Below, piece by piece: positions 1-64,000 of a stretch of DNA of 64,000 nucleotides. The notes under the pieces were generated by a model that saw only the letters and a program-made list of their open reading frames with translations, searched no databases and was not told the DNA's origin. The DNA is from a virus (taxonomy: Duplodnaviria; Caudoviricetes). Position numbers and translations under genes: made by a program. The stretch's first letter is position 1. The number at the start of each line of letters is the position of its first letter. Location of the stretch: IMG/VR virus record IMGVR_UViG_2915650412_000004, positions 1-64,000 of that record; one strand, given 5' to 3'.

Positions 1-7855: not shown

Positions 7856-8290
7856 TATGTCATCAACCGACGCAGAAGACGCCGGACAGTTCGAAGGAGG
7901 GCCTACCTCATGATGCCAGAAAACATCCTCCCAAGGATATCGGCACTCAATAGATAGCAGCCGCGCTCAGGCGCAATCGTAATAGAGGAGAGAGCGAATG
8001 ACGAAAGTTGCCGACAGAAGCGAACCGGCTCTCGTTGAAGTGCCGCCATAGAATTCATCAGGGACGCTGGCCGCTGAAACGCGGCTGGCGCTTTCGCCGT
8101 GCTTTAAAAGCAGGCTGTTATGGGTCGGCACCACCCGTTACCCCAGCCTGCCCGTACGTCGCGGTTAACACGAGGAGGGCCGAAGCCGCTTCTACGCCGC
8201 GATTTCCTTCGCAGGTACCACCCCGCGCGACCAGACAGATGCCGTTAGACACGGCACTTGTCAACAGTCACCAACCACACACGAGGAGAC

Positions 8291-8575
8291 ATGCAGCATT
8301 CATCAAGGCACGAACTGCAGGCAACTGCCGCCGCGCACCGTAAAAATGGCGCGTCGTTCGGGAAGATCGCTGAACTAATGGGCATTACCAGAGGCCACGC
8401 ATGGTCGCTGCTTTCGGAAAGAATGCCCACGCTATCGGCGCCAGAGCCAACAGAGAAGACCGTTGTGCGCCGCACAACTTATAACGGCGGTTATTCGGGA
8501 GGTTGCATGGACATCTATGTCTCGCTGCCCCGCATAACCATTCTGGACGGTCCATATACAGGCACAGTCCACTAG
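8291..8575 (+). CDS. HTH DNA-binding protein
   Basis: GASFGKIAELMGITRGHAWSLL helix-turn-helix; CACGAGGAG leader at 8280-8288. Confidence 0.7.
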   Translation: MQHSSRHELQATAAAHRKNGASFGKIAELMGITRGHAWSLLSERMPTLSAPEPTEKTVVRRTTYNGGYSGGCMDIYVSLPRITILDGPYTGTVH

Positions 8576-8678
8576 CCTTACGAGGCGGGCCGACCGCGAG
8601 GATGACGGGGCCGACGATTAACCTCCCGACGAGGAGGCAATCTTGAAAACGAAATATACACGAACGGGCGAGCGGGAC

Positions 8679-8813
8679 ATGACAAACCGCAAGCCTTACC
8701 GGACGGCTGCGCAAAAAGCAGAGGCGCGCGCGAACGCCGTGCTTCGGAATGGGGCGCACGTTTCCAACGCGCCAGTCACTTACCACCGCGCACCAAAAAG
8801 AGGTGCCGCATGA
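8679..8813 (+). CDS. Small basic hypothetical protein (44 aa)
   Basis: MTNRKPYRTAAQK...KRGAA, ATGA-coupled to 8810. Confidence 0.5.
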   Translation: MTNRKPYRTAAQKAEARANAVLRNGAHVSNAPVTYHRAPKRGAA

Positions 8814-9112
8814 CCTGCGAATGCGGTGAATGCTGGGACTTACCCGGCGAAATCGTCGTCCACAAGCTGTGGAAATGGAAGGGCATCATTATCGAAGAGC
8901 GCGATAGCTTTCGTTGGCTGACTGTGCGTTTCATGATTCCCGGCACCGGCCTTGTGCAACTTGAAGTCTCGCGCTTCGAAGTCGAGCCCGATTTTGAAGA
9001 GGACGGCGGCGGTGTTGAGGCTGGTCAGCCTGAAGATGACAACGTCATCCCGGTCGATTTCACCAAGAAGGTGAAGCTTACGAAAAACACCAAGACGAGG
9101 GGAGCCGCTTAA
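8810..9112 (+). CDS. Phage hypothetical protein
   Basis: 100-aa ORF in the operon. Confidence 0.65.
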   Translation: MTCECGECWDLPGEIVVHKLWKWKGIIIEERDSFRWLTVRFMIPGTGLVQLEVSRFEVEPDFEEDGGGVEAGQPEDDNVIPVDFTKKVKLTKNTKTRGAA

Positions 9113-9198
9113 GCAGCCCACGGCAAACCGGGCGGCCAATCACGCTACGAAGCCCAGAGGGGATTCGCTGCCTGCATAAAGCAAAAAGGAGAGAAAAT

Positions 9199-9966
9199 AT
9201 GAGATTGAAAAAAGGCGACGAGGTACGATCGCATCGAGACTGTCCATTTGGTGGGTTTAAGACTGGTGATATCTTTACGATCACCGCAGTAGACGGCGAT
9301 TTTATTATGTTCGTCGATAACTACGGCAATAGTCGCCTACGTCCTGATGATGAATTCGAACTCCTGCCCGTTGCTGACGCAACCGGCAAACCTGCCTTCA
9401 AGGTTGGGGATCGGGTTGTTGCACTGAAAGACAGCGCCTACAGTATCAAGAAGGGAAGCATTTCCACCGTGATCCGGGTGGATGGGGATCATATTAGCAT
9501 CCGTAAAGAGAACGGCAAGGCTGATGGCTGGCTTGCCGAGTATTTCGCTCTAGCACCCCTCACCACCGAGACCGGCAAATTCTATCGTACCCGCGATGGA
9601 CGGAAGGTTGGGCCTATGGATGGGTGGACATCGGACCAGTTTCGCGAGCGCGCCGGAGATGGACGTTACTGGACAGTGGACGGCATTGGTCACGGTGAAG
9701 CGAAGGGGGAAGACCTCATCGCCGAATGGGTCGACGAGCCATCCAGCAATGACAACCAGCCGGTTGCGGAGCAACAGGAGGGAAGCGTTTTTATCGACGT
9801 GTCCAAGGCTGGCCCTTCACAACTGCACTTAGCAAAAGGACGGCTTGTTAAAATCAACCAAGGCTATGGTTTCGAGTTGGCCCGATACGGCGATTACGTC
9901 TGGGTTGATACCGGCAAGAAGCAACCCGTCGTTGCGCATATCAACGAAATTAAGGAGGCCGCATGA
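9199..9966 (+). CDS. Phage hypothetical protein with repeated small beta-barrel-like modules
   Basis: LKKGDEV / FKVGDRV repeats; AGGAG RBS. Confidence 0.7.
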   Translation: MRLKKGDEVRSHRDCPFGGFKTGDIFTITAVDGDFIMFVDNYGNSRLRPDDEFELLPVADATGKPAFKVGDRVVALKDSAYSIKKGSISTVIRVDGDHISIRKENGKADGWLAEYFALAPLTTETGKFYRTRDGRKVGPMDGWTSDQFRERAGDGRYWTVDGIGHGEAKGEDLIAEWVDEPSSNDNQPVAEQQEGSVFIDVSKAGPSQLHLAKGRLVKINQGYGFELARYGDYVWVDTGKKQPVVAHINEIKEAA

Positions 9967-10139
9967 CCTCCACCACGTACAGCCACACGCGCAACTATGC
10001 GCCCAAAGACTACGCGGATGGCGACACCCTCTATGAGCGGGAAACCACGCTCGGCCTTGGTGACCGCTTTCTCTGGGGCTTGGCAGTCGTTGCTGTGCTC
10101 GCCTTGACGGTCGGCTTCTACGCATGGGTGCTGGCATGA
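9963..10139 (+). CDS. Small membrane protein (58 aa)
   Basis: C-terminal FLWGLAVVAVLALTVGFYAWVLA; ATGA coupling. Confidence 0.55.
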   Translation: MTSTTYSHTRNYAPKDYADGDTLYERETTLGLGDRFLWGLAVVAVLALTVGFYAWVLA

Positions 10140-10333
10140 TCTCGTTTGCCACAAAAGCCACGGCTGACATGCCGTTCATCGATCCCTGGCGAAAGCCCGG
10201 TGTCGGACGCATCGGGCAGTCCTTGGCGCTTGCAGCGTTCGCGCTGGCAATCGCCACGACAATTGCAGCCTTCCTATTCTGGAACCTGCTGCTGCCGTTC
10301 TACGGGCTGCTTTATCTGTGGGGTGCGGCATGA
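10136..10333 (+). CDS. Small membrane protein
   Basis: Hydrophobic C-terminal half; ATGA coupling. Confidence 0.55.
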   Translation: MISFATKATADMPFIDPWRKPGVGRIGQSLALAAFALAIATTIAAFLFWNLLLPFYGLLYLWGAA

Positions 10334-10440
10334 CCGCCCCACGCGCATGGCTGCTCACAAGCCCGCCTGCATGGCTTGTCGGCTGGCTCATACTTGCGGC
10401 CGTCATCGCCGCAATCGCCGTTACCCACCACACCTACTGA
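10330..10440 (+). CDS. Small membrane peptide (36 aa)
   Basis: WLVGWLILAAVIAAIAV; ATGA coupling. Confidence 0.45.
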   Translation: MTAPRAWLLTSPPAWLVGWLILAAVIAAIAVTHHTY

Positions 10441-10454
10441 ACACGAGGAGACCT

Positions 10455-11240
10455 ATGGCTCTATCTCTTTCAAGCCTCAAGTCGACGAAGAGAAACGATC
10501 CGCCCGTGATCCTTCTCTACGGCGTCGACGGCATCGGCAAGACGTCGCTCGCGGCTGAATTCCCAGACCCGATCTATCTGGCAACCGAAGGCGAGCGCCC
10601 GCCGTCTGATATCGAAATGGCAACTCCTGGCACGATTGAATCCTTCGACGATCTGCTGAACGTCATCGGCGAACTGCTGACCGAAGAGCACGACCGGCGC
10701 ACCGTGATTATCGACAGCCTCGATGGGCTGGAACCGCTTGTTTGGCGTGCGACATGCGCGCGCTTGGGCGTGGCGAGTATTGAAGAACCTGGGTTCGGCC
10801 GCGGGTATGTTGAGGCCGACACCGAATGGAATGAGCTGATGAGCGCAGTCTCGGCTCTGGCGAGGGCTGGAATATATGTGGTGATGCTCGCGCACCCGGA
10901 GATTGTCCGCTTTGACAGCCCTATCACTGATCCATATTCGAGATATTCGGTCAAACTACATAAAAGAGCAAACGCACTGGTTCGCGAAAAAGTCGATATC
11001 GTTGCGTTCTTGAACTACCGCGTTTCGATCAAAGAAAAAGAGGTCGCCCGTCAAACGAAGGTCGCTCATGCCGAAGGTGGCAAAGAGCGACAGATACACC
11101 TGAACGAAGGTGCGGGGTTCGTTGCGAAGAACCGGTTCAGCATGCCGGATACCGTTTCCTACAAAAAAGGACAGGGTTTCGATGACTTGGCGCGGTACTG
11201 GTCTCTTGCCAATGACAATGGCCAGAGGGAGGCGGCGTGA
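10455..11240 (+). CDS. Sak4-like/AAA_24 phage ATPase (recombination)
   Basis: Walker A YGVDGIGKTS, Walker B TVIIDSLD, AKNRF C-terminal motif; real start at 10455 behind CACGAGGAG. Confidence 0.85.
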   Translation: MALSLSSLKSTKRNDPPVILLYGVDGIGKTSLAAEFPDPIYLATEGERPPSDIEMATPGTIESFDDLLNVIGELLTEEHDRRTVIIDSLDGLEPLVWRATCARLGVASIEEPGFGRGYVEADTEWNELMSAVSALARAGIYVVMLAHPEIVRFDSPITDPYSRYSVKLHKRANALVREKVDIVAFLNYRVSIKEKEVARQTKVAHAEGGKERQIHLNEGAGFVAKNRFSMPDTVSYKKGQGFDDLARYWSLANDNGQREAA

Positions 11241-11428
11241 TGGCGGTGCAATCCGACAAATTCCTCAACACGGTACGCGGCAAGGCAATGGTCGGCCATG
11301 CCTCGCCAGAGGAAATCATGAAGGTCTTCGATCATCTCGATGCACTCGAAATGTTTCTCGACGATCACGACGAGGACGATGTGTTTGGAACTGAAGGCTG
11401 GCGCCACACAATCGGCATGGAGGACTAA
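11237..11428 (+). CDS. Small acidic hypothetical protein
   Basis: 63 aa coupled ORF. Confidence 0.55.
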   Translation: MMAVQSDKFLNTVRGKAMVGHASPEEIMKVFDHLDALEMFLDDHDEDDVFGTEGWRHTIGMED

Positions 11429-11671
11429 ATGGAAAAAGCTCTAGCTGGCCTTGTCGCAATCGCGGCCATCCTCTTCTTCGCACCGCTCATCGGCGTTCTC
11501 GGTGGCGCGTTCGTCGGCTGGGTCGTGGGCCTGTTTTTCGCAGAAACGATCCATGCGTTCCTTGCCGCCGTTGGCATCAACGCGGCGGGCCTTGCGATGT
11601 GGCAGATCGGCGCTTCGCTCGGCTTCATCGGCGGGTTCTTCCGCCCGGCTATCCATCGGGCGAAGGCGTAG
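11429..11671 (+). CDS. Small membrane protein
   Basis: 80 aa, two to three hydrophobic helices. Confidence 0.65.
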   Translation: MEKALAGLVAIAAILFFAPLIGVLGGAFVGWVVGLFFAETIHAFLAAVGINAAGLAMWQIGASLGFIGGFFRPAIHRAKA

Positions 11672-11714
11672 GCCTCGCCGCTACCACACCACCAACAACA
11701 CGAGGAAATGACAG

Positions 11715-12266
11715 ATGGCAAAACTAGCCAGCAGATTTGATGCGACTGCTCACGATACGGAGCAGCGGGACTACGAAGAGCTGCCGAACGGCGACTATGA
11801 ACTGGAAATCGAGGCGTCGGAGGTCAAGGAAGGCGCAAACGGTACCGGCCTCAAGACAACGATGACGGTTCTTCGCCCCGAGGAATACAAGGGCCGGAAG
11901 GTCTTCAATTTCTACAATCTGGAGCACAAGAACGCTCAGGCGCAAGAGATCGGCCAGCGCCAGTTCGCGAGCCTTTGCCGCGCAATTGGTGTTTCGGAAG
12001 TCGAGGATTCCGAAGAACTGCACTTCAAAGCGTTCACGGCAAAGATTGGCCTCGGCAAGCCCTCAAAAGACGGCCAGTACCCGGCTCGCGCGGAAATAAA
12101 AAAATACTACTTTCCTGACGAAGGTAACGTCCCCCAGCCTTCGATCGATGCCAACCAGCCTGTAGCGCAGGCCCGCCCGGCCAATGACAACCGACCGGCT
12201 GCGGCTAACAGTAACAAACCGGCGCCGGCAGCAGCTGCGGCAGGCAAGAAGCGGCCTTGGGGTTAA
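11715..12266 (+). CDS. DUF669-family ssDNA-binding protein
   Basis: LPNGDYELEIEASEVK...GQRQFASLCRAIG; follows Sak4; low-complexity tail ending RPWG. Confidence 0.8.
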   Translation: MAKLASRFDATAHDTEQRDYEELPNGDYELEIEASEVKEGANGTGLKTTMTVLRPEEYKGRKVFNFYNLEHKNAQAQEIGQRQFASLCRAIGVSEVEDSEELHFKAFTAKIGLGKPSKDGQYPARAEIKKYYFPDEGNVPQPSIDANQPVAQARPANDNRPAAANSNKPAPAAAAAGKKRPWG

Positions 12267-12340
12267 GCCACACCACGCAGCTACTGGCGCGAAAGCGCCG
12301 GTAGCTGCCACCCTACCGAACCGAACACGAGGAGATACGC

Positions 12341-13186
12341 ATGGCTTATGAAGCGGAGCGCAGACAGATCGATGCCGCGTTGCCAATACGCTTTGACGGC
12401 GCCTTTGTAGCTGGCGGCGCTGTAACGAGCGTTTTCACCGGGGCGAAGATCAATGACGTTGATCTTTACTTCAAATCACGCCGGGCGTTTGAGCGCGCTG
12501 TTTATGACGCATATGAGGAAGGCCTATGGTGTGTCGCAGCTAGCAAGCGAGCGGTAACGTTTGCGGACCAAAGCAACAATATCGCCCAGTTGATGTATTT
12601 CGACTTCTTTCCGACTGCAGCAGATATCTTCAAGGCATTCGATTTCACCGTCTGCATGGGCGCAGTGGACTTGGATACAGGGGAGAAAATCGAATGGAGG
12701 GGAGGTTCACGTGTCACGCTTGGCGAAAAGCATCCTGACTCCGGCTTTGTTTTTCATCCGGACTTTCTGAAACACAACAGCCAGCGATTCCTGAAATTCA
12801 ACGCTGGAACGCGATATCCGTTGGCTTCGTCGACACGCGTTCTGAAGTACCAGCAACGCGGCTACACGATCGGCAAGGGCGACATGATGAAGATCGCGCT
12901 GGCTGTTCGTGGCGTGAAAATCGACACGTGGGAAGACTTGAAAGACCAGATTGGCGGCGCTTACGGCGACAAGGTTGTTCTCGGCAACGAGGACAAGCCA
13001 TTCTCCATCGAGGCGGCGATTGATGCCCTGACCGTCGAGGACGCCGAAAGCGAGCCTTGGGTGCAGCCTGCGAATGACAATATGCCGGGCACTGCAGAAG
13101 CGTTGCTGGCGCATATCGCAAAACTCAACGGCGTCGAATTCGTCCTGCCTGAACTCGATGCGGAGGGATGGCCGAAGGCGGCATGA
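12341..13186 (+). CDS. Nucleotidyltransferase (polymerase-beta superfamily, poly(A)-polymerase/CCA-like head)
   Basis: FVAGGAVTSVF...NDVDLYF (GG...DxD) and FDFTVCM motifs. Confidence 0.75.
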   Translation: MAYEAERRQIDAALPIRFDGAFVAGGAVTSVFTGAKINDVDLYFKSRRAFERAVYDAYEEGLWCVAASKRAVTFADQSNNIAQLMYFDFFPTAADIFKAFDFTVCMGAVDLDTGEKIEWRGGSRVTLGEKHPDSGFVFHPDFLKHNSQRFLKFNAGTRYPLASSTRVLKYQQRGYTIGKGDMMKIALAVRGVKIDTWEDLKDQIGGAYGDKVVLGNEDKPFSIEAAIDALTVEDAESEPWVQPANDNMPGTAEALLAHIAKLNGVEFVLPELDAEGWPKAA

Positions 13187-13196
13187 GGAGGAAAAC

Positions 13197-13403
13197 ATGA
13201 CGATACCCAAGCTGACGAAAGAGCAAGCCGCCATCATCGGCGCTTACACCGGCGTCACGGCAGGTCCATTTAGCGACATTCATGGATATGCAGAGAAGGT
13301 TCTAGGCCGTCCTGTATGGACGCATGAATTTGCCGACAAAAGGCTTTCCGAGAAGTTGCGCGCCGCCGCCAAGGACGACTTCCTGTCTATCTGCGCCGCC
13401 TAA
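13197..13403 (+). CDS. Phage hypothetical protein
   Basis: MTIPKLTKEQAAIIGAYTG; GAGGAGG RBS. Confidence 0.6.
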   Translation: MTIPKLTKEQAAIIGAYTGVTAGPFSDIHGYAEKVLGRPVWTHEFADKRLSEKLRAAAKDDFLSICAA

Positions 13404-13460
13404 AACCAACAGGCGCGGTTGCCAGCCGCGCCTTCTACCACCGAACACGAGGAGACTTTG

Positions 13461-14510
13461 ATGAGAGTAAGCATTGACCGCTCAGAGCTCGCGCACGCCT
13501 TGGCAACTGTCAACCGTGCCATCGAAAGCCGAAACACAATCCCCATTCTCGCCAACGTGCTCTTGGCGGTCGAGGACGGCCAGTTGCGCCTGACCGGGAC
13601 CGATCTGGACGTCGAGATAACGACCAGCCTGCCGGTGCTCGACTGCCAGCCCGGTAGCGTGACAGTTCCCGGTAAGATGCTTGCGGACATTGCAAAGCGC
13701 GCGACGGGAGACATCACCCTTGAACTGGATGCAGCTAGCGGTGGAGGCCGCCTTACCGTCGCGTCGGGTCGCAGCCGGTATAAACTCGACGTTTTGCCCG
13801 CTGAAGACTTTCCGTCCTTCAGCGCAGGGGAGTTCGACACGACGCTTGAGTTGGATCTGGCCGCGCTTGTGGCGCCGTGTGTGCACTGTATCTCGACCGA
13901 GGAAACCCGTTATTACCTCAATGGCGTTTATCTGCATGTTGTCGACGGTCGTTTGGTTGCGGTCGCAACAGACGGGCACCGGCTGATGCGCAACACAAGG
14001 CCGGAAGGCACCATAGAATACGGCGTTATCCTGCCGCGCAAGCTCGTAGGATTACTGCCAAAAGGCGCGGTTACCGTTGAACTGTCGCAAAATAAAGTAC
14101 GCGTCACGTCTGGCTCGACGGTTATCACGAGCAAGCTGATCGACGGCACGTTCCCCGACTATGTGCGCGTCATCCCGCGGAACAATGCGAGCGTGCTTAC
14201 CGTTGACCGGCAGGCGCTTATGAAGGCGGTCGAACGTGTCGCCGCGGTTGCCGACGACAAATCTCGCGCCGTGAAATTCGCCGTCGGCGATGTGCTGCGA
14301 CTAATGCTGGCTGACAAGGCGAGCGATGAAGTTTCGATTGAGTTCGAGGGCGAACCTTTGGAAATCGGCTTTAACGCCCGCTACGTCAACGACATGCTTG
14401 GCGCGTTGGATGAACCGAATGTGCGCTTTGCCCTTGGGGATGCGGGTTCGCCTGCCGTCGTCAAAGGCGAGGGCGAGTGGACTGCCGTGCTTATGCCGAT
14501 GAGGGTGTAG
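13461..14510 (+). CDS. dnaN: DNA polymerase III beta sliding clamp (phage copy)
   Basis: TIPILANVLL, GTDLD, TEETRYYLNGV, VATDGHRL, IDGTFPDY, GFNARY, VLMPMRV. Confidence 0.95.
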   Translation: MRVSIDRSELAHALATVNRAIESRNTIPILANVLLAVEDGQLRLTGTDLDVEITTSLPVLDCQPGSVTVPGKMLADIAKRATGDITLELDAASGGGRLTVASGRSRYKLDVLPAEDFPSFSAGEFDTTLELDLAALVAPCVHCISTEETRYYLNGVYLHVVDGRLVAVATDGHRLMRNTRPEGTIEYGVILPRKLVGLLPKGAVTVELSQNKVRVTSGSTVITSKLIDGTFPDYVRVIPRNNASVLTVDRQALMKAVERVAAVADDKSRAVKFAVGDVLRLMLADKASDEVSIEFEGEPLEIGFNARYVNDMLGALDEPNVRFALGDAGSPAVVKGEGEWTAVLMPMRV

Positions 14511-14513
14511 GGG

Positions 14514-15461
14514 ATGGCGCCCCTTCCAAAAGCAGAATCCAGCACCGTTCGCGCCATTTATCAAGCTTACGAGGCCGCCAACGAACAGCGAGACGGGAAG
14601 ACAATTCCCGCCTCGCAAGTGGCGGAAGAATGCAGTCGAAAGCTGTTCTTCGACTTCAGATGGACCACGCCGCATGAATTCATCCCCGGTCGAACGCTAC
14701 GCATCTTTGAAACTGGTAACCTTGAGGAAACACGCTGGATTGAGAACCTTCGCATGATCGGGTGTGAAGTCGTTGATTATGGCCCAGACGGGCGGCAAAT
14801 CCGCGTTGATCTCTGCGACGGTCATGTCGGTGGATATTTGGATTCCGAAATCCTTGGTCTGCCAGAGGCCCCGCGCACGTGGCATGTCGGTGAAATAAAG
14901 TCGCACAACCTGAAAAGCTTCACGGCGCTGAAAAAGGAAGGCGTTCAGAAAAGCAAGCCGCTCCATTTTGGGCAGATGCAAATCTACATGCATGCGCGTG
15001 GGCGCGACAGGGCGATATATCTCGCAGTCTGCAAGGACAACGACGAGCTTTACACCGAACGCGTCCATTATGACGCGACATACGTAGCGCGGCTTTTGGC
15101 AAAGGCCGAACACATCATTCATGCCAACGATCTACCGCCGCGTATTAGCGATAATCCTGAATTCTTTTCGTGCAAGTGGTGCAAACACCACTCGATTTGC
15201 CACGATGGCGCATGGCCGCGCACAAACTGCCGGACATGCATTTTCAGCAGCCCGGAGCCGGGCGGTGTTTGGTCCTGTGGCAGGTTCAACAAGCCATTGT
15301 CACTGGCCGAGCAAAGCGAGGGATGCCCTGCTTTCCTTACGTTACCGTGCTTGGTTCCAGGAGTTCAGACAGACTGTGACGAAGAAAACGAAACCATTAC
15401 CTATACCCTTAAGTCTGGTGAGGTGTGGACGGACGGGGCAGGTGTTAACCCCTGCCAATGA
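14514..15461 (+). CDS. PD-(D/E)xK exonuclease, Cas4-like phage type
   Basis: GGYLD, GEIKS, QMQIYM and cysteine cluster (CKWC, CRTC, C..F..L). Confidence 0.8.
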   Translation: MAPLPKAESSTVRAIYQAYEAANEQRDGKTIPASQVAEECSRKLFFDFRWTTPHEFIPGRTLRIFETGNLEETRWIENLRMIGCEVVDYGPDGRQIRVDLCDGHVGGYLDSEILGLPEAPRTWHVGEIKSHNLKSFTALKKEGVQKSKPLHFGQMQIYMHARGRDRAIYLAVCKDNDELYTERVHYDATYVARLLAKAEHIIHANDLPPRISDNPEFFSCKWCKHHSICHDGAWPRTNCRTCIFSSPEPGGVWSCGRFNKPLSLAEQSEGCPAFLTLPCLVPGVQTDCDEENETITYTLKSGEVWTDGAGVNPCQ

Positions 15462-16146
15462 TAACCATCCGAAGTACATGGGCCCGCATCTGCAAGACCG
15501 AAATATGGCGTTAGAGGTTGGTGCAAAATACTACTACACGGGGGTAGCGTGTATTCATGGCCATATGGCGCCAAGATCAGCTTCCGACGGCAAGTGCACG
15601 GTATGCAAATGGCTACAATGGGAAGCAAACCGTAGAAAAAAAGGAAAGAAGCCCTTTGAACCAAATTGGAAAAAGGCCGACGCGCAAGAACTAGGTGATA
15701 AGTTCTTTCATGGGGATACATGCCCGCACGGCCATAGCGGTATGCGCTGGACGCACAATGGAGCGTGCGTTGAGTGCACGATCAATGCAGCAAGGAAATT
15801 TCAAAACACTCCAGAAGGCATAAAGGCAAGAAAACAGTGGCGCTTCGACAATCCAGATAAGGTTCGAGAATATAACAGAAACTCAAAAGCCAAGAGAAAG
15901 GGCGCAGAAGGAACTCACACAGCACAAGACATACGAGATATCCTGACTAGACAAAAATACAAATGCGTTGAGTGCGGGGTGTCTGTTCGGAAAAAAAGCA
16001 ATCGCCACGTTGATCATATTATGCCGATTGCCCTTGGCGGAACAAACTGGCCATTTAATCTTCAAGTGTTGTGTCCGTCCTGCAACCTTTCAAAAAATGC
16101 AAAACACCCACTCGAATGGGCTAGAGAGAAGGGGCGATTAGTTTAA
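15442..16146 (+). CDS. Free-standing HNH endonuclease
   Basis: Two C-x-HGH...C..C repeats plus CVECG...HVDHIMP...NLQVLCPSCNLSK; start uncertain (GTG 15442 or ATG 15478). Confidence 0.8.
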   Translation: MLTPANDNHPKYMGPHLQDRNMALEVGAKYYYTGVACIHGHMAPRSASDGKCTVCKWLQWEANRRKKGKKPFEPNWKKADAQELGDKFFHGDTCPHGHSGMRWTHNGACVECTINAARKFQNTPEGIKARKQWRFDNPDKVREYNRNSKAKRKGAEGTHTAQDIRDILTRQKYKCVECGVSVRKKSNRHVDHIMPIALGGTNWPFNLQVLCPSCNLSKNAKHPLEWAREKGRLV

Positions 16147-17870
16147 TGCTAACCTTACGCGATTATCAACGCGCCGCAGTTGACGGCCTGTATGACTACT
16201 GGCGCGAACAACCCGGCTCACCTCTTATCGTGCTTCCGACGGGCGGCGGCAAGAGCCTCGTGCTAGGTACGATCTGCAAGGAACTGATCGAAGGCTGGCC
16301 TGATATGCGCGTATTGGTTTGCACTCATGTACGCGAACTCATTCTCTCGAACTACCAAGAACTTCTGAACATCTGGCCTTTCGCACCGGCTGGAATATTC
16401 TCGGCTGGCGTAGGTCGGAGAGACGCAAAGGCGCAGATCGTTTTCGGTGGCGTGCAGACCATCGCAAACAAGGCGGAGCAGATCGGCCACATCGACGTTG
16501 TCTTGGTCGATGAAGCTCACTTGATGCCGCGCAATTCCGAAACCCAGTATGGCAAGTTGATTGAAGGCCTGCGCGCCATCAACCCAGACCTGAAGCTGGT
16601 CGGCCTCACGGCCACGCCTTATCGCTTGGGCGAGGGGCTTTTGACGGAAGGTGACGGCGCGCTTTTCGACGACATCTGCTTTGAAAAGCCGATTGGCGAG
16701 ATGATCGAGGAAGGCTATCTCTGCCGTCCTATTTCAAAGGGCATGGCGACTGCCTTCGACCTGTCCGGCGTTGGCAAGCATGGCGGCGACTACAAGCAGA
16801 ACGCTCTGCAGGCGGCTATCGATAAAGACGATATCACGGCTTCCGTGGTCGATGAGATCGTCACGTATGGCACTGCGTCTGGTGCGGAGCGCAAGGCTTG
16901 GCTGTGCTTTTGCAGTGGCGTCGAACATGCCCGGCATATGCGAGACGAAATTCGTAGTCGGGGCTTTAGTTGTGAGACTGTGACTGGCGACACCCCGACC
17001 GGTGAGCGGGATCGCATTCTGGCTGATTTTAAGGCTGGCAAGATCCGCGCCTTGACGAATAACTCGGTACTAACAACCGGCACGAACCTGCCGATCATCG
17101 ATCTGGTCGCGTTCTGTCGCCCAACCTTATCAGCGGGCCTCTATGTCCAGATGGCGGGGCGTGGCTTGCGGCTTTATCCGGGCAAGGAGAACTGCCTCTT
17201 TCTGGACTTTGCTGGCGTCGTTCGTAAGCACGGGCCCATCGATGCTGTTACGCCGCCCGGGATGAAGAAAGGCGACGGGGAGGCGCCTGTGAAGCAATGT
17301 CCGCAAGAGCCTGACGATCGCGGTCTAGTAGGCTGCGGCTCGCTGATCCATGCCTCGCTGCGCACCTGCCCTGACTGCGGATACGAATTCCCGGTCGATG
17401 AAACACCGAAGATATCTGCACAGGCCGAAGACGTGCCGATGTTGTCGAAGGACAACGCCAGCACCCGCCAGGTCGAGCGCCGCACCTTCGCATACCACGA
17501 AGGCAAGGGCGGCAAGCAGGACAGCGTGAAGGTTTCGTATTGGGTCGGCATGTCGCCCATCAACGAATGGCTTGGGCCGGCCCATACTGGCTTCTTCAAG
17601 TCGAAGTCTGACAGGTGGTGGCGGAAGCACGGCGGTCAGGCTCCGTTCCCGAAAACGGTGCTGGAATTCATGGAGCGCCAGAACGAATTGCTGCCCACGG
17701 GTGAAATCGTTGTGAAGCCCAATGGCAAATACTGGGAAGTGGTCGACGCGATGCCAGGGGGTGCGAATGACAATGTGCCGGAGGCCAGCAATGACAATGA
17801 GCCGGCATCAAATTATGGCCGTGTGTCTGCCGGGCTAGCTGAAATATTGGATGATGATATCCCGTTCTAG
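16146..17870 (+). CDS. SF2 DEAD/DEAH-box helicase with C-terminal Zn finger
   Basis: LPTGGGKS, VDEAH, LTATP, QMAGRGLR, CP..CG. Confidence 0.92.
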   Translation: MLTLRDYQRAAVDGLYDYWREQPGSPLIVLPTGGGKSLVLGTICKELIEGWPDMRVLVCTHVRELILSNYQELLNIWPFAPAGIFSAGVGRRDAKAQIVFGGVQTIANKAEQIGHIDVVLVDEAHLMPRNSETQYGKLIEGLRAINPDLKLVGLTATPYRLGEGLLTEGDGALFDDICFEKPIGEMIEEGYLCRPISKGMATAFDLSGVGKHGGDYKQNALQAAIDKDDITASVVDEIVTYGTASGAERKAWLCFCSGVEHARHMRDEIRSRGFSCETVTGDTPTGERDRILADFKAGKIRALTNNSVLTTGTNLPIIDLVAFCRPTLSAGLYVQMAGRGLRLYPGKENCLFLDFAGVVRKHGPIDAVTPPGMKKGDGEAPVKQCPQEPDDRGLVGCGSLIHASLRTCPDCGYEFPVDETPKISAQAEDVPMLSKDNASTRQVERRTFAYHEGKGGKQDSVKVSYWVGMSPINEWLGPAHTGFFKSKSDRWWRKHGGQAPFPKTVLEFMERQNELLPTGEIVVKPNGKYWEVVDAMPGGANDNVPEASNDNEPASNYGRVSAGLAEILDDDIPF

Positions 17871-18025
17871 GAAGTTCCGCATCGCGCGCTTTGGGCGGGG
17901 GGCTTGGGGACGCGCGATGCGGATGCAGTTCCATAGGAGGAGTTGCACCAACAGCGTAGTCCGGTCCGAGAGCTTGGTGAAATAACAGAATGTTGCAGTT
18001 GCCAATAATCAGCAATGCAACCGTA

Positions 18026-18149
18026 AAAATAGAAAAGCCCGCTTCGCCATGGGAGGAGGAGCGAAGCGGGCCGATCAGACAAGCGCGACTGGGAGGAGGA
18101 GTGCCGCGCTTTAGGTTCAGTTTCTGGGAGGAGGATTGAAACTGAACGA
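18026..18149 (-). ncRNA. Cuckoo-type (alpha-r14/CcsR-like) three-hairpin sRNA
   Basis: Three stems whose loops each contain TCCTCCTCCC (plus-strand GGGAGGAGGA at 18051, 18091, 18126); last stem followed by a U-tract. Confidence 0.85.
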
Positions 18150-18154
18150 GGCGT

Positions 18155-18183
18155 AGATAGGTCCGCAACCCGTGCGGTGCAAG
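18155..18183 (-). promoter_or_regulatory. Promoter of the cuckoo sRNA
   Basis: CTTGCA-N17-CTATCT, close to the rhizobial sigma70 consensus CTTGAC-N17-CTATAT. Confidence 0.6.
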
Positions 18184-18443
18184 GGTCAAATTCGCATAGC
18201 TGATATGCAGGGAAAATAAAAAAACCGCCCGGCAGCGAACGGTACGCGCCTGGGCGGTCTAACTCCCTCCCAAGAGTTGCGCGAATATACATAAACAATC
18301 GCCACATGCAACAGTTAAAACCAAGTATTAATTACACTAAATCAGTAGGATTAAGTTTTGCAAAATATACCAATCCATTAACGGGATGCGCCGAGAGGCG
18401 TGTTAACTTACCAAAACCAACCACCAAAACACGAGGAGAAACA

Positions 18444-19187
18444 ATGACGGACAATTACGACCCGTATAGTGCGGCACCTATTGGTCACAATAGACCGCCG
18501 CTTTCTGCGTACGAGACTGTAAAGCAGGAGATCGAAGACCTGTTTGATGAGGCAAAGCACTTCGCGGACGGCGACCCTATCGACAGCCAGGAACTGGCCG
18601 ACGCGATCACCAAGCTGCATGACAGTTTGCATGAGGCCGGGAAGCGCGCGGACGAGGCCCGCAAGGATGAGGCGAAGCCGCATGACGATGCGAAGGCCGA
18701 AATTCAGGCGCGCTATAATCTTCTGATCGGCAACACCAAGACCACCGGCAAAGGCAAGGTTGTTCTCGGCAAGGAGACGTTGCAGACCTTGCTTACGCCG
18801 TGGCGCACGCGCGTAGCAGCAGAGAAAGAAGCTGCGGCCAAGGCGGCGCGTGAAGAGGCTGACCGCATCGCGCGTGAAGCGCAGGAAGCTATGCGTGCCA
18901 GCGCAGGCAATCTCGAAGAGCGTGAAAAGGCCGAAGAACTGCTTGCCGTGGCTAAGAAAGCCGATCGTTGGGCGAAGCGCGAAGATCGTTCAGCAACCAC
19001 TGGCACAGGGCTGCGCACGATCTGGCACTGCACACTGGAAAATGAAGGCAAGGCTTTGGATTGGGCTTATGGCCTAGCGCCGGACCGCTTCAAGGAACTC
19101 GTCCAGTCTATGGCCGAAGAAACCGTGCGCGCCGGTATGCGTCAGGTGCCGGGCTTCAAGGTTTGGGATGAACGGGTGGCGCGGTGA
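18444..19187 (+). CDS. Phage hypothetical coiled-coil protein
   Basis: Start MTDNYD behind CACGAGGAG (18430-18438). Confidence 0.75.
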   Translation: MTDNYDPYSAAPIGHNRPPLSAYETVKQEIEDLFDEAKHFADGDPIDSQELADAITKLHDSLHEAGKRADEARKDEAKPHDDAKAEIQARYNLLIGNTKTTGKGKVVLGKETLQTLLTPWRTRVAAEKEAAAKAAREEADRIAREAQEAMRASAGNLEEREKAEELLAVAKKADRWAKREDRSATTGTGLRTIWHCTLENEGKALDWAYGLAPDRFKELVQSMAEETVRAGMRQVPGFKVWDERVAR

Positions 19188-19199
19188 TGGTTCCTGCGA

Positions 19200-19436
19200 T
19201 TAACAGCCAATGTTTTGCGCGATGAGCGAGCCAGCTGACAATAGTGCAGATACGGCACTGACTCCCGCGGCCACGCGGTTTCTTTTACCGGTCTCTGCAA
19301 AATAGTCTTGGAATATTGAAGGCTCTATAATTGTTCCAATTATCGGTTCAAACTTCACATTAGTTGAACGCCACCACAAGTAACAAGAAACCAACCAGCC
19401 GAAGGCGGCAAGCAACCCGAGAATTATTGAGCACAT
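19200..19436 (-). CDS. AT-rich small membrane protein (moron-like)
   Basis: 78 aa, two hydrophobic segments, opposite strand to the operon. Confidence 0.55.
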   Translation of the reverse strand: MCSIILGLLAAFGWLVSCYLWWRSTNVKFEPIIGTIIEPSIFQDYFAETGKRNRVAAGVSAVSALLSAGSLIAQNIGC

Positions 19437-19529
19437 TTAGTCGTCCCACACTGATAAATTTGAAGTTCAATTGTCGCACAATTCCCGCCAGCCACCAACT
19501 GGCGGGTTACCACCACGAAACACGAGGAG

Positions 19530-20111
19530 ATGAGAATGATTGAACCGCTACCGAGCGGGCCTTTCGGCTGCGTCCTTGCGGACCCGCCATGGGCATTTAG
19601 AACCTACAGCAAAAAGAATGTCGCGCCGGCTAGAGGTCGCCAGCCTTACAGCGTGATGTCGCTTGACGATATCAAGGCGCTACCTGTCGAACAGGTATGC
19701 GCCCGCGATTGTTTGCTGTTCATGTGGACCGTTTCACACCTGCAGAGTGAAGCCTTCGATGTGTCCGCCTCATGGGGATTCCGCCCTGTCAGCGTGGCTT
19801 TCGTTTGGGACAAGGGCCGAATGGGCATGGGCTATTGGACGCGACAGGAAGTTGAAATCTGCCACCTGTTCAAACGAGGCAAGCCGCGTCGCCTTAGCAA
19901 AGGTGTGCGCTCGCTGATCAAAGCACCCCGCCGTGAGCATAGCCGTAAGCCTGATGAACAGTACAATCGGATTGAGCGGCTTGTCGACGGGCCGTATCTT
20001 GAACTGTTCGCGCGCCAAGCGTGGCCGGGCTGGTCATCATGGGGCAACGAGGCGGGCAAGTATGTAGGAGCTAATGATAACCAAGATTTGCTGGGGAGGG
20101 TGGCAGCATGA
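19530..20111 (+). CDS. MT-A70 family adenine methyltransferase
   Basis: LADPPW, LFMW, HSRKP, YLELFAR. Confidence 0.88.
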   Translation: MRMIEPLPSGPFGCVLADPPWAFRTYSKKNVAPARGRQPYSVMSLDDIKALPVEQVCARDCLLFMWTVSHLQSEAFDVSASWGFRPVSVAFVWDKGRMGMGYWTRQEVEICHLFKRGKPRRLSKGVRSLIKAPRREHSRKPDEQYNRIERLVDGPYLELFARQAWPGWSSWGNEAGKYVGANDNQDLLGRVAA

Positions 20112-21496
20112 GCTATAACGCGCCCGCAAAACAAAGCACTGTTCTGGACATCATAGACGAGTACGAGCGCAAGACCGCGAACGTCGAAGCGGCGATCAAG
20201 GCCTATGACGATGCTTGCACGGCGGTTGAAATGGCGGGCACGATCATGGGCACATACGTCAACCCGGTTTTGCGCGGCAAGGCATACGCGCACGCCAGCG
20301 ATATGCGCAAGAACCTCCGCGCGTCGGGATGGAAAGCTCTCTATAATCGTTGCCAGATTGACCGTATCGCCAGCGCCAAGGACAAGAAGCTGTTCGAGCA
20401 CACCTTGGCCGACCCGCCCGAGCTGACTTTCGACAACGCCAAGGCGACGTTCGGACCGTATCTGGAGAATCCGCGCTCGCACATTCTGCGAGGTCTGGCC
20501 GAGGTGTTTGCTGATTTGGACCCGGCGTACAAGTCGCATTCCAAGGTCAAGATCGGCGTGAAGGGCCTGCCCAAGCGGGTGATCATCGCGAACTGGGGCA
20601 GCTATTCCGGCACGTACGGCAAGGACAAATTCCGCGACATCGTGAACGCGCTCGCCGCCTACCGTGGCCAGCCGCTCATGGAACATGAGGAATTTCAAGC
20701 CATCCGGGCCGCGCACGATGCTGGCGAAGATGCTGTCCTCGACGGACGTAAGGTGGCGTGGAAAGACAGATACCGCGAGGGAGAGCATCAGACTTTCGAT
20801 CGAGGCATAACGGTTCGCGTCTTCGGAAACGGCAACGCGCATGTGTTCTTTGCGCCGGAGACGCTCCGCGACATCAACATGGCTCTAGCCGAGTTCTATG
20901 GCGAAGTACTGCCGGACGCCGAAGAAGAAGACACCAGGCCGCGCCAAAGCACGGCGGTTTCCAAGGACCTGCAATTCTACTGGACGCCGCATGAGGTCAT
21001 TGACCGGGCGTTGGAGTTCGCCTGCGTCTACAATCTAAAGGAATGGAGCTCCAATCCGCCCGAGCCATCGCGCATACTAGAGCCGTCCTGCGGTGATGGC
21101 CGGATCATGGATGCTATCCGAGCGCGCGGGCATCAGGTGTTCGGTATCGAGTACCATGCGGGGCGAGCGGCAGAGGCAAGGGCGAAGGGTCATAGTGTTC
21201 TGACCGCAAATTTCCTCGAACAACCGGCGCAGCCTGAATTTGACATCGTGGTAATGAATCCACCGTTCTACGGGCGGCACTACGTCAAGCACGTTCGCCA
21301 TGCGCTGCGGTTCTTGAAGCTTGGCGGGACGCTCGTATCCATCCTCCCCGCAACGGCACACTACGACCACAAGGAACTTGAGGGTGAATGGCGTGATTTG
21401 CCAGTGGCGTCTTTCGCAGAGGCTGGCACAAATGTGCCGACGGGGCTTCTGAAGATTCGTATTCCAGCCAACGACAATTTCAGGAGCGCCGCATGA
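20108..21496 (+). CDS. DUF4942-like domain + class I DNA methyltransferase
   Basis: FYWTP, ILEPSCGDG, VVMNPPF in the C-terminal third. Confidence 0.8.
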   Translation: MSYNAPAKQSTVLDIIDEYERKTANVEAAIKAYDDACTAVEMAGTIMGTYVNPVLRGKAYAHASDMRKNLRASGWKALYNRCQIDRIASAKDKKLFEHTLADPPELTFDNAKATFGPYLENPRSHILRGLAEVFADLDPAYKSHSKVKIGVKGLPKRVIIANWGSYSGTYGKDKFRDIVNALAAYRGQPLMEHEEFQAIRAAHDAGEDAVLDGRKVAWKDRYREGEHQTFDRGITVRVFGNGNAHVFFAPETLRDINMALAEFYGEVLPDAEEEDTRPRQSTAVSKDLQFYWTPHEVIDRALEFACVYNLKEWSSNPPEPSRILEPSCGDGRIMDAIRARGHQVFGIEYHAGRAAEARAKGHSVLTANFLEQPAQPEFDIVVMNPPFYGRHYVKHVRHALRFLKLGGTLVSILPATAHYDHKELEGEWRDLPVASFAEAGTNVPTGLLKIRIPANDNFRSAA

Positions 21497-21810
21497 GTCA
21501 TCCCGAACAATGCTGGGTTTGCCAGAGACACGTCGTCGGCCTCGGAGTGCAGGCAGACCGCGAGCCTATCCGCTGGCTGTGCAAGGAATGCGCCGACATT
21601 GCCGAGCATATTCGGCATCGGCGTCGGTTAGACCCTTACGAACTGCGCGCTCTTGATACCGGCGTCGAGGCGGTTGGTTCATACCTTCAAGAGTTGGGAA
21701 AGACCGACCTTAAGGAAATGGACGAACTCGAAGCGCGCATGCTTGTCAAAGCCGCGTGGGAAGGATGCGGGCGAGGGATGCGCGGAGCGTTAAAGGAGGC
21801 GCCTTTCTGA
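21493..21810 (+). CDS. Phage hypothetical protein (Zn-binding, DUF6511-like)
   Basis: CWVC...CKEC; coupled ORF. Confidence 0.65.
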   Translation: MSHPEQCWVCQRHVVGLGVQADREPIRWLCKECADIAEHIRHRRRLDPYELRALDTGVEAVGSYLQELGKTDLKEMDELEARMLVKAAWEGCGRGMRGALKEAPF

Positions 21811-22517
21811 TGAACGATAACAGCCGCGGCCTTGTGATCCTGCTATGCAATCTCACGGACGCCATGGCCACGCCGTGGGCCGACAATGGCTATGACGTCC
21901 TGATGGTTGATCCTCAGCACGGCATGACACATCAAGAAGGGCGAATTACGCGGTTTGCTGGAACGGTGCTGGAAGCAGCGCCGCTTCTGGCGCATCACAT
22001 TCGTCGAACGAAGATCGTCTTCGTGGCAGGCTTCCCGCCATGCACGGACGTCGCGGTCAGCGGCGCCAGATGGTGGGCGGAAAAGAGGGCGAAGGATCCA
22101 TATTTTCAGGCAAAAGCAGCCATAGTTGCCGAGCAATGTCGGATGACATGCCTTCTATCAGGAGCTCCGGGATTCTTTGAAAACCCTGTTTCGGCATTCA
22201 GCAAGGTATTCGGTACGCCTTCGCATACGTTCCACCCATATGACTACGCCGGTATTTGCCTCGACGACAACTATGTGAAGAAAACCTGCCTTTGGGCGTT
22301 CAATGGATACAAAATGCCTGCGCCGCAGCCCGACCAATCACTAGGAAAGCCAGACAACCGTATCTGGACTGCGCCTCCTGGGCCGGAACGCGCCAACATT
22401 CGAAGCGCGTTCCCACGAGGGTTTTCAATAGCAAACTATTTGGCGAACGCGCCTCATCTGCGAGCCGCCAACGATAACGATCTCAGCAGGCCTGACGCCG
22501 CTCTTCTAGCGAGTTGA
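21810..22517 (+). CDS. Minimal C5-cytosine methyltransferase-like protein
   Basis: GFPPCT catalytic motif, FFENPV, KKTCLW. Confidence 0.7.
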   Translation: MNDNSRGLVILLCNLTDAMATPWADNGYDVLMVDPQHGMTHQEGRITRFAGTVLEAAPLLAHHIRRTKIVFVAGFPPCTDVAVSGARWWAEKRAKDPYFQAKAAIVAEQCRMTCLLSGAPGFFENPVSAFSKVFGTPSHTFHPYDYAGICLDDNYVKKTCLWAFNGYKMPAPQPDQSLGKPDNRIWTAPPGPERANIRSAFPRGFSIANYLANAPHLRAANDNDLSRPDAALLAS

Positions 22518-22692
22518 GCAAATCGCTCAGTTCCTTGGCATCGCGGTAGTTCATTCCTACCGCCTGCCGTACGCCCATTTCGACTGGCTTTTGAACTTGC
22601 TGATCTAACACTGACCAGGTGTCGTTAATTCCGTTTGACGCTTTGTATCGTCCGCCGATGTACCGCCCACCCTTCAATGTTGATCTGCTCAT
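22483..22692 (-). CDS. Possible small antisense-strand protein
   Basis: 69-aa ORF filling the gap between operon genes. Confidence 0.35.
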   Translation of the reverse strand: MSRSTLKGGRYIGGRYKASNGINDTWSVLDQQVQKPVEMGVRQAVGMNYRDAKELSDLLNSLEERRQAC

Positions 22693-22738
22693 CCCAGTCC
22701 TTTCAAGGTTCGAATCGATTGAAATCTATGATTACAGA

Positions 22739-23204
22739 CATGGTTAACACATCGCAAGTTGCTGCCGTCGCAACGGACCCCATGCTCGACATCGCCCTGT
22801 CCTACACGGCGCGCATATCGGACTTGCCGTGGAACAAGCGACCGAGGCACGCGTACAGATGTTCCCGCACGAGCGATACGGTAACACTGGGCAAGGTAAA
22901 ATGTGCCAACGGCACGATCCAATATAAAGCGTTTTGCGCTGAGTGCGGCGGGAAGGGCTCGCCATTCTCGCATCAAGAAATAGCTGATCTTGATGATGGA
23001 AAAATACCGGTCATTGTCGATCATGCGTCTGTACCGTGCGAACGTTGCGGCAGCACAAATGGAACCGAACAGCATCACTGGGCTCCGTGGCACTTGTTCG
23101 ATGACGCTCACGCTTGGCCAACCAGCTACCTTTGCCGACCGTGCCATCAGGAATGGCACGTGAAAGTCACCCCGAATATGTATTCACATAAGGCAGCAGC
23201 ATGA
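22739..23204 (+). CDS. Zn-ribbon/HNH-like protein
   Basis: CAECG, CERCG...EQHHW...LCRPCHQEWH; start uncertain (22728-22781). Confidence 0.65.
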
Positions 23205-25555
23205 CGACCACACCGACAGAAGTCACCCAGACCAAGGATCCTATGCTCGAACTTGCTTTATCCTACGCCGCCAAGGGCTGGCCAGTTTTTCCGTGCCGTC
23301 CAAGCGACCATTACGACCCAGATACAGGGGAAGTTTTCCCAGAAAAAGGCCCTCTGATCTCGAACGGGTTTAAGGGCGCGACGCTAAACGAACGCATTAT
23401 CCGTGAATTATGGAAGCGCAATCCAGGCGCACTGATCGGCATACCGACAGGCGAGCGATCCGGTTTCTGGGTGCTGGATGTCGATGTGCCGCCCAAGCAT
23501 GAAGATGGCAGGCCATGGCTGGAAGCGCAGATTACCAAGCATGGCCCATTAGAAACTAAACAGGCTGAAACAGGCAGTGGAGGAATTCACTTCCTGTTTT
23601 CGCACGAGCATGGCATCCGCAACTCGGACGTTGCCGTAGGTGTTGAAACACGCGGTGACGGCGGGTATTTCATTGCTCCTGGCAGCGTGATGGAAGATGG
23701 TCGGGCGTATAAATGGCTGAACGACGTGCCCATTTCGGCGGCCCCACAATGGCTATTGGATGCACTGGTAAAACCCAAGCATGTTCCTGTTGCGCATGTC
23801 GATCGTCAACTGGAAGATGCGGAAGCGGCTGAAGTCGACGAACTTCTGTCTTACGTAAGCCCGGACTGCGCATACCCTGAGTGGGTTTCAGTTCTTATGG
23901 CCGTGCATTCGGCGCTCGGGTCTGATGGGCTGTCTGTTGCTGACGCGTGGAGTTCACGCGGTAAAAAGTATCGTGCCGGAGAGGTCGCCAAGAAATGGAA
24001 AGGTTTTACCAATAATGGCGGTGTAAATCTTGGATCGCTTGCTGAACTTGCTCGGCAGGGTGGCGCTAATCTATCCGAAATTTCCAGACGTCATCGTCCT
24101 TTTCAGGATAATGACAATACGCCATATATCGACGCCACAAAGATGATCGCGTCGGCTCTGCAAAAGGCCAATGGCGTGATTGCGCCGGCAATTGAGCCAA
24201 CAGAGCTGTCAGAGGACATCGTGTTGGCACATGCCGCCGCGCCAGACGATGATGCAAATGTTACAATATTCAAGACGCCAGATGCGCTTAACAATGTCCC
24301 CGGATTGGTTGGCGATATCGCGAACTGGCTCACGGAAACGGCGCGCAACCCATCACCAGTTCTGAACCTTGGCGCGGCGTTGACTTATGTCGGGGCGCTA
24401 GCAGGCCGTCGCTACGAAGGGCCAACCGGGTTGCGGACGAATGTCTATGTCATCGGTCTGGCACCGTCTGGATTCGGGAAGGAGCATCCGCGTGCTGGTA
24501 TCAAGTCGTTGGCTGGTGCGAGCCAGACGCTCGGTAAATTCTTCGGTGGCAACAAGATCGCGTCTTCGTCAGGGCTGCGAAATCGCGTGAAGGCGAATCC
24601 GACGCTTGTCTATATGATCGACGAGTTCGGCGGATTTATGCGCAAGGTGACGTCAGCTAAGTCGGGGAACCACGAGAAGGAAATAGCTGAAGATTTGCTT
24701 GAAATGACCGGAACGGCAGGGTCTGTCTTCATGGGTGCCGACTATGCCCAGAACCTGGCAGAGCCGATCTATAACCCGAATGTCTGCATATTTGGAACTT
24801 CGACACCCGATGCATTCTGGAAAGCATTGGGCAGTGGGTCAATCATGGATGGCTTCCTACCACGATTTATCGTGCTCGACGCCGGCAGTGAACGGCCTAA
24901 GCCGCGTGACCCTAAAAAGAGGGTGAGCGCACCGCCGAAGGATCTGCAGGATAGGATTCAATCGCTCGTTGTGCATAGAAACGGTGGCAATCTGAATGGC
25001 ATGACAGCAGATGGCAGTACGTCGATAACGCCAATCCAAGTTGCCTGGGGACGCGGGTCCAAGCGCGTGTTCGATGATTTCGTGACAGAAATGTTCAATG
25101 TCATGGATAAAGCTGTCAGCGATCATGAGCCCGTCTATGCGCGCGTGGCTGAAAACGCTATGCGCATTGCAACTATTGTGGCGGTTGGCGTCGACCCAGA
25201 GCGGCCAGAATTAACTGCGGATATCATGCGGTGGGCCGTTGAAATCGCCCGACGGTCTTGCCAGATGCTCTTGGAACAGGCCGAGCGTTATGTGGCAGAC
25301 AATGACAGGCAGGCGGAATATAAACGTGTCAGGGCCATTATTGGCGAGGGCAAGCGATCCGGCATGAAGCGCAGTTACCTCACCAAGAGGTTGAATGGCG
25401 TCATCGACAGGAGACGTCTTGATGACATCGTGAACATGCTGATCGACGCCGAAGAAGTCGTGGACGTAATCGTCACGCCTCCTAACGGCGGCAAGAAATC
25501 CAGCGTGCTTTACTTGTTCAGATACGCCCCTCAAGCTGATCAGAAAGCCGCCTAG
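23201..25555 (+). CDS. Bifunctional primase-polymerase with PriCT-like and helicase (DUF3987-like) domains
   Basis: GWPVFP, IGIPTG...WVLDVD, TGSGGIHFLF, ETRGDGGY; GLAPSGFGKE Walker A; IDEFG Walker B. Confidence 0.88.
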   Translation: MTTTPTEVTQTKDPMLELALSYAAKGWPVFPCRPSDHYDPDTGEVFPEKGPLISNGFKGATLNERIIRELWKRNPGALIGIPTGERSGFWVLDVDVPPKHEDGRPWLEAQITKHGPLETKQAETGSGGIHFLFSHEHGIRNSDVAVGVETRGDGGYFIAPGSVMEDGRAYKWLNDVPISAAPQWLLDALVKPKHVPVAHVDRQLEDAEAAEVDELLSYVSPDCAYPEWVSVLMAVHSALGSDGLSVADAWSSRGKKYRAGEVAKKWKGFTNNGGVNLGSLAELARQGGANLSEISRRHRPFQDNDNTPYIDATKMIASALQKANGVIAPAIEPTELSEDIVLAHAAAPDDDANVTIFKTPDALNNVPGLVGDIANWLTETARNPSPVLNLGAALTYVGALAGRRYEGPTGLRTNVYVIGLAPSGFGKEHPRAGIKSLAGASQTLGKFFGGNKIASSSGLRNRVKANPTLVYMIDEFGGFMRKVTSAKSGNHEKEIAEDLLEMTGTAGSVFMGADYAQNLAEPIYNPNVCIFGTSTPDAFWKALGSGSIMDGFLPRFIVLDAGSERPKPRDPKKRVSAPPKDLQDRIQSLVVHRNGGNLNGMTADGSTSITPIQVAWGRGSKRVFDDFVTEMFNVMDKAVSDHEPVYARVAENAMRIATIVAVGVDPERPELTADIMRWAVEIARRSCQMLLEQAERYVADNDRQAEYKRVRAIIGEGKRSGMKRSYLTKRLNGVIDRRRLDDIVNMLIDAEEVVDVIVTPPNGGKKSSVLYLFRYAPQADQKAA

Positions 25556-25565
25556 ATGGTCAGAG

Positions 25566-25842
25566 CGATGGGAAATCGATAGGAAAAAAACAGGCCGAAA
25601 AATTTCCTACCGCTCCGAAAAAGGGGTCGATAGGAAATTTCGATTGCCTATCGCTCGAAAAAAAGACAAATTAAATCAATGGCTTGGAGCGGTAGGAAAT
25701 CGCGTTTTTCCTATCGATAATGGCAAAAAGTATAACTATTACAATATCTTACCTATTTCTATATATCGATAGGAAATAAAAATAACAAAACTATATAAAT
25801 AAGCCTCAAAAACGAGGGGGTACTACATATAGTTTCCTATCG
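25566..25842. repeat. Iteron cluster, putative helper replication origin
   Basis: Nine copies of CGRTAGGAAA (two with one mismatch) in both orientations at 25566, 25577, 25603, 25628, 25644, 25690, 25707, 25767, 25833; AT-rich; IHF-consensus AATCAAtggcTTG at 25674-25686. Confidence 0.75.
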
Positions 25843-25971
25843 CTGCCCGTGCGCGGGAACCCAAAATATTCGCCGCGCTGCCTGTCCATTAACACCACAT
25901 TTATTGAGGCATTCCACATTCCTCTTGCCGCTACCAACGGCACACCGCAATCAACACGAGGAGAAAAACAG

Positions 25972-26478
25972 ATGCGTGACATCTGGTTCATTAGTGACAC
26001 CCACTTTGGGCATCAGAAAATCATCCCATACTGCCGACCGAAATTCTCCAGCCTCGAAGGGATGGAGCAAACCATCATCGACAACTGGAATGCTCACGTT
26101 AAGCCGCAGGACCTTGTTTATCACCTTGGTGATTTCGCATGGACGCCGAAAGATGCCAACCGTGTGCGGCCTAAGTTGAACGGTGCCATTCGATTGATCG
26201 TCGGCAACCACGATGACATTCCTGCACTGTGTTCCGCAGGGATGTTCCAGCGAGTGCAAATGTGGCGTCAGTTCGCGGAGATTGGCGTTACAGCTTCACA
26301 CGTGCCGATGAGGCAGGAGCAAATCAGGCACGGCGCAAAGAATGTTCATGGCCATGTCCACGGCAAGATTGATGGGCTGAACGATTTCCACTTTGATGTA
26401 TCTGTAGAAAGCACGGACTACAGGCCAGTTCACTACGACGTTATTGCTGCTTGGGCAGGCATCTCTCATGCCGCGTAA
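25972..26478 (+). CDS. Calcineurin-like metallophosphoesterase
   Basis: ISDTHFGH, LGDF, GNHD, SHVP, HGHVH. Confidence 0.88.
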   Translation: MRDIWFISDTHFGHQKIIPYCRPKFSSLEGMEQTIIDNWNAHVKPQDLVYHLGDFAWTPKDANRVRPKLNGAIRLIVGNHDDIPALCSAGMFQRVQMWRQFAEIGVTASHVPMRQEQIRHGAKNVHGHVHGKIDGLNDFHFDVSVESTDYRPVHYDVIAAWAGISHAA

Positions 26479-26983
26479 GCCACGCAGCCGCACACGCGCG
26501 CCTTCGTCTATGACCGCCACCACCACACAGATCACGCGCATCAACGGCGCCCGCGTCAAGATCACCACCAAGGCTGGTAAGGTGACGACCAAGCCAGCCC
26601 TGCCGCTCGAATGGGAATTGCAAGCAGCACAGGTTTCCGCATTGCGCCGACTGCCACAGTATCAACGTCAGTTCCTGCTGGCCGGTGACATGAACGCCAG
26701 CAAAAGAGGCCCACGGGCACAGGCCCAGGCAATCGCAACGGGAATGACCAGCGGCGAACCCGACCTCCGCATCTATGGCGAATACGGCCGACTACTACTG
26801 ATCGAGAACAAGGTTGGGCAGGGAAGGCTATCGCCGGCCCAGAAAGACCGCCATGCGGCCCTGGAGCGGCTTGGCTACACGGTTCTGGTCATTCGGGCCA
26901 CCACAACGACAGAAGCCGCTGAGAATGCCGTTACGGCGGTTCTGGGGTGGCTTGCAGAAACGGACGCCGCCAAGGCCGCCTAA
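26468..26983 (+). CDS. VRR-NUC domain nuclease
   Basis: GMTSGEPDL...IENKVGQGRLSPAQKDRH. Confidence 0.82.
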   Translation: MPRKPRSRTRAPSSMTATTTQITRINGARVKITTKAGKVTTKPALPLEWELQAAQVSALRRLPQYQRQFLLAGDMNASKRGPRAQAQAIATGMTSGEPDLRIYGEYGRLLLIENKVGQGRLSPAQKDRHAALERLGYTVLVIRATTTTEAAENAVTAVLGWLAETDAAKAA

Positions 26984-27012
26984 CCAACCAAACCAAAACA
27001 CGAGGATGACAT

Positions 27013-28113
27013 ATGAGAATTCAAAAAGCTGGTGATATTTACCTGAATGAAGTTGGCTCACCCGTTCGAACGTATCAGCGTTCCTTTGAGTATCGAGATA
27101 TTTCGGATGGCAAACTGAAAGCCGTTGATGATCTGATGCTGGAAATTGACGCACATCAGTTCGTCAACGAGATCAGTGCGCGTAGGATCGGATTTGTTGA
27201 TGGGCATTCCCGACAATACGACGCTTCCAACGATAATTCGCAGGAGTCGTTGAACGAGTATCACCCACGAATGAAGGGTGATCACGAATATCGAACCGAC
27301 ACCAGGTTTGAACGCGATGAAAACGGGAAGTATACGCTTTGTGCGGTGGTGCCGACAAAAGAAGATGAAAAGCCGAAAATTATCCGCACACCTGAAGATC
27401 GAGCATCTGGTCGGGATTTCTTTACAACCAAGACAGCCAAAGCAGAGCGGTTGCGTTCCCGAATGCGAAAGAAAATCGAAAAACGCCAATCCATTGGTGA
27501 TCCGAACTGCGTTCAATCGCGCGATGAGGACTTCCCGCTCCTTGCGGTTCTGCGCAGGGATAAGCGTGCCGATCTGATTGCAGCAGTTTTACAGTATCGT
27601 CAGTTGGTGGCGTTGTGCGAATCCGAGCCTCTGAAGGGCCAGAGCTATGGCGGGGCTGATGGCTCGGCTACGGTGTTTTATTCAAACTTTGAAGATGGGG
27701 AACTGGTTCACTCATCGAAGGCGCGGCGGTCTAAATCCGCTTACGATATTCCTGCGGTTCGTATTCGAGCGTCAATTATCAACGATCGAGGGGAGCAGGT
27801 GTCAGGTCGAACAGAGAGTATGCACGTCAAGTTAAACGAGGATACGCTTGCTGACTATATCGACAAAAAGCCCGTTCTGGCGCGTATCAGGTCAGCTTTG
27901 GGCGCATTGCTAGACCCGGTTGAAGACGCCGTTCTCGGTGGGCAGACGTTGGGTGCTATTGGTGAGCTAGATGGGCACTCTGGTCGAGTCGCCGAGATTT
28001 CAGGAAAGGCCCTTGTTTATCGCGGACTTACTGTTCTGGAGGGGTTTATGGGGAACATGAATTTGCTGCCTGCAAATAATAACCATTTGACGAATAACAA
28101 GAAAATAGCCTGA
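27013..28113 (+). CDS. Hypothetical protein at the late-activator position
   Basis: Last gene of the replication operon; C-terminal helix-turn-helix-like segment (VLGGQTLGAIG...GKALVYRGL); function inferred from position only. Confidence 0.6.
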   Translation: MRIQKAGDIYLNEVGSPVRTYQRSFEYRDISDGKLKAVDDLMLEIDAHQFVNEISARRIGFVDGHSRQYDASNDNSQESLNEYHPRMKGDHEYRTDTRFERDENGKYTLCAVVPTKEDEKPKIIRTPEDRASGRDFFTTKTAKAERLRSRMRKKIEKRQSIGDPNCVQSRDEDFPLLAVLRRDKRADLIAAVLQYRQLVALCESEPLKGQSYGGADGSATVFYSNFEDGELVHSSKARRSKSAYDIPAVRIRASIINDRGEQVSGRTESMHVKLNEDTLADYIDKKPVLARIRSALGALLDPVEDAVLGGQTLGAIGELDGHSGRVAEISGKALVYRGLTVLEGFMGNMNLLPANNNHLTNNKKIA

Positions 28114-28166
28114 CCGTCGGTAACACGCACTCAAGTCACCTATGGGTGAGAAGACATCAAAAGATT

Positions 28167-28189
28167 GGCCCGCCGTGTGCGGGCCTTTT
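28167..28189 (+). terminator. Rho-independent terminator-like hairpin
   Basis: GGCCCGC-cgtgt-GCGGGCC-TTTT. Confidence 0.6.
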
Positions 28190-28309
28190 CGTTGGGCGTT
28201 CTATGCCCCCCGGTCCTCGACCGGGTAACTATTCCAGCGCCGTTTCTCCTCCGGCTGCTGGTTCGGCGGGTTGAGCCTATTGCGGTAGGCTCCCCGCCAC
28301 CCGAAATCA

Positions 28310-28386
28310 TGCGGAGTGGAGAAGTGGTCATCTCGTCTGGCTCATAACCAGAAGATCGTGGGTTCGAATCCCACCTGCCGCAACCA
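28310..28386 (+). tRNA. tRNA-Met(CAT), initiator-derived, with an extra G in the acceptor stem
   Basis: Cloverleaf: D stem GAGA/TCTC, anticodon stem TCTGG/CCAGA with loop CTCATAA, T arm GTGGG-TTCGAAT-CCCAC, encoded CCA; bulged G28377. Confidence 0.8.
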
Positions 28387-28510
28387 ATCGACCTGTTCCA
28401 GGGCTTGGCCCGCGAGATCGCCTTTGCGGTCGCAGGTCATAACAATCAACAAAACCTGACACGCCTCTGCTCGCAAGCGCACCCGTCGGGTTACTTACGT
28501 GAGGCTCGCA

Positions 28511-28702
28511 ATGTTTGGATTGCTTGGTAACGTCGCTCAGATATCGGTCGACACGGTAATGCTTCCAGTCACTGTTACGCTGGATGTCGCTACGCTTGGT
28601 GGCGAGCTGACTGAACGGGATGAGCCCTACACCGTCACTCGCGTCAAGAGCATCGGCAAGAACTTGGAAGGTGTACTCACCCCCAATCTAGATGTCCGCT
28701 GA
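28511..28702 (+). CDS. Phage hypothetical protein
   Basis: MFGLLGNVAQ..., overlaps the HNH start. Confidence 0.55.
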   Translation: MFGLLGNVAQISVDTVMLPVTVTLDVATLGGELTERDEPYTVTRVKSIGKNLEGVLTPNLDVR

Positions 28703-28982
28703 CCAGCGCCGATGGAAGGGCTGGTACAAACTGGCCCGATGGGAGCGCAGACGGCAAGAGCTATTCGCAAAGCAGCCGCTGTGCGTCAAATGCCTTGAGC
28801 GTGAAGAGGTGACGGTCGCCGACACGGCTGACCACGTGGTTCCTCATCGTGGAGACCCAGACCTATTCTGGCATGGCGAGCTTCAACCCCTATGCGCCTC
28901 ATGTCACAGCCGCCTGAAACAGCGCGAAGAGCTTGGACAGACGGTGGTGACATTCGATGTGTCAGGATGGCCGGTCAACTGA
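28692..28982 (+). CDS. Terminase-associated HNH endonuclease (helper)
   Basis: CVKC...ADHVVPHRGD...LQPLCASCHS; directly upstream of terS. Confidence 0.88.
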   Translation: MSADQRRWKGWYKLARWERRRQELFAKQPLCVKCLEREEVTVADTADHVVPHRGDPDLFWHGELQPLCASCHSRLKQREELGQTVVTFDVSGWPVN

Positions 28983-29065
28983 CCACCCGGGGGCATCGAA
29001 AAGTCCAGAGACGCGGCAGCCCCGGACCGGCGGGGACCGACAGCGCACGCATCTGCAATTCAAAA
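28980..29065 (+). promoter_or_regulatory. Putative helper cos/packaging region
   Basis: Non-coding gap between HNH and terS; shares TGACCACCC, GGGGCA(A)TCGAA and GGACC-ACA-CGCA blocks with 36439-36540. Confidence 0.55.
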
Positions 29066-29090
29066 CATGACCCCATAAGGATTTCATTCC

Positions 29091-29477
29091 ATGGCAAAGC
29101 CGAGAAATCCCCTCGGCAAAGCAAAGGTCGAGGGTCGCGACAAAATCAATGCCGGTCGGTACAAAAACCGCGCCGAACCGGCCGCAAACGGCCCTCTTGG
29201 GGCTCCTCCCGTTTGGTTGAAGGACAGCGCTGAGATCAAAGCGAAGTCAGCCTGGAAGCTTTTCGCCAAAGAGCTGCCGTGGCTGAATGAATCGCATCGA
29301 ACACTGGTCGGAATGGCCTCGACTATTCAGGGACGCATCATGGCCGGGCAGGAGGTAGGCGTGCAGGCGATGAATTTGCTTCGCCAGATGCTTGGCCAGA
29401 TGGGCGCTACGCCTGCCGATGCCTCCAAGGTGGCGACACCTGACGAGGGCGAGGAAAAGGATGATTTGCTTGACTGA
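29091..29477 (+). CDS. terS: Terminase small subunit (helper)
   Basis: Position between HNH and terL; basic N-terminus; LGATPA-like QMGATPADASKV motif. Confidence 0.8.
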   Translation: MAKPRNPLGKAKVEGRDKINAGRYKNRAEPAANGPLGAPPVWLKDSAEIKAKSAWKLFAKELPWLNESHRTLVGMASTIQGRIMAGQEVGVQAMNLLRQMLGQMGATPADASKVATPDEGEEKDDLLD

Positions 29478-31332
29478 TATGCCTGCGCTTGAGCGTGTGA
29501 GCGCTTATGCGCAAGCCGTCATTGATGGCAGAGAAGTTGCCGGCCCTCACGTTCGTAATGCCTGCCGCCGCCATTTCGACGATCTCGAACACGGTCACGA
29601 GCGCGGCCTGTATTGGGATGACGACGCAGCCGACCGCGTGTTTCGGTTCTTTGAAGGGCGTCTCAAGCTTTCTGAAGGTCAGTTTGAAGGCAAGCCATTC
29701 AAGCTGCACGCCTCACAGGCTTTCAAGCTGGGTTCTCTCTTTGGCTGGAAACGTGCCGACGGTTCGCGCCGTTTTAGGCGCGCCTACATCGAGGAGGGCA
29801 AGGGTAATGGCAAGTCTCCGTTTGCTGGCGGTGTCGGTCTGTACGGGCTGATCGCGGACAAGGAAGCTGGCGCGCAGATTTATGCCGCCGCTGCCAAGAA
29901 AGAACAGGCTGGGATTCTGTTTCAGGACGCCGTGAAAATGGTTCGCGCGGCTCCGGCGCTGGTCGAACGACTGAAGTTCAGCGGCGGTATCGGGCGCGAG
30001 TTCAATATCGCGCATCACAAGTCGCAATCGTTTTTTCGCCCGATCTCGAAGGATTCCGGCAAGTCTGGCTCTGGTCCGCGACCGCATTTTGCGCTCTGCG
30101 ACGAGGTGCACGAGCATCCCGACCGCTCGACGATGGAAATGCTTGAGCGCGGCTTTAAGTTTCGTCGTCAGCCGCTGCTGCTGATGATTACGAACTCGGG
30201 CAGCGACAGAAACAGCATTTGCTGGGAAGAACACGAGCATGCCGTCAAGGTAGCTGCTGGTACGCAAACGCCAGATGACGATTTTACCTATGTCGGCGAG
30301 GTGATCGACGACACGACATTTTCCTATGTCTGCGCGCTGGACAAGGGCGACCATCCGCTCAAGGACGAAACCTGCTGGAAGAAGGCTAACCCGCTTCTGG
30401 GCGTTATCTTGACGCAGGAATATCTGGCCGGCGTTGTTGCTCAGGCAAAGCAGATGCCGGGCAAGCTGAACGGCATTCTTCGGCTGCACTTCTGCTGCTG
30501 GACCGATGCCGACAAGGCATGGATGCCGCGCGAGACCGTCGAAAGCGTAATGGACGATTTCGATCCTGAAGTCGAACACGCTGACAAACCCGTTTTCATG
30601 GGCGTCGACCTGTCCGGTAGCAAGGATATGACTGTGCTCGCGTGCGTTGTTCCTACTGGCTTCAAGGAAATGGAGCGGGAAGACGGATCTACCGTCAATC
30701 TGCCGACGTTTGATGCGTGGGTGGAGGCTTGGACGCCAGCTGATACGCTGGAAGCGCGAGAACAGGCTGACAAGGCGCCATATGCGCTTTGGGTAAAACA
30801 GGGGTGGTTGAATGCTCCGCCCGGCAAGCGAATTAGATATGATTTCGTGGCATCGCGGGTCCAGCAACTCGATCAGGCGTTCGATATCAAGGCCATCGCC
30901 TATGACCGCTATGCCTACGACAAGTTCCGCGAGGAAGTCGAAGCGCTCGGGTTGGACATTGAACATGTCGCGCACCCACAGGGCGGCAAGGTTCGGGCTC
31001 GGCCTGAGCCTGCGAAGGTAGAGGCTGCAAAAGCCGCTGGCTTACCGCCGCCGCAAGGCTTGTGGATGCCGGGCTCGGTTCTGGCGCTCGAAGACATGAT
31101 CATCGACGGTCGCATTCGCATGCGCCGCAGTCCGGTGCTTATGACCGCCCTGATGGGTGCCACCTTCGATCATGACCCGCAAGATAACCGGTGGTTCGTG
31201 AAGACGAAGGCGTCAGTGCGCATCGACGCTGCTGTCGCTTTGGCAATGGCGGTTGGTGTGGCGATGGATACACCGATCGAGCCAGCCGACATCGACGACT
31301 TCGTCAACAACATGATCACTATAATTTACTAA
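29461..31332 (+). CDS. terL: Terminase large subunit; last codons supplied by satellite attL
   Basis: EEGKGNGKS Walker A, LCDEVHEH Walker B, GVDLS RNase-H motif, RIDAAVA; start 29461 or 29479. Confidence 0.95.
   Translation: MICLTDMPALERVSAYAQAVIDGREVAGPHVRNACRRHFDDLEHGHERGLYWDDDAADRVFRFFEGRLKLSEGQFEGKPFKLHASQAFKLGSLFGWKRADGSRRFRRAYIEEGKGNGKSPFAGGVGLYGLIADKEAGAQIYAAAAKKEQAGILFQDAVKMVRAAPALVERLKFSGGIGREFNIAHHKSQSFFRPISKDSGKSGSGPRPHFALCDEVHEHPDRSTMEMLERGFKFRRQPLLLMITNSGSDRNSICWEEHEHAVKVAAGTQTPDDDFTYVGEVIDDTTFSYVCALDKGDHPLKDETCWKKANPLLGVILTQEYLAGVVAQAKQMPGKLNGILRLHFCCWTDADKAWMPRETVESVMDDFDPEVEHADKPVFMGVDLSGSKDMTVLACVVPTGFKEMEREDGSTVNLPTFDAWVEAWTPADTLEAREQADKAPYALWVKQGWLNAPPGKRIRYDFVASRVQQLDQAFDIKAIAYDRYAYDKFREEVEALGLDIEHVAHPQGGKVRARPEPAKVEAAKAAGLPPPQGLWMPGSVLALEDMIIDGRIRMRRSPVLMTALMGATFDHDPQDNRWFVKTKASVRIDAAVALAMAVGVAMDTPIEPADIDDFVNNMITIIY
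31304..31324 (+). repeat. attL core TCAACAACATGATCACTATAA
   Basis: Matches 47334-47354 at 20/21 positions; lies in the terL codons for VNNMITI. Confidence 0.92.
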
Positions 31333-31419
31333 GCTTAAAACTAGTAAGAAAATCAAATAGATAGGCCCTTGGGTGGGCCTATTTATAGCTAAAAGCCGCC
31401 GCTATGTATTCATTCGTAA

Positions 31420-31482
31420 AATCAATGGTTTAGCGTGAATTATCGAGAATTGACGGCTTCTCGATGCGACATTGATGCGACA
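31420..31482 (+). promoter_or_regulatory. Putative IHF site and integrase arm-type repeats (left)
   Basis: AATCAAtggtTTA (WATCAAN4TTR) at 31420-31432; GCGACA at 31466 and 31477 (11-bp period), mirrored at 47286 and 47297. Confidence 0.6.
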
Positions 31483-31495
31483 AGAAAGGAAGCAC

Positions 31496-31702
31496 ATGGA
31501 ACAGGAAAAAGAAGGGGCCGACCTGCTCTATGGCGTCCCTGCAATTGCAACGTTCCTCCGTATGAGTGAGCCCGCAGTTTATCATTTATCCCGTCGTGCT
31601 GATTGGCCCGGATTCAAGATCGGCGGCAAGGTCTGCGCTCGCCGCTCAGCAATTGACCAGTGGATTTCCGACATGGAAGCAAAGGCGAGGTCAACACAAT
31701 GA
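31496..31702 (+). CDS. AlpA/excisionase-like HTH protein
   Basis: ADLLYGVPAIATFL...GFKIGGKVCARRSAIDQW. Confidence 0.8.
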   Translation: MEQEKEGADLLYGVPAIATFLRMSEPAVYHLSRRADWPGFKIGGKVCARRSAIDQWISDMEAKARSTQ

Positions 31703-31794
31703 GCGTGGCGTTTCTGCTCGGCTACATGCTGATCTTCGGCGGTGCCATTGTTGGGCCGCGTCTGATGACGCAGGCAGGAAGCGCCGGGAAGTGA
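31699..31794 (+). CDS. Possible 31-aa membrane peptide
   Basis: MSVAFLLGYMLIFGGAIVGP..., ATGA-coupled. Confidence 0.4.
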   Translation: MSVAFLLGYMLIFGGAIVGPRLMTQAGSAGK

Positions 31795-31795
31795 A

Positions 31796-32986
31796 ATGAA
31801 GCGCAAGCACGACATACCGGCATGGCGGCAGCAACAATTGGTCAGGCTGGCCTTACGCCATTCTGAGACAACTAAGGCTGACTGCGCCGTCCTTGCGGAG
31901 ATCGTGCAGCGATACCATGGCGAGTACGGCAACGGCTGGGCCAGCTTCGATATGCTCATTGAAGAGACTGGCCTGCATAAGACCACAATCATCAAGGCAA
32001 AACGCAAGCTTGAACGGCTCGGCTTTGTTTCCGTCCTGTCACCGGGACGCAGGGGCCGCTCAACGGTCTACTTGCCGAATTTTGATTTAGTTCCCGAAAA
32101 AGGTAGTGCACAGACTACCGAAACAAAGGGTAGCGTAGACGCTACCGTAATTGATGGTTTGGGTAGTCAGGACGCTACCGAATATGGCGCTTTAGGTAGC
32201 GTGGACGCTACCACCTCCTACTTACAGTTACCGGTTTACAAAACCGGTATACTGGAAAGTAATATTGACCCTGCTGCGCCGCCCATGGCTGGCCTTACGG
32301 CCGCCAGTGCAGGCGCGCATGGGGAAGGGAAATTCGACCAGCTATATAAAGCGTATGGCCACAGGCGGGGCAGGGCGGATGCTCGCAAGGCATATGAAGC
32401 CCTTGCACTGACCGACGAGGCACATGCCGACATATTGGCCGCCGCTGAGGCATGGCGTCAGGCATGGGCGAGGCAGGGTAATCCTGATGCGCCACGCTTC
32501 ACGCTCGCGAAGTGGCTGGAGCGCGAATGCTACCACGAAGACCCGCCGACCGGCTTTAAGTCCAAAGAGCCGAAGAAACCGAAATCGGAAAGTTTGCCTA
32601 CCCGGAATGCGGCGACGGTAAGCCAGTCCGAAACGCCAGCGCCTGGTGAAGAATATGGCGCTATCGATGTTTGCGCGTTCACTCCTACCGGCACCTTCGA
32701 GGCCGAGATAATCGGCAGCGATGTCATTGCTACCGGGAACGAAGTCGTGTTGCGGCTGAATCTTCAACTGTCTGACGGGAAAGGAACACCTCTCGGTGAG
32801 ACAGCCCATGAATTTTTCGTGCAGGCGAATGAGAAATCCAAACAAGATCGCGGGCAGGCATTCCTTACACAAGTCGCAGAGGCAGTCGGCTTGAGGGCTC
32901 TTGAAGATTCGAGCGATTTTCACGGCAAGCGGTGCCGGGTCACGATCAATAACCGGCGAGAAATCACCTACCACAACACGAGGTAA
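31796..32986 (+). CDS. Satellite replication initiator: N-terminal winged HTH, C-terminal DUF669-like domain
   Basis: WASFDMLIEETGLHKTTIIKAKRKLERLGFV HTH; internal iterons; C-terminus aligns by eye with 11715-12266. Confidence 0.75.
   Translation: MKRKHDIPAWRQQQLVRLALRHSETTKADCAVLAEIVQRYHGEYGNGWASFDMLIEETGLHKTTIIKAKRKLERLGFVSVLSPGRRGRSTVYLPNFDLVPEKGSAQTTETKGSVDATVIDGLGSQDATEYGALGSVDATTSYLQLPVYKTGILESNIDPAAPPMAGLTAASAGAHGEGKFDQLYKAYGHRRGRADARKAYEALALTDEAHADILAAAEAWRQAWARQGNPDAPRFTLAKWLERECYHEDPPTGFKSKEPKKPKSESLPTRNAATVSQSETPAPGEEYGAIDVCAFTPTGTFEAEIIGSDVIATGNEVVLRLNLQLSDGKGTPLGETAHEFFVQANEKSKQDRGQAFLTQVAEAVGLRALEDSSDFHGKRCRVTINNRREITYHNTR
32102..32212. repeat. Four 18-bp palindromic iterons GGTAG-N8-CTACC (satellite origin)
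   Basis: 32102-32119, 32129-32146, 32162-32179, 32195-32212 inside rep, followed by an AT-richer tract. Confidence 0.85.
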
Positions 32987-32988
32987 AT

Positions 32989-33240
32989 ATGGCGAATGAC
33001 TTTTATGACGATGCAGTAGACGAACCAGAAGCCGCGGCACCGGTCCAGCATTTCACCTGCATGATCCAGATCGAGCCGTTTGACGCTGAAACCGAAGACG
33101 ATGAAAAGCTGCGCGTTGTCGGCATTGTGCAAGGCACAGACGATGAAACTTTTGATTTCATCGCGATCAAAACCCTCGAAAATGGCGAGATGTACCCGAC
33201 CCGTGAAGCCACGGTTTGGTCTGTTTCCCAAAAATCCTAA
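32989..33240 (+). CDS. Small acidic hypothetical protein
   Basis: 83 aa, ACACGAGG leader. Confidence 0.65.
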   Translation: MANDFYDDAVDEPEAAAPVQHFTCMIQIEPFDAETEDDEKLRVVGIVQGTDDETFDFIAIKTLENGEMYPTREATVWSVSQKS

Positions 33241-33296
33241 TCACAGATCGTCGTAGCGCCTGCTGTGGTGGCGGGCACCTATTTGCTGCGACAGAT

Positions 33297-33335
33297 CCCC
33301 CGCCCGGTCTCTCCTCCTCGTGTGCCGGGCGGGGG
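33297..33335 (+). ncRNA. Perfect 11-bp hairpin with CU-rich loop TCTCTCCTCCTCGTGTG, 5' of tRNA-Gln
   Basis: CCCCCGCCCGG/CCGGGCGGGGG stem. Confidence 0.6.
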
Positions 33336-33342
33336 CGGTTTC

Positions 33343-33416
33343 TCGGCCTTCGCCTAACGGTAGGGCAGCGCACTTTGAATGCGCCGGTACTGGTTCGATC
33401 CCAGTAGGCCGATCCA
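33343..33416 (+). tRNA. tRNA-Gln(TTG)
   Basis: Acceptor TCGGCCT/AGGCCGA, anticodon stem GCGCA/TGCGC with TTG at 33375-33377, T arm ACTGG-TTCGATC-CCAGT, encoded CCA. Confidence 0.9.
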
Positions 33417-33660
33417 TTTTTTCAAATACGGAGGCTATCGCCCATGACGGAATCCGATCATGCCGAAAACAGCGAATCCGCATTCGACGGCGCTCATCGT
33501 GGTCGGCGCATAAGTTGGGCCGAGTTATACCGGCAACGCCCGGACTTGAAGTCAAATTCTGAAAATCGAAAAGCCGCCGACGAGGCAGCTTAACGACCAA
33601 AAGCGCACCGCGCTTATTTCACCCACCAATTCCCAATTCTGCAAAATAGGAGGCGTCCCG

Positions 33661-34176
33661 ATGCGCAAATCGGCCGTCATTGAAATCCTTGCGCGCCGGC
33701 TCCGCATAGCGCCCGGACGCATTCAAGCAATCGCGGATCGCTTGGCCTCCGCTGGCCTGATTTCGAACGCCGAGGGCAGTAGGCGATATCCTCCTGACCT
33801 GTCCGAACCTGAAATCGTCACGCTGGTTATCGCGGTCATCGCCGATAGTGGCCTTGGCAACGTGAAAGCGACAGTTGACACGTTCTCGTCCTTGGCCAGC
33901 GAAGGGATTGCCTTCGGACACGTTCTTCAACGTGTGCTGTTCGGCCGCCCGGTGGATATCGCACACGTCATCGTCCGTCATGACCCGGCAGGAGTGTCGG
34001 CGGTGATCGACGGCAATCATGCCGTCTATGGCGCTGAAGCACCTGAAAAAGCCGCAACGACGGCGCGCATCATTCCGGGCGATGCACTGATTGCCATCGC
34101 CGCAGAACTGCAAGGCCAGCACCCCCAGCAGGCGGATGCCTTGGTCGAACTTATCAAAATTCGGAGATCGCTATGA
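33661..34176 (+). CDS. Satellite hypothetical protein (possible HTH N-terminus)
   Basis: 171 aa, GGAGG RBS. Confidence 0.7.
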   Translation: MRKSAVIEILARRLRIAPGRIQAIADRLASAGLISNAEGSRRYPPDLSEPEIVTLVIAVIADSGLGNVKATVDTFSSLASEGIAFGHVLQRVLFGRPVDIAHVIVRHDPAGVSAVIDGNHAVYGAEAPEKAATTARIIPGDALIAIAAELQGQHPQQADALVELIKIRRSL

Positions 34177-34463
34177 GCAAGGTTGAAGCGCTGCTCGACC
34201 GTTTGGCGGAAGCCACCGCCGAGTCCGACGACTACGCCGAACTGCCGCCCGAACTCGCTAAAGAGGCAAGGCTGCATGTCTGGGATGCGCATTACGCCAA
34301 TTCAGACGAACGCGCCCGCTTGGACGCGAAACTGGCCGCTTCATCGCCTGAATTTCAGGCTGCTGTCGCGGTCACCGAAACGGCGCTGGCCGAAGAGCTT
34401 GCCGCCAATAATGAGCGACGCGCCCGCGTTCGCAGAGAAAACCCATCTTATTTCAAGGACTAA
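34173..34463 (+). CDS. Satellite hypothetical helical protein
   Basis: 96 aa, coupled between 33661 and the capsid gene. Confidence 0.65.
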   Translation: MSKVEALLDRLAEATAESDDYAELPPELAKEARLHVWDAHYANSDERARLDAKLAASSPEFQAAVAVTETALAEELAANNERRARVRRENPSYFKD

Positions 34464-34465
34464 CT

Positions 34466-35557
34466 ATGACAAATCTCGCAACTATGATTTCCGATCTGGG
34501 CAATGAATTCAAAGCCAGCACCGGCGACCTTTCCTCCCGCATCAGCGAGCTCGAAAAGCGTGCGGCTCGCGAGCCTTCCGGTGATATGCTCTATGCAAAT
34601 GGCGAAACTATCGCCGACAAGATGGTAGAATCCGCAGCCTTCAAGTCGCTGGAGGGTGGTCGCGTCCGTGGCCGTGCGCACGTCGAAATGGCGGCCATCA
34701 CTTCCGGCAACACTACCGTTGGCACTGGTCGCTCCGCAGCTACTTCGCTGGTGGGTGCTGATCGCCGCCCTGGCATTGTTACACCTGCCGAGCGCGTCCT
34801 GACCGTCCGTGACCTTATCGCTCCGGGCGAAACCAGCGCGGGCTCAATCGAATACGTGAAGGAAACGGGCTTTACCAATAATGCCGCTCCCGTCGCTGAA
34901 ACGACGCAGAAGCCTTACTCCGATCTGACATTCGATCTGGTGACGGCACCGGTCCGCACGATTGCGCACCTTTTCAAACTGTCAAAGCAGATCATGGACG
35001 ATGCGCCCGGTCTCGTCAGTTATGTGAACGTGCGCGGTACGTCGGGCCTGAAGCTCAAGGAAGAGAACCAGCTTCTCTTCGGCGACGGTACAGGTCAGAA
35101 CCTTTTGGGCCTGATTCCACAGGCAACCGTATTCGATGACGCGCTACGCTCCACGGGCGACACCCGCGTTGACACTCTGCGCCGTGCTATCCAGCAGGTA
35201 CGCCGTGCCGAATACCGCGCATCCGGCATCATCATGAACCCGGACGACCTCGCCGACCTTGAACTGACCAAGGACGCCGGCGGCAACTACATTATTGTCG
35301 ATCCCGTTGAAGGCGGTCAGGGCCGAGTGTGGCGTCTGCCTATCGTGGACACCACTGCAATGCCAGCGGGTCAGTTCCTCGTTGGTGCGCTCGATACGGC
35401 TGCCCAACTTTTCGACCGTCAACAGGTGATCTTCGAAATCTCGACTGAGAACGCCGACGATTTCGAAAAGAATATGGCGACTGCTCGTATCGAAGAGCGC
35501 CTGGCTCTTGCCGTGTATCGTCCGGAAAGCATCGTTACCGGCCAGTTCGAAGCCTAA
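34466..35557 (+). CDS. HK97-fold major capsid protein paralog (satellite)
   Basis: Long identical blocks with the helper capsid (ITSGNTTVG, RDLIAPG, VKETGFTN, DDAPGL, GDGTGQNL, RIEERLALAVYRPE). Confidence 0.92.
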   Translation: MTNLATMISDLGNEFKASTGDLSSRISELEKRAAREPSGDMLYANGETIADKMVESAAFKSLEGGRVRGRAHVEMAAITSGNTTVGTGRSAATSLVGADRRPGIVTPAERVLTVRDLIAPGETSAGSIEYVKETGFTNNAAPVAETTQKPYSDLTFDLVTAPVRTIAHLFKLSKQIMDDAPGLVSYVNVRGTSGLKLKEENQLLFGDGTGQNLLGLIPQATVFDDALRSTGDTRVDTLRRAIQQVRRAEYRASGIIMNPDDLADLELTKDAGGNYIIVDPVEGGQGRVWRLPIVDTTAMPAGQFLVGALDTAAQLFDRQQVIFEISTENADDFEKNMATARIEERLALAVYRPESIVTGQFEA

Positions 35558-35721
35558 TCACGTTCAGGCGCCGTGAATGTCCGGCTGGCCCTGTCGGCAA
35601 GTTATGGAGCGCGGCGCCGTCCTCCTGAGAGCGCTTCACAACATGGGCACGCCGCTGGCTGGAGTCCCCCGCTTTCGAGCGCGCAGCCAGCGGCTCTTCC
35701 TTTTCAAGAATGGAGATATCA

Positions 35722-35931
35722 ATGCCTGTAGGCAGACTAAAAGCATGGCGTAACGGCTATGGCTTTCTCACAACGGACAACGGTTCGGACATGTTCGTCC
35801 ATATCACCGCATTCCAATTCGCGGGCGAAGAGCCAGAAGTGGGTGCCTTTTACTCGTACAAGGCCGGGATGTTTAAGGACAAGATTATCGCGACCCATCT
35901 GAAGCGTGTGGATGATCATGGCGACGGGTAA
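35722..35931 (+). CDS. Cold-shock domain protein
   Basis: GRLKAW...GYGFL...DMFVHITAF. Confidence 0.85.
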   Translation: MPVGRLKAWRNGYGFLTTDNGSDMFVHITAFQFAGEEPEVGAFYSYKAGMFKDKIIATHLKRVDDHGDG

Positions 35932-36148
35932 GGTCCTCTTTTTCCACAATGGCTACGGCTTCATCGCTGCCGAGCCTTGCAACGTTTTCTTCCATCGCGC
36001 TGCCGTCGATGGCGATGTGCCAAAGGCTGGCGATATGGTCCGCTACGATGCCATGCCAAGTGGCAGGAGTAGCCCTAAGGCGAACAGCGTTCGCGTCATC
36101 GACCAGGACGTCTTGGCCGAAGCTGAGCGGGTGTTTGGGTCGCAATGA
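35918..36148 (+). CDS. Cold-shock domain protein (divergent)
   Basis: TGKVLFF.NGYGFI...NVFFH...GDMVRY...KANSV. Confidence 0.75.
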   Translation: MATGKVLFFHNGYGFIAAEPCNVFFHRAAVDGDVPKAGDMVRYDAMPSGRSSPKANSVRVIDQDVLAEAERVFGSQ

Positions 36149-36441
36149 GTAGAGGTGAAAGCGCAGCTTGGCAGCACCTTTATAAGCGGTCGAGATGGAT
36201 CAAGATGCGTGAGCGACATCTGATGCAGTCGCCCTTGTGCGTTTATTGCCTTGAGGTTGGCAACGTGGAGCCTGCCACGATTTGTGATCATCGCACCCCG
36301 CATAGAGGGAGCGAGGATCTCTTCTGGGACGCTGACAATCTCATGTCCCTTTGCAAGCCCTGTCATGATCGGATCAAGCAGCGCGAAGAACGCGGAGAGA
36401 AGGTCATTCGATTTGGCGCGGACGGATACCCCATCGAGTGA
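36145..36441 (+). CDS. Terminase-associated HNH endonuclease (satellite)
   Basis: CVYC...ICDHRTPHRG...NLMSLCKPCHD; paralog of 28692-28982. Confidence 0.88.
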   Translation: MSRGESAAWQHLYKRSRWIKMRERHLMQSPLCVYCLEVGNVEPATICDHRTPHRGSEDLFWDADNLMSLCKPCHDRIKQREERGEKVIRFGADGYPIE

Positions 36442-36540
36442 CCACCCACCCATAAGGGGGGCAATCGAAGTCTGGAAGCCGCTCGCTCTAGGAGCGGCCC
36501 GGACCCACAACGCATACACGTGCTGCCCCGGTTCAAATAA
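36439..36540 (+). promoter_or_regulatory. Putative satellite cos/packaging region
   Basis: Same HNH-terS position and shared sequence blocks as 28980-29065. Confidence 0.55.
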
Positions 36541-36554
36541 AAATTGGAGGCTCA

Positions 36555-36911
36555 ATGCCCAAAAACCCCACAAATTCAGCGGTCAAACCGCCAAAACACC
36601 TGCGAAAACCAACGCAAAATTGGTTCAAATCTGTAATAGACGACTTCGATTTGGAGCCTCATCATATCAAATTGCTAACTCTTGCTGCTGATGCGTGGGA
36701 TCGGGCGGTCTCTGCGCGCGAAGTAATCGACGCGGATGGGATGACTTACACCGACCGTTTCGGGCAGCCGAAGCCACGCCCAGAAGTCGCAATCGAGCGT
36801 GACTCCCGCATCGGCTTCACCCGCCTTATTCGCGAGCTTGCTTTGGATGGCGTGGATGCTCCAGAAACGCCGCGCCCACCGCGCACTGCCGACTACGGGA
36901 ATAGGCGCTGA
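36555..36911 (+). CDS. terS: Terminase small subunit, P27-like (satellite)
   Basis: PPKHL...W...GMTYTDRFGQPKPRPEVAIERDS...RELAL. Confidence 0.82.
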   Translation: MPKNPTNSAVKPPKHLRKPTQNWFKSVIDDFDLEPHHIKLLTLAADAWDRAVSAREVIDADGMTYTDRFGQPKPRPEVAIERDSRIGFTRLIRELALDGVDAPETPRPPRTADYGNRR

Positions 36912-37147
36912 TGCCCGTTCGTCGCAAAGCCGATAGACGACGCACGACGTTTCTGTTTGAAGATTGGGGGGAATTCCTCGGCACCGGCATCGACATGTTC
37001 TCCGATCTTCACCACGCCGGGATTACGGTCGACCACGAGCCGCCGCCACGCGAACTGGCCGAACAGGCTTGGCGCGCTCTTGGTGCGCAGATTGTCTCCG
37101 CCTATGGCACCGAGTGCTGGGGCGCGCGCGAATTTGGGCAATCCTGA
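36911..37147 (+). CDS. Satellite hypothetical protein
   Basis: 78 aa, starts MPVRRKADRRR. Confidence 0.6.
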   Translation: MPVRRKADRRRTTFLFEDWGEFLGTGIDMFSDLHHAGITVDHEPPPRELAEQAWRALGAQIVSAYGTECWGAREFGQS

Positions 37148-37419
37148 TGCCGGTTCGGAAAAGACACAACCGGCGAGCCGACCGAGTGGATTTCGAGATT
37201 ACGCCTGAAATACGCGCCGCGTTTGAAGCCTACATCGAAAGCGAACCCGTCGAGGGTGGCGGTTGGCGTGAGCATTGGCGTTTGCACGATCTACTGCATG
37301 AGGCGGGCGTCTTGAGGCTGCCATATTGCCCGCCGTGCTGCTTCCATCCACAGGATCACGGAACCAGATGGCAATATGCGCCCCATGCTGTGGCCATCTA
37401 CCGCCATCTTTCACAGTAA
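37147..37419 (+). CDS. Satellite hypothetical protein
   Basis: Start moved to MPVRKRHNRRA (coupled); similar N-terminus to the preceding ORF. Confidence 0.55.
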   Translation: MPVRKRHNRRADRVDFEITPEIRAAFEAYIESEPVEGGGWREHWRLHDLLHEAGVLRLPYCPPCCFHPQDHGTRWQYAPHAVAIYRHLSQ

Positions 37420-37421
37420 AT

Positions 37422-37445
37422 GCCCGCCGTTGAGCGGGCTTTTTT
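37422..37445 (+). terminator. Rho-independent terminator
   Basis: GCCCGC-cgttga-GCGGGC-TTTTTT. Confidence 0.7.
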
Positions 37446-37458
37446 ATGAGGTACATTC

Positions 37459-37827
37459 ATGTCCGATAAGCCTTTTTCACAGATTACGCAGCCATTTGGC
37501 GACGGCGAATATAACTTCGCGCTGACTTGGGATGGCGCGATTGAGTGGGAAGAAAAAACGAGCCGTAGCCTTTATGGCACCTTCAAATTTATGGCCGAAC
37601 ATCAAAGTGGATTGGTTGCCGATGTGCGCGAAATTATCCGCATCGCATTAGTCGGTGGCGGACTGGCTCCGATACGGGCTCTGTCGCTGGTCAAGCGATA
37701 TGTGGAGGGGCGTCCGCTTGATGAAAGCCTACCCGTCGCACTGAGCGCAATCGAGGCTTTCCTTTTCGGTCCCGACGATAAATCCGGCGACACCGCCAAG
37801 ACGGGAGAAGTCCCAGCCGATGGCTAA
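37459..37827 (+). CDS. Tail assembly chaperone-like protein (GTA gp10-like), satellite copy
   Basis: FGDGEYNFALTW...IRIALVGGGL...ALSLVKRYVE aligns with helper 54756-55196. Confidence 0.78.
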   Translation: MSDKPFSQITQPFGDGEYNFALTWDGAIEWEEKTSRSLYGTFKFMAEHQSGLVADVREIIRIALVGGGLAPIRALSLVKRYVEGRPLDESLPVALSAIEAFLFGPDDKSGDTAKTGEVPADG

Positions 37828-38260
37828 GAAATGGCACGCATCGGCAGCGTTCAAAAAGAGGCTGGCGAAGCTGCCGGCATCTGTTCTCAAAAGGACCAAT
37901 GAGGCCATCAAGAAGAACGCCGAGGAATGGGTGGACTGGGCGCAGAAGATGGCCCCGGAAGACCCGAAAGACGGCATTCATCTGAGGCCTTCGATCCGCA
38001 ATTACGAATCTGAAACCGGCGGCCAGGTGGTTCGTGCAGGTGGCGAGGCGACAACCGTGAACGGTTACGATTATGCCCTTGGCGTCGAGTTTGGAACCGC
38101 GCCTCACATCGCAGGCGGTCAATTCGAAGGTGCGCATCATCCGGGTACGTCAGGGCAGCCGTTCTTTTGGCCCTCATATCGAATGCTGCGAAAGCGAATG
38201 TCTGGTCGTCGCCGACGCGCACTGAATCAAGCCGTGAAGGATTTCAACGATGGCAAGTGA
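37820..38260 (+). CDS. HK97 gp10-like neck/tail completion protein, satellite copy
   Basis: AQKMAP, YALGVEFGT, PGTSGQPFFWPS; paralog of 52529-52996. Confidence 0.8.
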   Translation: MAKKWHASAAFKKRLAKLPASVLKRTNEAIKKNAEEWVDWAQKMAPEDPKDGIHLRPSIRNYESETGGQVVRAGGEATTVNGYDYALGVEFGTAPHIAGGQFEGAHHPGTSGQPFFWPSYRMLRKRMSGRRRRALNQAVKDFNDGK

Positions 38261-40466
38261 ACCCGCCCTCTATGCTCGTATGGAAATGCGCGTGAAAGAT
38301 GCCGAGAAGCAACTGGCGAAGTTCAGTCAGCGACTCGACCAATCGGCCGGCAGCATGGAGCGGCGATGGAGCCGTGCCTCCAAAAACATGCAGACGTCAA
38401 TGTCAAAGGCATTCGGCGGCAGCAGTTTGGCGAAGGGCATTTTTGCGGGCGTTTCGGCTGCGGGCGCAAAAGAACTGATTGACGCCGCTATCCGTATCGA
38501 GAATGCGTTGAAAGTGGCCGGCCTGTCTGGCCAGCAATTGAATGACGTATATGACCGCCTGTTTCAGAGTGCGACCAAAAACGCAGCGCCACTTGAAACA
38601 CTGGTCACGCTGTACGGCCGCGTTTCCTTGGTCCAAAAGAACCTCGGTGCATCGACCGAAGATCTTTTGAAATTCACCGATAGTATCGCCATGGCGCTAC
38701 GGGTGGCAGGCACTAGCCCGGAACAGGCCAGCGGCGCTTTGCTCCAGCTTTCGCAGGCTCTCGGCAGCGGGACGGTGAGAGCAGAAGAATTCAATTCTAT
38801 GATGGAAGGCGGTTTGCCGATCCTTCAAGCCGCGGCAGCGGGCATCAAAGAGGCTGGCGGCGATGTCGCGAAGTTGCGCAACATCATGCTGGACGGTGAA
38901 TTATCTTCAAAGGCGCTCTTCAAAGGCATTGAGGCCGGAACGCCCATTCTGGAAGAGCGGCTCGCGGGCGCTGTTCTGACAATTGATCAGCGCATGACGA
39001 ATCTGAAAACGGCGCTGGTCGATGCGGCGAAGCGCTTTAATAACTCGACGGAGGCAGCCAATACCTTCGGCACCGCCATCGACAATACCGCTGCGTTTAT
39101 CAACAATATCAACTTTGAGACGTTCATCTCCAAGATAAATCAGGTTGTGGAGGCTTTTGCCAGAGGCCAGGCGGCTGCCAATAACTTTGCCAATGACGTT
39201 GGCGCGGCTCTCGGTCTGGATAATATCGGCAAGTTGCTAACCGGCGGCGAAGCGCAGAAGAGCTTCCTTGGTGGTGCGTTGACGATTACGTCATCGAAAG
39301 TTATTCAAGACCGCATTACCGATGCATTCAAGGGCGGTGCAGTCGAGGGCAGTGCCGAAATGGACAAGGTTCTGCGCGAGAAGTACGGGAAAGGCGCCCG
39401 CCTTAAGCCAGAAAGTACAAACCCCGGCACCACTGCGCAATTCACCCCAGTATCCATCAAGGATTTCCCCGCAGACGGTGCCGGCAAGGATAAGAAGAAG
39501 AAAAGCGGCAGCAAAACCCACGCCAAAACCGCTGACCAGCAGATCGATAGCGACATTCAGTCGGTCCGCGATCGAATTGCAGCGATGCAGCTTGAAACGC
39601 AGCTTGTAGGCAAGTCGTATCAGGAGCAGGAAAAGCGGCGTATGTCGCTGGAGCTGGAGCAGGCAGCACTCGCCAAGCTTCGTGACGAGGCGATCAAGAA
39701 AGGTCAGACTGACCTTTCGAATATCAAGATTTCAGAAGAAACACGCGGCAAGATTGACGCTGTGTCCGAGGCTTATGCAAGGCAAGCAGAAGAACTTCGC
39801 CGAGTTCAAGACCAGCAAGACCGAGCAGAGCAGGCGGCAGACGATTTCTACGATACGTTCAAAAGCAGCACGGTGGGCGCAATTACCGGCGCTAATAGCC
39901 TTGCCGACGCATTGCAGAACATTGCGAATAAGCTGGCAGACCTCTTCTTGAGTGCAGGTTTCGATGCCTTGTTTAAGCCATCTTCTGGCGGGGTCGGAGG
40001 CGGTGCCTTCGGAAGTATATTCAGCGGGCTGGGCAAGCTCATCGGCTTTGACAGCGGCGGCTACACGGGCCCCGGTGGCGTTAAGCAGCCAGCAGGCGTC
40101 GTTCACAAAGGTGAGGTCGTATGGTCCCAAGATGACATTCGCCGCGCCGGAGGCGTCGGTAAGGTCGAAGCCATGCGTCGCGGCCTTGCTGGTTACGAGC
40201 GGGGCGGGGCGGTGAGTATGCCTTCACTATCGGCACCGCGTATGCCCGACCTTTCGCGCATCACGAACAACAGTAATAGCACGGTCAACAGCGCGCCTGT
40301 GATTAACGTGACTGTGAATGGGGCTACTGGCGATAAGGAAATTGAGGCTCGCGCTTTCTCTGGCGCCCAGAGAGCGATCATGCAGTGGCAAAAAACGCCG
40401 TATTTCGCCCAAGCCGTTGCTGGCGGCGTTAAACAGGCAAATAAGCGCGGGATGCTACCCCGCTAA
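38250..40466 (+). CDS. Tape measure protein, satellite copy (738 aa)
   Basis: LLQLSQALGSGTVRAEEFNS tape-measure motif; GFDSGGYTGPGG...HKGEVV C-terminal motif. Confidence 0.88.
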   Translation: MASEPALYARMEMRVKDAEKQLAKFSQRLDQSAGSMERRWSRASKNMQTSMSKAFGGSSLAKGIFAGVSAAGAKELIDAAIRIENALKVAGLSGQQLNDVYDRLFQSATKNAAPLETLVTLYGRVSLVQKNLGASTEDLLKFTDSIAMALRVAGTSPEQASGALLQLSQALGSGTVRAEEFNSMMEGGLPILQAAAAGIKEAGGDVAKLRNIMLDGELSSKALFKGIEAGTPILEERLAGAVLTIDQRMTNLKTALVDAAKRFNNSTEAANTFGTAIDNTAAFINNINFETFISKINQVVEAFARGQAAANNFANDVGAALGLDNIGKLLTGGEAQKSFLGGALTITSSKVIQDRITDAFKGGAVEGSAEMDKVLREKYGKGARLKPESTNPGTTAQFTPVSIKDFPADGAGKDKKKKSGSKTHAKTADQQIDSDIQSVRDRIAAMQLETQLVGKSYQEQEKRRMSLELEQAALAKLRDEAIKKGQTDLSNIKISEETRGKIDAVSEAYARQAEELRRVQDQQDRAEQAADDFYDTFKSSTVGAITGANSLADALQNIANKLADLFLSAGFDALFKPSSGGVGGGAFGSIFSGLGKLIGFDSGGYTGPGGVKQPAGVVHKGEVVWSQDDIRRAGGVGKVEAMRRGLAGYERGGAVSMPSLSAPRMPDLSRITNNSNSTVNSAPVINVTVNGATGDKEIEARAFSGAQRAIMQWQKTPYFAQAVAGGVKQANKRGMLPR

Positions 40467-40533
40467 GCGTATTGGATGCCCTTCGGGGTGTCCTGTAACC
40501 GCCTATTGATATTGATGATTGGCGCCTGTCGCA

Positions 40534-40548
40534 GAACGTGATTGGAAC
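40534..40548 (+). promoter_or_regulatory. LexA box upstream of the TA pair
   Basis: GAAC-gtgattg-GAAC (GAAC-N7-GAAC). Confidence 0.55.
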
Positions 40549-40614
40549 AATTCTCAGGCGTTCCTATATAAAACGCTGAACATGTATGAAAAATGTACAG
40601 GTCAGCTAAGCTTG

Positions 40615-40649
40615 CGTGCTACGAAACGAGACGCGAGTTTCGTAGCACG
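40615..40649. repeat. Perfect 13-bp inverted repeat upstream of the TA pair
   Basis: CGTGCTACGAAAC-N9-GTTTCGTAGCACG. Confidence 0.7.
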
Positions 40650-40716
40650 TTGCTTAACATTCGTCAATATGTTAAGTGATGGCATTAACTGAACACCAGA
40701 CAGAAAGGAACGTGCA

Positions 40717-40911
40717 ATGGCAGTTATCTCAAGCGCGTTCGGTCAGGTGAAATTGACCGATGACGACGCTAAGAAGTTTCGTAATCAGGTGACATTCGGT
40801 AAACCAAAAGCAGCCGCACATGAGACTGTCAAGAAAGGGCGCGAGCTCTTCAAGGAGTTTCAGGGCAAGGGTAAAGTGAAGTTTACCGTCAAGGCAGCCA
40901 CGGGGGAATAG
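40717..40911 (+). CDS. Putative antitoxin (64 aa)
   Basis: Small ORF abutting the GNAT gene; VKLTDDDAKKF resembles the toxin-binding end of DUF1778 antitoxins. Confidence 0.65.
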   Translation: MAVISSAFGQVKLTDDDAKKFRNQVTFGKPKAAAHETVKKGRELFKEFQGKGKVKFTVKAATGE

Positions 40912-41442
40912 TTGCCGAACGACGAATTCGAAGTTGAACTAAGACTGATAGAGCCCAGTGATAAAGTCACTGGGCTTTCTCTTGGCAGTGAGGAGTTCAC
41001 GCCGCTGAAGATGTTTATTCAGCGGAAAGCCAAGGATTATCAGGTCAATAGTTTTGCCAGGACTTATGGTCTGTTTGGCCCTGAGGCGAAACTGATCGGT
41101 TATATCACGCTCATCTGCGGCGAGATCCTGACAAAGACGCCCCAGGACGTGATTCCGCCAGAACAGATCTACGACTACAAAACATTTCCATCTGTGAAGA
41201 TTGCCCGCCTTGCCGTCGACAGACGATATCAGGGCAAGGGACTGGGCGATTATCTGGTTTCTTTTGCGATAGGTGTTGTCAAGGACGCGATTGCGCCTCA
41301 CGTCGGTTGTCGTTTCGTCGTTGTTGATTCGAAACAGTCAGCGGTGAGGTTTTATGAGCGTCTCGGCTTCACGCTGCTTGATACAGCTACGAACAGGGCC
41401 AACGAACAGCCGGTGATGTATCTCGACATCCTTAAAGCCTGA
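40912..41442 (+). CDS. GNAT-family toxin (AtaT/TacT-like)
   Basis: IGYITL, PSVKIARLAVDRRYQGKGLGDYL, FVVVDSK...AVRFYERLGF. Confidence 0.85.
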   Translation: MPNDEFEVELRLIEPSDKVTGLSLGSEEFTPLKMFIQRKAKDYQVNSFARTYGLFGPEAKLIGYITLICGEILTKTPQDVIPPEQIYDYKTFPSVKIARLAVDRRYQGKGLGDYLVSFAIGVVKDAIAPHVGCRFVVVDSKQSAVRFYERLGFTLLDTATNRANEQPVMYLDILKA

Positions 41443-41625
41443 TTAGCGTTGATTTCTCAATGATGCGTTCCTGAGCGCCCGTCGTAGGGCGTTTCACCCG
41501 GGATTCCTGTGAACATCCCCTAGCATCAGGGCGGCGCGGGTTGTGCAGGTGGTCCCTTCCAATCATTCTACCTTGGGGCGAGACAGGGAGATAAATGCAA
41601 CCTAACTCACCAAAGCGAGATCACC

Positions 41626-41856
41626 ATGAATACCATTCCTTACACCGCGTCTCTTTCCTGCGGCACTTGCGGCACAAAGGGCGTTCGAATTGACGACGAT
41701 GCGGACGAAAATTCCATCGTTAGATGTAAGAATCCCGACTGCGACACAACTTTCGGCACTTGGGGAGATGTCCGAAAAATGGTTCGCGAAAAAACGGCGA
41801 AGAAAGCCAAGGATGACATCGTTGCATCGCTGAGAAAATCTCTGCGGAAGAGATGA
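41626..41856 (+). CDS. Small Zn-ribbon protein
   Basis: CGTCG...CKNPDC. Confidence 0.65.
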   Translation: MNTIPYTASLSCGTCGTKGVRIDDDADENSIVRCKNPDCDTTFGTWGDVRKMVREKTAKKAKDDIVASLRKSLRKR

Positions 41857-41930
41857 CGTGCGGCGCCCTTCGGGGCGTCTCAACGTCAACTATAGATTGA
41901 TTATTCCACCGAGAACAATTATTCAACCTC

Positions 41931-43109
41931 TTGGTGGAGGGGCTTGTGAAAAAACTAACAATTCGTTATCGGCGCCGGCTTTTATATTGGGCTAACAAAA
42001 GGTCGCGCAAGAAAAACTCAGGCACGGCCAAATTTGGTTATGTTCTGAGCGCAGATAGATTCGACCAAGTAAGGCTACCGTCAAACGCGATACAGATGCC
42101 GAAAGTGTTTTGTTTAGTGCAAAACACCGAACAAACGCTGTCGTTTCTGGAAAAAACGAGGCAGCGGTTGCTTGCCCCCCCATTGTCTGGAACGAGGTCT
42201 CTCGCGGCACATGTAACTGGGAAAAGGAAAAATAAATCCGCGCCGCGATGGATAGGCCCTTATGTTGACTTTACAACCATAGAATTCATCAGCCCAGCCG
42301 CGGCTCTGGTGCTTGCTGCGGAATATCACAGGGCTGTTCTACTGAAAGAACAGAGCACGAAGAATATTTCTCGGCTGTTCTTGGTCGACGTTCATAAATG
42401 GAAGGCAAATGTAATAGAGAGCTTGATTGAAGTAGGATTCTTTGAGCTTTTGAAAATCACTGAAGGTGTACAGGCGCCAGAAGAGGGGGACCGGAAAATT
42501 CTAAAACTTCGCAGTGGCAGTCGAAATCAAGCTGATGAAGTGGATGGATTGCTCAATAGTATTGAGGAAATGTTCAGTGGTGTAGGTTTGAACGCCAACG
42601 ATGCGTGCTTTGAACTTAACGGCGCATTGGGCGAGGCAATGGAGAATGCAGTCCGTTGTGCCTATCCAACTGAAATTTCTTTTGGCCGACCTCATGTTTC
42701 AAAGTGGTGGATGACAGGATCACTTTCGAAGGCTCAGCGTCAAATGACTGTGGCGATATATGATCAGGGAGTATCTATACCAGGTTCGCTTAGTAGTTGG
42801 CAGCTTTACGGTGGATTCCTAAACCGATTTCTAAGGAAGTTCGGTATGGCAAGAGATAGCGCCGACCCCAGATTTGATGGAGATGTCATCGCACTGGCAA
42901 TCGATGAATCTGTTACGTCTACGGGATTGCAAAAACATGGTAAGGGTTTGGGTCATATAAAGGCTTTTATCGATTCCTGTAGCGCTGGCAGTCTGTTAAT
43001 TATAAGTAGGCAGGGAATGTATATATATGAAAAAGGGAAGCCGCCTCTCACGTACAATTTACCGATAAGATTATCAGGTACATTGATCCAGTGGAACGTT
43101 GTAATTTAA
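41931..43109 (+). CDS. Histidine-kinase-like (GHKL) ATPase domain protein
   Basis: LGEAMENAVRCAY (N box), AIYDQGVSIPGSL (G1), GKGLGHI (G2), GTLIQW; AT-rich; start uncertain. Confidence 0.78.
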   Translation: MVEGLVKKLTIRYRRRLLYWANKRSRKKNSGTAKFGYVLSADRFDQVRLPSNAIQMPKVFCLVQNTEQTLSFLEKTRQRLLAPPLSGTRSLAAHVTGKRKNKSAPRWIGPYVDFTTIEFISPAAALVLAAEYHRAVLLKEQSTKNISRLFLVDVHKWKANVIESLIEVGFFELLKITEGVQAPEEGDRKILKLRSGSRNQADEVDGLLNSIEEMFSGVGLNANDACFELNGALGEAMENAVRCAYPTEISFGRPHVSKWWMTGSLSKAQRQMTVAIYDQGVSIPGSLSSWQLYGGFLNRFLRKFGMARDSADPRFDGDVIALAIDESVTSTGLQKHGKGLGHIKAFIDSCSAGSLLIISRQGMYIYEKGKPPLTYNLPIRLSGTLIQWNVVI

Positions 43110-43139
43110 TGGGAGTTAACCTTTAGAAGGTTAAATCAA

Positions 43140-43502
43140 ATGAGCTTGAGAGTCATCGAAGTGCTGGATATTGGAAGAGATTTTACACTGACGCCTGGTG
43201 CTCGGTATAAAAAGCATGGAGATTTTTCTGGCGAAGAATTTCGAACTAAACTTCTGGCTCCTGCTTTGCGGCGTGTAATCAATGCCGACGGGGTTCTGAA
43301 TGTTGTCATTGATACTGTGAAAAGAAGCTATCTGGTTTCTTTTTTAGACGAAGCTTTTGGCGGTTTAATAAGAGACGAAGGCTTTTCTCTAGAGCAAACA
43401 AATCAGCATTTAAATATTGTAAGCTCGAATAAGCGATTCGAGAAATATAGAATACTAGCAAAAAACTATATTCTCCGGGCATCTGAAGAGCATGCCAAGT
43501 AA
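43140..43502 (+). CDS. STAS-like (DUF4325-like) protein
   Basis: GARY...SGEEFRTKLL...SFLDEAFGGL. Confidence 0.78.
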   Translation: MSLRVIEVLDIGRDFTLTPGARYKKHGDFSGEEFRTKLLAPALRRVINADGVLNVVIDTVKRSYLVSFLDEAFGGLIRDEGFSLEQTNQHLNIVSSNKRFEKYRILAKNYILRASEEHAK

Positions 43503-43977
43503 CATTAGCCCAATTTTGCCAATTGTTAGTTTGCTGAGCGCATTTATAGGAGCCGCCGCTGCACTCTTTGGTCACCGCTGGCGTTACCGTGCAGATTACC
43601 GAAATCATTTGGTTACACAACTTATCACCACAATTACCAATGTTGCGGATCTTTCAACCGATTATTGGCTCATGGAAATACATTCTCCAAGCTCTGCTAA
43701 CGCATTGGAGCAAGCTAAGATCGAGGCAAAAATAGAAGGCTTGGTCGAAAAACTGGACGGCAGTATTGAAATAGTTCGACCGCACTTGAGCAAAATTGAT
43801 ATGTTGGGAATTGATATTCCTGCATCTAGGTTTGTTGATGCCTTAACCGGTGGTCAGTTCTCTGTGCCAGCTCGTGCTCAAGATGCTGAACGTGCAAAAG
43901 AGGCACAGGCAGCTGCGGCCTTCTTGATATTGGAGATATCTAAAGCTGCGAATCGTCGAGTACTTGGCATTATGTAG
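43492..43977 (+). CDS. Membrane-anchored hypothetical protein
   Basis: N-terminal TM (ILPIVSLLSAFIGAAAALFG); overlaps the STAS gene. Confidence 0.7.
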   Translation: MPSNISPILPIVSLLSAFIGAAAALFGHRWRYRADYRNHLVTQLITTITNVADLSTDYWLMEIHSPSSANALEQAKIEAKIEGLVEKLDGSIEIVRPHLSKIDMLGIDIPASRFVDALTGGQFSVPARAQDAERAKEAQAAAAFLILEISKAANRRVLGIM

Positions 43978-44103
43978 AAGTTAATATTGGAAATTCTAGT
44001 ACTAACTTTAGATAGGCTTTAACCAACACGGTATTACTGACTTGTGCTCTTAAAGCATTCCAGTTCCAACCGATTGCGGAATTCAGCTATCGCGGTCATG
44101 AAG

Positions 44104-44460
44104 CTACATCGATATGTCGTTAAGCTGCCAGCTATTACCTTCAGGCATATAAGTCACGTCAGCGCGGTATTGAGTTCTCAATTTCGCTCCGAACGAGTTT
44201 TCAGCATCCACGTAGGCATTTACGGTGTATTTGCACCTATCGCGCTCAACCACGCTCACACCGTCAGAATTCGTGCCCCATGGGAATGAGGCTGTGGCGG
44301 GTGCTTTGAGGCGCTTCTTTACGAATTCCTGAGAGATCACGAAGGCCATGGTCTTTGAACCACATGCGTTCGGGTCTTTTCTCTTATTCACCTCGCTATA
44401 CAACCACGCTGCACCGATAATTGTGGCCAGGACTACGATTGCCTTACGTCTTTGCCCCAT
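44104..44460 (-). CDS. Membrane-anchored hypothetical protein
   Basis: N-terminal TM; VKKRLKAPATASFP...VDAENSFGAKLR. Confidence 0.75.
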   Translation of the reverse strand: MGQRRKAIVVLATIIGAAWLYSEVNKRKDPNACGSKTMAFVISQEFVKKRLKAPATASFPWGTNSDGVSVVERDRCKYTVNAYVDAENSFGAKLRTQYRADVTYMPEGNSWQLNDISM

Positions 44461-44489
44461 GAAATCCCCCGGTTGAACGGGCTTTCCAT

Positions 44490-44850
44490 AGCATAGGCAA
44501 GCCTTGCCCCGAAAGGGGAGACTTTAACTTGAATTTTACGATGATTTCGGTAAGGGTATTCGCGGAGCCTGAGAACTCCCGAAGCCGTCCCTTGCCGGGG
44601 ATGGGCTTCATCCGCGATAGGAACAGATCAGCCTTGCCGGGCATGATGTGTTCCGAATTACGACGCGCCCCTTTGCCGTGGGCGTGACCGGCACACTATT
44701 GCCGGGAGTGCCACGGTGCGTCAAGAGGAATCTTGACCTCAATAAAGAAGGCCATGGCGCATGTTCTCGCGGACATGTTCTCAGACTCCCGGCGCCAGTG
44801 CTGATCACTGGTTCACCCGACACGAAAGCCCTGAGAAGCGGACGTGTTCG
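44490..44850 (+). promoter_or_regulatory. Structured leader resembling ash/C4-type immunity regions
   Basis: TTGCC(G/C) repeated five times, GCCGGGAG (44701)/CTCCCGGC (44786) pairing, CCTGAGAA repeated at ~44566 and ~44830. Confidence 0.4.
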
Positions 44851-44869
44851 GTTTTACCGCGAGACCACA

Positions 44870-45139
44870 ATGATTCACCCAGATATTGCGCCTGCCATGA
44901 GTGCGGGCATTTTCCTACAATTCGTCAGGCGAAGCATCGCGGACGAAATTGAGCGCTTGATTTCCATCCTAGATCAGATCGACGGCGACGCCGATCTAGA
45001 ACCGTCATTGGGCGAATACAGCCCGTTCGGCGTGGATGTTGAATGCGACAATAGCGACCTTGAACCAGATGAAGAGGGCGGCTTTGACGAAGAGCCATAC
45101 GACGGCTTTGCCCGCGAGTATTGGGAGGCGCGGGCATGA
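44870..45139 (+). CDS. Acidic hypothetical protein
   Basis: IERLISILDQIDGDADLEPSLG; may be the C-terminal part of a longer ash-like ORF from 44648. Confidence 0.6.
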   Translation: MIHPDIAPAMSAGIFLQFVRRSIADEIERLISILDQIDGDADLEPSLGEYSPFGVDVECDNSDLEPDEEGGFDEEPYDGFAREYWEARA

Positions 45140-45372
45140 GCAGCGTCCACAAAGACAGCAATAGGATTGTGATAGACGGCTACAACAGTCTGACAGCGGC
45201 TATATTCAGCGAAGATCGAATTTGTATCGAGGTCGATGACGAATCGGCTGGTGATACAGAAACGGGCTTTGGTGCGACAGCCCGCATTTATCTTTCGCCA
45301 GACGAAGCCATTGAACTTGGTTCTTGGTTGATTCAGGCGGGGACGACTGCCGGTAAAGGCGGTGCAGCATGA
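45136..45372 (+). CDS. Satellite hypothetical protein
   Basis: ATGA-coupled. Confidence 0.6.
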   Translation: MSSVHKDSNRIVIDGYNSLTAAIFSEDRICIEVDDESAGDTETGFGATARIYLSPDEAIELGSWLIQAGTTAGKGGAA

Positions 45373-45815
45373 CCGACCTTTGCCAACTGGAAGCAGCCCT
45401 TCACGACATTCGCCGATCAAACCAGATCATGGAAGTCCTGATCGAAAGCGTCTCAAGTAATGTCAAGGCGCTGATGTCGGTAGCGAATCTCCCTGCCGGG
45501 ATTACGGCTGACGATAGACTGCTCGAATTTGAGATCAATCGTCAGAGCAGGCATTGTGCCGACGCTGAAACGATCCTCGCAGGAATGCAGAAGCGTGAAC
45601 CCGAAACCGCGGCGAATGTGTTCCTCCTCAATTTGAAGCGCACCGACCTACAGGACGGCACCGAAATCATTCTCGCCGGGAAGCCGCATACCATATCGCG
45701 TTCCTTGATAGGTCCCGATTGGTGGGATTGTCGTCAGGACGGCGAACTCATGGCGTCATTCCCCGCCAGACACCTGTTGAAACATGCATGGGTGCAGGGT
45801 GCCAAGCGTCACTGA
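45369..45815 (+). CDS. Satellite hypothetical protein
   Basis: 148 aa, ATGA-coupled. Confidence 0.6.
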   Translation: MTDLCQLEAALHDIRRSNQIMEVLIESVSSNVKALMSVANLPAGITADDRLLEFEINRQSRHCADAETILAGMQKREPETAANVFLLNLKRTDLQDGTEIILAGKPHTISRSLIGPDWWDCRQDGELMASFPARHLLKHAWVQGAKRH

Positions 45816-45913
45816 CAGGGAAATCATTGCCCTTGCTATCCTGATCGGCGTTGTTCTCGCCGGTCAGGGCTTCAACGGAACAGAACACCTCATTTTACCT
45901 TGAAGGAGAGAAC

Positions 45914-46117
45914 ATGACACACGGGGAAGATAAAGCCGACCTGCTTTATGGGGCGCGGCCTATCGCGGATTTTCTAGGAATGACCGAGAAGCAGGCACGT
46001 CACAGGATTGATGACGGGCATATTCCAACTTTCCGCATTGGCGGCACGATCTGCTCAAGGAAGAGCACCCTGACAAAGTGGCTAGATGAAATGGAAGCGC
46101 AGGAGGCGCGGAAATAA
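45914..46117 (+). CDS. AlpA/excisionase-like HTH protein (paralog of 31496-31702)
   Basis: ADLLYGARPIADFL...TFRIGGTICSRKSTLTKW; coupled to the integrase. Confidence 0.82.
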   Translation: MTHGEDKADLLYGARPIADFLGMTEKQARHRIDDGHIPTFRIGGTICSRKSTLTKWLDEMEAQEARK

Positions 46118-47313
46118 TGGCGAGCGTTCGAAAACGCGAGTGGGAATACAACGGCGCTAAAAAAACAGCGTGGGTGGTAAATTACACCGATCTGGACGGA
46201 AAGCGCCGACTGAAGACATTCGAGAAGAAGAAAGACGCAGATGCTTATCGAGCCAAGGTCGAGGTCGAAGTTGAAGCCGGTTTGCATACCCCGGCGAGTT
46301 CCAAGCGCACAGTCAAGCAGGTTGCCGAGGAATACATCAAGAACTTGGAGTCGCGGTTGGCCGATGGCCGCATCAGCCTCGGATATCTGAAATGCTCAAA
46401 AAGCCGCATCGACAAGCATGTGGTGCCGTTTTTTGGACAGCGGATGTTCGATGAACTGAGCTTAGCGGACTTTGAGGGCTTCTATGATCACCTCGTTACC
46501 AAGGCCGGCAATGCGCCGTTCACAGCGAAAGAAATAATTGCACAGGTAGCCACTATGGAGAAATTCGCAGCTAAGCGCACGATTCCGACGAAATATGCTG
46601 CACGAGAAATGGTCGAAGAATTACGCGGGGTCAAAAGAGGAAAGATTGATACCTTCACCCGCGAACAGGCTATCGCCATTCTTGAAGCTTCTAAGGTGCG
46701 CGAACGGCACCGACAAGCGCGCAATCAAAAGCTTATAGAACTCATGGTGCATTTAGCCGCCATATGCGGCATGAGGCTTGGCGAAATCACTGGATTGAAA
46801 TTGCCCCACGTTAATCTGGAACGGCGGGTGCTAGAGGTCCGGCACAGTATGCAGCCGAATGGTGAGTTGAAAGCCCCCAAAACCAAATCCGGTATACGTG
46901 ATATACCGATGCCAGACGCAATCCACACCATGTTCAAAGAATGGCTGGAACGTTACTATATCCAAAATGACCGGGAGCTTGTTTTCCTGACCTATAACGG
47001 CGGCCCTATGCATCGTCTCGATATCCACCGGCAATGGGTTGATTTGCTCAAGCGGTCGGGCGTGGGTGAAAATGGTCCGTCAGGAACACGATATCATTTT
47101 CATGCCCTTCGCCATTTTGCTGCCAGCTGGATGGTCGATAACAATCTGCCGGTTACTGATGTGGCTCATATTTTAGGGCACAGCAAGTTCGATATGACCC
47201 TACAAGTTTACGCGCATCCATTGCGTGACCAGCGGGAGCGTCACAATGCAATGCAGAATCTTGCTGCCGGATTGCAGCCGTCGGCGCGACAAGAGAGCGA
47301 CAAAGCCGCTTAA
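46117..47313 (+). CDS. int: Tyrosine integrase (satellite)
   Basis: GMRLGEITGL, PKTKSG, FHALRH, LGHSKFDMTLQVYAH (R-K-H-R-H-Y). Confidence 0.95.
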   Translation: MASVRKREWEYNGAKKTAWVVNYTDLDGKRRLKTFEKKKDADAYRAKVEVEVEAGLHTPASSKRTVKQVAEEYIKNLESRLADGRISLGYLKCSKSRIDKHVVPFFGQRMFDELSLADFEGFYDHLVTKAGNAPFTAKEIIAQVATMEKFAAKRTIPTKYAAREMVEELRGVKRGKIDTFTREQAIAILEASKVRERHRQARNQKLIELMVHLAAICGMRLGEITGLKLPHVNLERRVLEVRHSMQPNGELKAPKTKSGIRDIPMPDAIHTMFKEWLERYYIQNDRELVFLTYNGGPMHRLDIHRQWVDLLKRSGVGENGPSGTRYHFHALRHFAASWMVDNNLPVTDVAHILGHSKFDMTLQVYAHPLRDQRERHNAMQNLAAGLQPSARQESDKAA

Positions 47314-47333
47314 ATCGCTGATTTCATTGGCAC

Positions 47334-47354
47334 TCAACAACATGATCACCATAA
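47334..47354 (+). repeat. attR core TCAACAACATGATCACCATAA
   Basis: Followed by CCTGGTAG, the displaced terL end (ITITW-stop), then the portal RBS. Confidence 0.92.
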
Positions 47355-47370
47355 CCTGGTAGGAGTGCCC

Positions 47371-48609
47371 ATGGGCCTTTTGACTTGGGTCGGGAAGCCT
47401 TTCGGGCTTCTTTCCGGCCCATGGCGCGCATTCTTTGGAATGTCGACCACAAGCGGCGAAACGGTCACTTATGAACACGCGATGCAGCTTGATGCTGTCT
47501 GGGCGTGTGTGAACCTGATTTCAAATGCCGTGAAAACGCTACCCTGTAATGTCTACAAGGGCGATGGCGTTGACGTCGACCGCGAGAATCCGCTGTACGA
47601 ACTGCTGCACGACCTGCCGAACCTGGACGACAGCGCGTCTGATTTCTGGGGTATGGCGGCCCTCTGCCTCTGCCTTGATGGCAACTTCTTCGCCGAAAAG
47701 AAGAAAAATGGCGACCGGCTGGTAGCGCTGAACCCGTTCAATCCGCTTTGCGTCGATGTAAAGCGCGATGATCGAAATAACCGCTATTACGAGGTCACCG
47801 AGCAGTACAAGAATGGAAAGAAGGGCGGCGTCCGTAAAATCCGTGAAGAGGACATGCTTCATGTCCGCGGATTGGTCATGCCTGGCTGTGATCGTGGGCT
47901 TTCGCCAATTGCCGCGCAGCGCAATGTGATCGGTAACGCCATGGCCGGCGAGAAGACGTCGGGCCGTATGTTCAAGAACGGCATGATGGCTTCGGTCGTC
48001 TTGTCGTCAGAACAGGTTCTGAAGCCCGATCAGCGCAAGCAGATTGCGGAATCGTTGCAGGCATTTGCCGGTGCCGACAAGGCAGGAGGGATTGCGGTGC
48101 TTGAGGCGGGTCTCACCCCGTCGCAGATCACCATCAATCCAAAAGATGCGCAGATGCTTGAGACGCGGCAGTACAGCGTCGAGCAGATATGCCGCATCTT
48201 CGGCGTTCCGCCGGTCATGATTGGCCATGCCGCGAATGGCACAACGACTTGGGGCAGCGGCATCGAGCAATTGATCCTGCAGTTCACCAAGACCTGCCTC
48301 ACGCCCATGCTCAGAAGCATTGAATCGGCAATCTACCGCGACTTGCTTGATGCAAAGACCCGCAAAACGACCGTCGTTAAGTTCAATATGGAAGGCCTGC
48401 TGCGCGGCGATAGCCAGGCGAGGGCGGAATTCCTGCAGAAGATGGTTCAGAACGGCATCTACACGCCGAATGAAGCAAGAGCTTACGAGAACAAGCCAAA
48501 GATGGACGGCGGCGACGAACTGATCGTCAACGGCACCATGCAGCCTCTGTCCATGGTCGGACACAACGGCGGGCCTCCGCTGGATGATGCACAGCCAAGC
48601 GCTGGATAA
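47371..48609 (+). CDS. HK97-family portal protein
   Basis: AVWACVNLIS, GNFFA, GLSPI, ICRIFGVPP, TPNEAR; ATG 47371 after AGGAG. Confidence 0.93.
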   Translation: MGLLTWVGKPFGLLSGPWRAFFGMSTTSGETVTYEHAMQLDAVWACVNLISNAVKTLPCNVYKGDGVDVDRENPLYELLHDLPNLDDSASDFWGMAALCLCLDGNFFAEKKKNGDRLVALNPFNPLCVDVKRDDRNNRYYEVTEQYKNGKKGGVRKIREEDMLHVRGLVMPGCDRGLSPIAAQRNVIGNAMAGEKTSGRMFKNGMMASVVLSSEQVLKPDQRKQIAESLQAFAGADKAGGIAVLEAGLTPSQITINPKDAQMLETRQYSVEQICRIFGVPPVMIGHAANGTTTWGSGIEQLILQFTKTCLTPMLRSIESAIYRDLLDAKTRKTTVVKFNMEGLLRGDSQARAEFLQKMVQNGIYTPNEARAYENKPKMDGGDELIVNGTMQPLSMVGHNGGPPLDDAQPSAG

Positions 48610-48618
48610 GGGAAATTC

Positions 48619-49734
48619 ATGAAATTCGAACACATTTTGACGGCCTTCGAGGCCGAACCGTGGGCGATTCAGCGCGAAAAACTAGCCGTTTTGGCTGATG
48701 TTCTTGCGGCACGTGTGGCGGGCGACAAGCTCGTCACACCTGAATTTGCAGCGGCTGTTTCCGATGCTCGCGCAAAGGAAATCGCTGAAATTGACGGCAA
48801 GGTCGCAGTGATCCCGGTTTATGGCGTATTGGCCGACCGAATGGATCTGTTTTCCGCGATGAGTGGTGGCACGTCCTATGCCGGTATCAAGCGTCAACTG
48901 CACAAGGCACTGTCCAACGAGGATGTGAAAGCCGTTGTTCTTGATATTGATAGTCCTGGCGGCTCGGTACCGGGCACGGATGAACTCGCAACGGAAATTC
49001 GCAAACTGCGCGGCGGTGAAAAGCCTATCATAGCGCAGGTCAACTCGCTGGCTGCGAGTGCTGCCTACTGGATCGCGTCGTCTGCCGACGAAATCGTTGT
49101 CACGCCGTCCGGACGTGCAGGGTCGATCGGTGTCTATACGGCACACGACGATATCTCTGCCGCATTGGAAAAGGCTGGCGTCAAGCGCACCTACATTTCG
49201 GCAGGTAAGCACAAGGTCGAAGGCAACGAAACCGAACCACTCGGCAAAGACACGCTGGCCTACATTCAGGACAGCGTAAACCGCTCCTATGGCCGGTTTT
49301 TGCAGAGCGTTGCCGATGGGCGTGGCGTTACGAAATCCAAAGTCGAAGACGGATTTGGTCAGGGGAGGGTGTTCTACTCTGAGGCGCTCATAGACCGGGG
49401 TATGGCAGACCGTATTGCCACACTTGACGAGACCTTGGCCCGACTGGGCGCGAACACCGAGCCGGAGTACGTCCGCCGCGTAAAGGCGTCCAACGCCGCA
49501 AAGGCAGAAGCCGCGCAATTGCTGTCCAACAAGATGGCCTCCGGCGAAGAAATTACAAAACGCGAATTCGAAAACGGCCTGAAGGGTCTTCTTGGTCTTT
49601 CGAATTCGGAGGCAGAGCGGGCCGCTCGGCTCTACCTCAGGTCTGATCAGGGGGCTCCTGATGGCGACGCGGATGCTGCCGCTTTGGCAGCGGTCACACG
49701 GCTGATTGCCGAAGCAAAGACATTCAAAATCTAA
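48619..49734 (+). CDS. S49-family prohead protease
   Basis: LDIDSPGG, AASAAYWIAS, GSIGV. Confidence 0.9.
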   Translation: MKFEHILTAFEAEPWAIQREKLAVLADVLAARVAGDKLVTPEFAAAVSDARAKEIAEIDGKVAVIPVYGVLADRMDLFSAMSGGTSYAGIKRQLHKALSNEDVKAVVLDIDSPGGSVPGTDELATEIRKLRGGEKPIIAQVNSLAASAAYWIASSADEIVVTPSGRAGSIGVYTAHDDISAALEKAGVKRTYISAGKHKVEGNETEPLGKDTLAYIQDSVNRSYGRFLQSVADGRGVTKSKVEDGFGQGRVFYSEALIDRGMADRIATLDETLARLGANTEPEYVRRVKASNAAKAEAAQLLSNKMASGEEITKREFENGLKGLLGLSNSEAERAARLYLRSDQGAPDGDADAAALAAVTRLIAEAKTFKI

Positions 49735-49750
49735 ATCACAGGAGCCATTC

Positions 49751-50962
49751 ATGGCTGAACTAGCAGAACGCATTGGCGAGCTGGGTGCTTCGCTCGCCTC
49801 CATTAAAGAGCAGGTCGGCAATCTTGCAACCGATTTCACTACGAAGCTTTCTGCCGCTGGCGAAGTTTCCACCGAGCTGAAAGATAAGGTCGACAAGGCG
49901 CTTTCCGAACTTGGCGATACCACGACCCGTATTGGCGAACTGGAAAAGCGTGCCGCTCGTGAACGCGACGACGTTGCACAGGGTCCACAGGACGTTGGCG
50001 ATATTGTCGTGGCGTCTGAAAAGTTCAAGTCGACCGACGTATCCGGCGCATGGCGCGGTTCGATCCGCGTCGGTATGGAGCGCGCGGACATTACGTCCGG
50101 CAATACCACCGTTGGCGCCGGTCGTTCGGCGGGAACCTCGCTTGTCCCAGGGCAGCGCGTGCCAGGCATCATTGCCCCGCCTAATCGCCAGCTGACGATC
50201 CGCGACCTTATTGCTCCGGGCCAGACCTCGGCTGCGAGTGTTGAGTTCGTCAAGGAAACCGGCTTTACGAACAGCGCGGCTCCGGTCGCAGAAGGCACGC
50301 AGAAGCCCAAGTCTGATCTGACCTTCGATATGGAAACCACGCCTGTTCGCACGCTGGCCCATATCTTCAAGGCAAGCCGTCAGATCCTCGACGACGCTCC
50401 GGGGCTTGCAAGCTATATCAACGCTCGCGGCACGTACGGGCTCAAGTTCGTTGAAGAAGGCCAGCTTCTGAACGGTGACGGTACTGGTCAGAACCTGCAC
50501 GGCATTCTCCCGCAGGCATCGGCCTTCGCTCCGGCATTCACTCCGGAGAATGAAACGGCAATTGACCGCCTTCGCCTTGCAATCCTGCAGGTCATTCTGG
50601 CCGAATATCCGGCGAGCGGCTTCGTTCTGCATCCAACCGATTGGACCAAGATCGAGCTGACCAAGGATCTTGGCGGCAACTATATCGTTGGCAATGCCCA
50701 GTCTCCGATCGGTCCTTCGCTGTGGAATCTGCCGGTCGTCCAGACTCAGGCACTTTCTGCGGGCAAGTTCCTGACCGGTGCGTTCAATCTCGGTGCGCAG
50801 ATTTTCGACCGCATGGGCATCGAAGTTCTGATGTCGAGCGAGAACGTGGACGACTTCGAAAAGAACATGTTCACGATCCGTATCGAAGAGCGCCTTGCGC
50901 TGGCGGTTTACCGTCCAGAGGCATTCGTTACCGGCGACGTCAATCCGCCTGTAACTCCTTAA
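49751..50962 (+). CDS. HK97-fold major capsid protein (helper, 403 aa)
   Basis: Coiled-coil delta domain then the HK97 core; ATG 49751 after GGAG. Confidence 0.95.
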   Translation: MAELAERIGELGASLASIKEQVGNLATDFTTKLSAAGEVSTELKDKVDKALSELGDTTTRIGELEKRAARERDDVAQGPQDVGDIVVASEKFKSTDVSGAWRGSIRVGMERADITSGNTTVGAGRSAGTSLVPGQRVPGIIAPPNRQLTIRDLIAPGQTSAASVEFVKETGFTNSAAPVAEGTQKPKSDLTFDMETTPVRTLAHIFKASRQILDDAPGLASYINARGTYGLKFVEEGQLLNGDGTGQNLHGILPQASAFAPAFTPENETAIDRLRLAILQVILAEYPASGFVLHPTDWTKIELTKDLGGNYIVGNAQSPIGPSLWNLPVVQTQALSAGKFLTGAFNLGAQIFDRMGIEVLMSSENVDDFEKNMFTIRIEERLALAVYRPEAFVTGDVNPPVTP

Positions 50963-50970
50963 TCCTTGAT

Positions 50971-50998
50971 GGGGCGCTTCGGCGCCCCTCCTTTTTTC
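50971..50998 (+). terminator. Terminator after the capsid gene
   Basis: GGGGCGC-ttcg-GCGCCCC-tcc-TTTTTT. Confidence 0.65.
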
Positions 50999-51017
50999 AG
51001 AACCACGGGAGCCACGC

Positions 51018-51635
51018 ATGGCTGCACCAAAAATCAATAAGCGCCGTTTTGCCAGCTACCTTGGCGCTGGTGTTATCTCTCTTCCGTCTGTACCCGCCAA
51101 TACTGTCGCACCGGCCATTACAGGCACGGCACGTGTCGGACAGACGCTAACCGTTTCGAACGGCAGTTGGTCAGGCAGTCCATCGCCCACATTCTCACGT
51201 CAGTGGAAACGTGGCGCGACTAACATAGGTACAGGCGCAGCTACCTATACGCTGGTTGCAGCGGACGCAGGGCAGGTTATTACGTGTGTAGTCACTGCCA
51301 CAAACAGTGAAGGTTCGGCTAGCGCCACCAGCAATGCTACCGCATCTGTGACGCAGACCCCGGCTAATACCGCATTGCCAGCAATTACTGGTACGGCACA
51401 GGTGGGCGCTACTCTGACAGTGTCGAATGGCACTTGGACGGGCACTCCAACGCCGACCTACACGCGCCAGTGGAAAGCAGACGGAGCAAATATTAGTGCT
51501 GCGACCGCTGCAACCTACGTACTGACCGAAGCCGAACTAGGCAAGGTCATCACTTGTACCGTGACCGGCACGAATTCCGCAGGTAATGCGAGCGCCACTA
51601 GTGCCGCGACTGCTGCAGTTATTGCGGCAGCCTAA
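51018..51635 (+). CDS. Tandem Ig-like domain virion protein
   Basis: Two copies of ANT..PAITGTA.VG.TLTVSNG.W.G.P.P...RQWK. Confidence 0.75.
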   Translation: MAAPKINKRRFASYLGAGVISLPSVPANTVAPAITGTARVGQTLTVSNGSWSGSPSPTFSRQWKRGATNIGTGAATYTLVAADAGQVITCVVTATNSEGSASATSNATASVTQTPANTALPAITGTAQVGATLTVSNGTWTGTPTPTYTRQWKADGANISAATAATYVLTEAELGKVITCTVTGTNSAGNASATSAATAAVIAAA

Positions 51636-51637
51636 TC

Positions 51638-51970
51638 ATGGCACTGGTTGATCTCGAACTGCTGAAGAAACACCTTCGTGTGTTTCATGATGACGAAGAT
51701 GCTGAGCTTGAGGTCTATCTGGCTGCTGCGGAAACGATCGTCGTCGAATATGTCGACAGGGAGGTCGTGGTGACTGGCGCCACGCCAACCTTGTCGGATG
51801 GCATCGAGTTAACCCCGCCCATCACGGCAGCGATCTTGTTGGTTGCGGCTGACCTGTACGAGAACCGCGAGCCAGACATGAAGGCCGAAGGCAATGCCGT
51901 TCTGCCGCGTCACGTTCGGGCGTTACTCGCTCCATATCGGGTTTGGCGCACGCTGCTGGTGGAAGAATAA
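51638..51970 (+). CDS. Head-tail connector (HK97 gp6-like)
   Basis: LKKHLRV..DDEDAEL...AAILLVAADLYENRE. Confidence 0.88.
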   Translation: MALVDLELLKKHLRVFHDDEDAELEVYLAAAETIVVEYVDREVVVTGATPTLSDGIELTPPITAAILLVAADLYENREPDMKAEGNAVLPRHVRALLAPYRVWRTLLVEE

Positions 51971-52170
51971 TGCCCTGGCTCCACTTCACAGCCACTTACG
52001 ACTTCATCCCCAAGCCTGCGGTAACGATCCGCTATCCGGCTGGCTACATCGGCTTGGTGACCACGCCTTGCGCTAACCGCGCTGTTGCCGCTGGCAAAGC
52101 CGAGCGACTTCCAACTCCTACGAAAGACGAGGCCGAAGCATGGCGAAGCGCGCAGGTGCCGGCAGCCTGA
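51970..52170 (+). CDS. Small hypothetical virion-region protein
   Basis: MPWLHFTATYDF, coupled to the gp6 stop. Confidence 0.6.
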   Translation: MPWLHFTATYDFIPKPAVTIRYPAGYIGLVTTPCANRAVAAGKAERLPTPTKDEAEAWRSAQVPAA

Positions 52171-52532
52171 ACTGCCGTTTGACGTTTCAGGTTCGGCAGG
52201 ACGTGGATGACGGATTCGGCGGCACACGCGGTGAGTGGGTTGACCAGTTCACCGTGCCGGGAAGGCTGGAACCGCGATACGGCAGCAATGCCGAGAGCAT
52301 CATGGCTGCGCGAATGCAGTCTATGCAGCCCTATAACCTGACGATCCGTGGCAGCACTGCGGCAAGGCAAGTAACGGCGTCTTGGCGGGCATATGATGCT
52401 CGGGCTGGCGTTACCGTCGACAGCCAAGGCGCACGAAGGCCAAACCGCGTGTTCGGCATTAAGACCGTAGTCAATCCCGACGAGCGCGGGCAATACATCG
52501 AGATGCTGGCGATTGAAGGCGAGGAAACGTGA
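52140..52532 (+). CDS. Head-tail adaptor/head-closure protein
   Basis: AGSLNCRLTFQ...DGFGG...W; position. Confidence 0.8.
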   Translation: MAKRAGAGSLNCRLTFQVRQDVDDGFGGTRGEWVDQFTVPGRLEPRYGSNAESIMAARMQSMQPYNLTIRGSTAARQVTASWRAYDARAGVTVDSQGARRPNRVFGIKTVVNPDERGQYIEMLAIEGEET

Positions 52533-52996
52533 TGGCGGTCAAGATCAAAGGTCTGGATCGCCTGCAGATAAAGCTGAAGAAATTCCCGGAAGTGGCTGAA
52601 AAGCTTGTCAAAGCCGCGATGGAGCAGGGGGCACAGGAAATCGTCAACATGATGCAAAATCTGGTTCCCGTCGATGATGGTGAACTGATGGAGAGCATCG
52701 GGTGGACATGGGGTAAGGCTCCAAAACACAGCCAGCGCATTGGCAGCGTGAAGTCTAACGATGGTAACCTGACAATCACCATCTATGCCGGCAATTCAAA
52801 GGTGCGTTATGCGCATCTGGTCGAATTCGGCAGCGCTCCACACGTGAACGGTGGCATGTATCCGGGCACTTTTAATCCGGGCGCCAAGGCGCAGCCGTTC
52901 TTCTTTGTGAGTTTTCGTGCTAAGCGCCGCAGCGCAAAAGCTCGCGTATCTCGTGCCATTACAAAAGCGGCAAAACAGATTGCTGCTGAGAGATAA
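52529..52996 (+). CDS. HK97 gp10-like protein (helper)
   Basis: NLVPVDDGEL, YAHLVEFGS, AQPFF. Confidence 0.85.
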   Translation: MMAVKIKGLDRLQIKLKKFPEVAEKLVKAAMEQGAQEIVNMMQNLVPVDDGELMESIGWTWGKAPKHSQRIGSVKSNDGNLTITIYAGNSKVRYAHLVEFGSAPHVNGGMYPGTFNPGAKAQPFFFVSFRAKRRSAKARVSRAITKAAKQIAAER

Positions 52997-53076
52997 CACA
53001 CCCGCATTAAACGGGCCAAACGGTGCCGGTCACACCGGGCCAATCTTATCCCTGCGCCGCTATTGAGGGGTGCCGA

Positions 53077-53802
53077 ATGACTGATGCTATATACGCTGGC
53101 GATGCCGGTTATTTCAAGACGTGCACATGCTGCGGAGAGACTAAGGCAGCACAACGTTTTTCAAAGGAAAGGCGATGGGGCGACGGTTTCTGCTCATCGT
53201 GCAAGGATTATAAAGCATCATCAGCGCGAGAATGGGCAAAGAAGAATCCTGAACAGGTGAGCGGGCGGTACATGTCCCTATCTCCAGACCGGCGCGCAGA
53301 CATTCAAAGAAAACGATTAGAAAAGTTACTGACAACCCCCGGAGCGATAGAAAAGACGCGCGAGAGGGCACGCGACTATTATGCCAAGAACCGTGAAAAA
53401 GTCTTAGCTCGCATGTCATCCCAGGAGGGGCGAGAATACTCACGCATAAAGATGCAAGAAAAGATGAGAGATGATGCCTTTCGTCTGCATTCCAACATAT
53501 CTAGGGCAATCAGGGCTTCCATTAAAGATAAATATCGACGCCCTTGGGAAACCCTTGTCGGCTACAATCTGAATGAACTTATGACGCACATTGAGCGTCA
53601 ATTCTTGCCTGGAATGACGTGGGAAAACCATGGGAAAGGCAAGGGGAAATGGCATATTGATCATATCGTTCCGCGATCATCATTCGGTTATGACAGTGCC
53701 GAACATCCTGATTTCGCGGCTTGCTGGGCCTTAGCCAACCTACGCCCTTTATGGTCGGATGAAAATATACGCAAGCACGCCAAGCGCTTGTTCCTGATAT
53801 AG
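53077..53802 (+). CDS. Free-standing HNH-like endonuclease in the neck operon
   Basis: CTCCGETK...CSSC; WHIDHIVP...NLRPLW...ENIRK. Confidence 0.78.
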   Translation: MTDAIYAGDAGYFKTCTCCGETKAAQRFSKERRWGDGFCSSCKDYKASSAREWAKKNPEQVSGRYMSLSPDRRADIQRKRLEKLLTTPGAIEKTRERARDYYAKNREKVLARMSSQEGREYSRIKMQEKMRDDAFRLHSNISRAIRASIKDKYRRPWETLVGYNLNELMTHIERQFLPGMTWENHGKGKGKWHIDHIVPRSSFGYDSAEHPDFAACWALANLRPLWSDENIRKHAKRLFLI

Positions 53803-53811
53803 GAGGGCGTT

Positions 53812-54228
53812 TTGGACCCGGTTTTAGAACTTCAGGGCGCAATTATTCAGCGCTTGCGAAGCTTTCCTGCGCTTGTCTCCCTGATTGGCCAGCGCAGCTA
53901 CGACAACCCACCGACGAATGATCAAGGGCAGATCTCGCCCTCAATTTTCCCCTATGTCAGTATCGGCGCGTCGAGCGCTCAGCAGGTAGATGCCGACTGT
54001 ATTTTCGCTGACGATATCATTTTCCAGCTGGATGTCTGGTCGATTGAGCCAGCCAAAAAGCAGATGCGCGACGTCGCAAACGCAGTGCGTCTCGCAACAC
54101 GAGGGTGGGAGCCTGTTTTGACCATCAACGCCCTCGTGACATTCGAATATTGGCGAACTGACTACATCAAGGACGGCGCAATCAATCATGCGTCGGTTCG
54201 TTACACGGCGATTATCGAGCAGCCTTAA
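53812..54228 (+). CDS. Tail terminator (DUF3168-like)
   Basis: FPYVSIG, QLDVWS; TTG start after AGGAGG. Confidence 0.82.
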   Translation: MDPVLELQGAIIQRLRSFPALVSLIGQRSYDNPPTNDQGQISPSIFPYVSIGASSAQQVDADCIFADDIIFQLDVWSIEPAKKQMRDVANAVRLATRGWEPVLTINALVTFEYWRTDYIKDGAINHASVRYTAIIEQP

Positions 54229-54306
54229 GGCCCCCCCGCGCCGATCACCCCAAAAATCTTTCTGTACGGCTGCCCTTTGGGTGGCCTTTTCGTATTGGAT
54301 CACTCC

Positions 54307-54756
54307 ATGACAGCTGCTACCACGATCAAAGGCGGCAAGGTCCGCGTCAAGATCGGCGACGATGCAACGCCGACCGTGTATACCGCACCGTGCGGCTTCA
54401 CGCAGAAGTCGATCACACTTTCGAAAAACCTCAATGAAGTTTCAATTCCCGATTGTGAAGACCCCGACAAGGTGGATTGGATTGGACGTGACGCCGCATC
54501 GCTCTCAATGAGCATCAGCGGTGAAGGTGTCTTGGCTTCCGAATCCGTAGAAACGTGGCTGGATGCTTGGGAAAGCATCGATTCTGTACCGGTCCAAGTC
54601 GAGATCGTTTTCCCGGCCAAGACTTACACGTATACCGGCAAGATGCATGTCGAAAGCCTTGAAATCGGCGCTAACAATGGCGAGCGAGCCACAAACAACG
54701 TTTCGCTGCAGTCAGACGGCGAAATGGTCCGCGTCTCGGCGCCGACGGCTCCATAA
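54307..54756 (+). CDS. Major tail tube protein
   Basis: PCGFTQKS...PDCEDP...SISGEG...SLQSDGE. Confidence 0.85.
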   Translation: MTAATTIKGGKVRVKIGDDATPTVYTAPCGFTQKSITLSKNLNEVSIPDCEDPDKVDWIGRDAASLSMSISGEGVLASESVETWLDAWESIDSVPVQVEIVFPAKTYTYTGKMHVESLEIGANNGERATNNVSLQSDGEMVRVSAPTAP

Positions 54757-55196
54757 TGAGCAGAGACGCTAAGGTTGAGCTCGACTGGGCGGACGGTACT
54801 TATACCTTCCGCCTCGGTTGGGGCGAATTGGAAGCATTGCAGGAGGCGTGCGACGCCGGCCCTTGGGTCATTCTGGAGCGGCTTTTCACCAAACAATGCC
54901 GCGTCGGAGATATCGCCCATGTGATCCGGCAGGGACTGATTGGTGGAGGCTTGGAGCCCACGGCGGCCACGAAACTGGTGCGAACCTACATCGAAAAACG
55001 CCCACCTGCTGAGAACATCGTATTCTCCACCATCATTTTACAGGCTGGTATTCAGGGCGTGCCGGAGGAGCCGGTGGGGGAGCCAGCGGCGGCAAATCAG
55101 ACGGAGAACGGCTTGATAGTCTCCCCAACGGAAAAGTCAGATTTGCCGCGGTCTACGGCAACGGCGCGGCGCTCGGCTTCACGCCGCAAGAAGTAA
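54756..55196 (+). CDS. Tail assembly chaperone (gpG-like)
   Basis: WADGTYTFRLGWGELEALQE; between tube and tape measure. Confidence 0.82.
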   Translation: MSRDAKVELDWADGTYTFRLGWGELEALQEACDAGPWVILERLFTKQCRVGDIAHVIRQGLIGGGLEPTAATKLVRTYIEKRPPAENIVFSTIILQAGIQGVPEEPVGEPAAANQTENGLIVSPTEKSDLPRSTATARRSASRRKK

Positions 55197-55321
55197 GGCG
55201 AATGTCCATGTGGCAGTTCATGGCTGCCGTTGACGGTTACGTCAAAGCCAACTCGACTGACGATGGCGGTTTGAGCCAGGCGGAAAAAGACGAGCTTTGG
55301 GAGTGGGTGAGCGAGGGGTAG
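55079..55321 (+). CDS. -1 frame extension of the chaperone (gpGT-like)
   Basis: Open -1 frame after G GGG GAG (55076-55082) encoding ...GFTPQEVRRMSMWQFMAAVDGY... Confidence 0.7.
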   Translation, partial: GASGGKSDGERLDSLPNGKVRFAAVYGNGAALGFTPQEVRRMSMWQFMAAVDGYVKANSTDDGGLSQAEKDELWEWVSEG

Positions 55322-55322
55322 G

Positions 55323-55952
55323 TCATCTGCGGCGGTAGTGGGGGCGAACATAAGTGCCATTTCGGCGATAATAGCCGCGAACAAAAGTAGATCCGCCCCC
55401 GTAAGAGCTGTACGATCTGCTATAGCTAGGTGCCCACGATCCATAACCATCGTAACCGCCGGCCCGAGACGCCGCGCTTCTAGCGCCACAACGGCGTCCT
55501 GCTGCATCTAGACTATCCGGTGTAGGGCAATTGCCAGTATAAACTCGCGATGAAGGGTAGCTTGGTGAGGCCAATGCATAGGAAGGATACGATGAGCTCA
55601 GAACCGTCCCAGCATTATTCCCGAAGGCTACCACTCCGCGTTTCCCGTCGGATGTAGTGAAGGAGCCGGTACCGCTCATGCCATCGCGCGCGCGGGTGAT
55701 GACGGCTGATCCATAACGACCGTCACTGCACGTCACGGGTATGGTAATTGTCGGACTTGTATCAAGTGCGTCGTAAGTTCCATTGCACGACAGAGTGCCG
55801 CCCGGTTGTGAAAGCTGAAAAGTTCCGCCTGAAATCGCTGCAGTGGCCGTCCCGGTCAAGGCGGTCCCGTCCTCAAATCTCGCGGCGGTAGGCAGAGTGA
55901 TGCTCCCGCAGCCAGCCAAACCAACTAACGTCAAAAGCATAACGCTTCGCAT
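55323..55952 (-). CDS. Moron lipoprotein
   Basis: Signal peptide with LAGC lipobox; C-terminal VRGYYRRNGTYVRPHYR motif. Confidence 0.75.
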   Translation of the reverse strand: MRSVMLLTLVGLAGCGSITLPTAARFEDGTALTGTATAAISGGTFQLSQPGGTLSCNGTYDALDTSPTITIPVTCSDGRYGSAVITRARDGMSGTGSFTTSDGKRGVVAFGNNAGTVLSSSYPSYALASPSYPSSRVYTGNCPTPDSLDAAGRRCGARSAASRAGGYDGYGSWAPSYSRSYSSYGGGSTFVRGYYRRNGTYVRPHYRRR

Positions 55953-56020
55953 CATTACCCCTCCCAAGTTCTTCCCCGTCTGAACTAAGCAAGGATGAGG
56001 CGAAGAGTCGAGGGGGGATT

Positions 56021-56365
56021 CTACTTAAACGGATTCAGCGACTTTGCGCCTTTGGCCCTAGGATCAATGGTCAAGGTATATGCGCCACCCGGCAACTTGT
56101 AAGGCGCACATCGTTGTAAGGCTCGGTTGAGCGATTCCACGCCAGCCTTCCCAACCCCGTCTTTCGGGAACTCTTTGGCGGTAACATCCGACAAATCCCC
56201 GTCTTTATCCAGTTCGACAGAGAGAACGATCTTGCTTGCCAATTTCATTGAAGCAGGCGGGTTCCAGCACTCCAGCGCAGCCCGCGCGAACGCATCGTTC
56301 TGCTCATTAGCTTGCGCGGGCATTGCCATAACGGCGGCAGCAATCACCAAAAAACATACTCTCAT
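56021..56365 (-). CDS. Moron exported protein, TolA/TonB C-terminal-like
   Basis: Signal peptide; CWNPP...VELDKDG...RALQRCAPYKLP. Confidence 0.7.
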   Translation of the reverse strand: MRVCFLVIAAAVMAMPAQANEQNDAFARAALECWNPPASMKLASKIVLSVELDKDGDLSDVTAKEFPKDGVGKAGVESLNRALQRCAPYKLPGGAYTLTIDPRAKGAKSLNPFK

Positions 56366-56379
56366 GGAGCCTCCCTGCC

Positions 56380-58797
56380 ATGGCCACTAACCTTGAATCT
56401 CTTGTCGTTCAATTTTCTGCCGATTTCAAGCGATTGGAGAACGCTATCAATCGTCAGCGCGGGCAGTTCACGCGGCAGATGCGCCAGATGGAGAAGTCCG
56501 CAGATGTCAGCGTACAGCGTATCAACGCGGCGCTTGGCAATATCGGCAAGGGTACGATGCGAGACCTAGCGGCCCCTTTGACCGGCATTACTGCCGCGTT
56601 GGGTACGCGAGAGTTGATGCAGTACGCGGATGCTTGGACGCAGGCTGGAAACCTTATCCGCGCGTCCGCGACTGCTGCGGGCGTTGGTGCTCGGTCGTTG
56701 AATGAATTGAAGGACGGGGCGAACGAGGCACGCACCAGTCTGGAGACCTATACGGAGCTTTATGCTCGTCTGATCAGATCTGCGTCTGGCGTTGCCAAAT
56801 CCGAAGAAGAGATCGCGCTCGCCACAAATCTGGTCGCCAAGGCGATGAAAGCTGGCGGCGCGTCAGCACAAGAACAGCAAGCCTCGCTTATCCAGCTTGG
56901 TCAGGCACTGGGCTCGGGCGTGCTGCAGGGTGACGAGCTCCGGTCATTGCGTGAAAACGCGCCAGTCATTGCGAAGGCAATCGCTGACGAATTTAAGGTT
57001 TCTATCGCCGGGCTTAAACAGCTTGGCGCCGATGGGAAACTGACGTCCGACCGGGTGTTTAAGGCTATCCTGAACGCTCAGAAGCCAATCGAAGCCCAGT
57101 TCAAAGCAACGAACGCGACGATTGCCGACGCTTTCACTCAGCTCAACAACGAATTCACGGCTTATATCGGCAACGCTGACAAATCGGCGGGCGCAAGTGC
57201 GCAGTTGGTTCAGGCGCTGCAGTACGTTGCGGACAACTTCAAGGAAATAGCCGACGTCGTCGCCGCCTTCGCGACTGTGCTGATTACTGCTTTCACCGGA
57301 CGGGCAATCGCTGGGGTGGTCGTCGGACTTGGTCAGGCTGTCGTTGCATTGGGCTCATTCCTGACAGCACTTCGCACAGGTACGAGCGTAGTTGCAGCGT
57401 TCAGCGCGTCTCTCGGCCCGATTGGGCTTCTTGCAGGTGCAGCTGCTGGGGCGGTTTACCTGCTCTACAACAATATGTCGTCCGGCGATCAAGCCGCTAA
57501 ATCCTTCAGTGAATCGGTCGATGGGAACAAGGTTGCGCTTGAAAATGCAGCTTCAGCTTCTCGTCAGTACCAGACGGAACTTGTCAAGCAGATCAGCTTG
57601 CAACTTGAGGCGGCCAAAGCAGCCTATGCGCAGGCAGACGCTGACTTTTCGGCGGCGAATGCACGCGCACAAGGCTTTCGAAAGCTAACTGGGCTCAAGT
57701 TCGAGCCACTTGAGTATGCAGCAGACCAAGCATTGGCAAACGCCGACGCTCTCGGTTTTGCAGTCGGGAAGCTGGAAGACCAGCAGAAAAAGGCTCAGCA
57801 GATACTCGCCTCGACGCCATCTGGCTACGGCGGCGGCATCGCGGCTACACCAGACGACAAGAAAAAGGGCCGCACGAAGAAGACACCCGCTGAACGGTTC
57901 GACGGTGACATTCAGCGTATCGCCGACCGCACCGCCGCACTTGTTGCAGAGACAGAAGCGCAGCGCCAAATCAACCCGCTGATAAATGACTATGGCTATG
58001 CCATGGAGAAGGCGCGCACGGAGCAGGAACTGCTCAATGCGGCGCAAAAGGCGGGTGTTGCGCTCACTCCGGAACTGCGAGCACAAATTGCGCAGACGGC
58101 GGACCAGTGGGCGCTTGCCAGTGCCGAGGCTAACAAGCTGGCCGAGGCGCAGAACCGGATCAAAGAAACCGCGGAAGACATGGCGGCTTTCCAAAAGGAT
58201 CTGGTCGGTGGGATTGCTAACGATTTTATCAATGGCGCCAGTGCCGCCGAAACCTTTGCTAACGCGCTCGGGAAGATCGCTGATAAACTGATTGAAATCG
58301 GCCTTGCGAATATCTTCGATACTGACAAAGGCGGCTTCGATTTATTCGGTGCTCTGGGTGGCATCTTCCGTAAAAACGGTGGACCGGTAAAGCGCGCAGG
58401 CGGTGGCATTGTTCGCGGTCCTGGCGGGCCGCGTGGCGACAAAATCCCGGCGATGCTGAGCGATGAGGAATTCGTCGTAAATGCGGCAGCTACGAAGCGC
58501 AACCGTGCCTTGCTGGAAGCCATTAACAGCGGTCGTGTCATCGGGCTTAAGGATGGCGGCTCACCTTTGCGCGCGCCATCCATGCCGATCCTGCGGTCAT
58601 CTGCTGCGACGCAGCAAGCGCAATCCGGCATTGCCGACGTTCGTGTCTTTGTGGATCGCGACGGCAACTGGCAGGCCGAGGTAGAACGCATCTCGCAGCG
58701 CAACGTCAAACAGGGACTGGCTTCCTACGACAAGTCTGGAGCCGTTCGAACAGCGCGCGATCTAAGGCAGGTGAACTCGAGAGGACTGGCAAAGTAA
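56380..58797 (+). CDS. Tape measure protein (helper, 805 aa)
   Basis: LIQLGQALGSGVLQGDELRS; GPGGPRGDKIPAMLSDEEFVVNA. Confidence 0.93.
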   Translation: MATNLESLVVQFSADFKRLENAINRQRGQFTRQMRQMEKSADVSVQRINAALGNIGKGTMRDLAAPLTGITAALGTRELMQYADAWTQAGNLIRASATAAGVGARSLNELKDGANEARTSLETYTELYARLIRSASGVAKSEEEIALATNLVAKAMKAGGASAQEQQASLIQLGQALGSGVLQGDELRSLRENAPVIAKAIADEFKVSIAGLKQLGADGKLTSDRVFKAILNAQKPIEAQFKATNATIADAFTQLNNEFTAYIGNADKSAGASAQLVQALQYVADNFKEIADVVAAFATVLITAFTGRAIAGVVVGLGQAVVALGSFLTALRTGTSVVAAFSASLGPIGLLAGAAAGAVYLLYNNMSSGDQAAKSFSESVDGNKVALENAASASRQYQTELVKQISLQLEAAKAAYAQADADFSAANARAQGFRKLTGLKFEPLEYAADQALANADALGFAVGKLEDQQKKAQQILASTPSGYGGGIAATPDDKKKGRTKKTPAERFDGDIQRIADRTAALVAETEAQRQINPLINDYGYAMEKARTEQELLNAAQKAGVALTPELRAQIAQTADQWALASAEANKLAEAQNRIKETAEDMAAFQKDLVGGIANDFINGASAAETFANALGKIADKLIEIGLANIFDTDKGGFDLFGALGGIFRKNGGPVKRAGGGIVRGPGGPRGDKIPAMLSDEEFVVNAAATKRNRALLEAINSGRVIGLKDGGSPLRAPSMPILRSSAATQQAQSGIADVRVFVDRDGNWQAEVERISQRNVKQGLASYDKSGAVRTARDLRQVNSRGLAK

Positions 58798-59408
58798 TGG
58801 CTGAACTACTTCCGACTGGCCTTCGTTATCAGCCGACTTTCCCGGTCTTGAATCGCCCGGTTTCCATGTCTCAGTACGGGGATCGGGCGATTTCAGCGAT
58901 TGAGAACGGCGACCCGTTCTGGACGTGGACTGCGAAAATTACCGACTTGACGAATGCCAAGCGCAATTTGCTCGAGGCGTTCATTGATCGTTGTCGGGGT
59001 GGGCAGGTTACGGTGCACTATACGCCTAAGCATGTTTGCATCCCGCAAGCCTATTGGGGTGATGCGAACAACTCGGCGATTACCGGTACGGCAACTTTGG
59101 GCGCGATCAACGGCAACACGCTCACGCTTAACGGCGTGGCAGTTGGTTTGAAGCTGATGAACGGCGACCTGGTTGGCATTACGATTGGCGATTACAACTT
59201 CATCGCTCGCGTCGTCACGAATGCCACAGCCGCAAGCACAAGCATGCAGGTGAAGATCGAGCCGTTCTTGCCATCTTACATCACGGTCGGCGCGACGGTC
59301 CGATTCAAGAACCCGGTAATGAACATGCGGCTGATGCCGAAGACGTGGGAAATCGGCGAAGGGAAATTTCCCGATGCGTCGTTTCAGTTGATTGAGGTGC
59401 CGAGGTAG
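58797..59408 (+). CDS. Distal tail protein-like
   Basis: Position after the tape measure; beta-rich. Confidence 0.7.
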   Translation: MAELLPTGLRYQPTFPVLNRPVSMSQYGDRAISAIENGDPFWTWTAKITDLTNAKRNLLEAFIDRCRGGQVTVHYTPKHVCIPQAYWGDANNSAITGTATLGAINGNTLTLNGVAVGLKLMNGDLVGITIGDYNFIARVVTNATAASTSMQVKIEPFLPSYITVGATVRFKNPVMNMRLMPKTWEIGEGKFPDASFQLIEVPR

Positions 59409-59413
59409 TCGCC

Positions 59414-59647
59414 CTACCGTTGCCGTCGCGCACGAATAGCGCGAACCCACGTGTTGTTGAACATAATAGCCCCGATGACCAACGCGACAGCGCCGATGGC
59501 TATCATGCCGATTGCAACGCCCTGGTCTCCGAACTGCTGATATAACCAGCCCGTTTTTTCTACTGATTGGGCTGGATTTCCAAGGCGAAGAACACCTTGG
59601 ATCAAGGCACCAAAACCGACAATCAACATGCAAACACTTCTAATCAT
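59414..59647 (-). CDS. Small two-TM moron protein
   Basis: 77 aa, opposite strand inside the tail operon. Confidence 0.6.
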   Translation of the reverse strand: MIRSVCMLIVGFGALIQGVLRLGNPAQSVEKTGWLYQQFGDQGVAIGMIAIGAVALVIGAIMFNNTWVRAIRARRQR

Positions 59648-59708
59648 GCCGGCCAGATATCATCTGGGCGCGGTTCAATCCACCCTTTCGATGATTTGGC
59701 GGTAACTA

Positions 59709-60275
59709 ATGGCCTTCCCAGCACGTCTACAGCAATTGCTCGACGAGGGCAGGGGCAAGATAGCCTCGGCCGTCAAAGTCGAATTCGGTACCGGCACCTA
59801 TGGCTTTTTCTCTGGCAAGGGGAGCGTGAGTTATGCTGGCCTTACGTACAACGGAAACACGCTGATCGACATCGACGAGCCTATGTATGCGCTCGGTACG
59901 GCTGCCCAGCCGGTGACGATGCGGTTGCCTGCCGCTGCTGATTTTGAGCTCACACCCGACAAGCTGAAGCTGATTGAGCAGGAAGACTACAAGAACCGTC
60001 CTGTCACGTTCTACGACTTCTATTTCGATCCCGACACGAACGCTTTCCTTCATGCAGAACCGACCTGGTACGGCTATGTCGATACCATCGATCACCGCGA
60101 GGAAGGCGACAATGTTTGGTTAGAAGGCAATATCGAGACCGGTGCAGTCGACAATTTCCGCGAAGGCTATCGTTATGCCTCGCACGAGGATCAGCAGCTT
60201 GTGTCGCCCGGTGACATGCTTTTCGAGTATGCAGCGAGGATCAAGAATGAATTCTTCAAAATCAAATTCGGCTAG
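59709..60275 (+). CDS. Tail tip/hub protein
   Basis: Position; EDQQLVSPGDMLFEY motif. Confidence 0.72.
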   Translation: MAFPARLQQLLDEGRGKIASAVKVEFGTGTYGFFSGKGSVSYAGLTYNGNTLIDIDEPMYALGTAAQPVTMRLPAAADFELTPDKLKLIEQEDYKNRPVTFYDFYFDPDTNAFLHAEPTWYGYVDTIDHREEGDNVWLEGNIETGAVDNFREGYRYASHEDQQLVSPGDMLFEYAARIKNEFFKIKFG

Positions 60276-60276
60276 G

Positions 60277-60684
60277 GTGCAAGGCTGGGATCGGGCGTTG
60301 GAAGACCTTGCGACGGCTCATGTATCGATCACGCCGGAATGGGGCGTTTCAGACTGCCTCATGACTGCCGCCGATGCCATCAAGGCCGTAACCGGCGAAG
60401 ATCCGCTTGCGGAGTTTCGCGGCAAGTACAAAACCGAAGCCGGTGCAGCCCGCAAGATGCGCGCCAATGGCTGCGAGAACGTCAAGGACGTGCTCGAAAC
60501 CTATCTCCAGTTTGAACCGGTCAATCGGCTCTCTGCTCGCCGTGGCGACGTCGGCGTGATGCTCATCAATGATGAATACGTCGCCGGGTTCATTTGTGGA
60601 TCGGGCTTCGCGGTCAAACAGCCGCATGGGCTTAAGTTCTTTCCGGTGACCGATATCGAGCAGGCCTACAAGGTCGGCAGCTAA
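60277..60684 (+). CDS. NlpC/P60-like tail assembly protein
   Basis: WGVSDCLMTAADAI...ARRGDV; GTG start. Confidence 0.72.
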   Translation: MQGWDRALEDLATAHVSITPEWGVSDCLMTAADAIKAVTGEDPLAEFRGKYKTEAGAARKMRANGCENVKDVLETYLQFEPVNRLSARRGDVGVMLINDEYVAGFICGSGFAVKQPHGLKFFPVTDIEQAYKVGS

Positions 60685-60710
60685 CCACCACTACAATTTG
60701 CGCCTTTCAA

Positions 60711-60736
60711 GGTCCGCCAGCAGCGGGCCTTTTTTG
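60711..60736 (+). terminator. Terminator-like hairpin within the tail operon
   Basis: GGTCCGC-cagca-GCGGGCC-TTTTTT. Confidence 0.5.
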
Positions 60737-60759
60737 TTGCGCCTGCATGAGGCCCTCGT

Positions 60760-63360
60760 ATGCCATTTTTAGCCCCGATCGGCGCCTTTTTCAGCGGCAT
60801 AGTGACGAGCGTGGCCGCATGGGCCGCAGCAAGCCCGATCCTCGCCGGCATTGCGCAGACAGCCTTCGGCATCGCGCTCAAATACGCCGTCAATGCACTG
60901 TTTCCCCCTAAAACGCAGAGCCGTGCTTCCGAACTGGAAACGCAATACGGCGCGAATATCCCGCGTTCGGTCATTCTCGGCACCTGCGCGACTGAGGGCC
61001 ACCACATTTACCGGAATAGTTACGGCAGCGGCGGGCGTTTGATACAGGACGTCTTCGTGCTGTCGAGCTTCCGCATCACGGCTGTGAACCGTGTCCGGTA
61101 TAACGGGCAATGGCGCGAGCTGGTTGAGCAAGACGCTGACGGCTTTTGGCTGATCCCGAATGAAGGTACGAGCGGCGACGATCACGATAATATCAAGGTC
61201 AAGTTCTACTACGGCACAATGGATCAGCAAGCTGAACCGACGCTGATCCAGCATTCGCGACCCGCTGGCCGATGGACCGCCGCGCACCGTGGTGCTGGCG
61301 TGGCCTATGCTGTCGTCTGGTCGGAACTCCGTAAGAACGGCGATGGGCTGACATCACCGGCTAAGCTGCTATTCGAAGTTGTCGGCGCTCCTGAATACGA
61401 CTGGAGAAAAGATAGCACTGTCGGCGGCTCGGGTTCGCATCGATACGAAGATCAGAACACATGGGAATACTCTGACAATCCAGCCGTCCATGCCTATAAT
61501 CTGGAGCGCGGCTTCTTTAACGGATCGCAGCGCATGGTCGGCAAGGCTGTTCGTGCAAGCCGCCTGCCTTTGGCGGAGTATACCCAGGCAGCGAACATCT
61601 GCGATGAAATCATGTCGGACGGCTCGAAGCGCTATCGTGCGCATGCGATTGCCAAGGACGGCCCCGGTGCGAACCACGATGCCAACCTTTCGCCTATCCT
61701 CGAAGCCATGTGCGGTTCGTGGGTCGAGCGGGTTGACGGTGAGTTCCCGATCGCGGGCGCACCGCAGGCCATTGTTGCGACGATTACCGATGCCGATATC
61801 AAGCGCGGTGCACCTCTGCGGTTCAGCGCCAAACGCAAGCGTACAGAACTGATCAACACGGTTGCTGCATCTTGGGTTTCGCCTGATGACTTCTATGAGA
61901 CGAAGGACGCGGCAACTCGCATTGATGCTGGCGCACTGGCCGAGGACCGGGAAACGCTTGCCAGCGCCATTCCTTATGCTGCTGTTACTGACGTGCGGCA
62001 GGTGGACAGGCTGGCAGATATCGCCATCCGTGGCGCTCGCTATCAGGCATCGGCCGAAATCGTCGTTCATCCGAAGTTCCTCGACACGATCAAGGAAGGC
62101 CGGTGGGTTCGCTGGAATAGCGCCAAGTATGGCGACCGCACATATCAGGTGCTGACCCGGCAGCTTGGCGGGATCAATACGGATGGTGCCCGCGATATCT
62201 CGATTGCGCTGCAACAGATCAGCAACGGCGTCTTTGATCCGACGGCATATGAAACCAACCCGCCGAATATCATTGTCGTGCCACCGCCGCAGTATCTGGC
62301 AGAAGTGCAGAACTTCGATGTTATTCCGACGATCGTCAAAGCGGATGGTGCCGGAGAGCTGCCGGGCGCGCGACTGCTGTGGGATGCGATCGATGATATC
62401 TCTGTCGTCGGTGTCGATATCGAATACTGGCCTGCTAACGATCCTAGCCAGGTGTTCAAGCGCTTCGTGACGTGGGATGTGGTGAATGTTCTTCTGGTTG
62501 AAGGCCTGACTTCGCTCACAGACTGGTTCGTTCGGACGCGCTTGCGTGTCGATAATGGCCGCTCGGTGGCGTGGGCTGCTGCTAGGCCGTTCACGACGCT
62601 TGACGCGTCTGGCGATGATAGCCCGGTCGATTATGAGCGGTTAGACGCGGATGTCCAAGGCCTTATCAATTATATGACGGATGGTCTGCGCGAACTGAAG
62701 CGTCAAGCGCAAGAGCTGGCAACAACCACGGCTGACAATCACAACAGTAATTATGTTGATATTCAACGTATTAGCCGCCAGCTGTCGAGTACGTTCGGCA
62801 GTGCAAAGGCCGAATGGCGCGAAGACATATTTGTCGCCACCGGCCCAAACAGCGCCATAGCGCAGCAATTGAACACATTAAGTGTGGAGTTGGACGGCAA
62901 GGCTGATGCAGAGGCAGTTACACTTCTCCAAACCCGCGTTGATGAAGTTGACGGCGAAGTTTCAGCGATTTCCAATGCGCTGACCGAGGTTAACGCATCG
63001 GTTGATGGAACTGTATCGAACGCAGCTTGGCGGATGACCGCATCTGCTGGCAGTGGTGGGTATACGTCGAAAATATCTGCTTTTGCCCGCGTTGGTAACG
63101 GAGATGCCTGGAAACAGGCGGGCTGGTTTGTAAACGTGAGCGCCACGCAAAGCCAACTTGTTTTGATGGCCGATCAGGTGGCGATAGCTGACACCTCAGA
63201 CCCGAACAACACCACATATCCGTTCGTTTCTCAGAACTCAGAAATCTATATGCAAAGTGTTCGGCTTGGGACGTTGAAGTTTGATCAGCTGCAATCAAAC
63301 AACGGGAAACTCATCATTCGAGGATACGGGAACTTTTCGGACATGAGGATATATTCGTAA
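60760..63360 (+). CDS. Tail tip/host-specificity protein (gpJ-like)
   Basis: 866 aa; SDNPA...Y, FSAKRKRTELINTV, C-terminal coiled coil. Confidence 0.85.
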   Translation: MPFLAPIGAFFSGIVTSVAAWAAASPILAGIAQTAFGIALKYAVNALFPPKTQSRASELETQYGANIPRSVILGTCATEGHHIYRNSYGSGGRLIQDVFVLSSFRITAVNRVRYNGQWRELVEQDADGFWLIPNEGTSGDDHDNIKVKFYYGTMDQQAEPTLIQHSRPAGRWTAAHRGAGVAYAVVWSELRKNGDGLTSPAKLLFEVVGAPEYDWRKDSTVGGSGSHRYEDQNTWEYSDNPAVHAYNLERGFFNGSQRMVGKAVRASRLPLAEYTQAANICDEIMSDGSKRYRAHAIAKDGPGANHDANLSPILEAMCGSWVERVDGEFPIAGAPQAIVATITDADIKRGAPLRFSAKRKRTELINTVAASWVSPDDFYETKDAATRIDAGALAEDRETLASAIPYAAVTDVRQVDRLADIAIRGARYQASAEIVVHPKFLDTIKEGRWVRWNSAKYGDRTYQVLTRQLGGINTDGARDISIALQQISNGVFDPTAYETNPPNIIVVPPPQYLAEVQNFDVIPTIVKADGAGELPGARLLWDAIDDISVVGVDIEYWPANDPSQVFKRFVTWDVVNVLLVEGLTSLTDWFVRTRLRVDNGRSVAWAAARPFTTLDASGDDSPVDYERLDADVQGLINYMTDGLRELKRQAQELATTTADNHNSNYVDIQRISRQLSSTFGSAKAEWREDIFVATGPNSAIAQQLNTLSVELDGKADAEAVTLLQTRVDEVDGEVSAISNALTEVNASVDGTVSNAAWRMTASAGSGGYTSKISAFARVGNGDAWKQAGWFVNVSATQSQLVLMADQVAIADTSDPNNTTYPFVSQNSEIYMQSVRLGTLKFDQLQSNNGKLIIRGYGNFSDMRIYS

Positions 63361-64000
63361 TGGTTCAGCTGTTCATTGGTCACAAGCCCGGTGTCGGCGC
63401 GGTTCTGAAGTGTCTGAAGTACGACACCGACGACGCTCTGACGCTGGCGAACAACGCATATGAGCGGCTCTACTTCAATTCAGAAAATCAGAAGCTCAGC
63501 TATGTATTCCCGGCTGATGCCTTTTATTTTCGGAATGCCGAACTGTCAGGGTTGCCGGAAGGTGTGTTTAGCGTCAATCAGGGTAAAATAGTTGGCCGAA
63601 AAACCACGTTCGGTTCATTTTACGACGTGACGATTTTCTATAAGATCAATGCGGTATACCCTGAATTGACCTATCCGCCCATTCCCGAAGTCCGGCGAAA
63701 AGACCTGAACAATGGAAGAACGGAAGCCAGTGTTCTTGACGTGACAACGTACAGTGCAGGTGGCGGACTAATCGAAGCATATCAATACCGTTATCAAATG
63801 GTCCGTGTTGCATCATTTGACACGGCATCATCAACCCAGACGCTCGTATCATCCTATAATGGCAAAGTAATCAGCGCTATGAGCGGCCAAGTGGCATTGG
63901 GCTCGCTTGTCTTGCCGATCGACGGCGGTAGCGCCTATTTTGACGACAGACGGGCCTTTGTGACTTACCCCAGCATTTGGGACTTGCCGGCTGATAGTTC
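63360..64000 (+). CDS. Tail/receptor-binding protein, truncated by the window end
   Basis: ATG at 63360 coupled to the previous stop; frame stays open to 64000 (MVQLFIGHKPGVGAVLK...). Confidence 0.7.
   Translation, partial: MVQLFIGHKPGVGAVLKCLKYDTDDALTLANNAYERLYFNSENQKLSYVFPADAFYFRNAELSGLPEGVFSVNQGKIVGRKTTFGSFYDVTIFYKINAVYPELTYPPIPEVRRKDLNNGRTEASVLDVTTYSAGGGLIEAYQYRYQMVRVASFDTASSTQTLVSSYNGKVISAMSGQVALGSLVLPIDGGSAYFDDRRAFVTYPSIWDLPADS

Follow-up and report, generated by a model that had tools for sequence, protein, structure and literature searches.

The window analysed here, a stretch of 64,000 nucleotides, contains a 16,030-bp element lying between the large-terminase gene (terL) and the portal gene of a 62.4-kb prophage whose host is Brucella/Ochrobactrum. 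The insertion point falls in the last codons of terL, two before the stop, and the element is bounded by 21-bp direct repeats, as a preliminary description of the locus had noted; the two copies are identical at 20 of 21 positions (Table 1). Reading the sequence across the left junction, the integrated terL ends in ...DDFVNNMITIIY-stop at 31332; the right junction reads ...LNNMITITW-stop, with the TAG overlapping the AGGAG of the portal gene, whose start is probably the ATG at 47372. Precise excision had been predicted to give terL back its own tail and to rejoin it to portal, and this arrangement, ...gacttcgTCAACAACATGATCACTATAAcctggtaggagtgcccatgg, exists in three related genomes (G008, G036 and G027), whose empty sites match the prediction letter for letter (ITITW-stop, AGGAG, portal ATG). 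Comparing the contig with G008 by megablast gave an alignment that ends at window position 31324 and restarts at 47334, the 21 bp being common to both segments. A sediment-metagenome contig of 97% identity (L125) has the same int-core-portal junction and, since it is independent, excludes an assembly artefact. Two doubts attached to the preliminary description, that empty-site relatives might be missing and that the repeat might have arisen in assembly, are thereby removed. The segment runs in the direction of the late operon and has a phage-like GC content (~55-57% in the GC profile, cargo excepted), as might be expected of an ordinary accessory (moron) region that is not itself mobile, or of an assembly chimera; given the direct repeats, an integrase and Rep of its own, the exact empty sites in three relatives and the identical junction arrangement in an independent metagenome contig, we attach almost no weight to such an origin.

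Just inside each end of the element lies a doubled arm-type motif. The exact pattern GCGACA-N5-GCGACA occurs at these two places only in the 64 kb, in the same orientation (~0.008 exact matches expected by chance, by arithmetic on 12 specified bases), which bears out the paired repeats with 11-bp period reported earlier. The upstream pair lies ~50 bp and the downstream pair ~160 bp from the core centre, a layout kept in the related Brucella pituitosa element (G022), in the circular relative G151 and in L165, where the right-hand 17-mer is found unchanged. Similar doubled motifs are present at 27 of 59 loci of the integrase clade described below, against a background of 1.8%, and the exact attP pattern of the element had no match in viral or metagenome contigs. 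The B. pituitosa element, L165 and the G151 circle also have hairpins 3' of the core like the GC-rich hairpin at the left end of the element, which the terminator scan lists on the minus strand and which may not terminate transcription because its plus-strand U-tract is poor.

Table 1 Features of the element and its flanking genes (window coordinates).
Feature	Position	Strand	Basis or remark
Helper terL; last two codons and stop (I-Y-stop) satellite-derived when integrated	29392..31332	+	Pfam TerL_ATPase, TerL_nuclease
attL core, left repeat copy, TCAACAACATGATCACTATAA	31304..31324	+	Identical to attB in empty sites of G008, G036, G027
GC-rich hairpin, 12-bp stem, just inside left end	31357..31386	+	Terminator-like; weak + strand U-tract; fold energy -19.9 kcal/mol
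Doubled arm-type motif GCGACAttgatGCGACA, 11-bp period	31466..31482	+	Immediately 5' of alpA-like start codon
AlpA-like HTH (MerR/excisionase-type), first gene of element	31472..31702	+	Pfam HTH_17 24.3 bits, below family cut-off
Replication initiator Rep	31796..32986	+	Pfam HTH_36; PHROG 270 'replication initiation protein'
tRNA-Gln (UUG)	33343..33416	+	ARAGORN
Two ORFs (171 aa, 96 aa) 5' of capsid gene	33661..34463	+	No family above threshold in Pfam, PHROG or PADLOC
Major capsid protein (HK97 fold)	34466..35557	+	Pfam Phage_capsid, E 2.8e-58
Small OB/cold-shock-like protein	35710..35931	+	Pfam CSD 24.8 bits, below cut-off; weak PADLOC CSD_V match
HNH endonuclease	36145..36441	+	Pfam HNH
Small terminase TerS (P27/Terminase_4 family)	36555..36911	+	Pfam Terminase_4; unrelated to helper TerS (29091-29477, PHROG 83), no cross-match
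Conserved 78-aa ORF 3' of terS	36911..37147	+	Homologue after TerS in Sphingomonas laterariae element L040
Intrinsic-terminator-like hairpin, T6 run, separating head/packaging from tail modules	37422..37439	+	Terminator scan, folding
Tail module: Phage_TAC_11 (37459-37827), HK97-gp10-like (37820-38260), tape measure protein, 738 aa (38250-40466)	37459..40466	+	Pfam
Cargo: 64-aa ORF and GNAT acetyltransferase	40717..41442	+	Pfam Acetyltransf_1/7/10; no PADLOC match
Low-GC cargo (42-47% GC): HATPase_c_2 protein, DUF4325 (STAS-like) protein, 161-aa ORF	41931..43977	+	Pfam; GC profile; no PADLOC match
118-aa gene, PHROG 13160	44104..44460	-	Sole minus-strand gene in element
Conserved backbone ORFs o163 and o148	44648..45815	+	72% and ~40% identical to G022 element counterparts; no Pfam or PHROG family
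Second HTH_17 protein, abuts int (Xis-like position)	45851..46117	+	Pfam HTH_17 weak, 18.6 bits
Tyrosine integrase, last gene of element	46117..47313	+	Pfam Phage_integrase, E 1.6e-28
Doubled arm-type motif GCGACAagagaGCGACA	47286..47302	+	Within 3' end of int
attR core, right repeat copy, TCAACAACATGATCACCATAA	47334..47354	+	Sequence reading, repeat search
Helper portal gene; AGGAG RBS overlaps original terL stop codon	47365..48609	+	Pfam Phage_portal, E 3.3e-96

The element begins with the AlpA-like gene and Rep, followed by late genes, cargo, HTH_17 (Xis-like) and finally Int, and all genes but one lie on the strand of terL and portal. The AlpA-like gene, which probably starts at ATG 31497, has homologues that are likewise the first gene of related elements, and its product is 40% identical to the second HTH_17 protein; both proteins score below the 27-bit cut-off of HTH_17 (PF12728), and no match to Phage_AlpA (PF05930) was obtained in the element. 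Three 18-bp palindromic iterons lie within rep (at 32129, 32162 and 32195, a 33-bp spacing; repeat family D4) and probably form the origin of replication. The 64-aa ORF and its neighbouring GNAT acetyltransferase gene are a possible toxin-antitoxin pair. Pfam and PHROG searches assigned none of the element's ORFs to a portal, protease, TerL, tail tube, baseplate or lysis family, and the largest unassigned ORF, of 171 aa, is too small for a portal or TerL. Compactness, att repeats, an integrase of its own and a Rep with three iterons are general features of phage satellites, and it is as a satellite that we class the element, since portal, protease, TerL, tail tube and lysis genes are all absent; insertion footprint and gene content thus agree with the integrase-borne satellite in terL proposed at the outset. 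The capsid, HNH, TerS, tail chaperone, gp10-like, tape-measure and integrase genes could also be what remains of a full phage, a small temperate one that decayed while nested in another prophage and has no adaptation to helper parasitism. We consider this highly improbable: elements built to this compact plan (the AlpA-like gene in front, then Rep and a partial late module, with int at the end; ~7-17 kb) turn up in many genera, which random decay would not yield; one relative, which has this partial module too, exists as a free circle of 10,700 bp (G151) with int intact across the junction, and its attP resembles the left side of attR joined to the right side of attL of its embedded sister; and in the element itself the ORFs are intact, with two copies, 97% identical, coming from different samples.

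The surrounding prophage, the putative helper, is a temperate, siphovirus-like phage integrated at tRNA-SeC and flanked by the host selB and CFA-synthase genes. It looks complete, having its own P4-type integrase, a CI/S24 repressor and a tRNA-SeC att repeat, the 3' 15-mer of the tRNA gene being repeated at positions 14698 and 93108 of contig C28. The composite prophage measures 78.4 kb and the helper without the satellite 62.4 kb, so that the earlier figure of more than 48 kb in view was correct; at 126% of helper length the composite is unlikely to fit the helper capsid, as had been suggested. Helper TerL, 71% identical to a Rhizobium phage TerL, keeps its full length and is essentially whole, because its T-W-stop ending is replaced by I-Y-stop from attP; natural TerL tails vary (ITITW, VVIA, LLIL), and the IIY tail is therefore plausibly tolerated. 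With the insertion only two codons before the stop, the earlier wording that the element repairs the reading frame was too strong. In the window copy the insertion leaves the terL coding sequence in place and interrupts the operon only: portal and all later head and tail genes now lie 16 kb further on, with at least two terminator-like hairpins in between.

The integrase belongs to an alphaproteobacterial clade of 238 clusters. Directly downstream of 34 of the 44 sampled clade integrases (>=150 bits) lie phage head, packaging or tail genes, and the neighbour is terL in 17 of the 34. Within the genome collection alone, 12 of 18 clade integrases adjoin phage late genes. The targets include two terL families, several portal families, capsid and protease genes. 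According to a tree of 59 clade members, built by a quick search, with SH-aLRT as its sole support measure and much of the backbone poorly resolved, close integrases have a common site and switches between late genes recur. The B. pituitosa element, whose Int, Rep and o163 are 38%, 46% and 72% identical to those of the window element, splits terL at ~codon 184, has a 23-bp direct repeat, leaves TerL truncated at ~residue 190 and carries portal-, capsid-, HNH- and TerL-like genes.

These targets bear on the question of which phage the satellite exploits, as the embedding prophage might be a landing pad only, its terL tip used as a conserved, harmless site, with the real helper being another phage (for example the resident prophage of contig C23 or an infecting phage). 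Consistent with this are the unbroken terL and the tape measure protein, whose C-terminal half is 52% identical to that of the C23 prophage and which matches the helper protein in patches only (26-30%). The satellite HNH, a paralogue of the helper HNH (28692-28982; 46% identical by tblastn), is about equally close to both resident HNH genes, no cos region common to satellite and embedding prophage was detected, and nucleotide similarity between the two is confined to the capsid gene (66%). Nevertheless, the satellite capsid protein is closest to that of the embedding prophage (49706-50962; 57% identical by BLASTP, ~50 N-terminal residues shorter), compared with 52% for the C1 island, and a satellite without portal, protease and TerL must fit the head machinery of its helper. 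The C23 prophage, moreover, is without the attB tip, and a neutral harbour is hard to reconcile with clade insertions that target late genes and usually break them. On balance we judge a helper other than the embedding prophage unlikely.

We conclude that the 16,030-bp segment is very probably a helper-embedded phage satellite. By analogy with PICIs and helper-embedded PICIs (HE-PICIs), the surrounding prophage would be its functional helper, and the element would be expected to excise upon induction and to be packaged. Judging from annotation, its TerS, HNH and N-terminally shortened capsid paralogue could redirect helper packaging or assembly. Its tyrosine integrase very probably recombined a 21-bp core in attP with the matching sequence at the 3' end of terL. 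We hypothesise that, once the CI-like S24 repressor of the helper is cleaved in the SOS response, the composite would excise and replicate. Helper late transcription would then read into the satellite and activate first the alpA-like gene and rep and, towards the far end, the xis-like gene and int. Int bound to the paired GCGACA arm sites, assisted by one or both HTH_17 proteins, would excise the satellite and rejoin terL to portal, allowing full helper late expression, and the satellite circle would replicate from the iterons within rep. TerS and HNH may steer helper TerL to satellite DNA, and the shortened capsid paralogue and TAC/gp10/tape-measure set may modify helper-derived heads and tails.

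In common with capsid-forming PICIs (cf-PICIs) and Gram-negative PICIs, the element has an integrase, an AlpA-type regulator, a replication module and its own TerS, HNH and HK97-fold capsid; it likewise has no lysis genes and needs a helper for the missing virion parts. Whereas the head and packaging genes of cf-PICIs form a complete set (MCP, protease, portal, connectors, TerS, TerL and HNH), so that tails alone come from the helper, the element is without portal, protease and TerL yet has a partial tail module. To our knowledge, cf-PICIs and PICIs occupy chromosomal sites and have no tape-measure genes. The element also resembles the intervening elements of 'regulated gene integrity', in which a gene is interrupted and restored upon excision (PMC10111431), in being integrase-borne and located inside a gene or operon whose arrangement precise excision restores, and the B. 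pituitosa relative truly splits terL; unlike in those systems, it is a phage genome that is interrupted, and the inserted parasite would presumably be the one to benefit.

Targeting a late gene of the satellite's own helper, which the preliminary description implied to be new, was published in 2023 for HE-PICIs (Tommasini, Mageeney and Williams, NAR Genom Bioinform 5:lqad036, PMC10111431). These elements, whose founder is Eco567.11capE of E. coli NRG857c, insert into late genes of the prophage that serves as their helper, large-terminase sites A:Terminase_1:132/245/246 included; that survey found phage surroundings in Enterobacterales only, and its integrase clade was set by a 400-bit cut-off against the 11capE integrase (PMC10111431). 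The window element, like HE-PICIs, is a 10-20-kb satellite in, and co-oriented with, a prophage late gene; both have an integrase clade repeatedly switching among late-gene sites, carry a capsid paralogue and captured late genes, bear one co-oriented doubled motif of 11-bp period per attP arm, and form a composite probably too long for a helper head. Their integrases, in contrast, share no relationship beyond the tyrosine-recombinase fold: a BLASTP comparison with the 11capE integrase (NC_017634 1199503-1200738) scored 28.9 bits, with 21% identity across 189 aa, and in the tree 11capE clusters with the P4-type integrase of the helper, a branch with 99% support dividing it from every one of the 59 clade members. 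In place of the GCGACA arm motif seen here, HE-PICIs have TGTATTGC; its doubled form tgTGTATTGCantgTGTATTGCa lies ~81 bp (upstream) and ~132 bp (downstream) from the attP centre, distances that differ from those found here. HE-PICIs follow the order Int, AlpA, Bro, Rep, Late (the reference 11capE annotation has int first and a primase), whereas here the AlpA-like gene comes first, Int comes last and replication relies on an initiator with iterons instead of a primase; the Phage_AlpA signature of HE-PICIs is replaced by HTH_17 only, and the recurring TAC/gp10/tape-measure module is a further difference. The HE-PICI attP has no replacement sequence and the late gene stays disrupted until excision, a feature shared by the B. 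pituitosa element with its truncated TerL, but the window copy supplies a TerL tail. Hosts are Alphaproteobacteria here and Enterobacteriaceae for HE-PICIs. The helper-embedded lifestyle itself has thus been known since 2023 from E. coli relatives (PMC10111431), and what appears to be new is the lineage, an unrelated integrase clade, widespread in Alphaproteobacteria, that has the same habit and is set apart by its reversed gene order with int last and, in the window copy, by a replacement TerL tail.

The 21-bp direct repeat that the preliminary description placed around a 16-kb insert in terL is present at both ends of the element, its two copies agreeing at 20 of 21 positions. At the left junction, terL reads ...DDFVNNMITIIY-stop in the sequence, and 3' of the repeat at the right junction the reading frame closes with ...ITITW-stop, its TAG overlapping AGGAG and the portal ATG following eight bases on. 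The restored terL-portal junction expected from precise excision exists in three congeneric genomes (G008, G036 and G027), which read ...TCAACAACATGATCACTATAAcctggtaggagtgcccatgg directly into portal and whose terL genes are 92-97% identical to the window's over the last kilobase. Alignment of the whole contig to G008 with megablast ends at window position 31324 and restarts at 47334, the 21 bp being common to both segments. Furthermore, a 2.9-kb contig from a sediment metagenome contains the int-core-portal junction as in the window at 97% identity, and since this independent contig has the identical junction, the arrangement is no assembly artefact. An artefact of this kind and a lack of empty-site relatives had been named beforehand as findings that would overturn the reading; the metagenome contig and the three empty-site genomes dispose of both.

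The insertion lies at the very tip of terL, leaving TerL full-length with a hydrophobic tail that resembles natural TerL variants (counting only rows in which a TerL-like tail is followed by a portal start), and sets terL and portal 16 kb apart with an insert carrying terminator-like hairpins. Matches to the terL tip in four further genomes (G063, G078, G107 and G064) were considered as scars of former satellites and rejected, those in G063 and G078 representing a conserved terL-tip/portal junction and thus phage mosaicism. In these two genomes (loci L036/L037 and L038) the last ~41 nt of terL and the portal (97% protein identity) are kept beside a terL body that is only 29% identical; this conservation of tip and portal next to divergent terL bodies places the satellite attB on a boundary between mosaic modules. 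A search of viral and metagenome contigs for the exact attP pattern of int-side arm, core and alpA-side arm, demanding full identity, gave no matches.

The window lies wholly within a prophage of contig C28 that extends from a tRNA-SeC gene 3' of selB to a repeat of the last 15 bases of this tRNA gene, where the repeat adjoins a P4-type integrase followed by the host cyclopropane-fatty-acid-synthase gene. This composite of prophage and insert measures 78.4 kb, or 62.4 kb (62,380 bp) after subtraction of the insert, and the prophage encodes a CI-like HTH/S24 repressor, replication functions, HNH-terS-terL, portal, an S49 protease, an HK97-fold capsid protein, tape measure and tail-tip proteins. 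Its terL is similar to those of Rhizobium and Sinorhizobium phages. With Brucella pituitosa among the relatives described below, the genus is taken to be Brucella in its wide sense, Ochrobactrum included. A second prophage of the same genome, on contig C23, encodes a TerS and a TerL that are 76% and 77% identical to the helper's and is without the attB tip.

Features of the element, its surroundings and related loci (window positions unless a contig or locus is named)
Feature	Position	Remarks
Left direct repeat	31304-31324	21 bp
GC-rich hairpin		leftmost feature, followed by doubled GCGACA motif
AlpA-like HTH gene		next after doubled motif
Replication initiator		3' of AlpA-like gene; three 18-bp iterons within gene
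tRNA-Gln, two ORFs of unknown function		after replication initiator
Capsid protein, small OB-fold protein, HNH, P27-type TerS, conserved 78-aa ORF		in this order
Strong terminator-like hairpin		between 78-aa ORF and tail module
Tail module		Phage_TAC_11 protein, HK97-gp10-like protein, 738-aa tape measure
Cargo		GNAT, then low-GC block
Low-GC cargo block	41931-43977	42-47% GC; HATPase_c_2 protein, DUF4325/STAS-like protein, 161-aa ORF
o163, o148, then second HTH_17 protein		right part of element; o163 and o148 are conserved ORFs of unknown function
Tyrosine integrase		last gene; second doubled motif in its 3' end
Right direct repeat	47334-47354	21 bp
Window	G000:C28:16171-80170
tRNA-SeC gene	C28:14617-14712
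Repeat of last 15 bases of tRNA-SeC	C28:93108
Composite prophage	C28:14698-93122
Second prophage	G000:C23:227900-263000
Island outside window	G000:C1:582873-598668	~16 kb
Element in Brucella pituitosa terL (G022; L034/L035)	NZ_PYSY02000002.1, about 773360-789945	16.6 kb
ORF after int, Methylorubrum suomiense	L057:11175-12077
Tandem integrase genes, IMG/VR	L145:8692-11212

Portal, protease, TerL, tail tube, baseplate and lysis genes are all missing from the element, in which the largest unassigned ORF has 171 aa, and by this parts list it is a satellite rather than a phage. Satellite and helper capsid proteins share 57% identity, the satellite's being shorter by ~50 N-terminal residues; the two HNH proteins are 46% identical, and the two TerS proteins belong to different families. 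Between the tape measures of satellite and helper, similarity is confined to patches, whereas over its C-terminal half the satellite tape measure shares 52% identity with that of the C23 prophage, which also contains a GNAT fragment 76% identical to the satellite GNAT. The island on contig C1 combines an integrase (28% identical to the satellite's) with HTH_17, portal-like, gp10-like and TerL-like proteins, a capsid protein 52% identical to that of the satellite and a tape measure whose C-terminus shares 44% identity with the satellite's, and has the appearance of a chromosomally integrated, capsid-forming satellite. Searching the satellite cargo with PADLOC gave no defence match apart from a weak CSD match; the low-GC block may encode a defence or partner-switching system not yet described. 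Pfam, PHROG and protein-atlas searches offered no usable clue to either o163 or o148.

The paired GCGACA repeats noted in the preliminary description could be followed beyond the window. In the whole 64 kb, GCGACA-N5-GCGACA has just two exact occurrences, which lie inside opposite ends of the element in the same orientation. An element of Brucella pituitosa CCUG 50899 contains TTGCGCA-N4-TTGCGCA ~40 nt before its core, followed ~140 nt beyond the core, just 5' of the alpA-like start, by a copy with one mismatch; a hairpin is directly visible in the sequence. A further embedded relative (L165) has a 17-mer identical to the window's despite an integrase that is only ~30% identical, and a free circular relative (G151) has versions with one mismatch in both arms. 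Across the integrase clade, 27 of 59 loci have a GCGACA-like doubled motif between -110 and +30 of the int stop, compared to 1.8% of random segments. This recurrence identifies the paired repeats as arm-type sites of the integrase family.

Searching with the integrase across genomes, as the preliminary description had proposed, uncovered another terL insertion in B. pituitosa and showed that other late genes are targeted as well. The B. pituitosa element shares the backbone of the window's (Int 38%, Rep 46% and o163 72% identical), encodes portal-, capsid-, HNH- and TerL-like proteins of its own, and is flanked by a 23-bp exact direct repeat, ATTCTCTTTCAGGACGCTGTGAA. It sits at about codon 184 of terL and cuts TerL short (...KMVFSVAISIR-stop). 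In a Mesorhizobium MAG, a third relative adjoins a TerL nuclease fragment. In total, profile-guided scanning, with each species represented by one genome, gave ~30 alphaproteobacterial integrase loci, a large protein collection 238 integrase clusters at E 1e-40 or better, and IMG/VR 35 further loci. For a census limited to non-duplicate integrases with a score of 150 bits or more against the window's, the gene next downstream of int was classed by Pfam, by precomputed Pfam annotation of called genes and by a panel of the proteins so annotated, and counted as a phage gene if encoded on the strand of int no more than 2.6 kb away. A head, packaging or tail gene lies downstream of int in 34 of 44 cases from all sources, and, for the genome collection, which is less biased, in 12 of 18. 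Among the targets are terL of the Terminase_1 type and of the unrelated GpA type, portals (Phage_portal, Phage_portal_2 and Phage_portal_3), capsid genes and a prohead protease gene. Two IMG/VR prophages closely related to the helper (L138 and L137) have elements in portal at codons ~108 and ~339, respectively. On two contigs of Xanthobacter sp. DSM 24535 (L042 and L044), elements with sister integrases (97% support) occupy a GpA-type terL in one case and the 3' end of a capsid gene in the other, suggesting a recent site switch. More remote integrases make up a derived subclade located at chromosomal sites or prophage ends. At the M. suomiense locus, the ORF after int is a fusion in which the C-terminal part of a portal (positions 292-355 of the Phage_portal_3 profile) is linked with an Acb1 anti-CBASS domain. 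The two clade integrase genes in tandem at L145 possibly stem from tandem or nested elements.

The circular relative, IMGVR_UViG_3300004213_000426 (L164/L168/L169), falls in the class of records with direct terminal repeats; its ends overlap exactly by 56 bases, giving a 10,700-bp circle in which an intact 433-aa integrase gene spans the junction. Its map reads int, a short attP region, AlpA-like, capsid, HNH, TAC_11, gp10-like, tape measure and Xis-like. The integrase is the sister of that of L165, whose element splits a capsid-like gene, and the circle's attP resembles the left part of the L165 attR joined to the right part of its attL, including the hairpin after the core. The circle supports the occurrence of excision at the level of the family rather than for the window's copy.

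A life cycle consistent with these features would begin with SOS induction, upon which the composite would excise and replicate. Late transcription from the helper would then run into the satellite, and Int together with the HTH_17 protein or proteins would cut the satellite out and rejoin the late operon. Rep and the iterons would serve to copy the satellite, its TerS and HNH would draw in the helper TerL, and its capsid paralogue and tail module would alter the helper-derived particles. Phage heads have a general packaging limit, as discussed for lambda (PMC10111431); at 126% of the helper length, the composite should therefore not fit the helper head. Four satellite units of 16,030 bp each, the unit running from 31304 to 47333, amount to 102.8% of the helper's 62,380 bp, which makes tetramers in helper-sized heads as much a possibility as small capsids, and the near-quarter unit length would suit cos-to-cos packaging of such tetramers. 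Examined by blastn for a shared cos, satellite and helper show no similarity except in the capsid gene. More speculatively, with an attachment site inside a prophage, the satellite would have to inject its DNA into cells already carrying the helper; the TAC/gp10/tape-measure module may exist for this reason, and a tape measure of its own could let the satellite escape helper-encoded blocks to DNA entry.

The elements form a graded natural series, from the non-disruptive terL tip of the window over mid-gene terL, portal and capsid insertions to a free circle, which would allow the benefit of gene disruption to be weighed against that of operon splitting and passive co-replication. They extend satellites to a host group for which none is described in the literature searched, and which includes plant symbionts and Brucella/Ochrobactrum, and the recurrent satellite tape measure raises testable questions on tail length and DNA entry.

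The concept of a satellite inside its own helper, which the preliminary description took to be unusual, was already published as helper-embedded PICIs (HE-PICIs) by Tommasini, Mageeney and Williams in 2023 (PMC10111431); the earlier observation is confirmed and its interpretation holds in substance, with a novelty lower than claimed. HE-PICIs lie in the same orientation as the targeted late gene, use a single integrase clade that has repeatedly changed late-gene sites, and have a doubled motif of 11-bp period in each attP arm (PMC10111431). In the 2023 survey, phage surroundings turned up in Enterobacterales only, and its islands were without exception from Enterobacteriaceae (PMC10111431). 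The literature searched, the coverage of which is incomplete, does not describe elements of this kind from Alphaproteobacteria; the small HK97 elements (PMC13669383), ~8.7 kb long and without terminase or tail genes, are of another class. The element described here is likewise a satellite embedded in its helper, but it belongs to an independent integrase lineage of Alphaproteobacteria and has an unusual set of parts. Its integrase scores 28.9 bits against that of the HE-PICI founder, the E. coli 11capE element, and in a quick tree the founder's integrase groups with the helper's P4-type integrase, apart from all 59 clade members. Gene order, replication module, arm motif and host group differ as well, and the window's element, in contrast to HE-PICIs, brings a replacement tail for its target gene. 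With moderate confidence, we favour a second, evolutionarily independent helper-embedded lineage, widespread in Alphaproteobacteria (Brucella/Ochrobactrum, Sphingomonas, Xanthobacter, Azospirillum, Methylobacterium, Mesorhizobium, Devosia and others), that has converged with the HE-PICI clade on late-gene tropism. If two unrelated integrase clades both chose phage late genes, helper embedding has arisen by convergence and is probably a general strategy of satellites.

Follow-up and report, generated by a model that had tools for sequence, protein, structure and literature searches.

Why should a phage satellite keep its own tape measure protein (TMP), tail assembly chaperone (TAC) and gp10-like tail completion protein (TCP) and have no tail tube gene? 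This question is raised by positions 37459-40466 of the window, which is the whole stretch of 64,000 nucleotides of viral DNA analysed here (positions 1 to 64,000 of IMG/VR record IMGVR_UViG_2915650412_000004). The three genes are intact, coupled and conserved in a tube-less clade, purifying selection acts on them, and what the element specifically lacks is the tube. With a probability of roughly 0.6, we regard the trio as a working tail-core cassette of the satellite, with chimeric tails being made from the satellite TMP and borrowed helper parts. Hybrid tails are probable because a conserved ruler and two predicted binders were kept while the tube is missing. We infer from this that the products of the trio are incorporated into virions and that the satellite benefits.

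The element is 16 kb in length (31304..47354, plus strand) and has 21-bp direct repeats at 31304-31324 and 47334-47354. Its left part carries an alpA-like gene (31472), rep (31796), tRNA-Gln (33343), a paralog of the major capsid protein (MCP) of 363 aa (34466..35557, plus strand; PF05065, E 2.8e-58; 57% identity to the outer MCP), CSD (35906), an HNH endonuclease gene (36145-36441, plus strand; PF01844), a P27-type small terminase gene, terS (36555-36911, plus strand; PF05119), and two small conserved ORFs (36911-37147 and 37144-37419), followed by the trio. To the right of the trio are a GNAT pair, a GHKL/STAS pair, a second xis-like gene (45851) and the integrase gene (46117), which encodes a tyrosine recombinase (PF00589). 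The element is inserted at the 3' end of terL in a prophage resembling Sinorhizobium phage NV1.1.1; terL (29392) and portal (47365) are genes of this outer prophage, and in phage NV1.1.1 the gap between them is 13 nt. A size within 10-18 kb, an integrase, alpA/xis and rep genes, att repeats, packaging and capsid genes and an incomplete virion gene set place the element among PICI-like islands. A nucleotide search of the phage collection returned just capsid and TMP fragments of 64-70% identity and no related whole element. The best match of the integrase among 300 species genomes of one family had 36% identity, and this gene was not usable as a family marker.

TAC (122 aa; 37459..37827, plus strand) matched Phage_TAC_11 (PF11836, E 6.5e-9) and phrog_8985 (E 1.1e-17). 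TCP, or gp10 (146 aa; 37820..38260, plus strand), matched HK97-gp10_like (PF04883, E 7.5e-5) with 24.1 bits against a curated cut-off of 21.4, and phrog_5 (E 9.5e-13), annotated as "tail completion or Neck1"; these profile matches assign it to the family of HK97 gp10, lambda gpZ, SPP1 gp16.1 and 80alpha gp51. TMP (738 aa; 38250..40466, plus strand) matched TMP_3 (PF20155, E 3.5e-48), phrog_17300 (E 2.8e-80) and many other tape-measure PHROGs; it consists of a conserved helix (residues 1-50), the TMP_3 domain (75-265) and a conserved C-terminal region (about 410-670). The three genes are translationally coupled: the starts of TCP and TMP overlap the preceding stops, by 8 nt at TAC-TCP (GATGGCTAA) and 11 nt at TCP-TMP (GATGGCAAGTGA). 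A terminator-like hairpin (GCCCGCCGTTGAGCGGGC then TTTTTT; 37422..37449, plus strand; 6-7 G-C pairs, present on both strands) ends 10 nt upstream of the chaperone start codon and divides the terS block from the trio; by its form it may act as a terminator 5' of the trio. Its position directly upstream of the trio was counted in our analysis against the working-cassette reading.

A six-frame Pfam search of the whole genome located the tube (Phage_tail_2) and the terminator (Tail_completion_gp17) within the outer prophage and at two or three further loci, and never inside the element; the genome has three tube genes. No other ORF of the element had a tail-related match in Pfam or PHROG, and none of its ORFs matched a tip or hub family. 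There was no terL, portal, prohead protease or head-tail connector gene within 31304-47354, and the element gave no match to an adaptor or stopper family. The chaperone gene contains no XXXYYYZ slippery site, and the -1 frame beyond the TAC stop is open for 12 to 134 codons across 15 relatives and is unconserved, so the conserved slippery site and -1 extension over the 3' end that define a G/GT-type frameshift were not found. A TAC-TCP frameshift fusion in place of gpGT was also considered and rejected, since gp10 has its own ATG and the slippery site is absent; the gp10 frame relative to TAC is +1 in most relatives and -1 in two (L053 and L066), which is further evidence against such a fusion.

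The tail shaft genes of the outer prophage (52529..58797, plus strand) are gp10h (52529), terminator (53812), tube (54277), TAC (54756) and TMP (56380, 805 aa), and they are the likely source of the borrowed parts. As BLASTP comparison showed, the satellite TAC and gp10 have 29% and 33% identity to their outer counterparts (54756 and 52529), and the satellite TMP about 30% across two blocks; with an overall range of 29-35%, a recent duplication of helper genes was ruled out, and the paralogs are real but old. The two TMPs do not align over their final ~70 residues. The lengths of 738 and 805 aa differ by 67 residues, so the satellite tail would be about 10 nm shorter if length scales with residues (67 x 0.15 nm, a figure from arithmetic). 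These results agree with the earlier note, which had described the trio as paralogs of the helper chaperone, gp10 and TMP, placed the ORFs where we found them, reported no tube, terminator or tip gene and no gpGT-type extension, and pointed to a different C-terminal motif in TMP.

The comparison also bears on which phage lends the tail. The C-terminal third of the satellite TMP is 54-56% identical to TMPs at C23 and C1, two other loci of the genome, compared with ~29% to that of the outer prophage. Together with the three tube genes and with locus L055, where nearly the same carrier (terL 98% identical) holds a satellite TMP with a very different body, this would fit a trio that acts as proposed but on the tails of a C23-type prophage or an external phage, with the carrier giving only packaging and head parts. 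We regard this as unlikely, though it is the most probable of the alternatives. In the C23 prophage, the TMP has this type of C-terminal domain (54% identity to that of the satellite TMP) and is accompanied by a distal tail protein with 72% identity to that of the outer prophage, so the tip of the carrier may be compatible, and residence in the carrier terL couples induction of the element to the carrier phage. Any TMP-helper matching is loose, because L055 combines a near-identical helper with a different TMP body.

What could hold the three proteins together was considered from the structure of a homolog. The TCP profile matched PDB chain 9mu2_P (E 1.7e-5), and the same chain was the single credible Foldseek match of the TCP AlphaFold model (pLDDT 76; TM 0.50/0.65); the latter reached only E 0.04, and the fold assignment therefore depends mainly on the profile match, which agrees with it. 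In the 80alpha/SaPI1 neck (PDB 9MU2; bioRxiv 10.1101/2024.12.10.627806), a single TCP is bound to three copies of TMP at their residues 1-37, a contact between tail completion protein and TMP N-terminus that was first seen in structure in 2024. Among relatives, residues 1-50 of TMP have 33-92% identity, which tracks gp10 identity, whereas residues 51-350 fall to about 20%; the N-terminal helix thus goes along with gp10, whereas the body of TMP is exchanged. By analogy with 9MU2 and from this co-variation, the satellite TCP is predicted to grip the TMP N-terminus. The link between residues 1-50 and gp10 could also reflect mere DNA adjacency and the position of a recombination breakpoint. The trio would then likely be a TMP plus two binding partners. 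The genes for 80alpha gp51, lambda gpZ, SPP1 gp16.1 and HK97 gp10 lie between the head-closure and terminator genes, whereas the TCP gene lies here between TAC and TMP and, unlike those genes, is encoded by a satellite.

In the working-cassette reading, the process would begin once late gene expression starts in the surrounding NV1.1.1-like prophage or in a different siphophage present in the same cell. TAC would coat the satellite TMP during tail assembly, the TMP-TAC complex would dock onto the helper tail tip, and tube subunits from the helper would polymerise around the satellite TMP. The shaft would be capped by the helper terminator, after which the satellite TCP would link the TMP N-termini to the end of the packaged DNA, clamping the former in the neck and capping the latter as in the one solved homolog. 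The outcome would be chimeric tails, about 10 nm shorter than those of the helper if length follows the 67-residue difference.

Tails of this kind are known from one system. Vibrio PLEs encode a TMP, a TAC and a baseplate hub protein; EM, western blotting, mass spectrometry and deletions demonstrated that the TMP and TAC become part of chimeric tails, whose length is about 10 nm below that of ICP1 tails (Nature 2026, PMC12987554). The mechanism has so far been demonstrated only for these PLEs. As in PLEs, the element has its own family-conserved TMP and chaperone, distant from those of the helper (20% identity in PLE, about 29% here), and no tube; the tail is ~10 nm shorter in both, with 95 aa fewer in PLE and 67 aa fewer here, where the value is predicted from genes alone. 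The PLE helper is a virulent myovirus, whereas the helper here is a temperate HK97-like siphovirus. The third partner of PLEs is the baseplate hub protein (BhuB), at the TMP tip end, and that of the element the tail completion protein, which belongs to the neck end; PLEs have no capsid gene paralog, in contrast to the MCP paralog found here. When the satellite TAC was compared with PDB chains (the only trio protein compared with PLE1 TAC 5IR0 in this way), only chance matches were obtained at E<=1 and 5IR0 was unmatched.

The trio might instead serve interference only. Its proteins would then titrate or misassemble helper tail parts and cut helper yield, and the satellite would ride on ordinary helper tails. 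Sabotage of helper assembly is common among satellites, tail assembly is a known target, of PLE11 Rta and reportedly of the Tai systems, and an identity of just 29-35% to the helper proteins could make mixed complexes non-productive. However, for a decoy there would be no need of a co-adapted set of three that includes a chaperone and a TMP of full length whose N- and C-terminal ends are conserved, deletion of the PLE tmp cut satellite transduction by 96-99.9%, and the whole TMP is under purifying selection; we therefore consider interference alone improbable. Under the working-cassette reading, candidate benefits would be independence from inhibitors or from exclusion systems that target the TMP of the helper, by analogy with PLE11 and Rta, and entry into helper lysogens, which hold the integration site of the element. 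No Rta-like inhibitor was identified in the element.

A survey covered 90 loci, 20 of which have gp10 and no tube. At least 18 tube-less relatives in Brucella/Ochrobactrum, Agrobacterium, Rhizobium and viromes keep gp10-TMP, and most of them the chaperone too. In the gp10 tree, the 18 distinct tube-less rows without exception fall in a single clade (support 92/86; inner node 100/99) that spans several genera, with protein identities as low as about 46%; its sole tube-bearing member is a phage fragment (L063). Relatives of 9-18 kb are present in IMG/VR, a collection that includes predicted proviruses too. The trio was found in islands with differing integrases and integration sites; sites within helper late genes are the terL 3' end, mid-terL and mid-MCP. 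Complete phages have the order HCP-gp17-tube-TAC-gp10-TMP, and satellites TAC-gp10-TMP, so that the trio looks like a phage tail block (tube-TAC-TCP-TMP) minus the tube. Some satellites (L039, L054, L056-58) have gp17 again 3' of TMP; in these both tube neighbours are therefore retained and the tube alone was lost. The window's element has no such gp17 gene. The order MCP, HNH, terS, TAC, gp10, TMP cannot be reached from a phage through deletions alone.

Compared with relatives L038 and L039, dN/dS was 0.04 for TAC, and values of 0.05-0.09 and 0.09-0.13 were obtained for TCP and TMP, a range similar to that of MCP (0.01-0.08) and terS (0.08-0.15), at dS of 0.2-1.2; for the MCP paralog of the element itself it was 0.06-0.08. 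Purifying selection extends along the entire TMP, and the TCP proteins of L047 and L048 are identical despite a dS of 0.41. In L039, a close relative, gp10 is interrupted by an in-frame stop and TMP by a frameshift; these lesions imply that the trio can be lost, unless they are assembly errors. L038 keeps the trio, lacks an upstream capsid gene and is possibly a remnant. That the trio is a leftover of a decayed prophage with no function today is very improbable: the L039 lesions, the capsid gene missing in L038 and the absence of gp17 from the window's element speak for it, but dN/dS of 0.04-0.13, a tube-less clade that comprises at least 18 loci in several genera and reaches identities as low as about 46%, att sites and integrases that are intact, an order not attainable by deletion alone and the kept start/stop overlaps argue against it.

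Of the wider claims in the earlier note, the proposal that the satellite TMP templates helper tube is partly supported: it is the best-supported reading of a conserved trio under purifying selection that lacks a tube. The relic scenario that the note had set against it is rejected for the family, with L039 as the exception. The idea is not without precedent, given the PLE chimeric tails (PMC12987554) and the TMP of EPIPs (PMC12822802). Nor is the TAC-gp10-TMP order specific to satellites, since tube-TAC-gp10-TMP occurs at 27 phage loci.

It was not until 2026 that a satellite was shown to manipulate tail assembly, and this in one myovirus system; new here is an unrelated, siphovirus-based lineage in Brucella/Ochrobactrum, Agrobacterium and Rhizobium with the same logic and another third partner, TCP. 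As a natural experiment, the family can show which tail proteins need to be cognate to TMP and which may be borrowed, and it gives a genetic handle on the poorly understood gpZ/gp10-type proteins. Because the satellite sits inside the helper prophage and the helper is thus known, it is also a tractable case for why satellites replace TMP. More tentatively, a Rhizobiales-wide satellite family may have a private "TMP axis" of TMP, chaperone and neck protein, whose divergent TMP and TCP would bypass superinfection exclusion by the helper, or else an inhibitor that acts on the helper TMP and is encoded by the satellite. Family members integrate in helper late genes and must therefore enter cells already holding a helper prophage; if the axis exists, their genomes would be delivered independently of the helper's TMP.

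Other satellites share parts of this gene set. EPIPs (Extracellular Prophage-Inducing Particles) of Mycolicibacterium aichiense carry a TMP, and their tail length differs from that of the helper (bioRxiv 2025, PMC12822802). Like the element, they are small (11 kb), have terS, MCP and TMP, no tube and a prophage helper. EPIPs have a serine integrase, a head-to-tail adaptor and a stopper, whereas the integrase here is of the tyrosine type and the other two were not detected; they also have a scaffold, and no TAC or TCP has been reported for them. They are actinobacterial, their tails are longer and variable in length, and they induce their helper. The integrase-alpA-rep island with an HK97-fold capsid protein, HNH and terS, and its use of helper tail parts, resemble cf-PICIs (Alqurainy et al.), but these encode terL, portal, protease and head-tail connectors, none of which the element has. 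SaPIbov5-type cos PICIs (Ccm) share the MCP paralog on the island and the reliance on helper HNH/terS/terL cos-type packaging. SaPIs are not known to have tail genes. Another compact element of the same genome, at C1:582873-598668, fits the cf-PICI pattern better.

Three tail genes were found at 37459-40466, as an earlier note on this DNA had proposed, within the 16-kb integrase-bearing satellite element (31304-47354) that is carried by an NV1.1.1-like prophage, its likely helper. All three ORFs were intact, were on the plus strand and matched both Pfam and PHROG families. The first (37459-37827, 122 aa) encoded a tail assembly chaperone (TAC) of the RcGTA g10 type (Phage_TAC_11, E 6.5e-9; phrog_8985), the second (37820-38260, 146 aa) a gp10-like tail completion protein (TCP; HK97-gp10_like, 24.1 bits against a cut-off of 21.4 bits; phrog_5, 'tail completion or Neck1 protein', E 9.5e-13), and the third (38250-40466, 738 aa) a tape measure protein (TMP; TMP_3, E 3.5e-48; more than 20 tape-measure PHROGs). 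A strong terminator-like hairpin (37422-37449) was located just 5' of the trio, and the ORFs overlapped by 8 nt and 11 nt (GATGGCTAA and GATGGCAAGTGA), the usual mark of translational coupling. The helper counterparts named in the earlier note were located at 54756 (TAC), 52529 (gp10) and 56380 (TMP, 805 aa), with identities of 29%, 33-35% and ~30%, respectively. Judged by these values, the two sets are old paralogs and the trio is from a different phage lineage; duplication of the helper genes was rejected as its origin. The satellite chaperone had neither a conserved -1 extension nor a slippery heptamer, and the gpGT form was missing, as had been noted.

Gene order in the flanks of the window followed that of Sinorhizobium phage NV1.1.1 (OP484858): clamp, helicase, methylases, primase, tRNA-Met (28310-28386 in the outer prophage), HNH, terS and terL on the left side and, on the right side, portal, S49 protease, major capsid protein (MCP), neck, tube, TAC, TMP and tip. 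The gap between terL and portal was 13 nt in NV1.1.1 versus 16 kb in the window. The element was bounded by a 21-bp direct repeat (31304-31324 and 47334-47354, identical at 20 of 21 positions), which is the 3' end of terL itself. The element encoded an alpA-like gene, a replication initiator, a tRNA-Gln (33343-33416), an MCP paralog (363 aa, 57% identical to the outer MCP), a cold-shock-domain gene, HNH and a P27-type terS, then two small ORFs and the tail trio, as well as a GNAT toxin-like pair, a GHKL/STAS pair, a second xis-like gene and a tyrosine integrase. When the entire genome was searched in six frames with Pfam, no tube (Phage_tail_2) or terminator (Tail_completion_gp17, gp17) gene was detected in the element, in line with the earlier note; such genes occurred in the outer prophage and at two or three further loci, with two tube genes besides that of the outer prophage. 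The remaining ORFs of the element had no tail-family match. The small ORFs between terS and the chaperone (36911-37147, 78 aa, and 37144-37419, ~91 aa), 72-80% identical in L038, L039, L046, L054 and L055 (related loci from other genomes), had no Pfam or PHROG match and are candidate inhibitors or factors that redirect assembly. The cargo 3' of TMP comprised a small ORF with a toxin-antitoxin-like GNAT acetyltransferase (40717-41442) and an AT-rich block (41931-43977, GC 0.44) encoding a HATPase_c_2 protein, a DUF4325/STAS-like protein and one further ORF.

Two gene orders were found in complete phages: HCP-gp10-gp17-tube-TAC-TMP in the outer prophage, L051 and L052, and HCP-gp17-tube-TAC-gp10-TMP in 27 loci. 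The trio is the second order without the tube, and the TAC-gp10-TMP order was therefore inherited rather than made by the satellite; the gene order is not unique to satellites. In satellites L039, L054 and L056-58, gp17 was placed 3' of TMP. These satellites retain the genes that flank the tube gene in phages and have dropped only that of the tube itself, the high-copy subunit. It is specifically the tube that is omitted. A large group of complete siphophages in IMG/VR (L078-L132) also had a tail completion gene between TAC and TMP, an interval that in other phages holds the frameshift extension of the chaperone.

One PDB chain, 9mu2_P, was matched by a profile built from 18 satellite gp10 proteins (E 1.7e-5), and the same chain was the only credible structural match of an AlphaFold model of the gp10-like protein (pLDDT 76; TM 0.50/0.65). 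It is gp51 of 80alpha, which serves as tail completion protein in the SaPI1 neck. According to Kizziah et al. (bioRxiv 10.1101/2024.12.10.627806), a single TCP lies inside this neck, caps the DNA end and shares a beta-sheet and a five-helix bundle with residues 1-37 of three TMP copies; they equated it with lambda gpZ, SPP1 gp16.1 and HK97 gp10. The first ~50 TMP residues (MA.EP.LYARMEMRV.DAEKQLAKF...) were conserved in the satellite family, and the bodies behind them belonged to different Pfam families (TMP_3, TMP_2 and PhageMin_Tail). Identity to the window over TMP residues 1-50 tracked gp10 identity at six loci: gp10 was 90, 87, 66, 62, 46 and 35% identical in L054, L046, L047, L049, L066 and the helper, and TMP 1-50 was 78, 76, 66, 50, 33 and 14% identical, respectively. 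Over residues 51-350, identity was down to ~20% in most pairs. The tracking fits a cognate pair of TCP and TMP N-terminus; plain linkage could also produce it, as the two segments adjoin on the DNA.

Two 'Rhizobiales bacterium' genomes (L038 and L039) had close TMP relatives, and gp10-like relatives were present in assemblies of Brucella intermedia, B. lupini, Agrobacterium and Rhizobium and in IMG/VR. When 90 loci were scanned with small HMMs for nine virion proteins, gp10 was directly followed by TMP with no tube nearby in 20, with TAC directly 5' in most of these. These loci lay in 9-18-kb islands with alpA, replication genes and varied integrases (P4-type and other tyrosine types), and their head genes were MCP alone, S78 protease with MCP, or protease with terS. 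All 18 distinct tube-less rows fell in one clade of the gp10 maximum-likelihood tree (support 92/86; inner node 100/99), whose only tube-bearing member was a phage fragment, L063. MCP-TAC-gp10-TMP, or gp10-TMP alone, occurred in 6 genomes, including this one, in a sample of 400 host-family species genomes. The trio was under purifying selection, with dN/dS (Nei-Gojobori, unsaturated pairs) of 0.04 for TAC, 0.05-0.09 for gp10 and 0.09-0.13 for TMP, compared with 0.01-0.08 for MCP and 0.08-0.15 for terS; the gp10 proteins of L047 and L048 were identical despite a dS of 0.41. The trio is not the relic of a decayed phage, a scenario raised in the earlier note: although codon 25 of gp10 in L039 (9571-10011) is an in-frame stop of the TAG/TGA type, the TMP of L039 (10001-12207) is frameshifted near residue 560, and L038 is without a capsid gene, the dN/dS values of 0.04-0.13 and the tube-less relatives in several genera within one gp10 clade argue against it. 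In L039 (Rhizobiales AFS097852), MCP, HNH, terS and TAC were intact; its lesions are either recent decay or an assembly error, and single copies of the trio do decay.

The cassette consists of a TMP and two proteins expected to touch it, with tip, tube and terminator all present in the gene set of the outer prophage, from which they could be taken. We consider a chimeric-tail mechanism plausible, in which the satellite TMP would nucleate on the helper tip, the helper tube would polymerise on it, and the satellite TCP would join TMP to the DNA end. By arithmetic (67 residues x 0.15 nm), such tails would be ~10 nm shorter. In the C23 prophage of the same genome, the C-terminal third of TMP was 54% identical to that of the satellite and the next protein, a distal tail protein, was 72% identical to that of the helper; this pairing is circumstantial evidence for tip compatibility of the satellite TMP type. 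The trio may let the satellite escape exclusion systems or inhibitors that act against the helper TMP, or may interfere with the helper.

The tail-remodelling reading of the earlier note stands as plausible, but it is not without precedent: chimeric tails have been demonstrated in Vibrio cholerae PLE satellites (PMC12987554). PLE11 virions contained the PLE TMP and BhuB and not those of ICP1, their tails were 10 nm shorter, and tmp deletions lowered transduction by 96-99.9%; putative tmp genes were noted in PLE-like elements and some cf-PICIs (PMC12987554). Mycolicibacterium EPIP satellites have their own TMP and a tail length unlike that of the helper (PMC12822802). Unlike PLEs, the family of the element has a temperate siphovirus as helper, and its third partner is a neck-end TCP rather than a tip-end hub protein. 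In a PDB search that covered PLE1 TAC (5IR0), no sequence relation to the PLE protein was detected for the satellite TAC at E<=1. Although it has an MCP paralog, the element is not a cf-PICI (a capsid-forming phage-inducible island), because no portal, protease or terL of its own was found within it. No published description of its family was found in the literature searched, an absence that is no proof. A second compact element in the same genome (C1:582873-598668), with int, alpA, portal, MCP, gp10, gp17, HCP, terL and a 668-aa TMP and no tube, resembles a satellite of the cf-PICI type that has a TMP of its own; the gp10-gp17-HCP-terL order recurred in ~13 of 400 host-family species genomes (L143-L159).

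A 259-aa ORF (53023-53802) between the helper gp10 and terminator was 33% identical to an early-region protein of NV1.1.1 (record 10730-11455) and appears to be an insertion in the helper neck module. Relatives of the element were found inserted in other late genes of the prophages that carry them. A ~15-kb element with the repeat TACATCTGGCAGCC split the helper MCP of L054 (3296-4300 and 19670-20017; HMM positions 29-317 and 312-401), and in L048, terL was split into ATPase and nuclease halves (5007-5819 and 16065-17144). The site in L055 (1936-3873) was the same terL 3' site as in the window. Integration in this family seems to be directed at helper structural genes.
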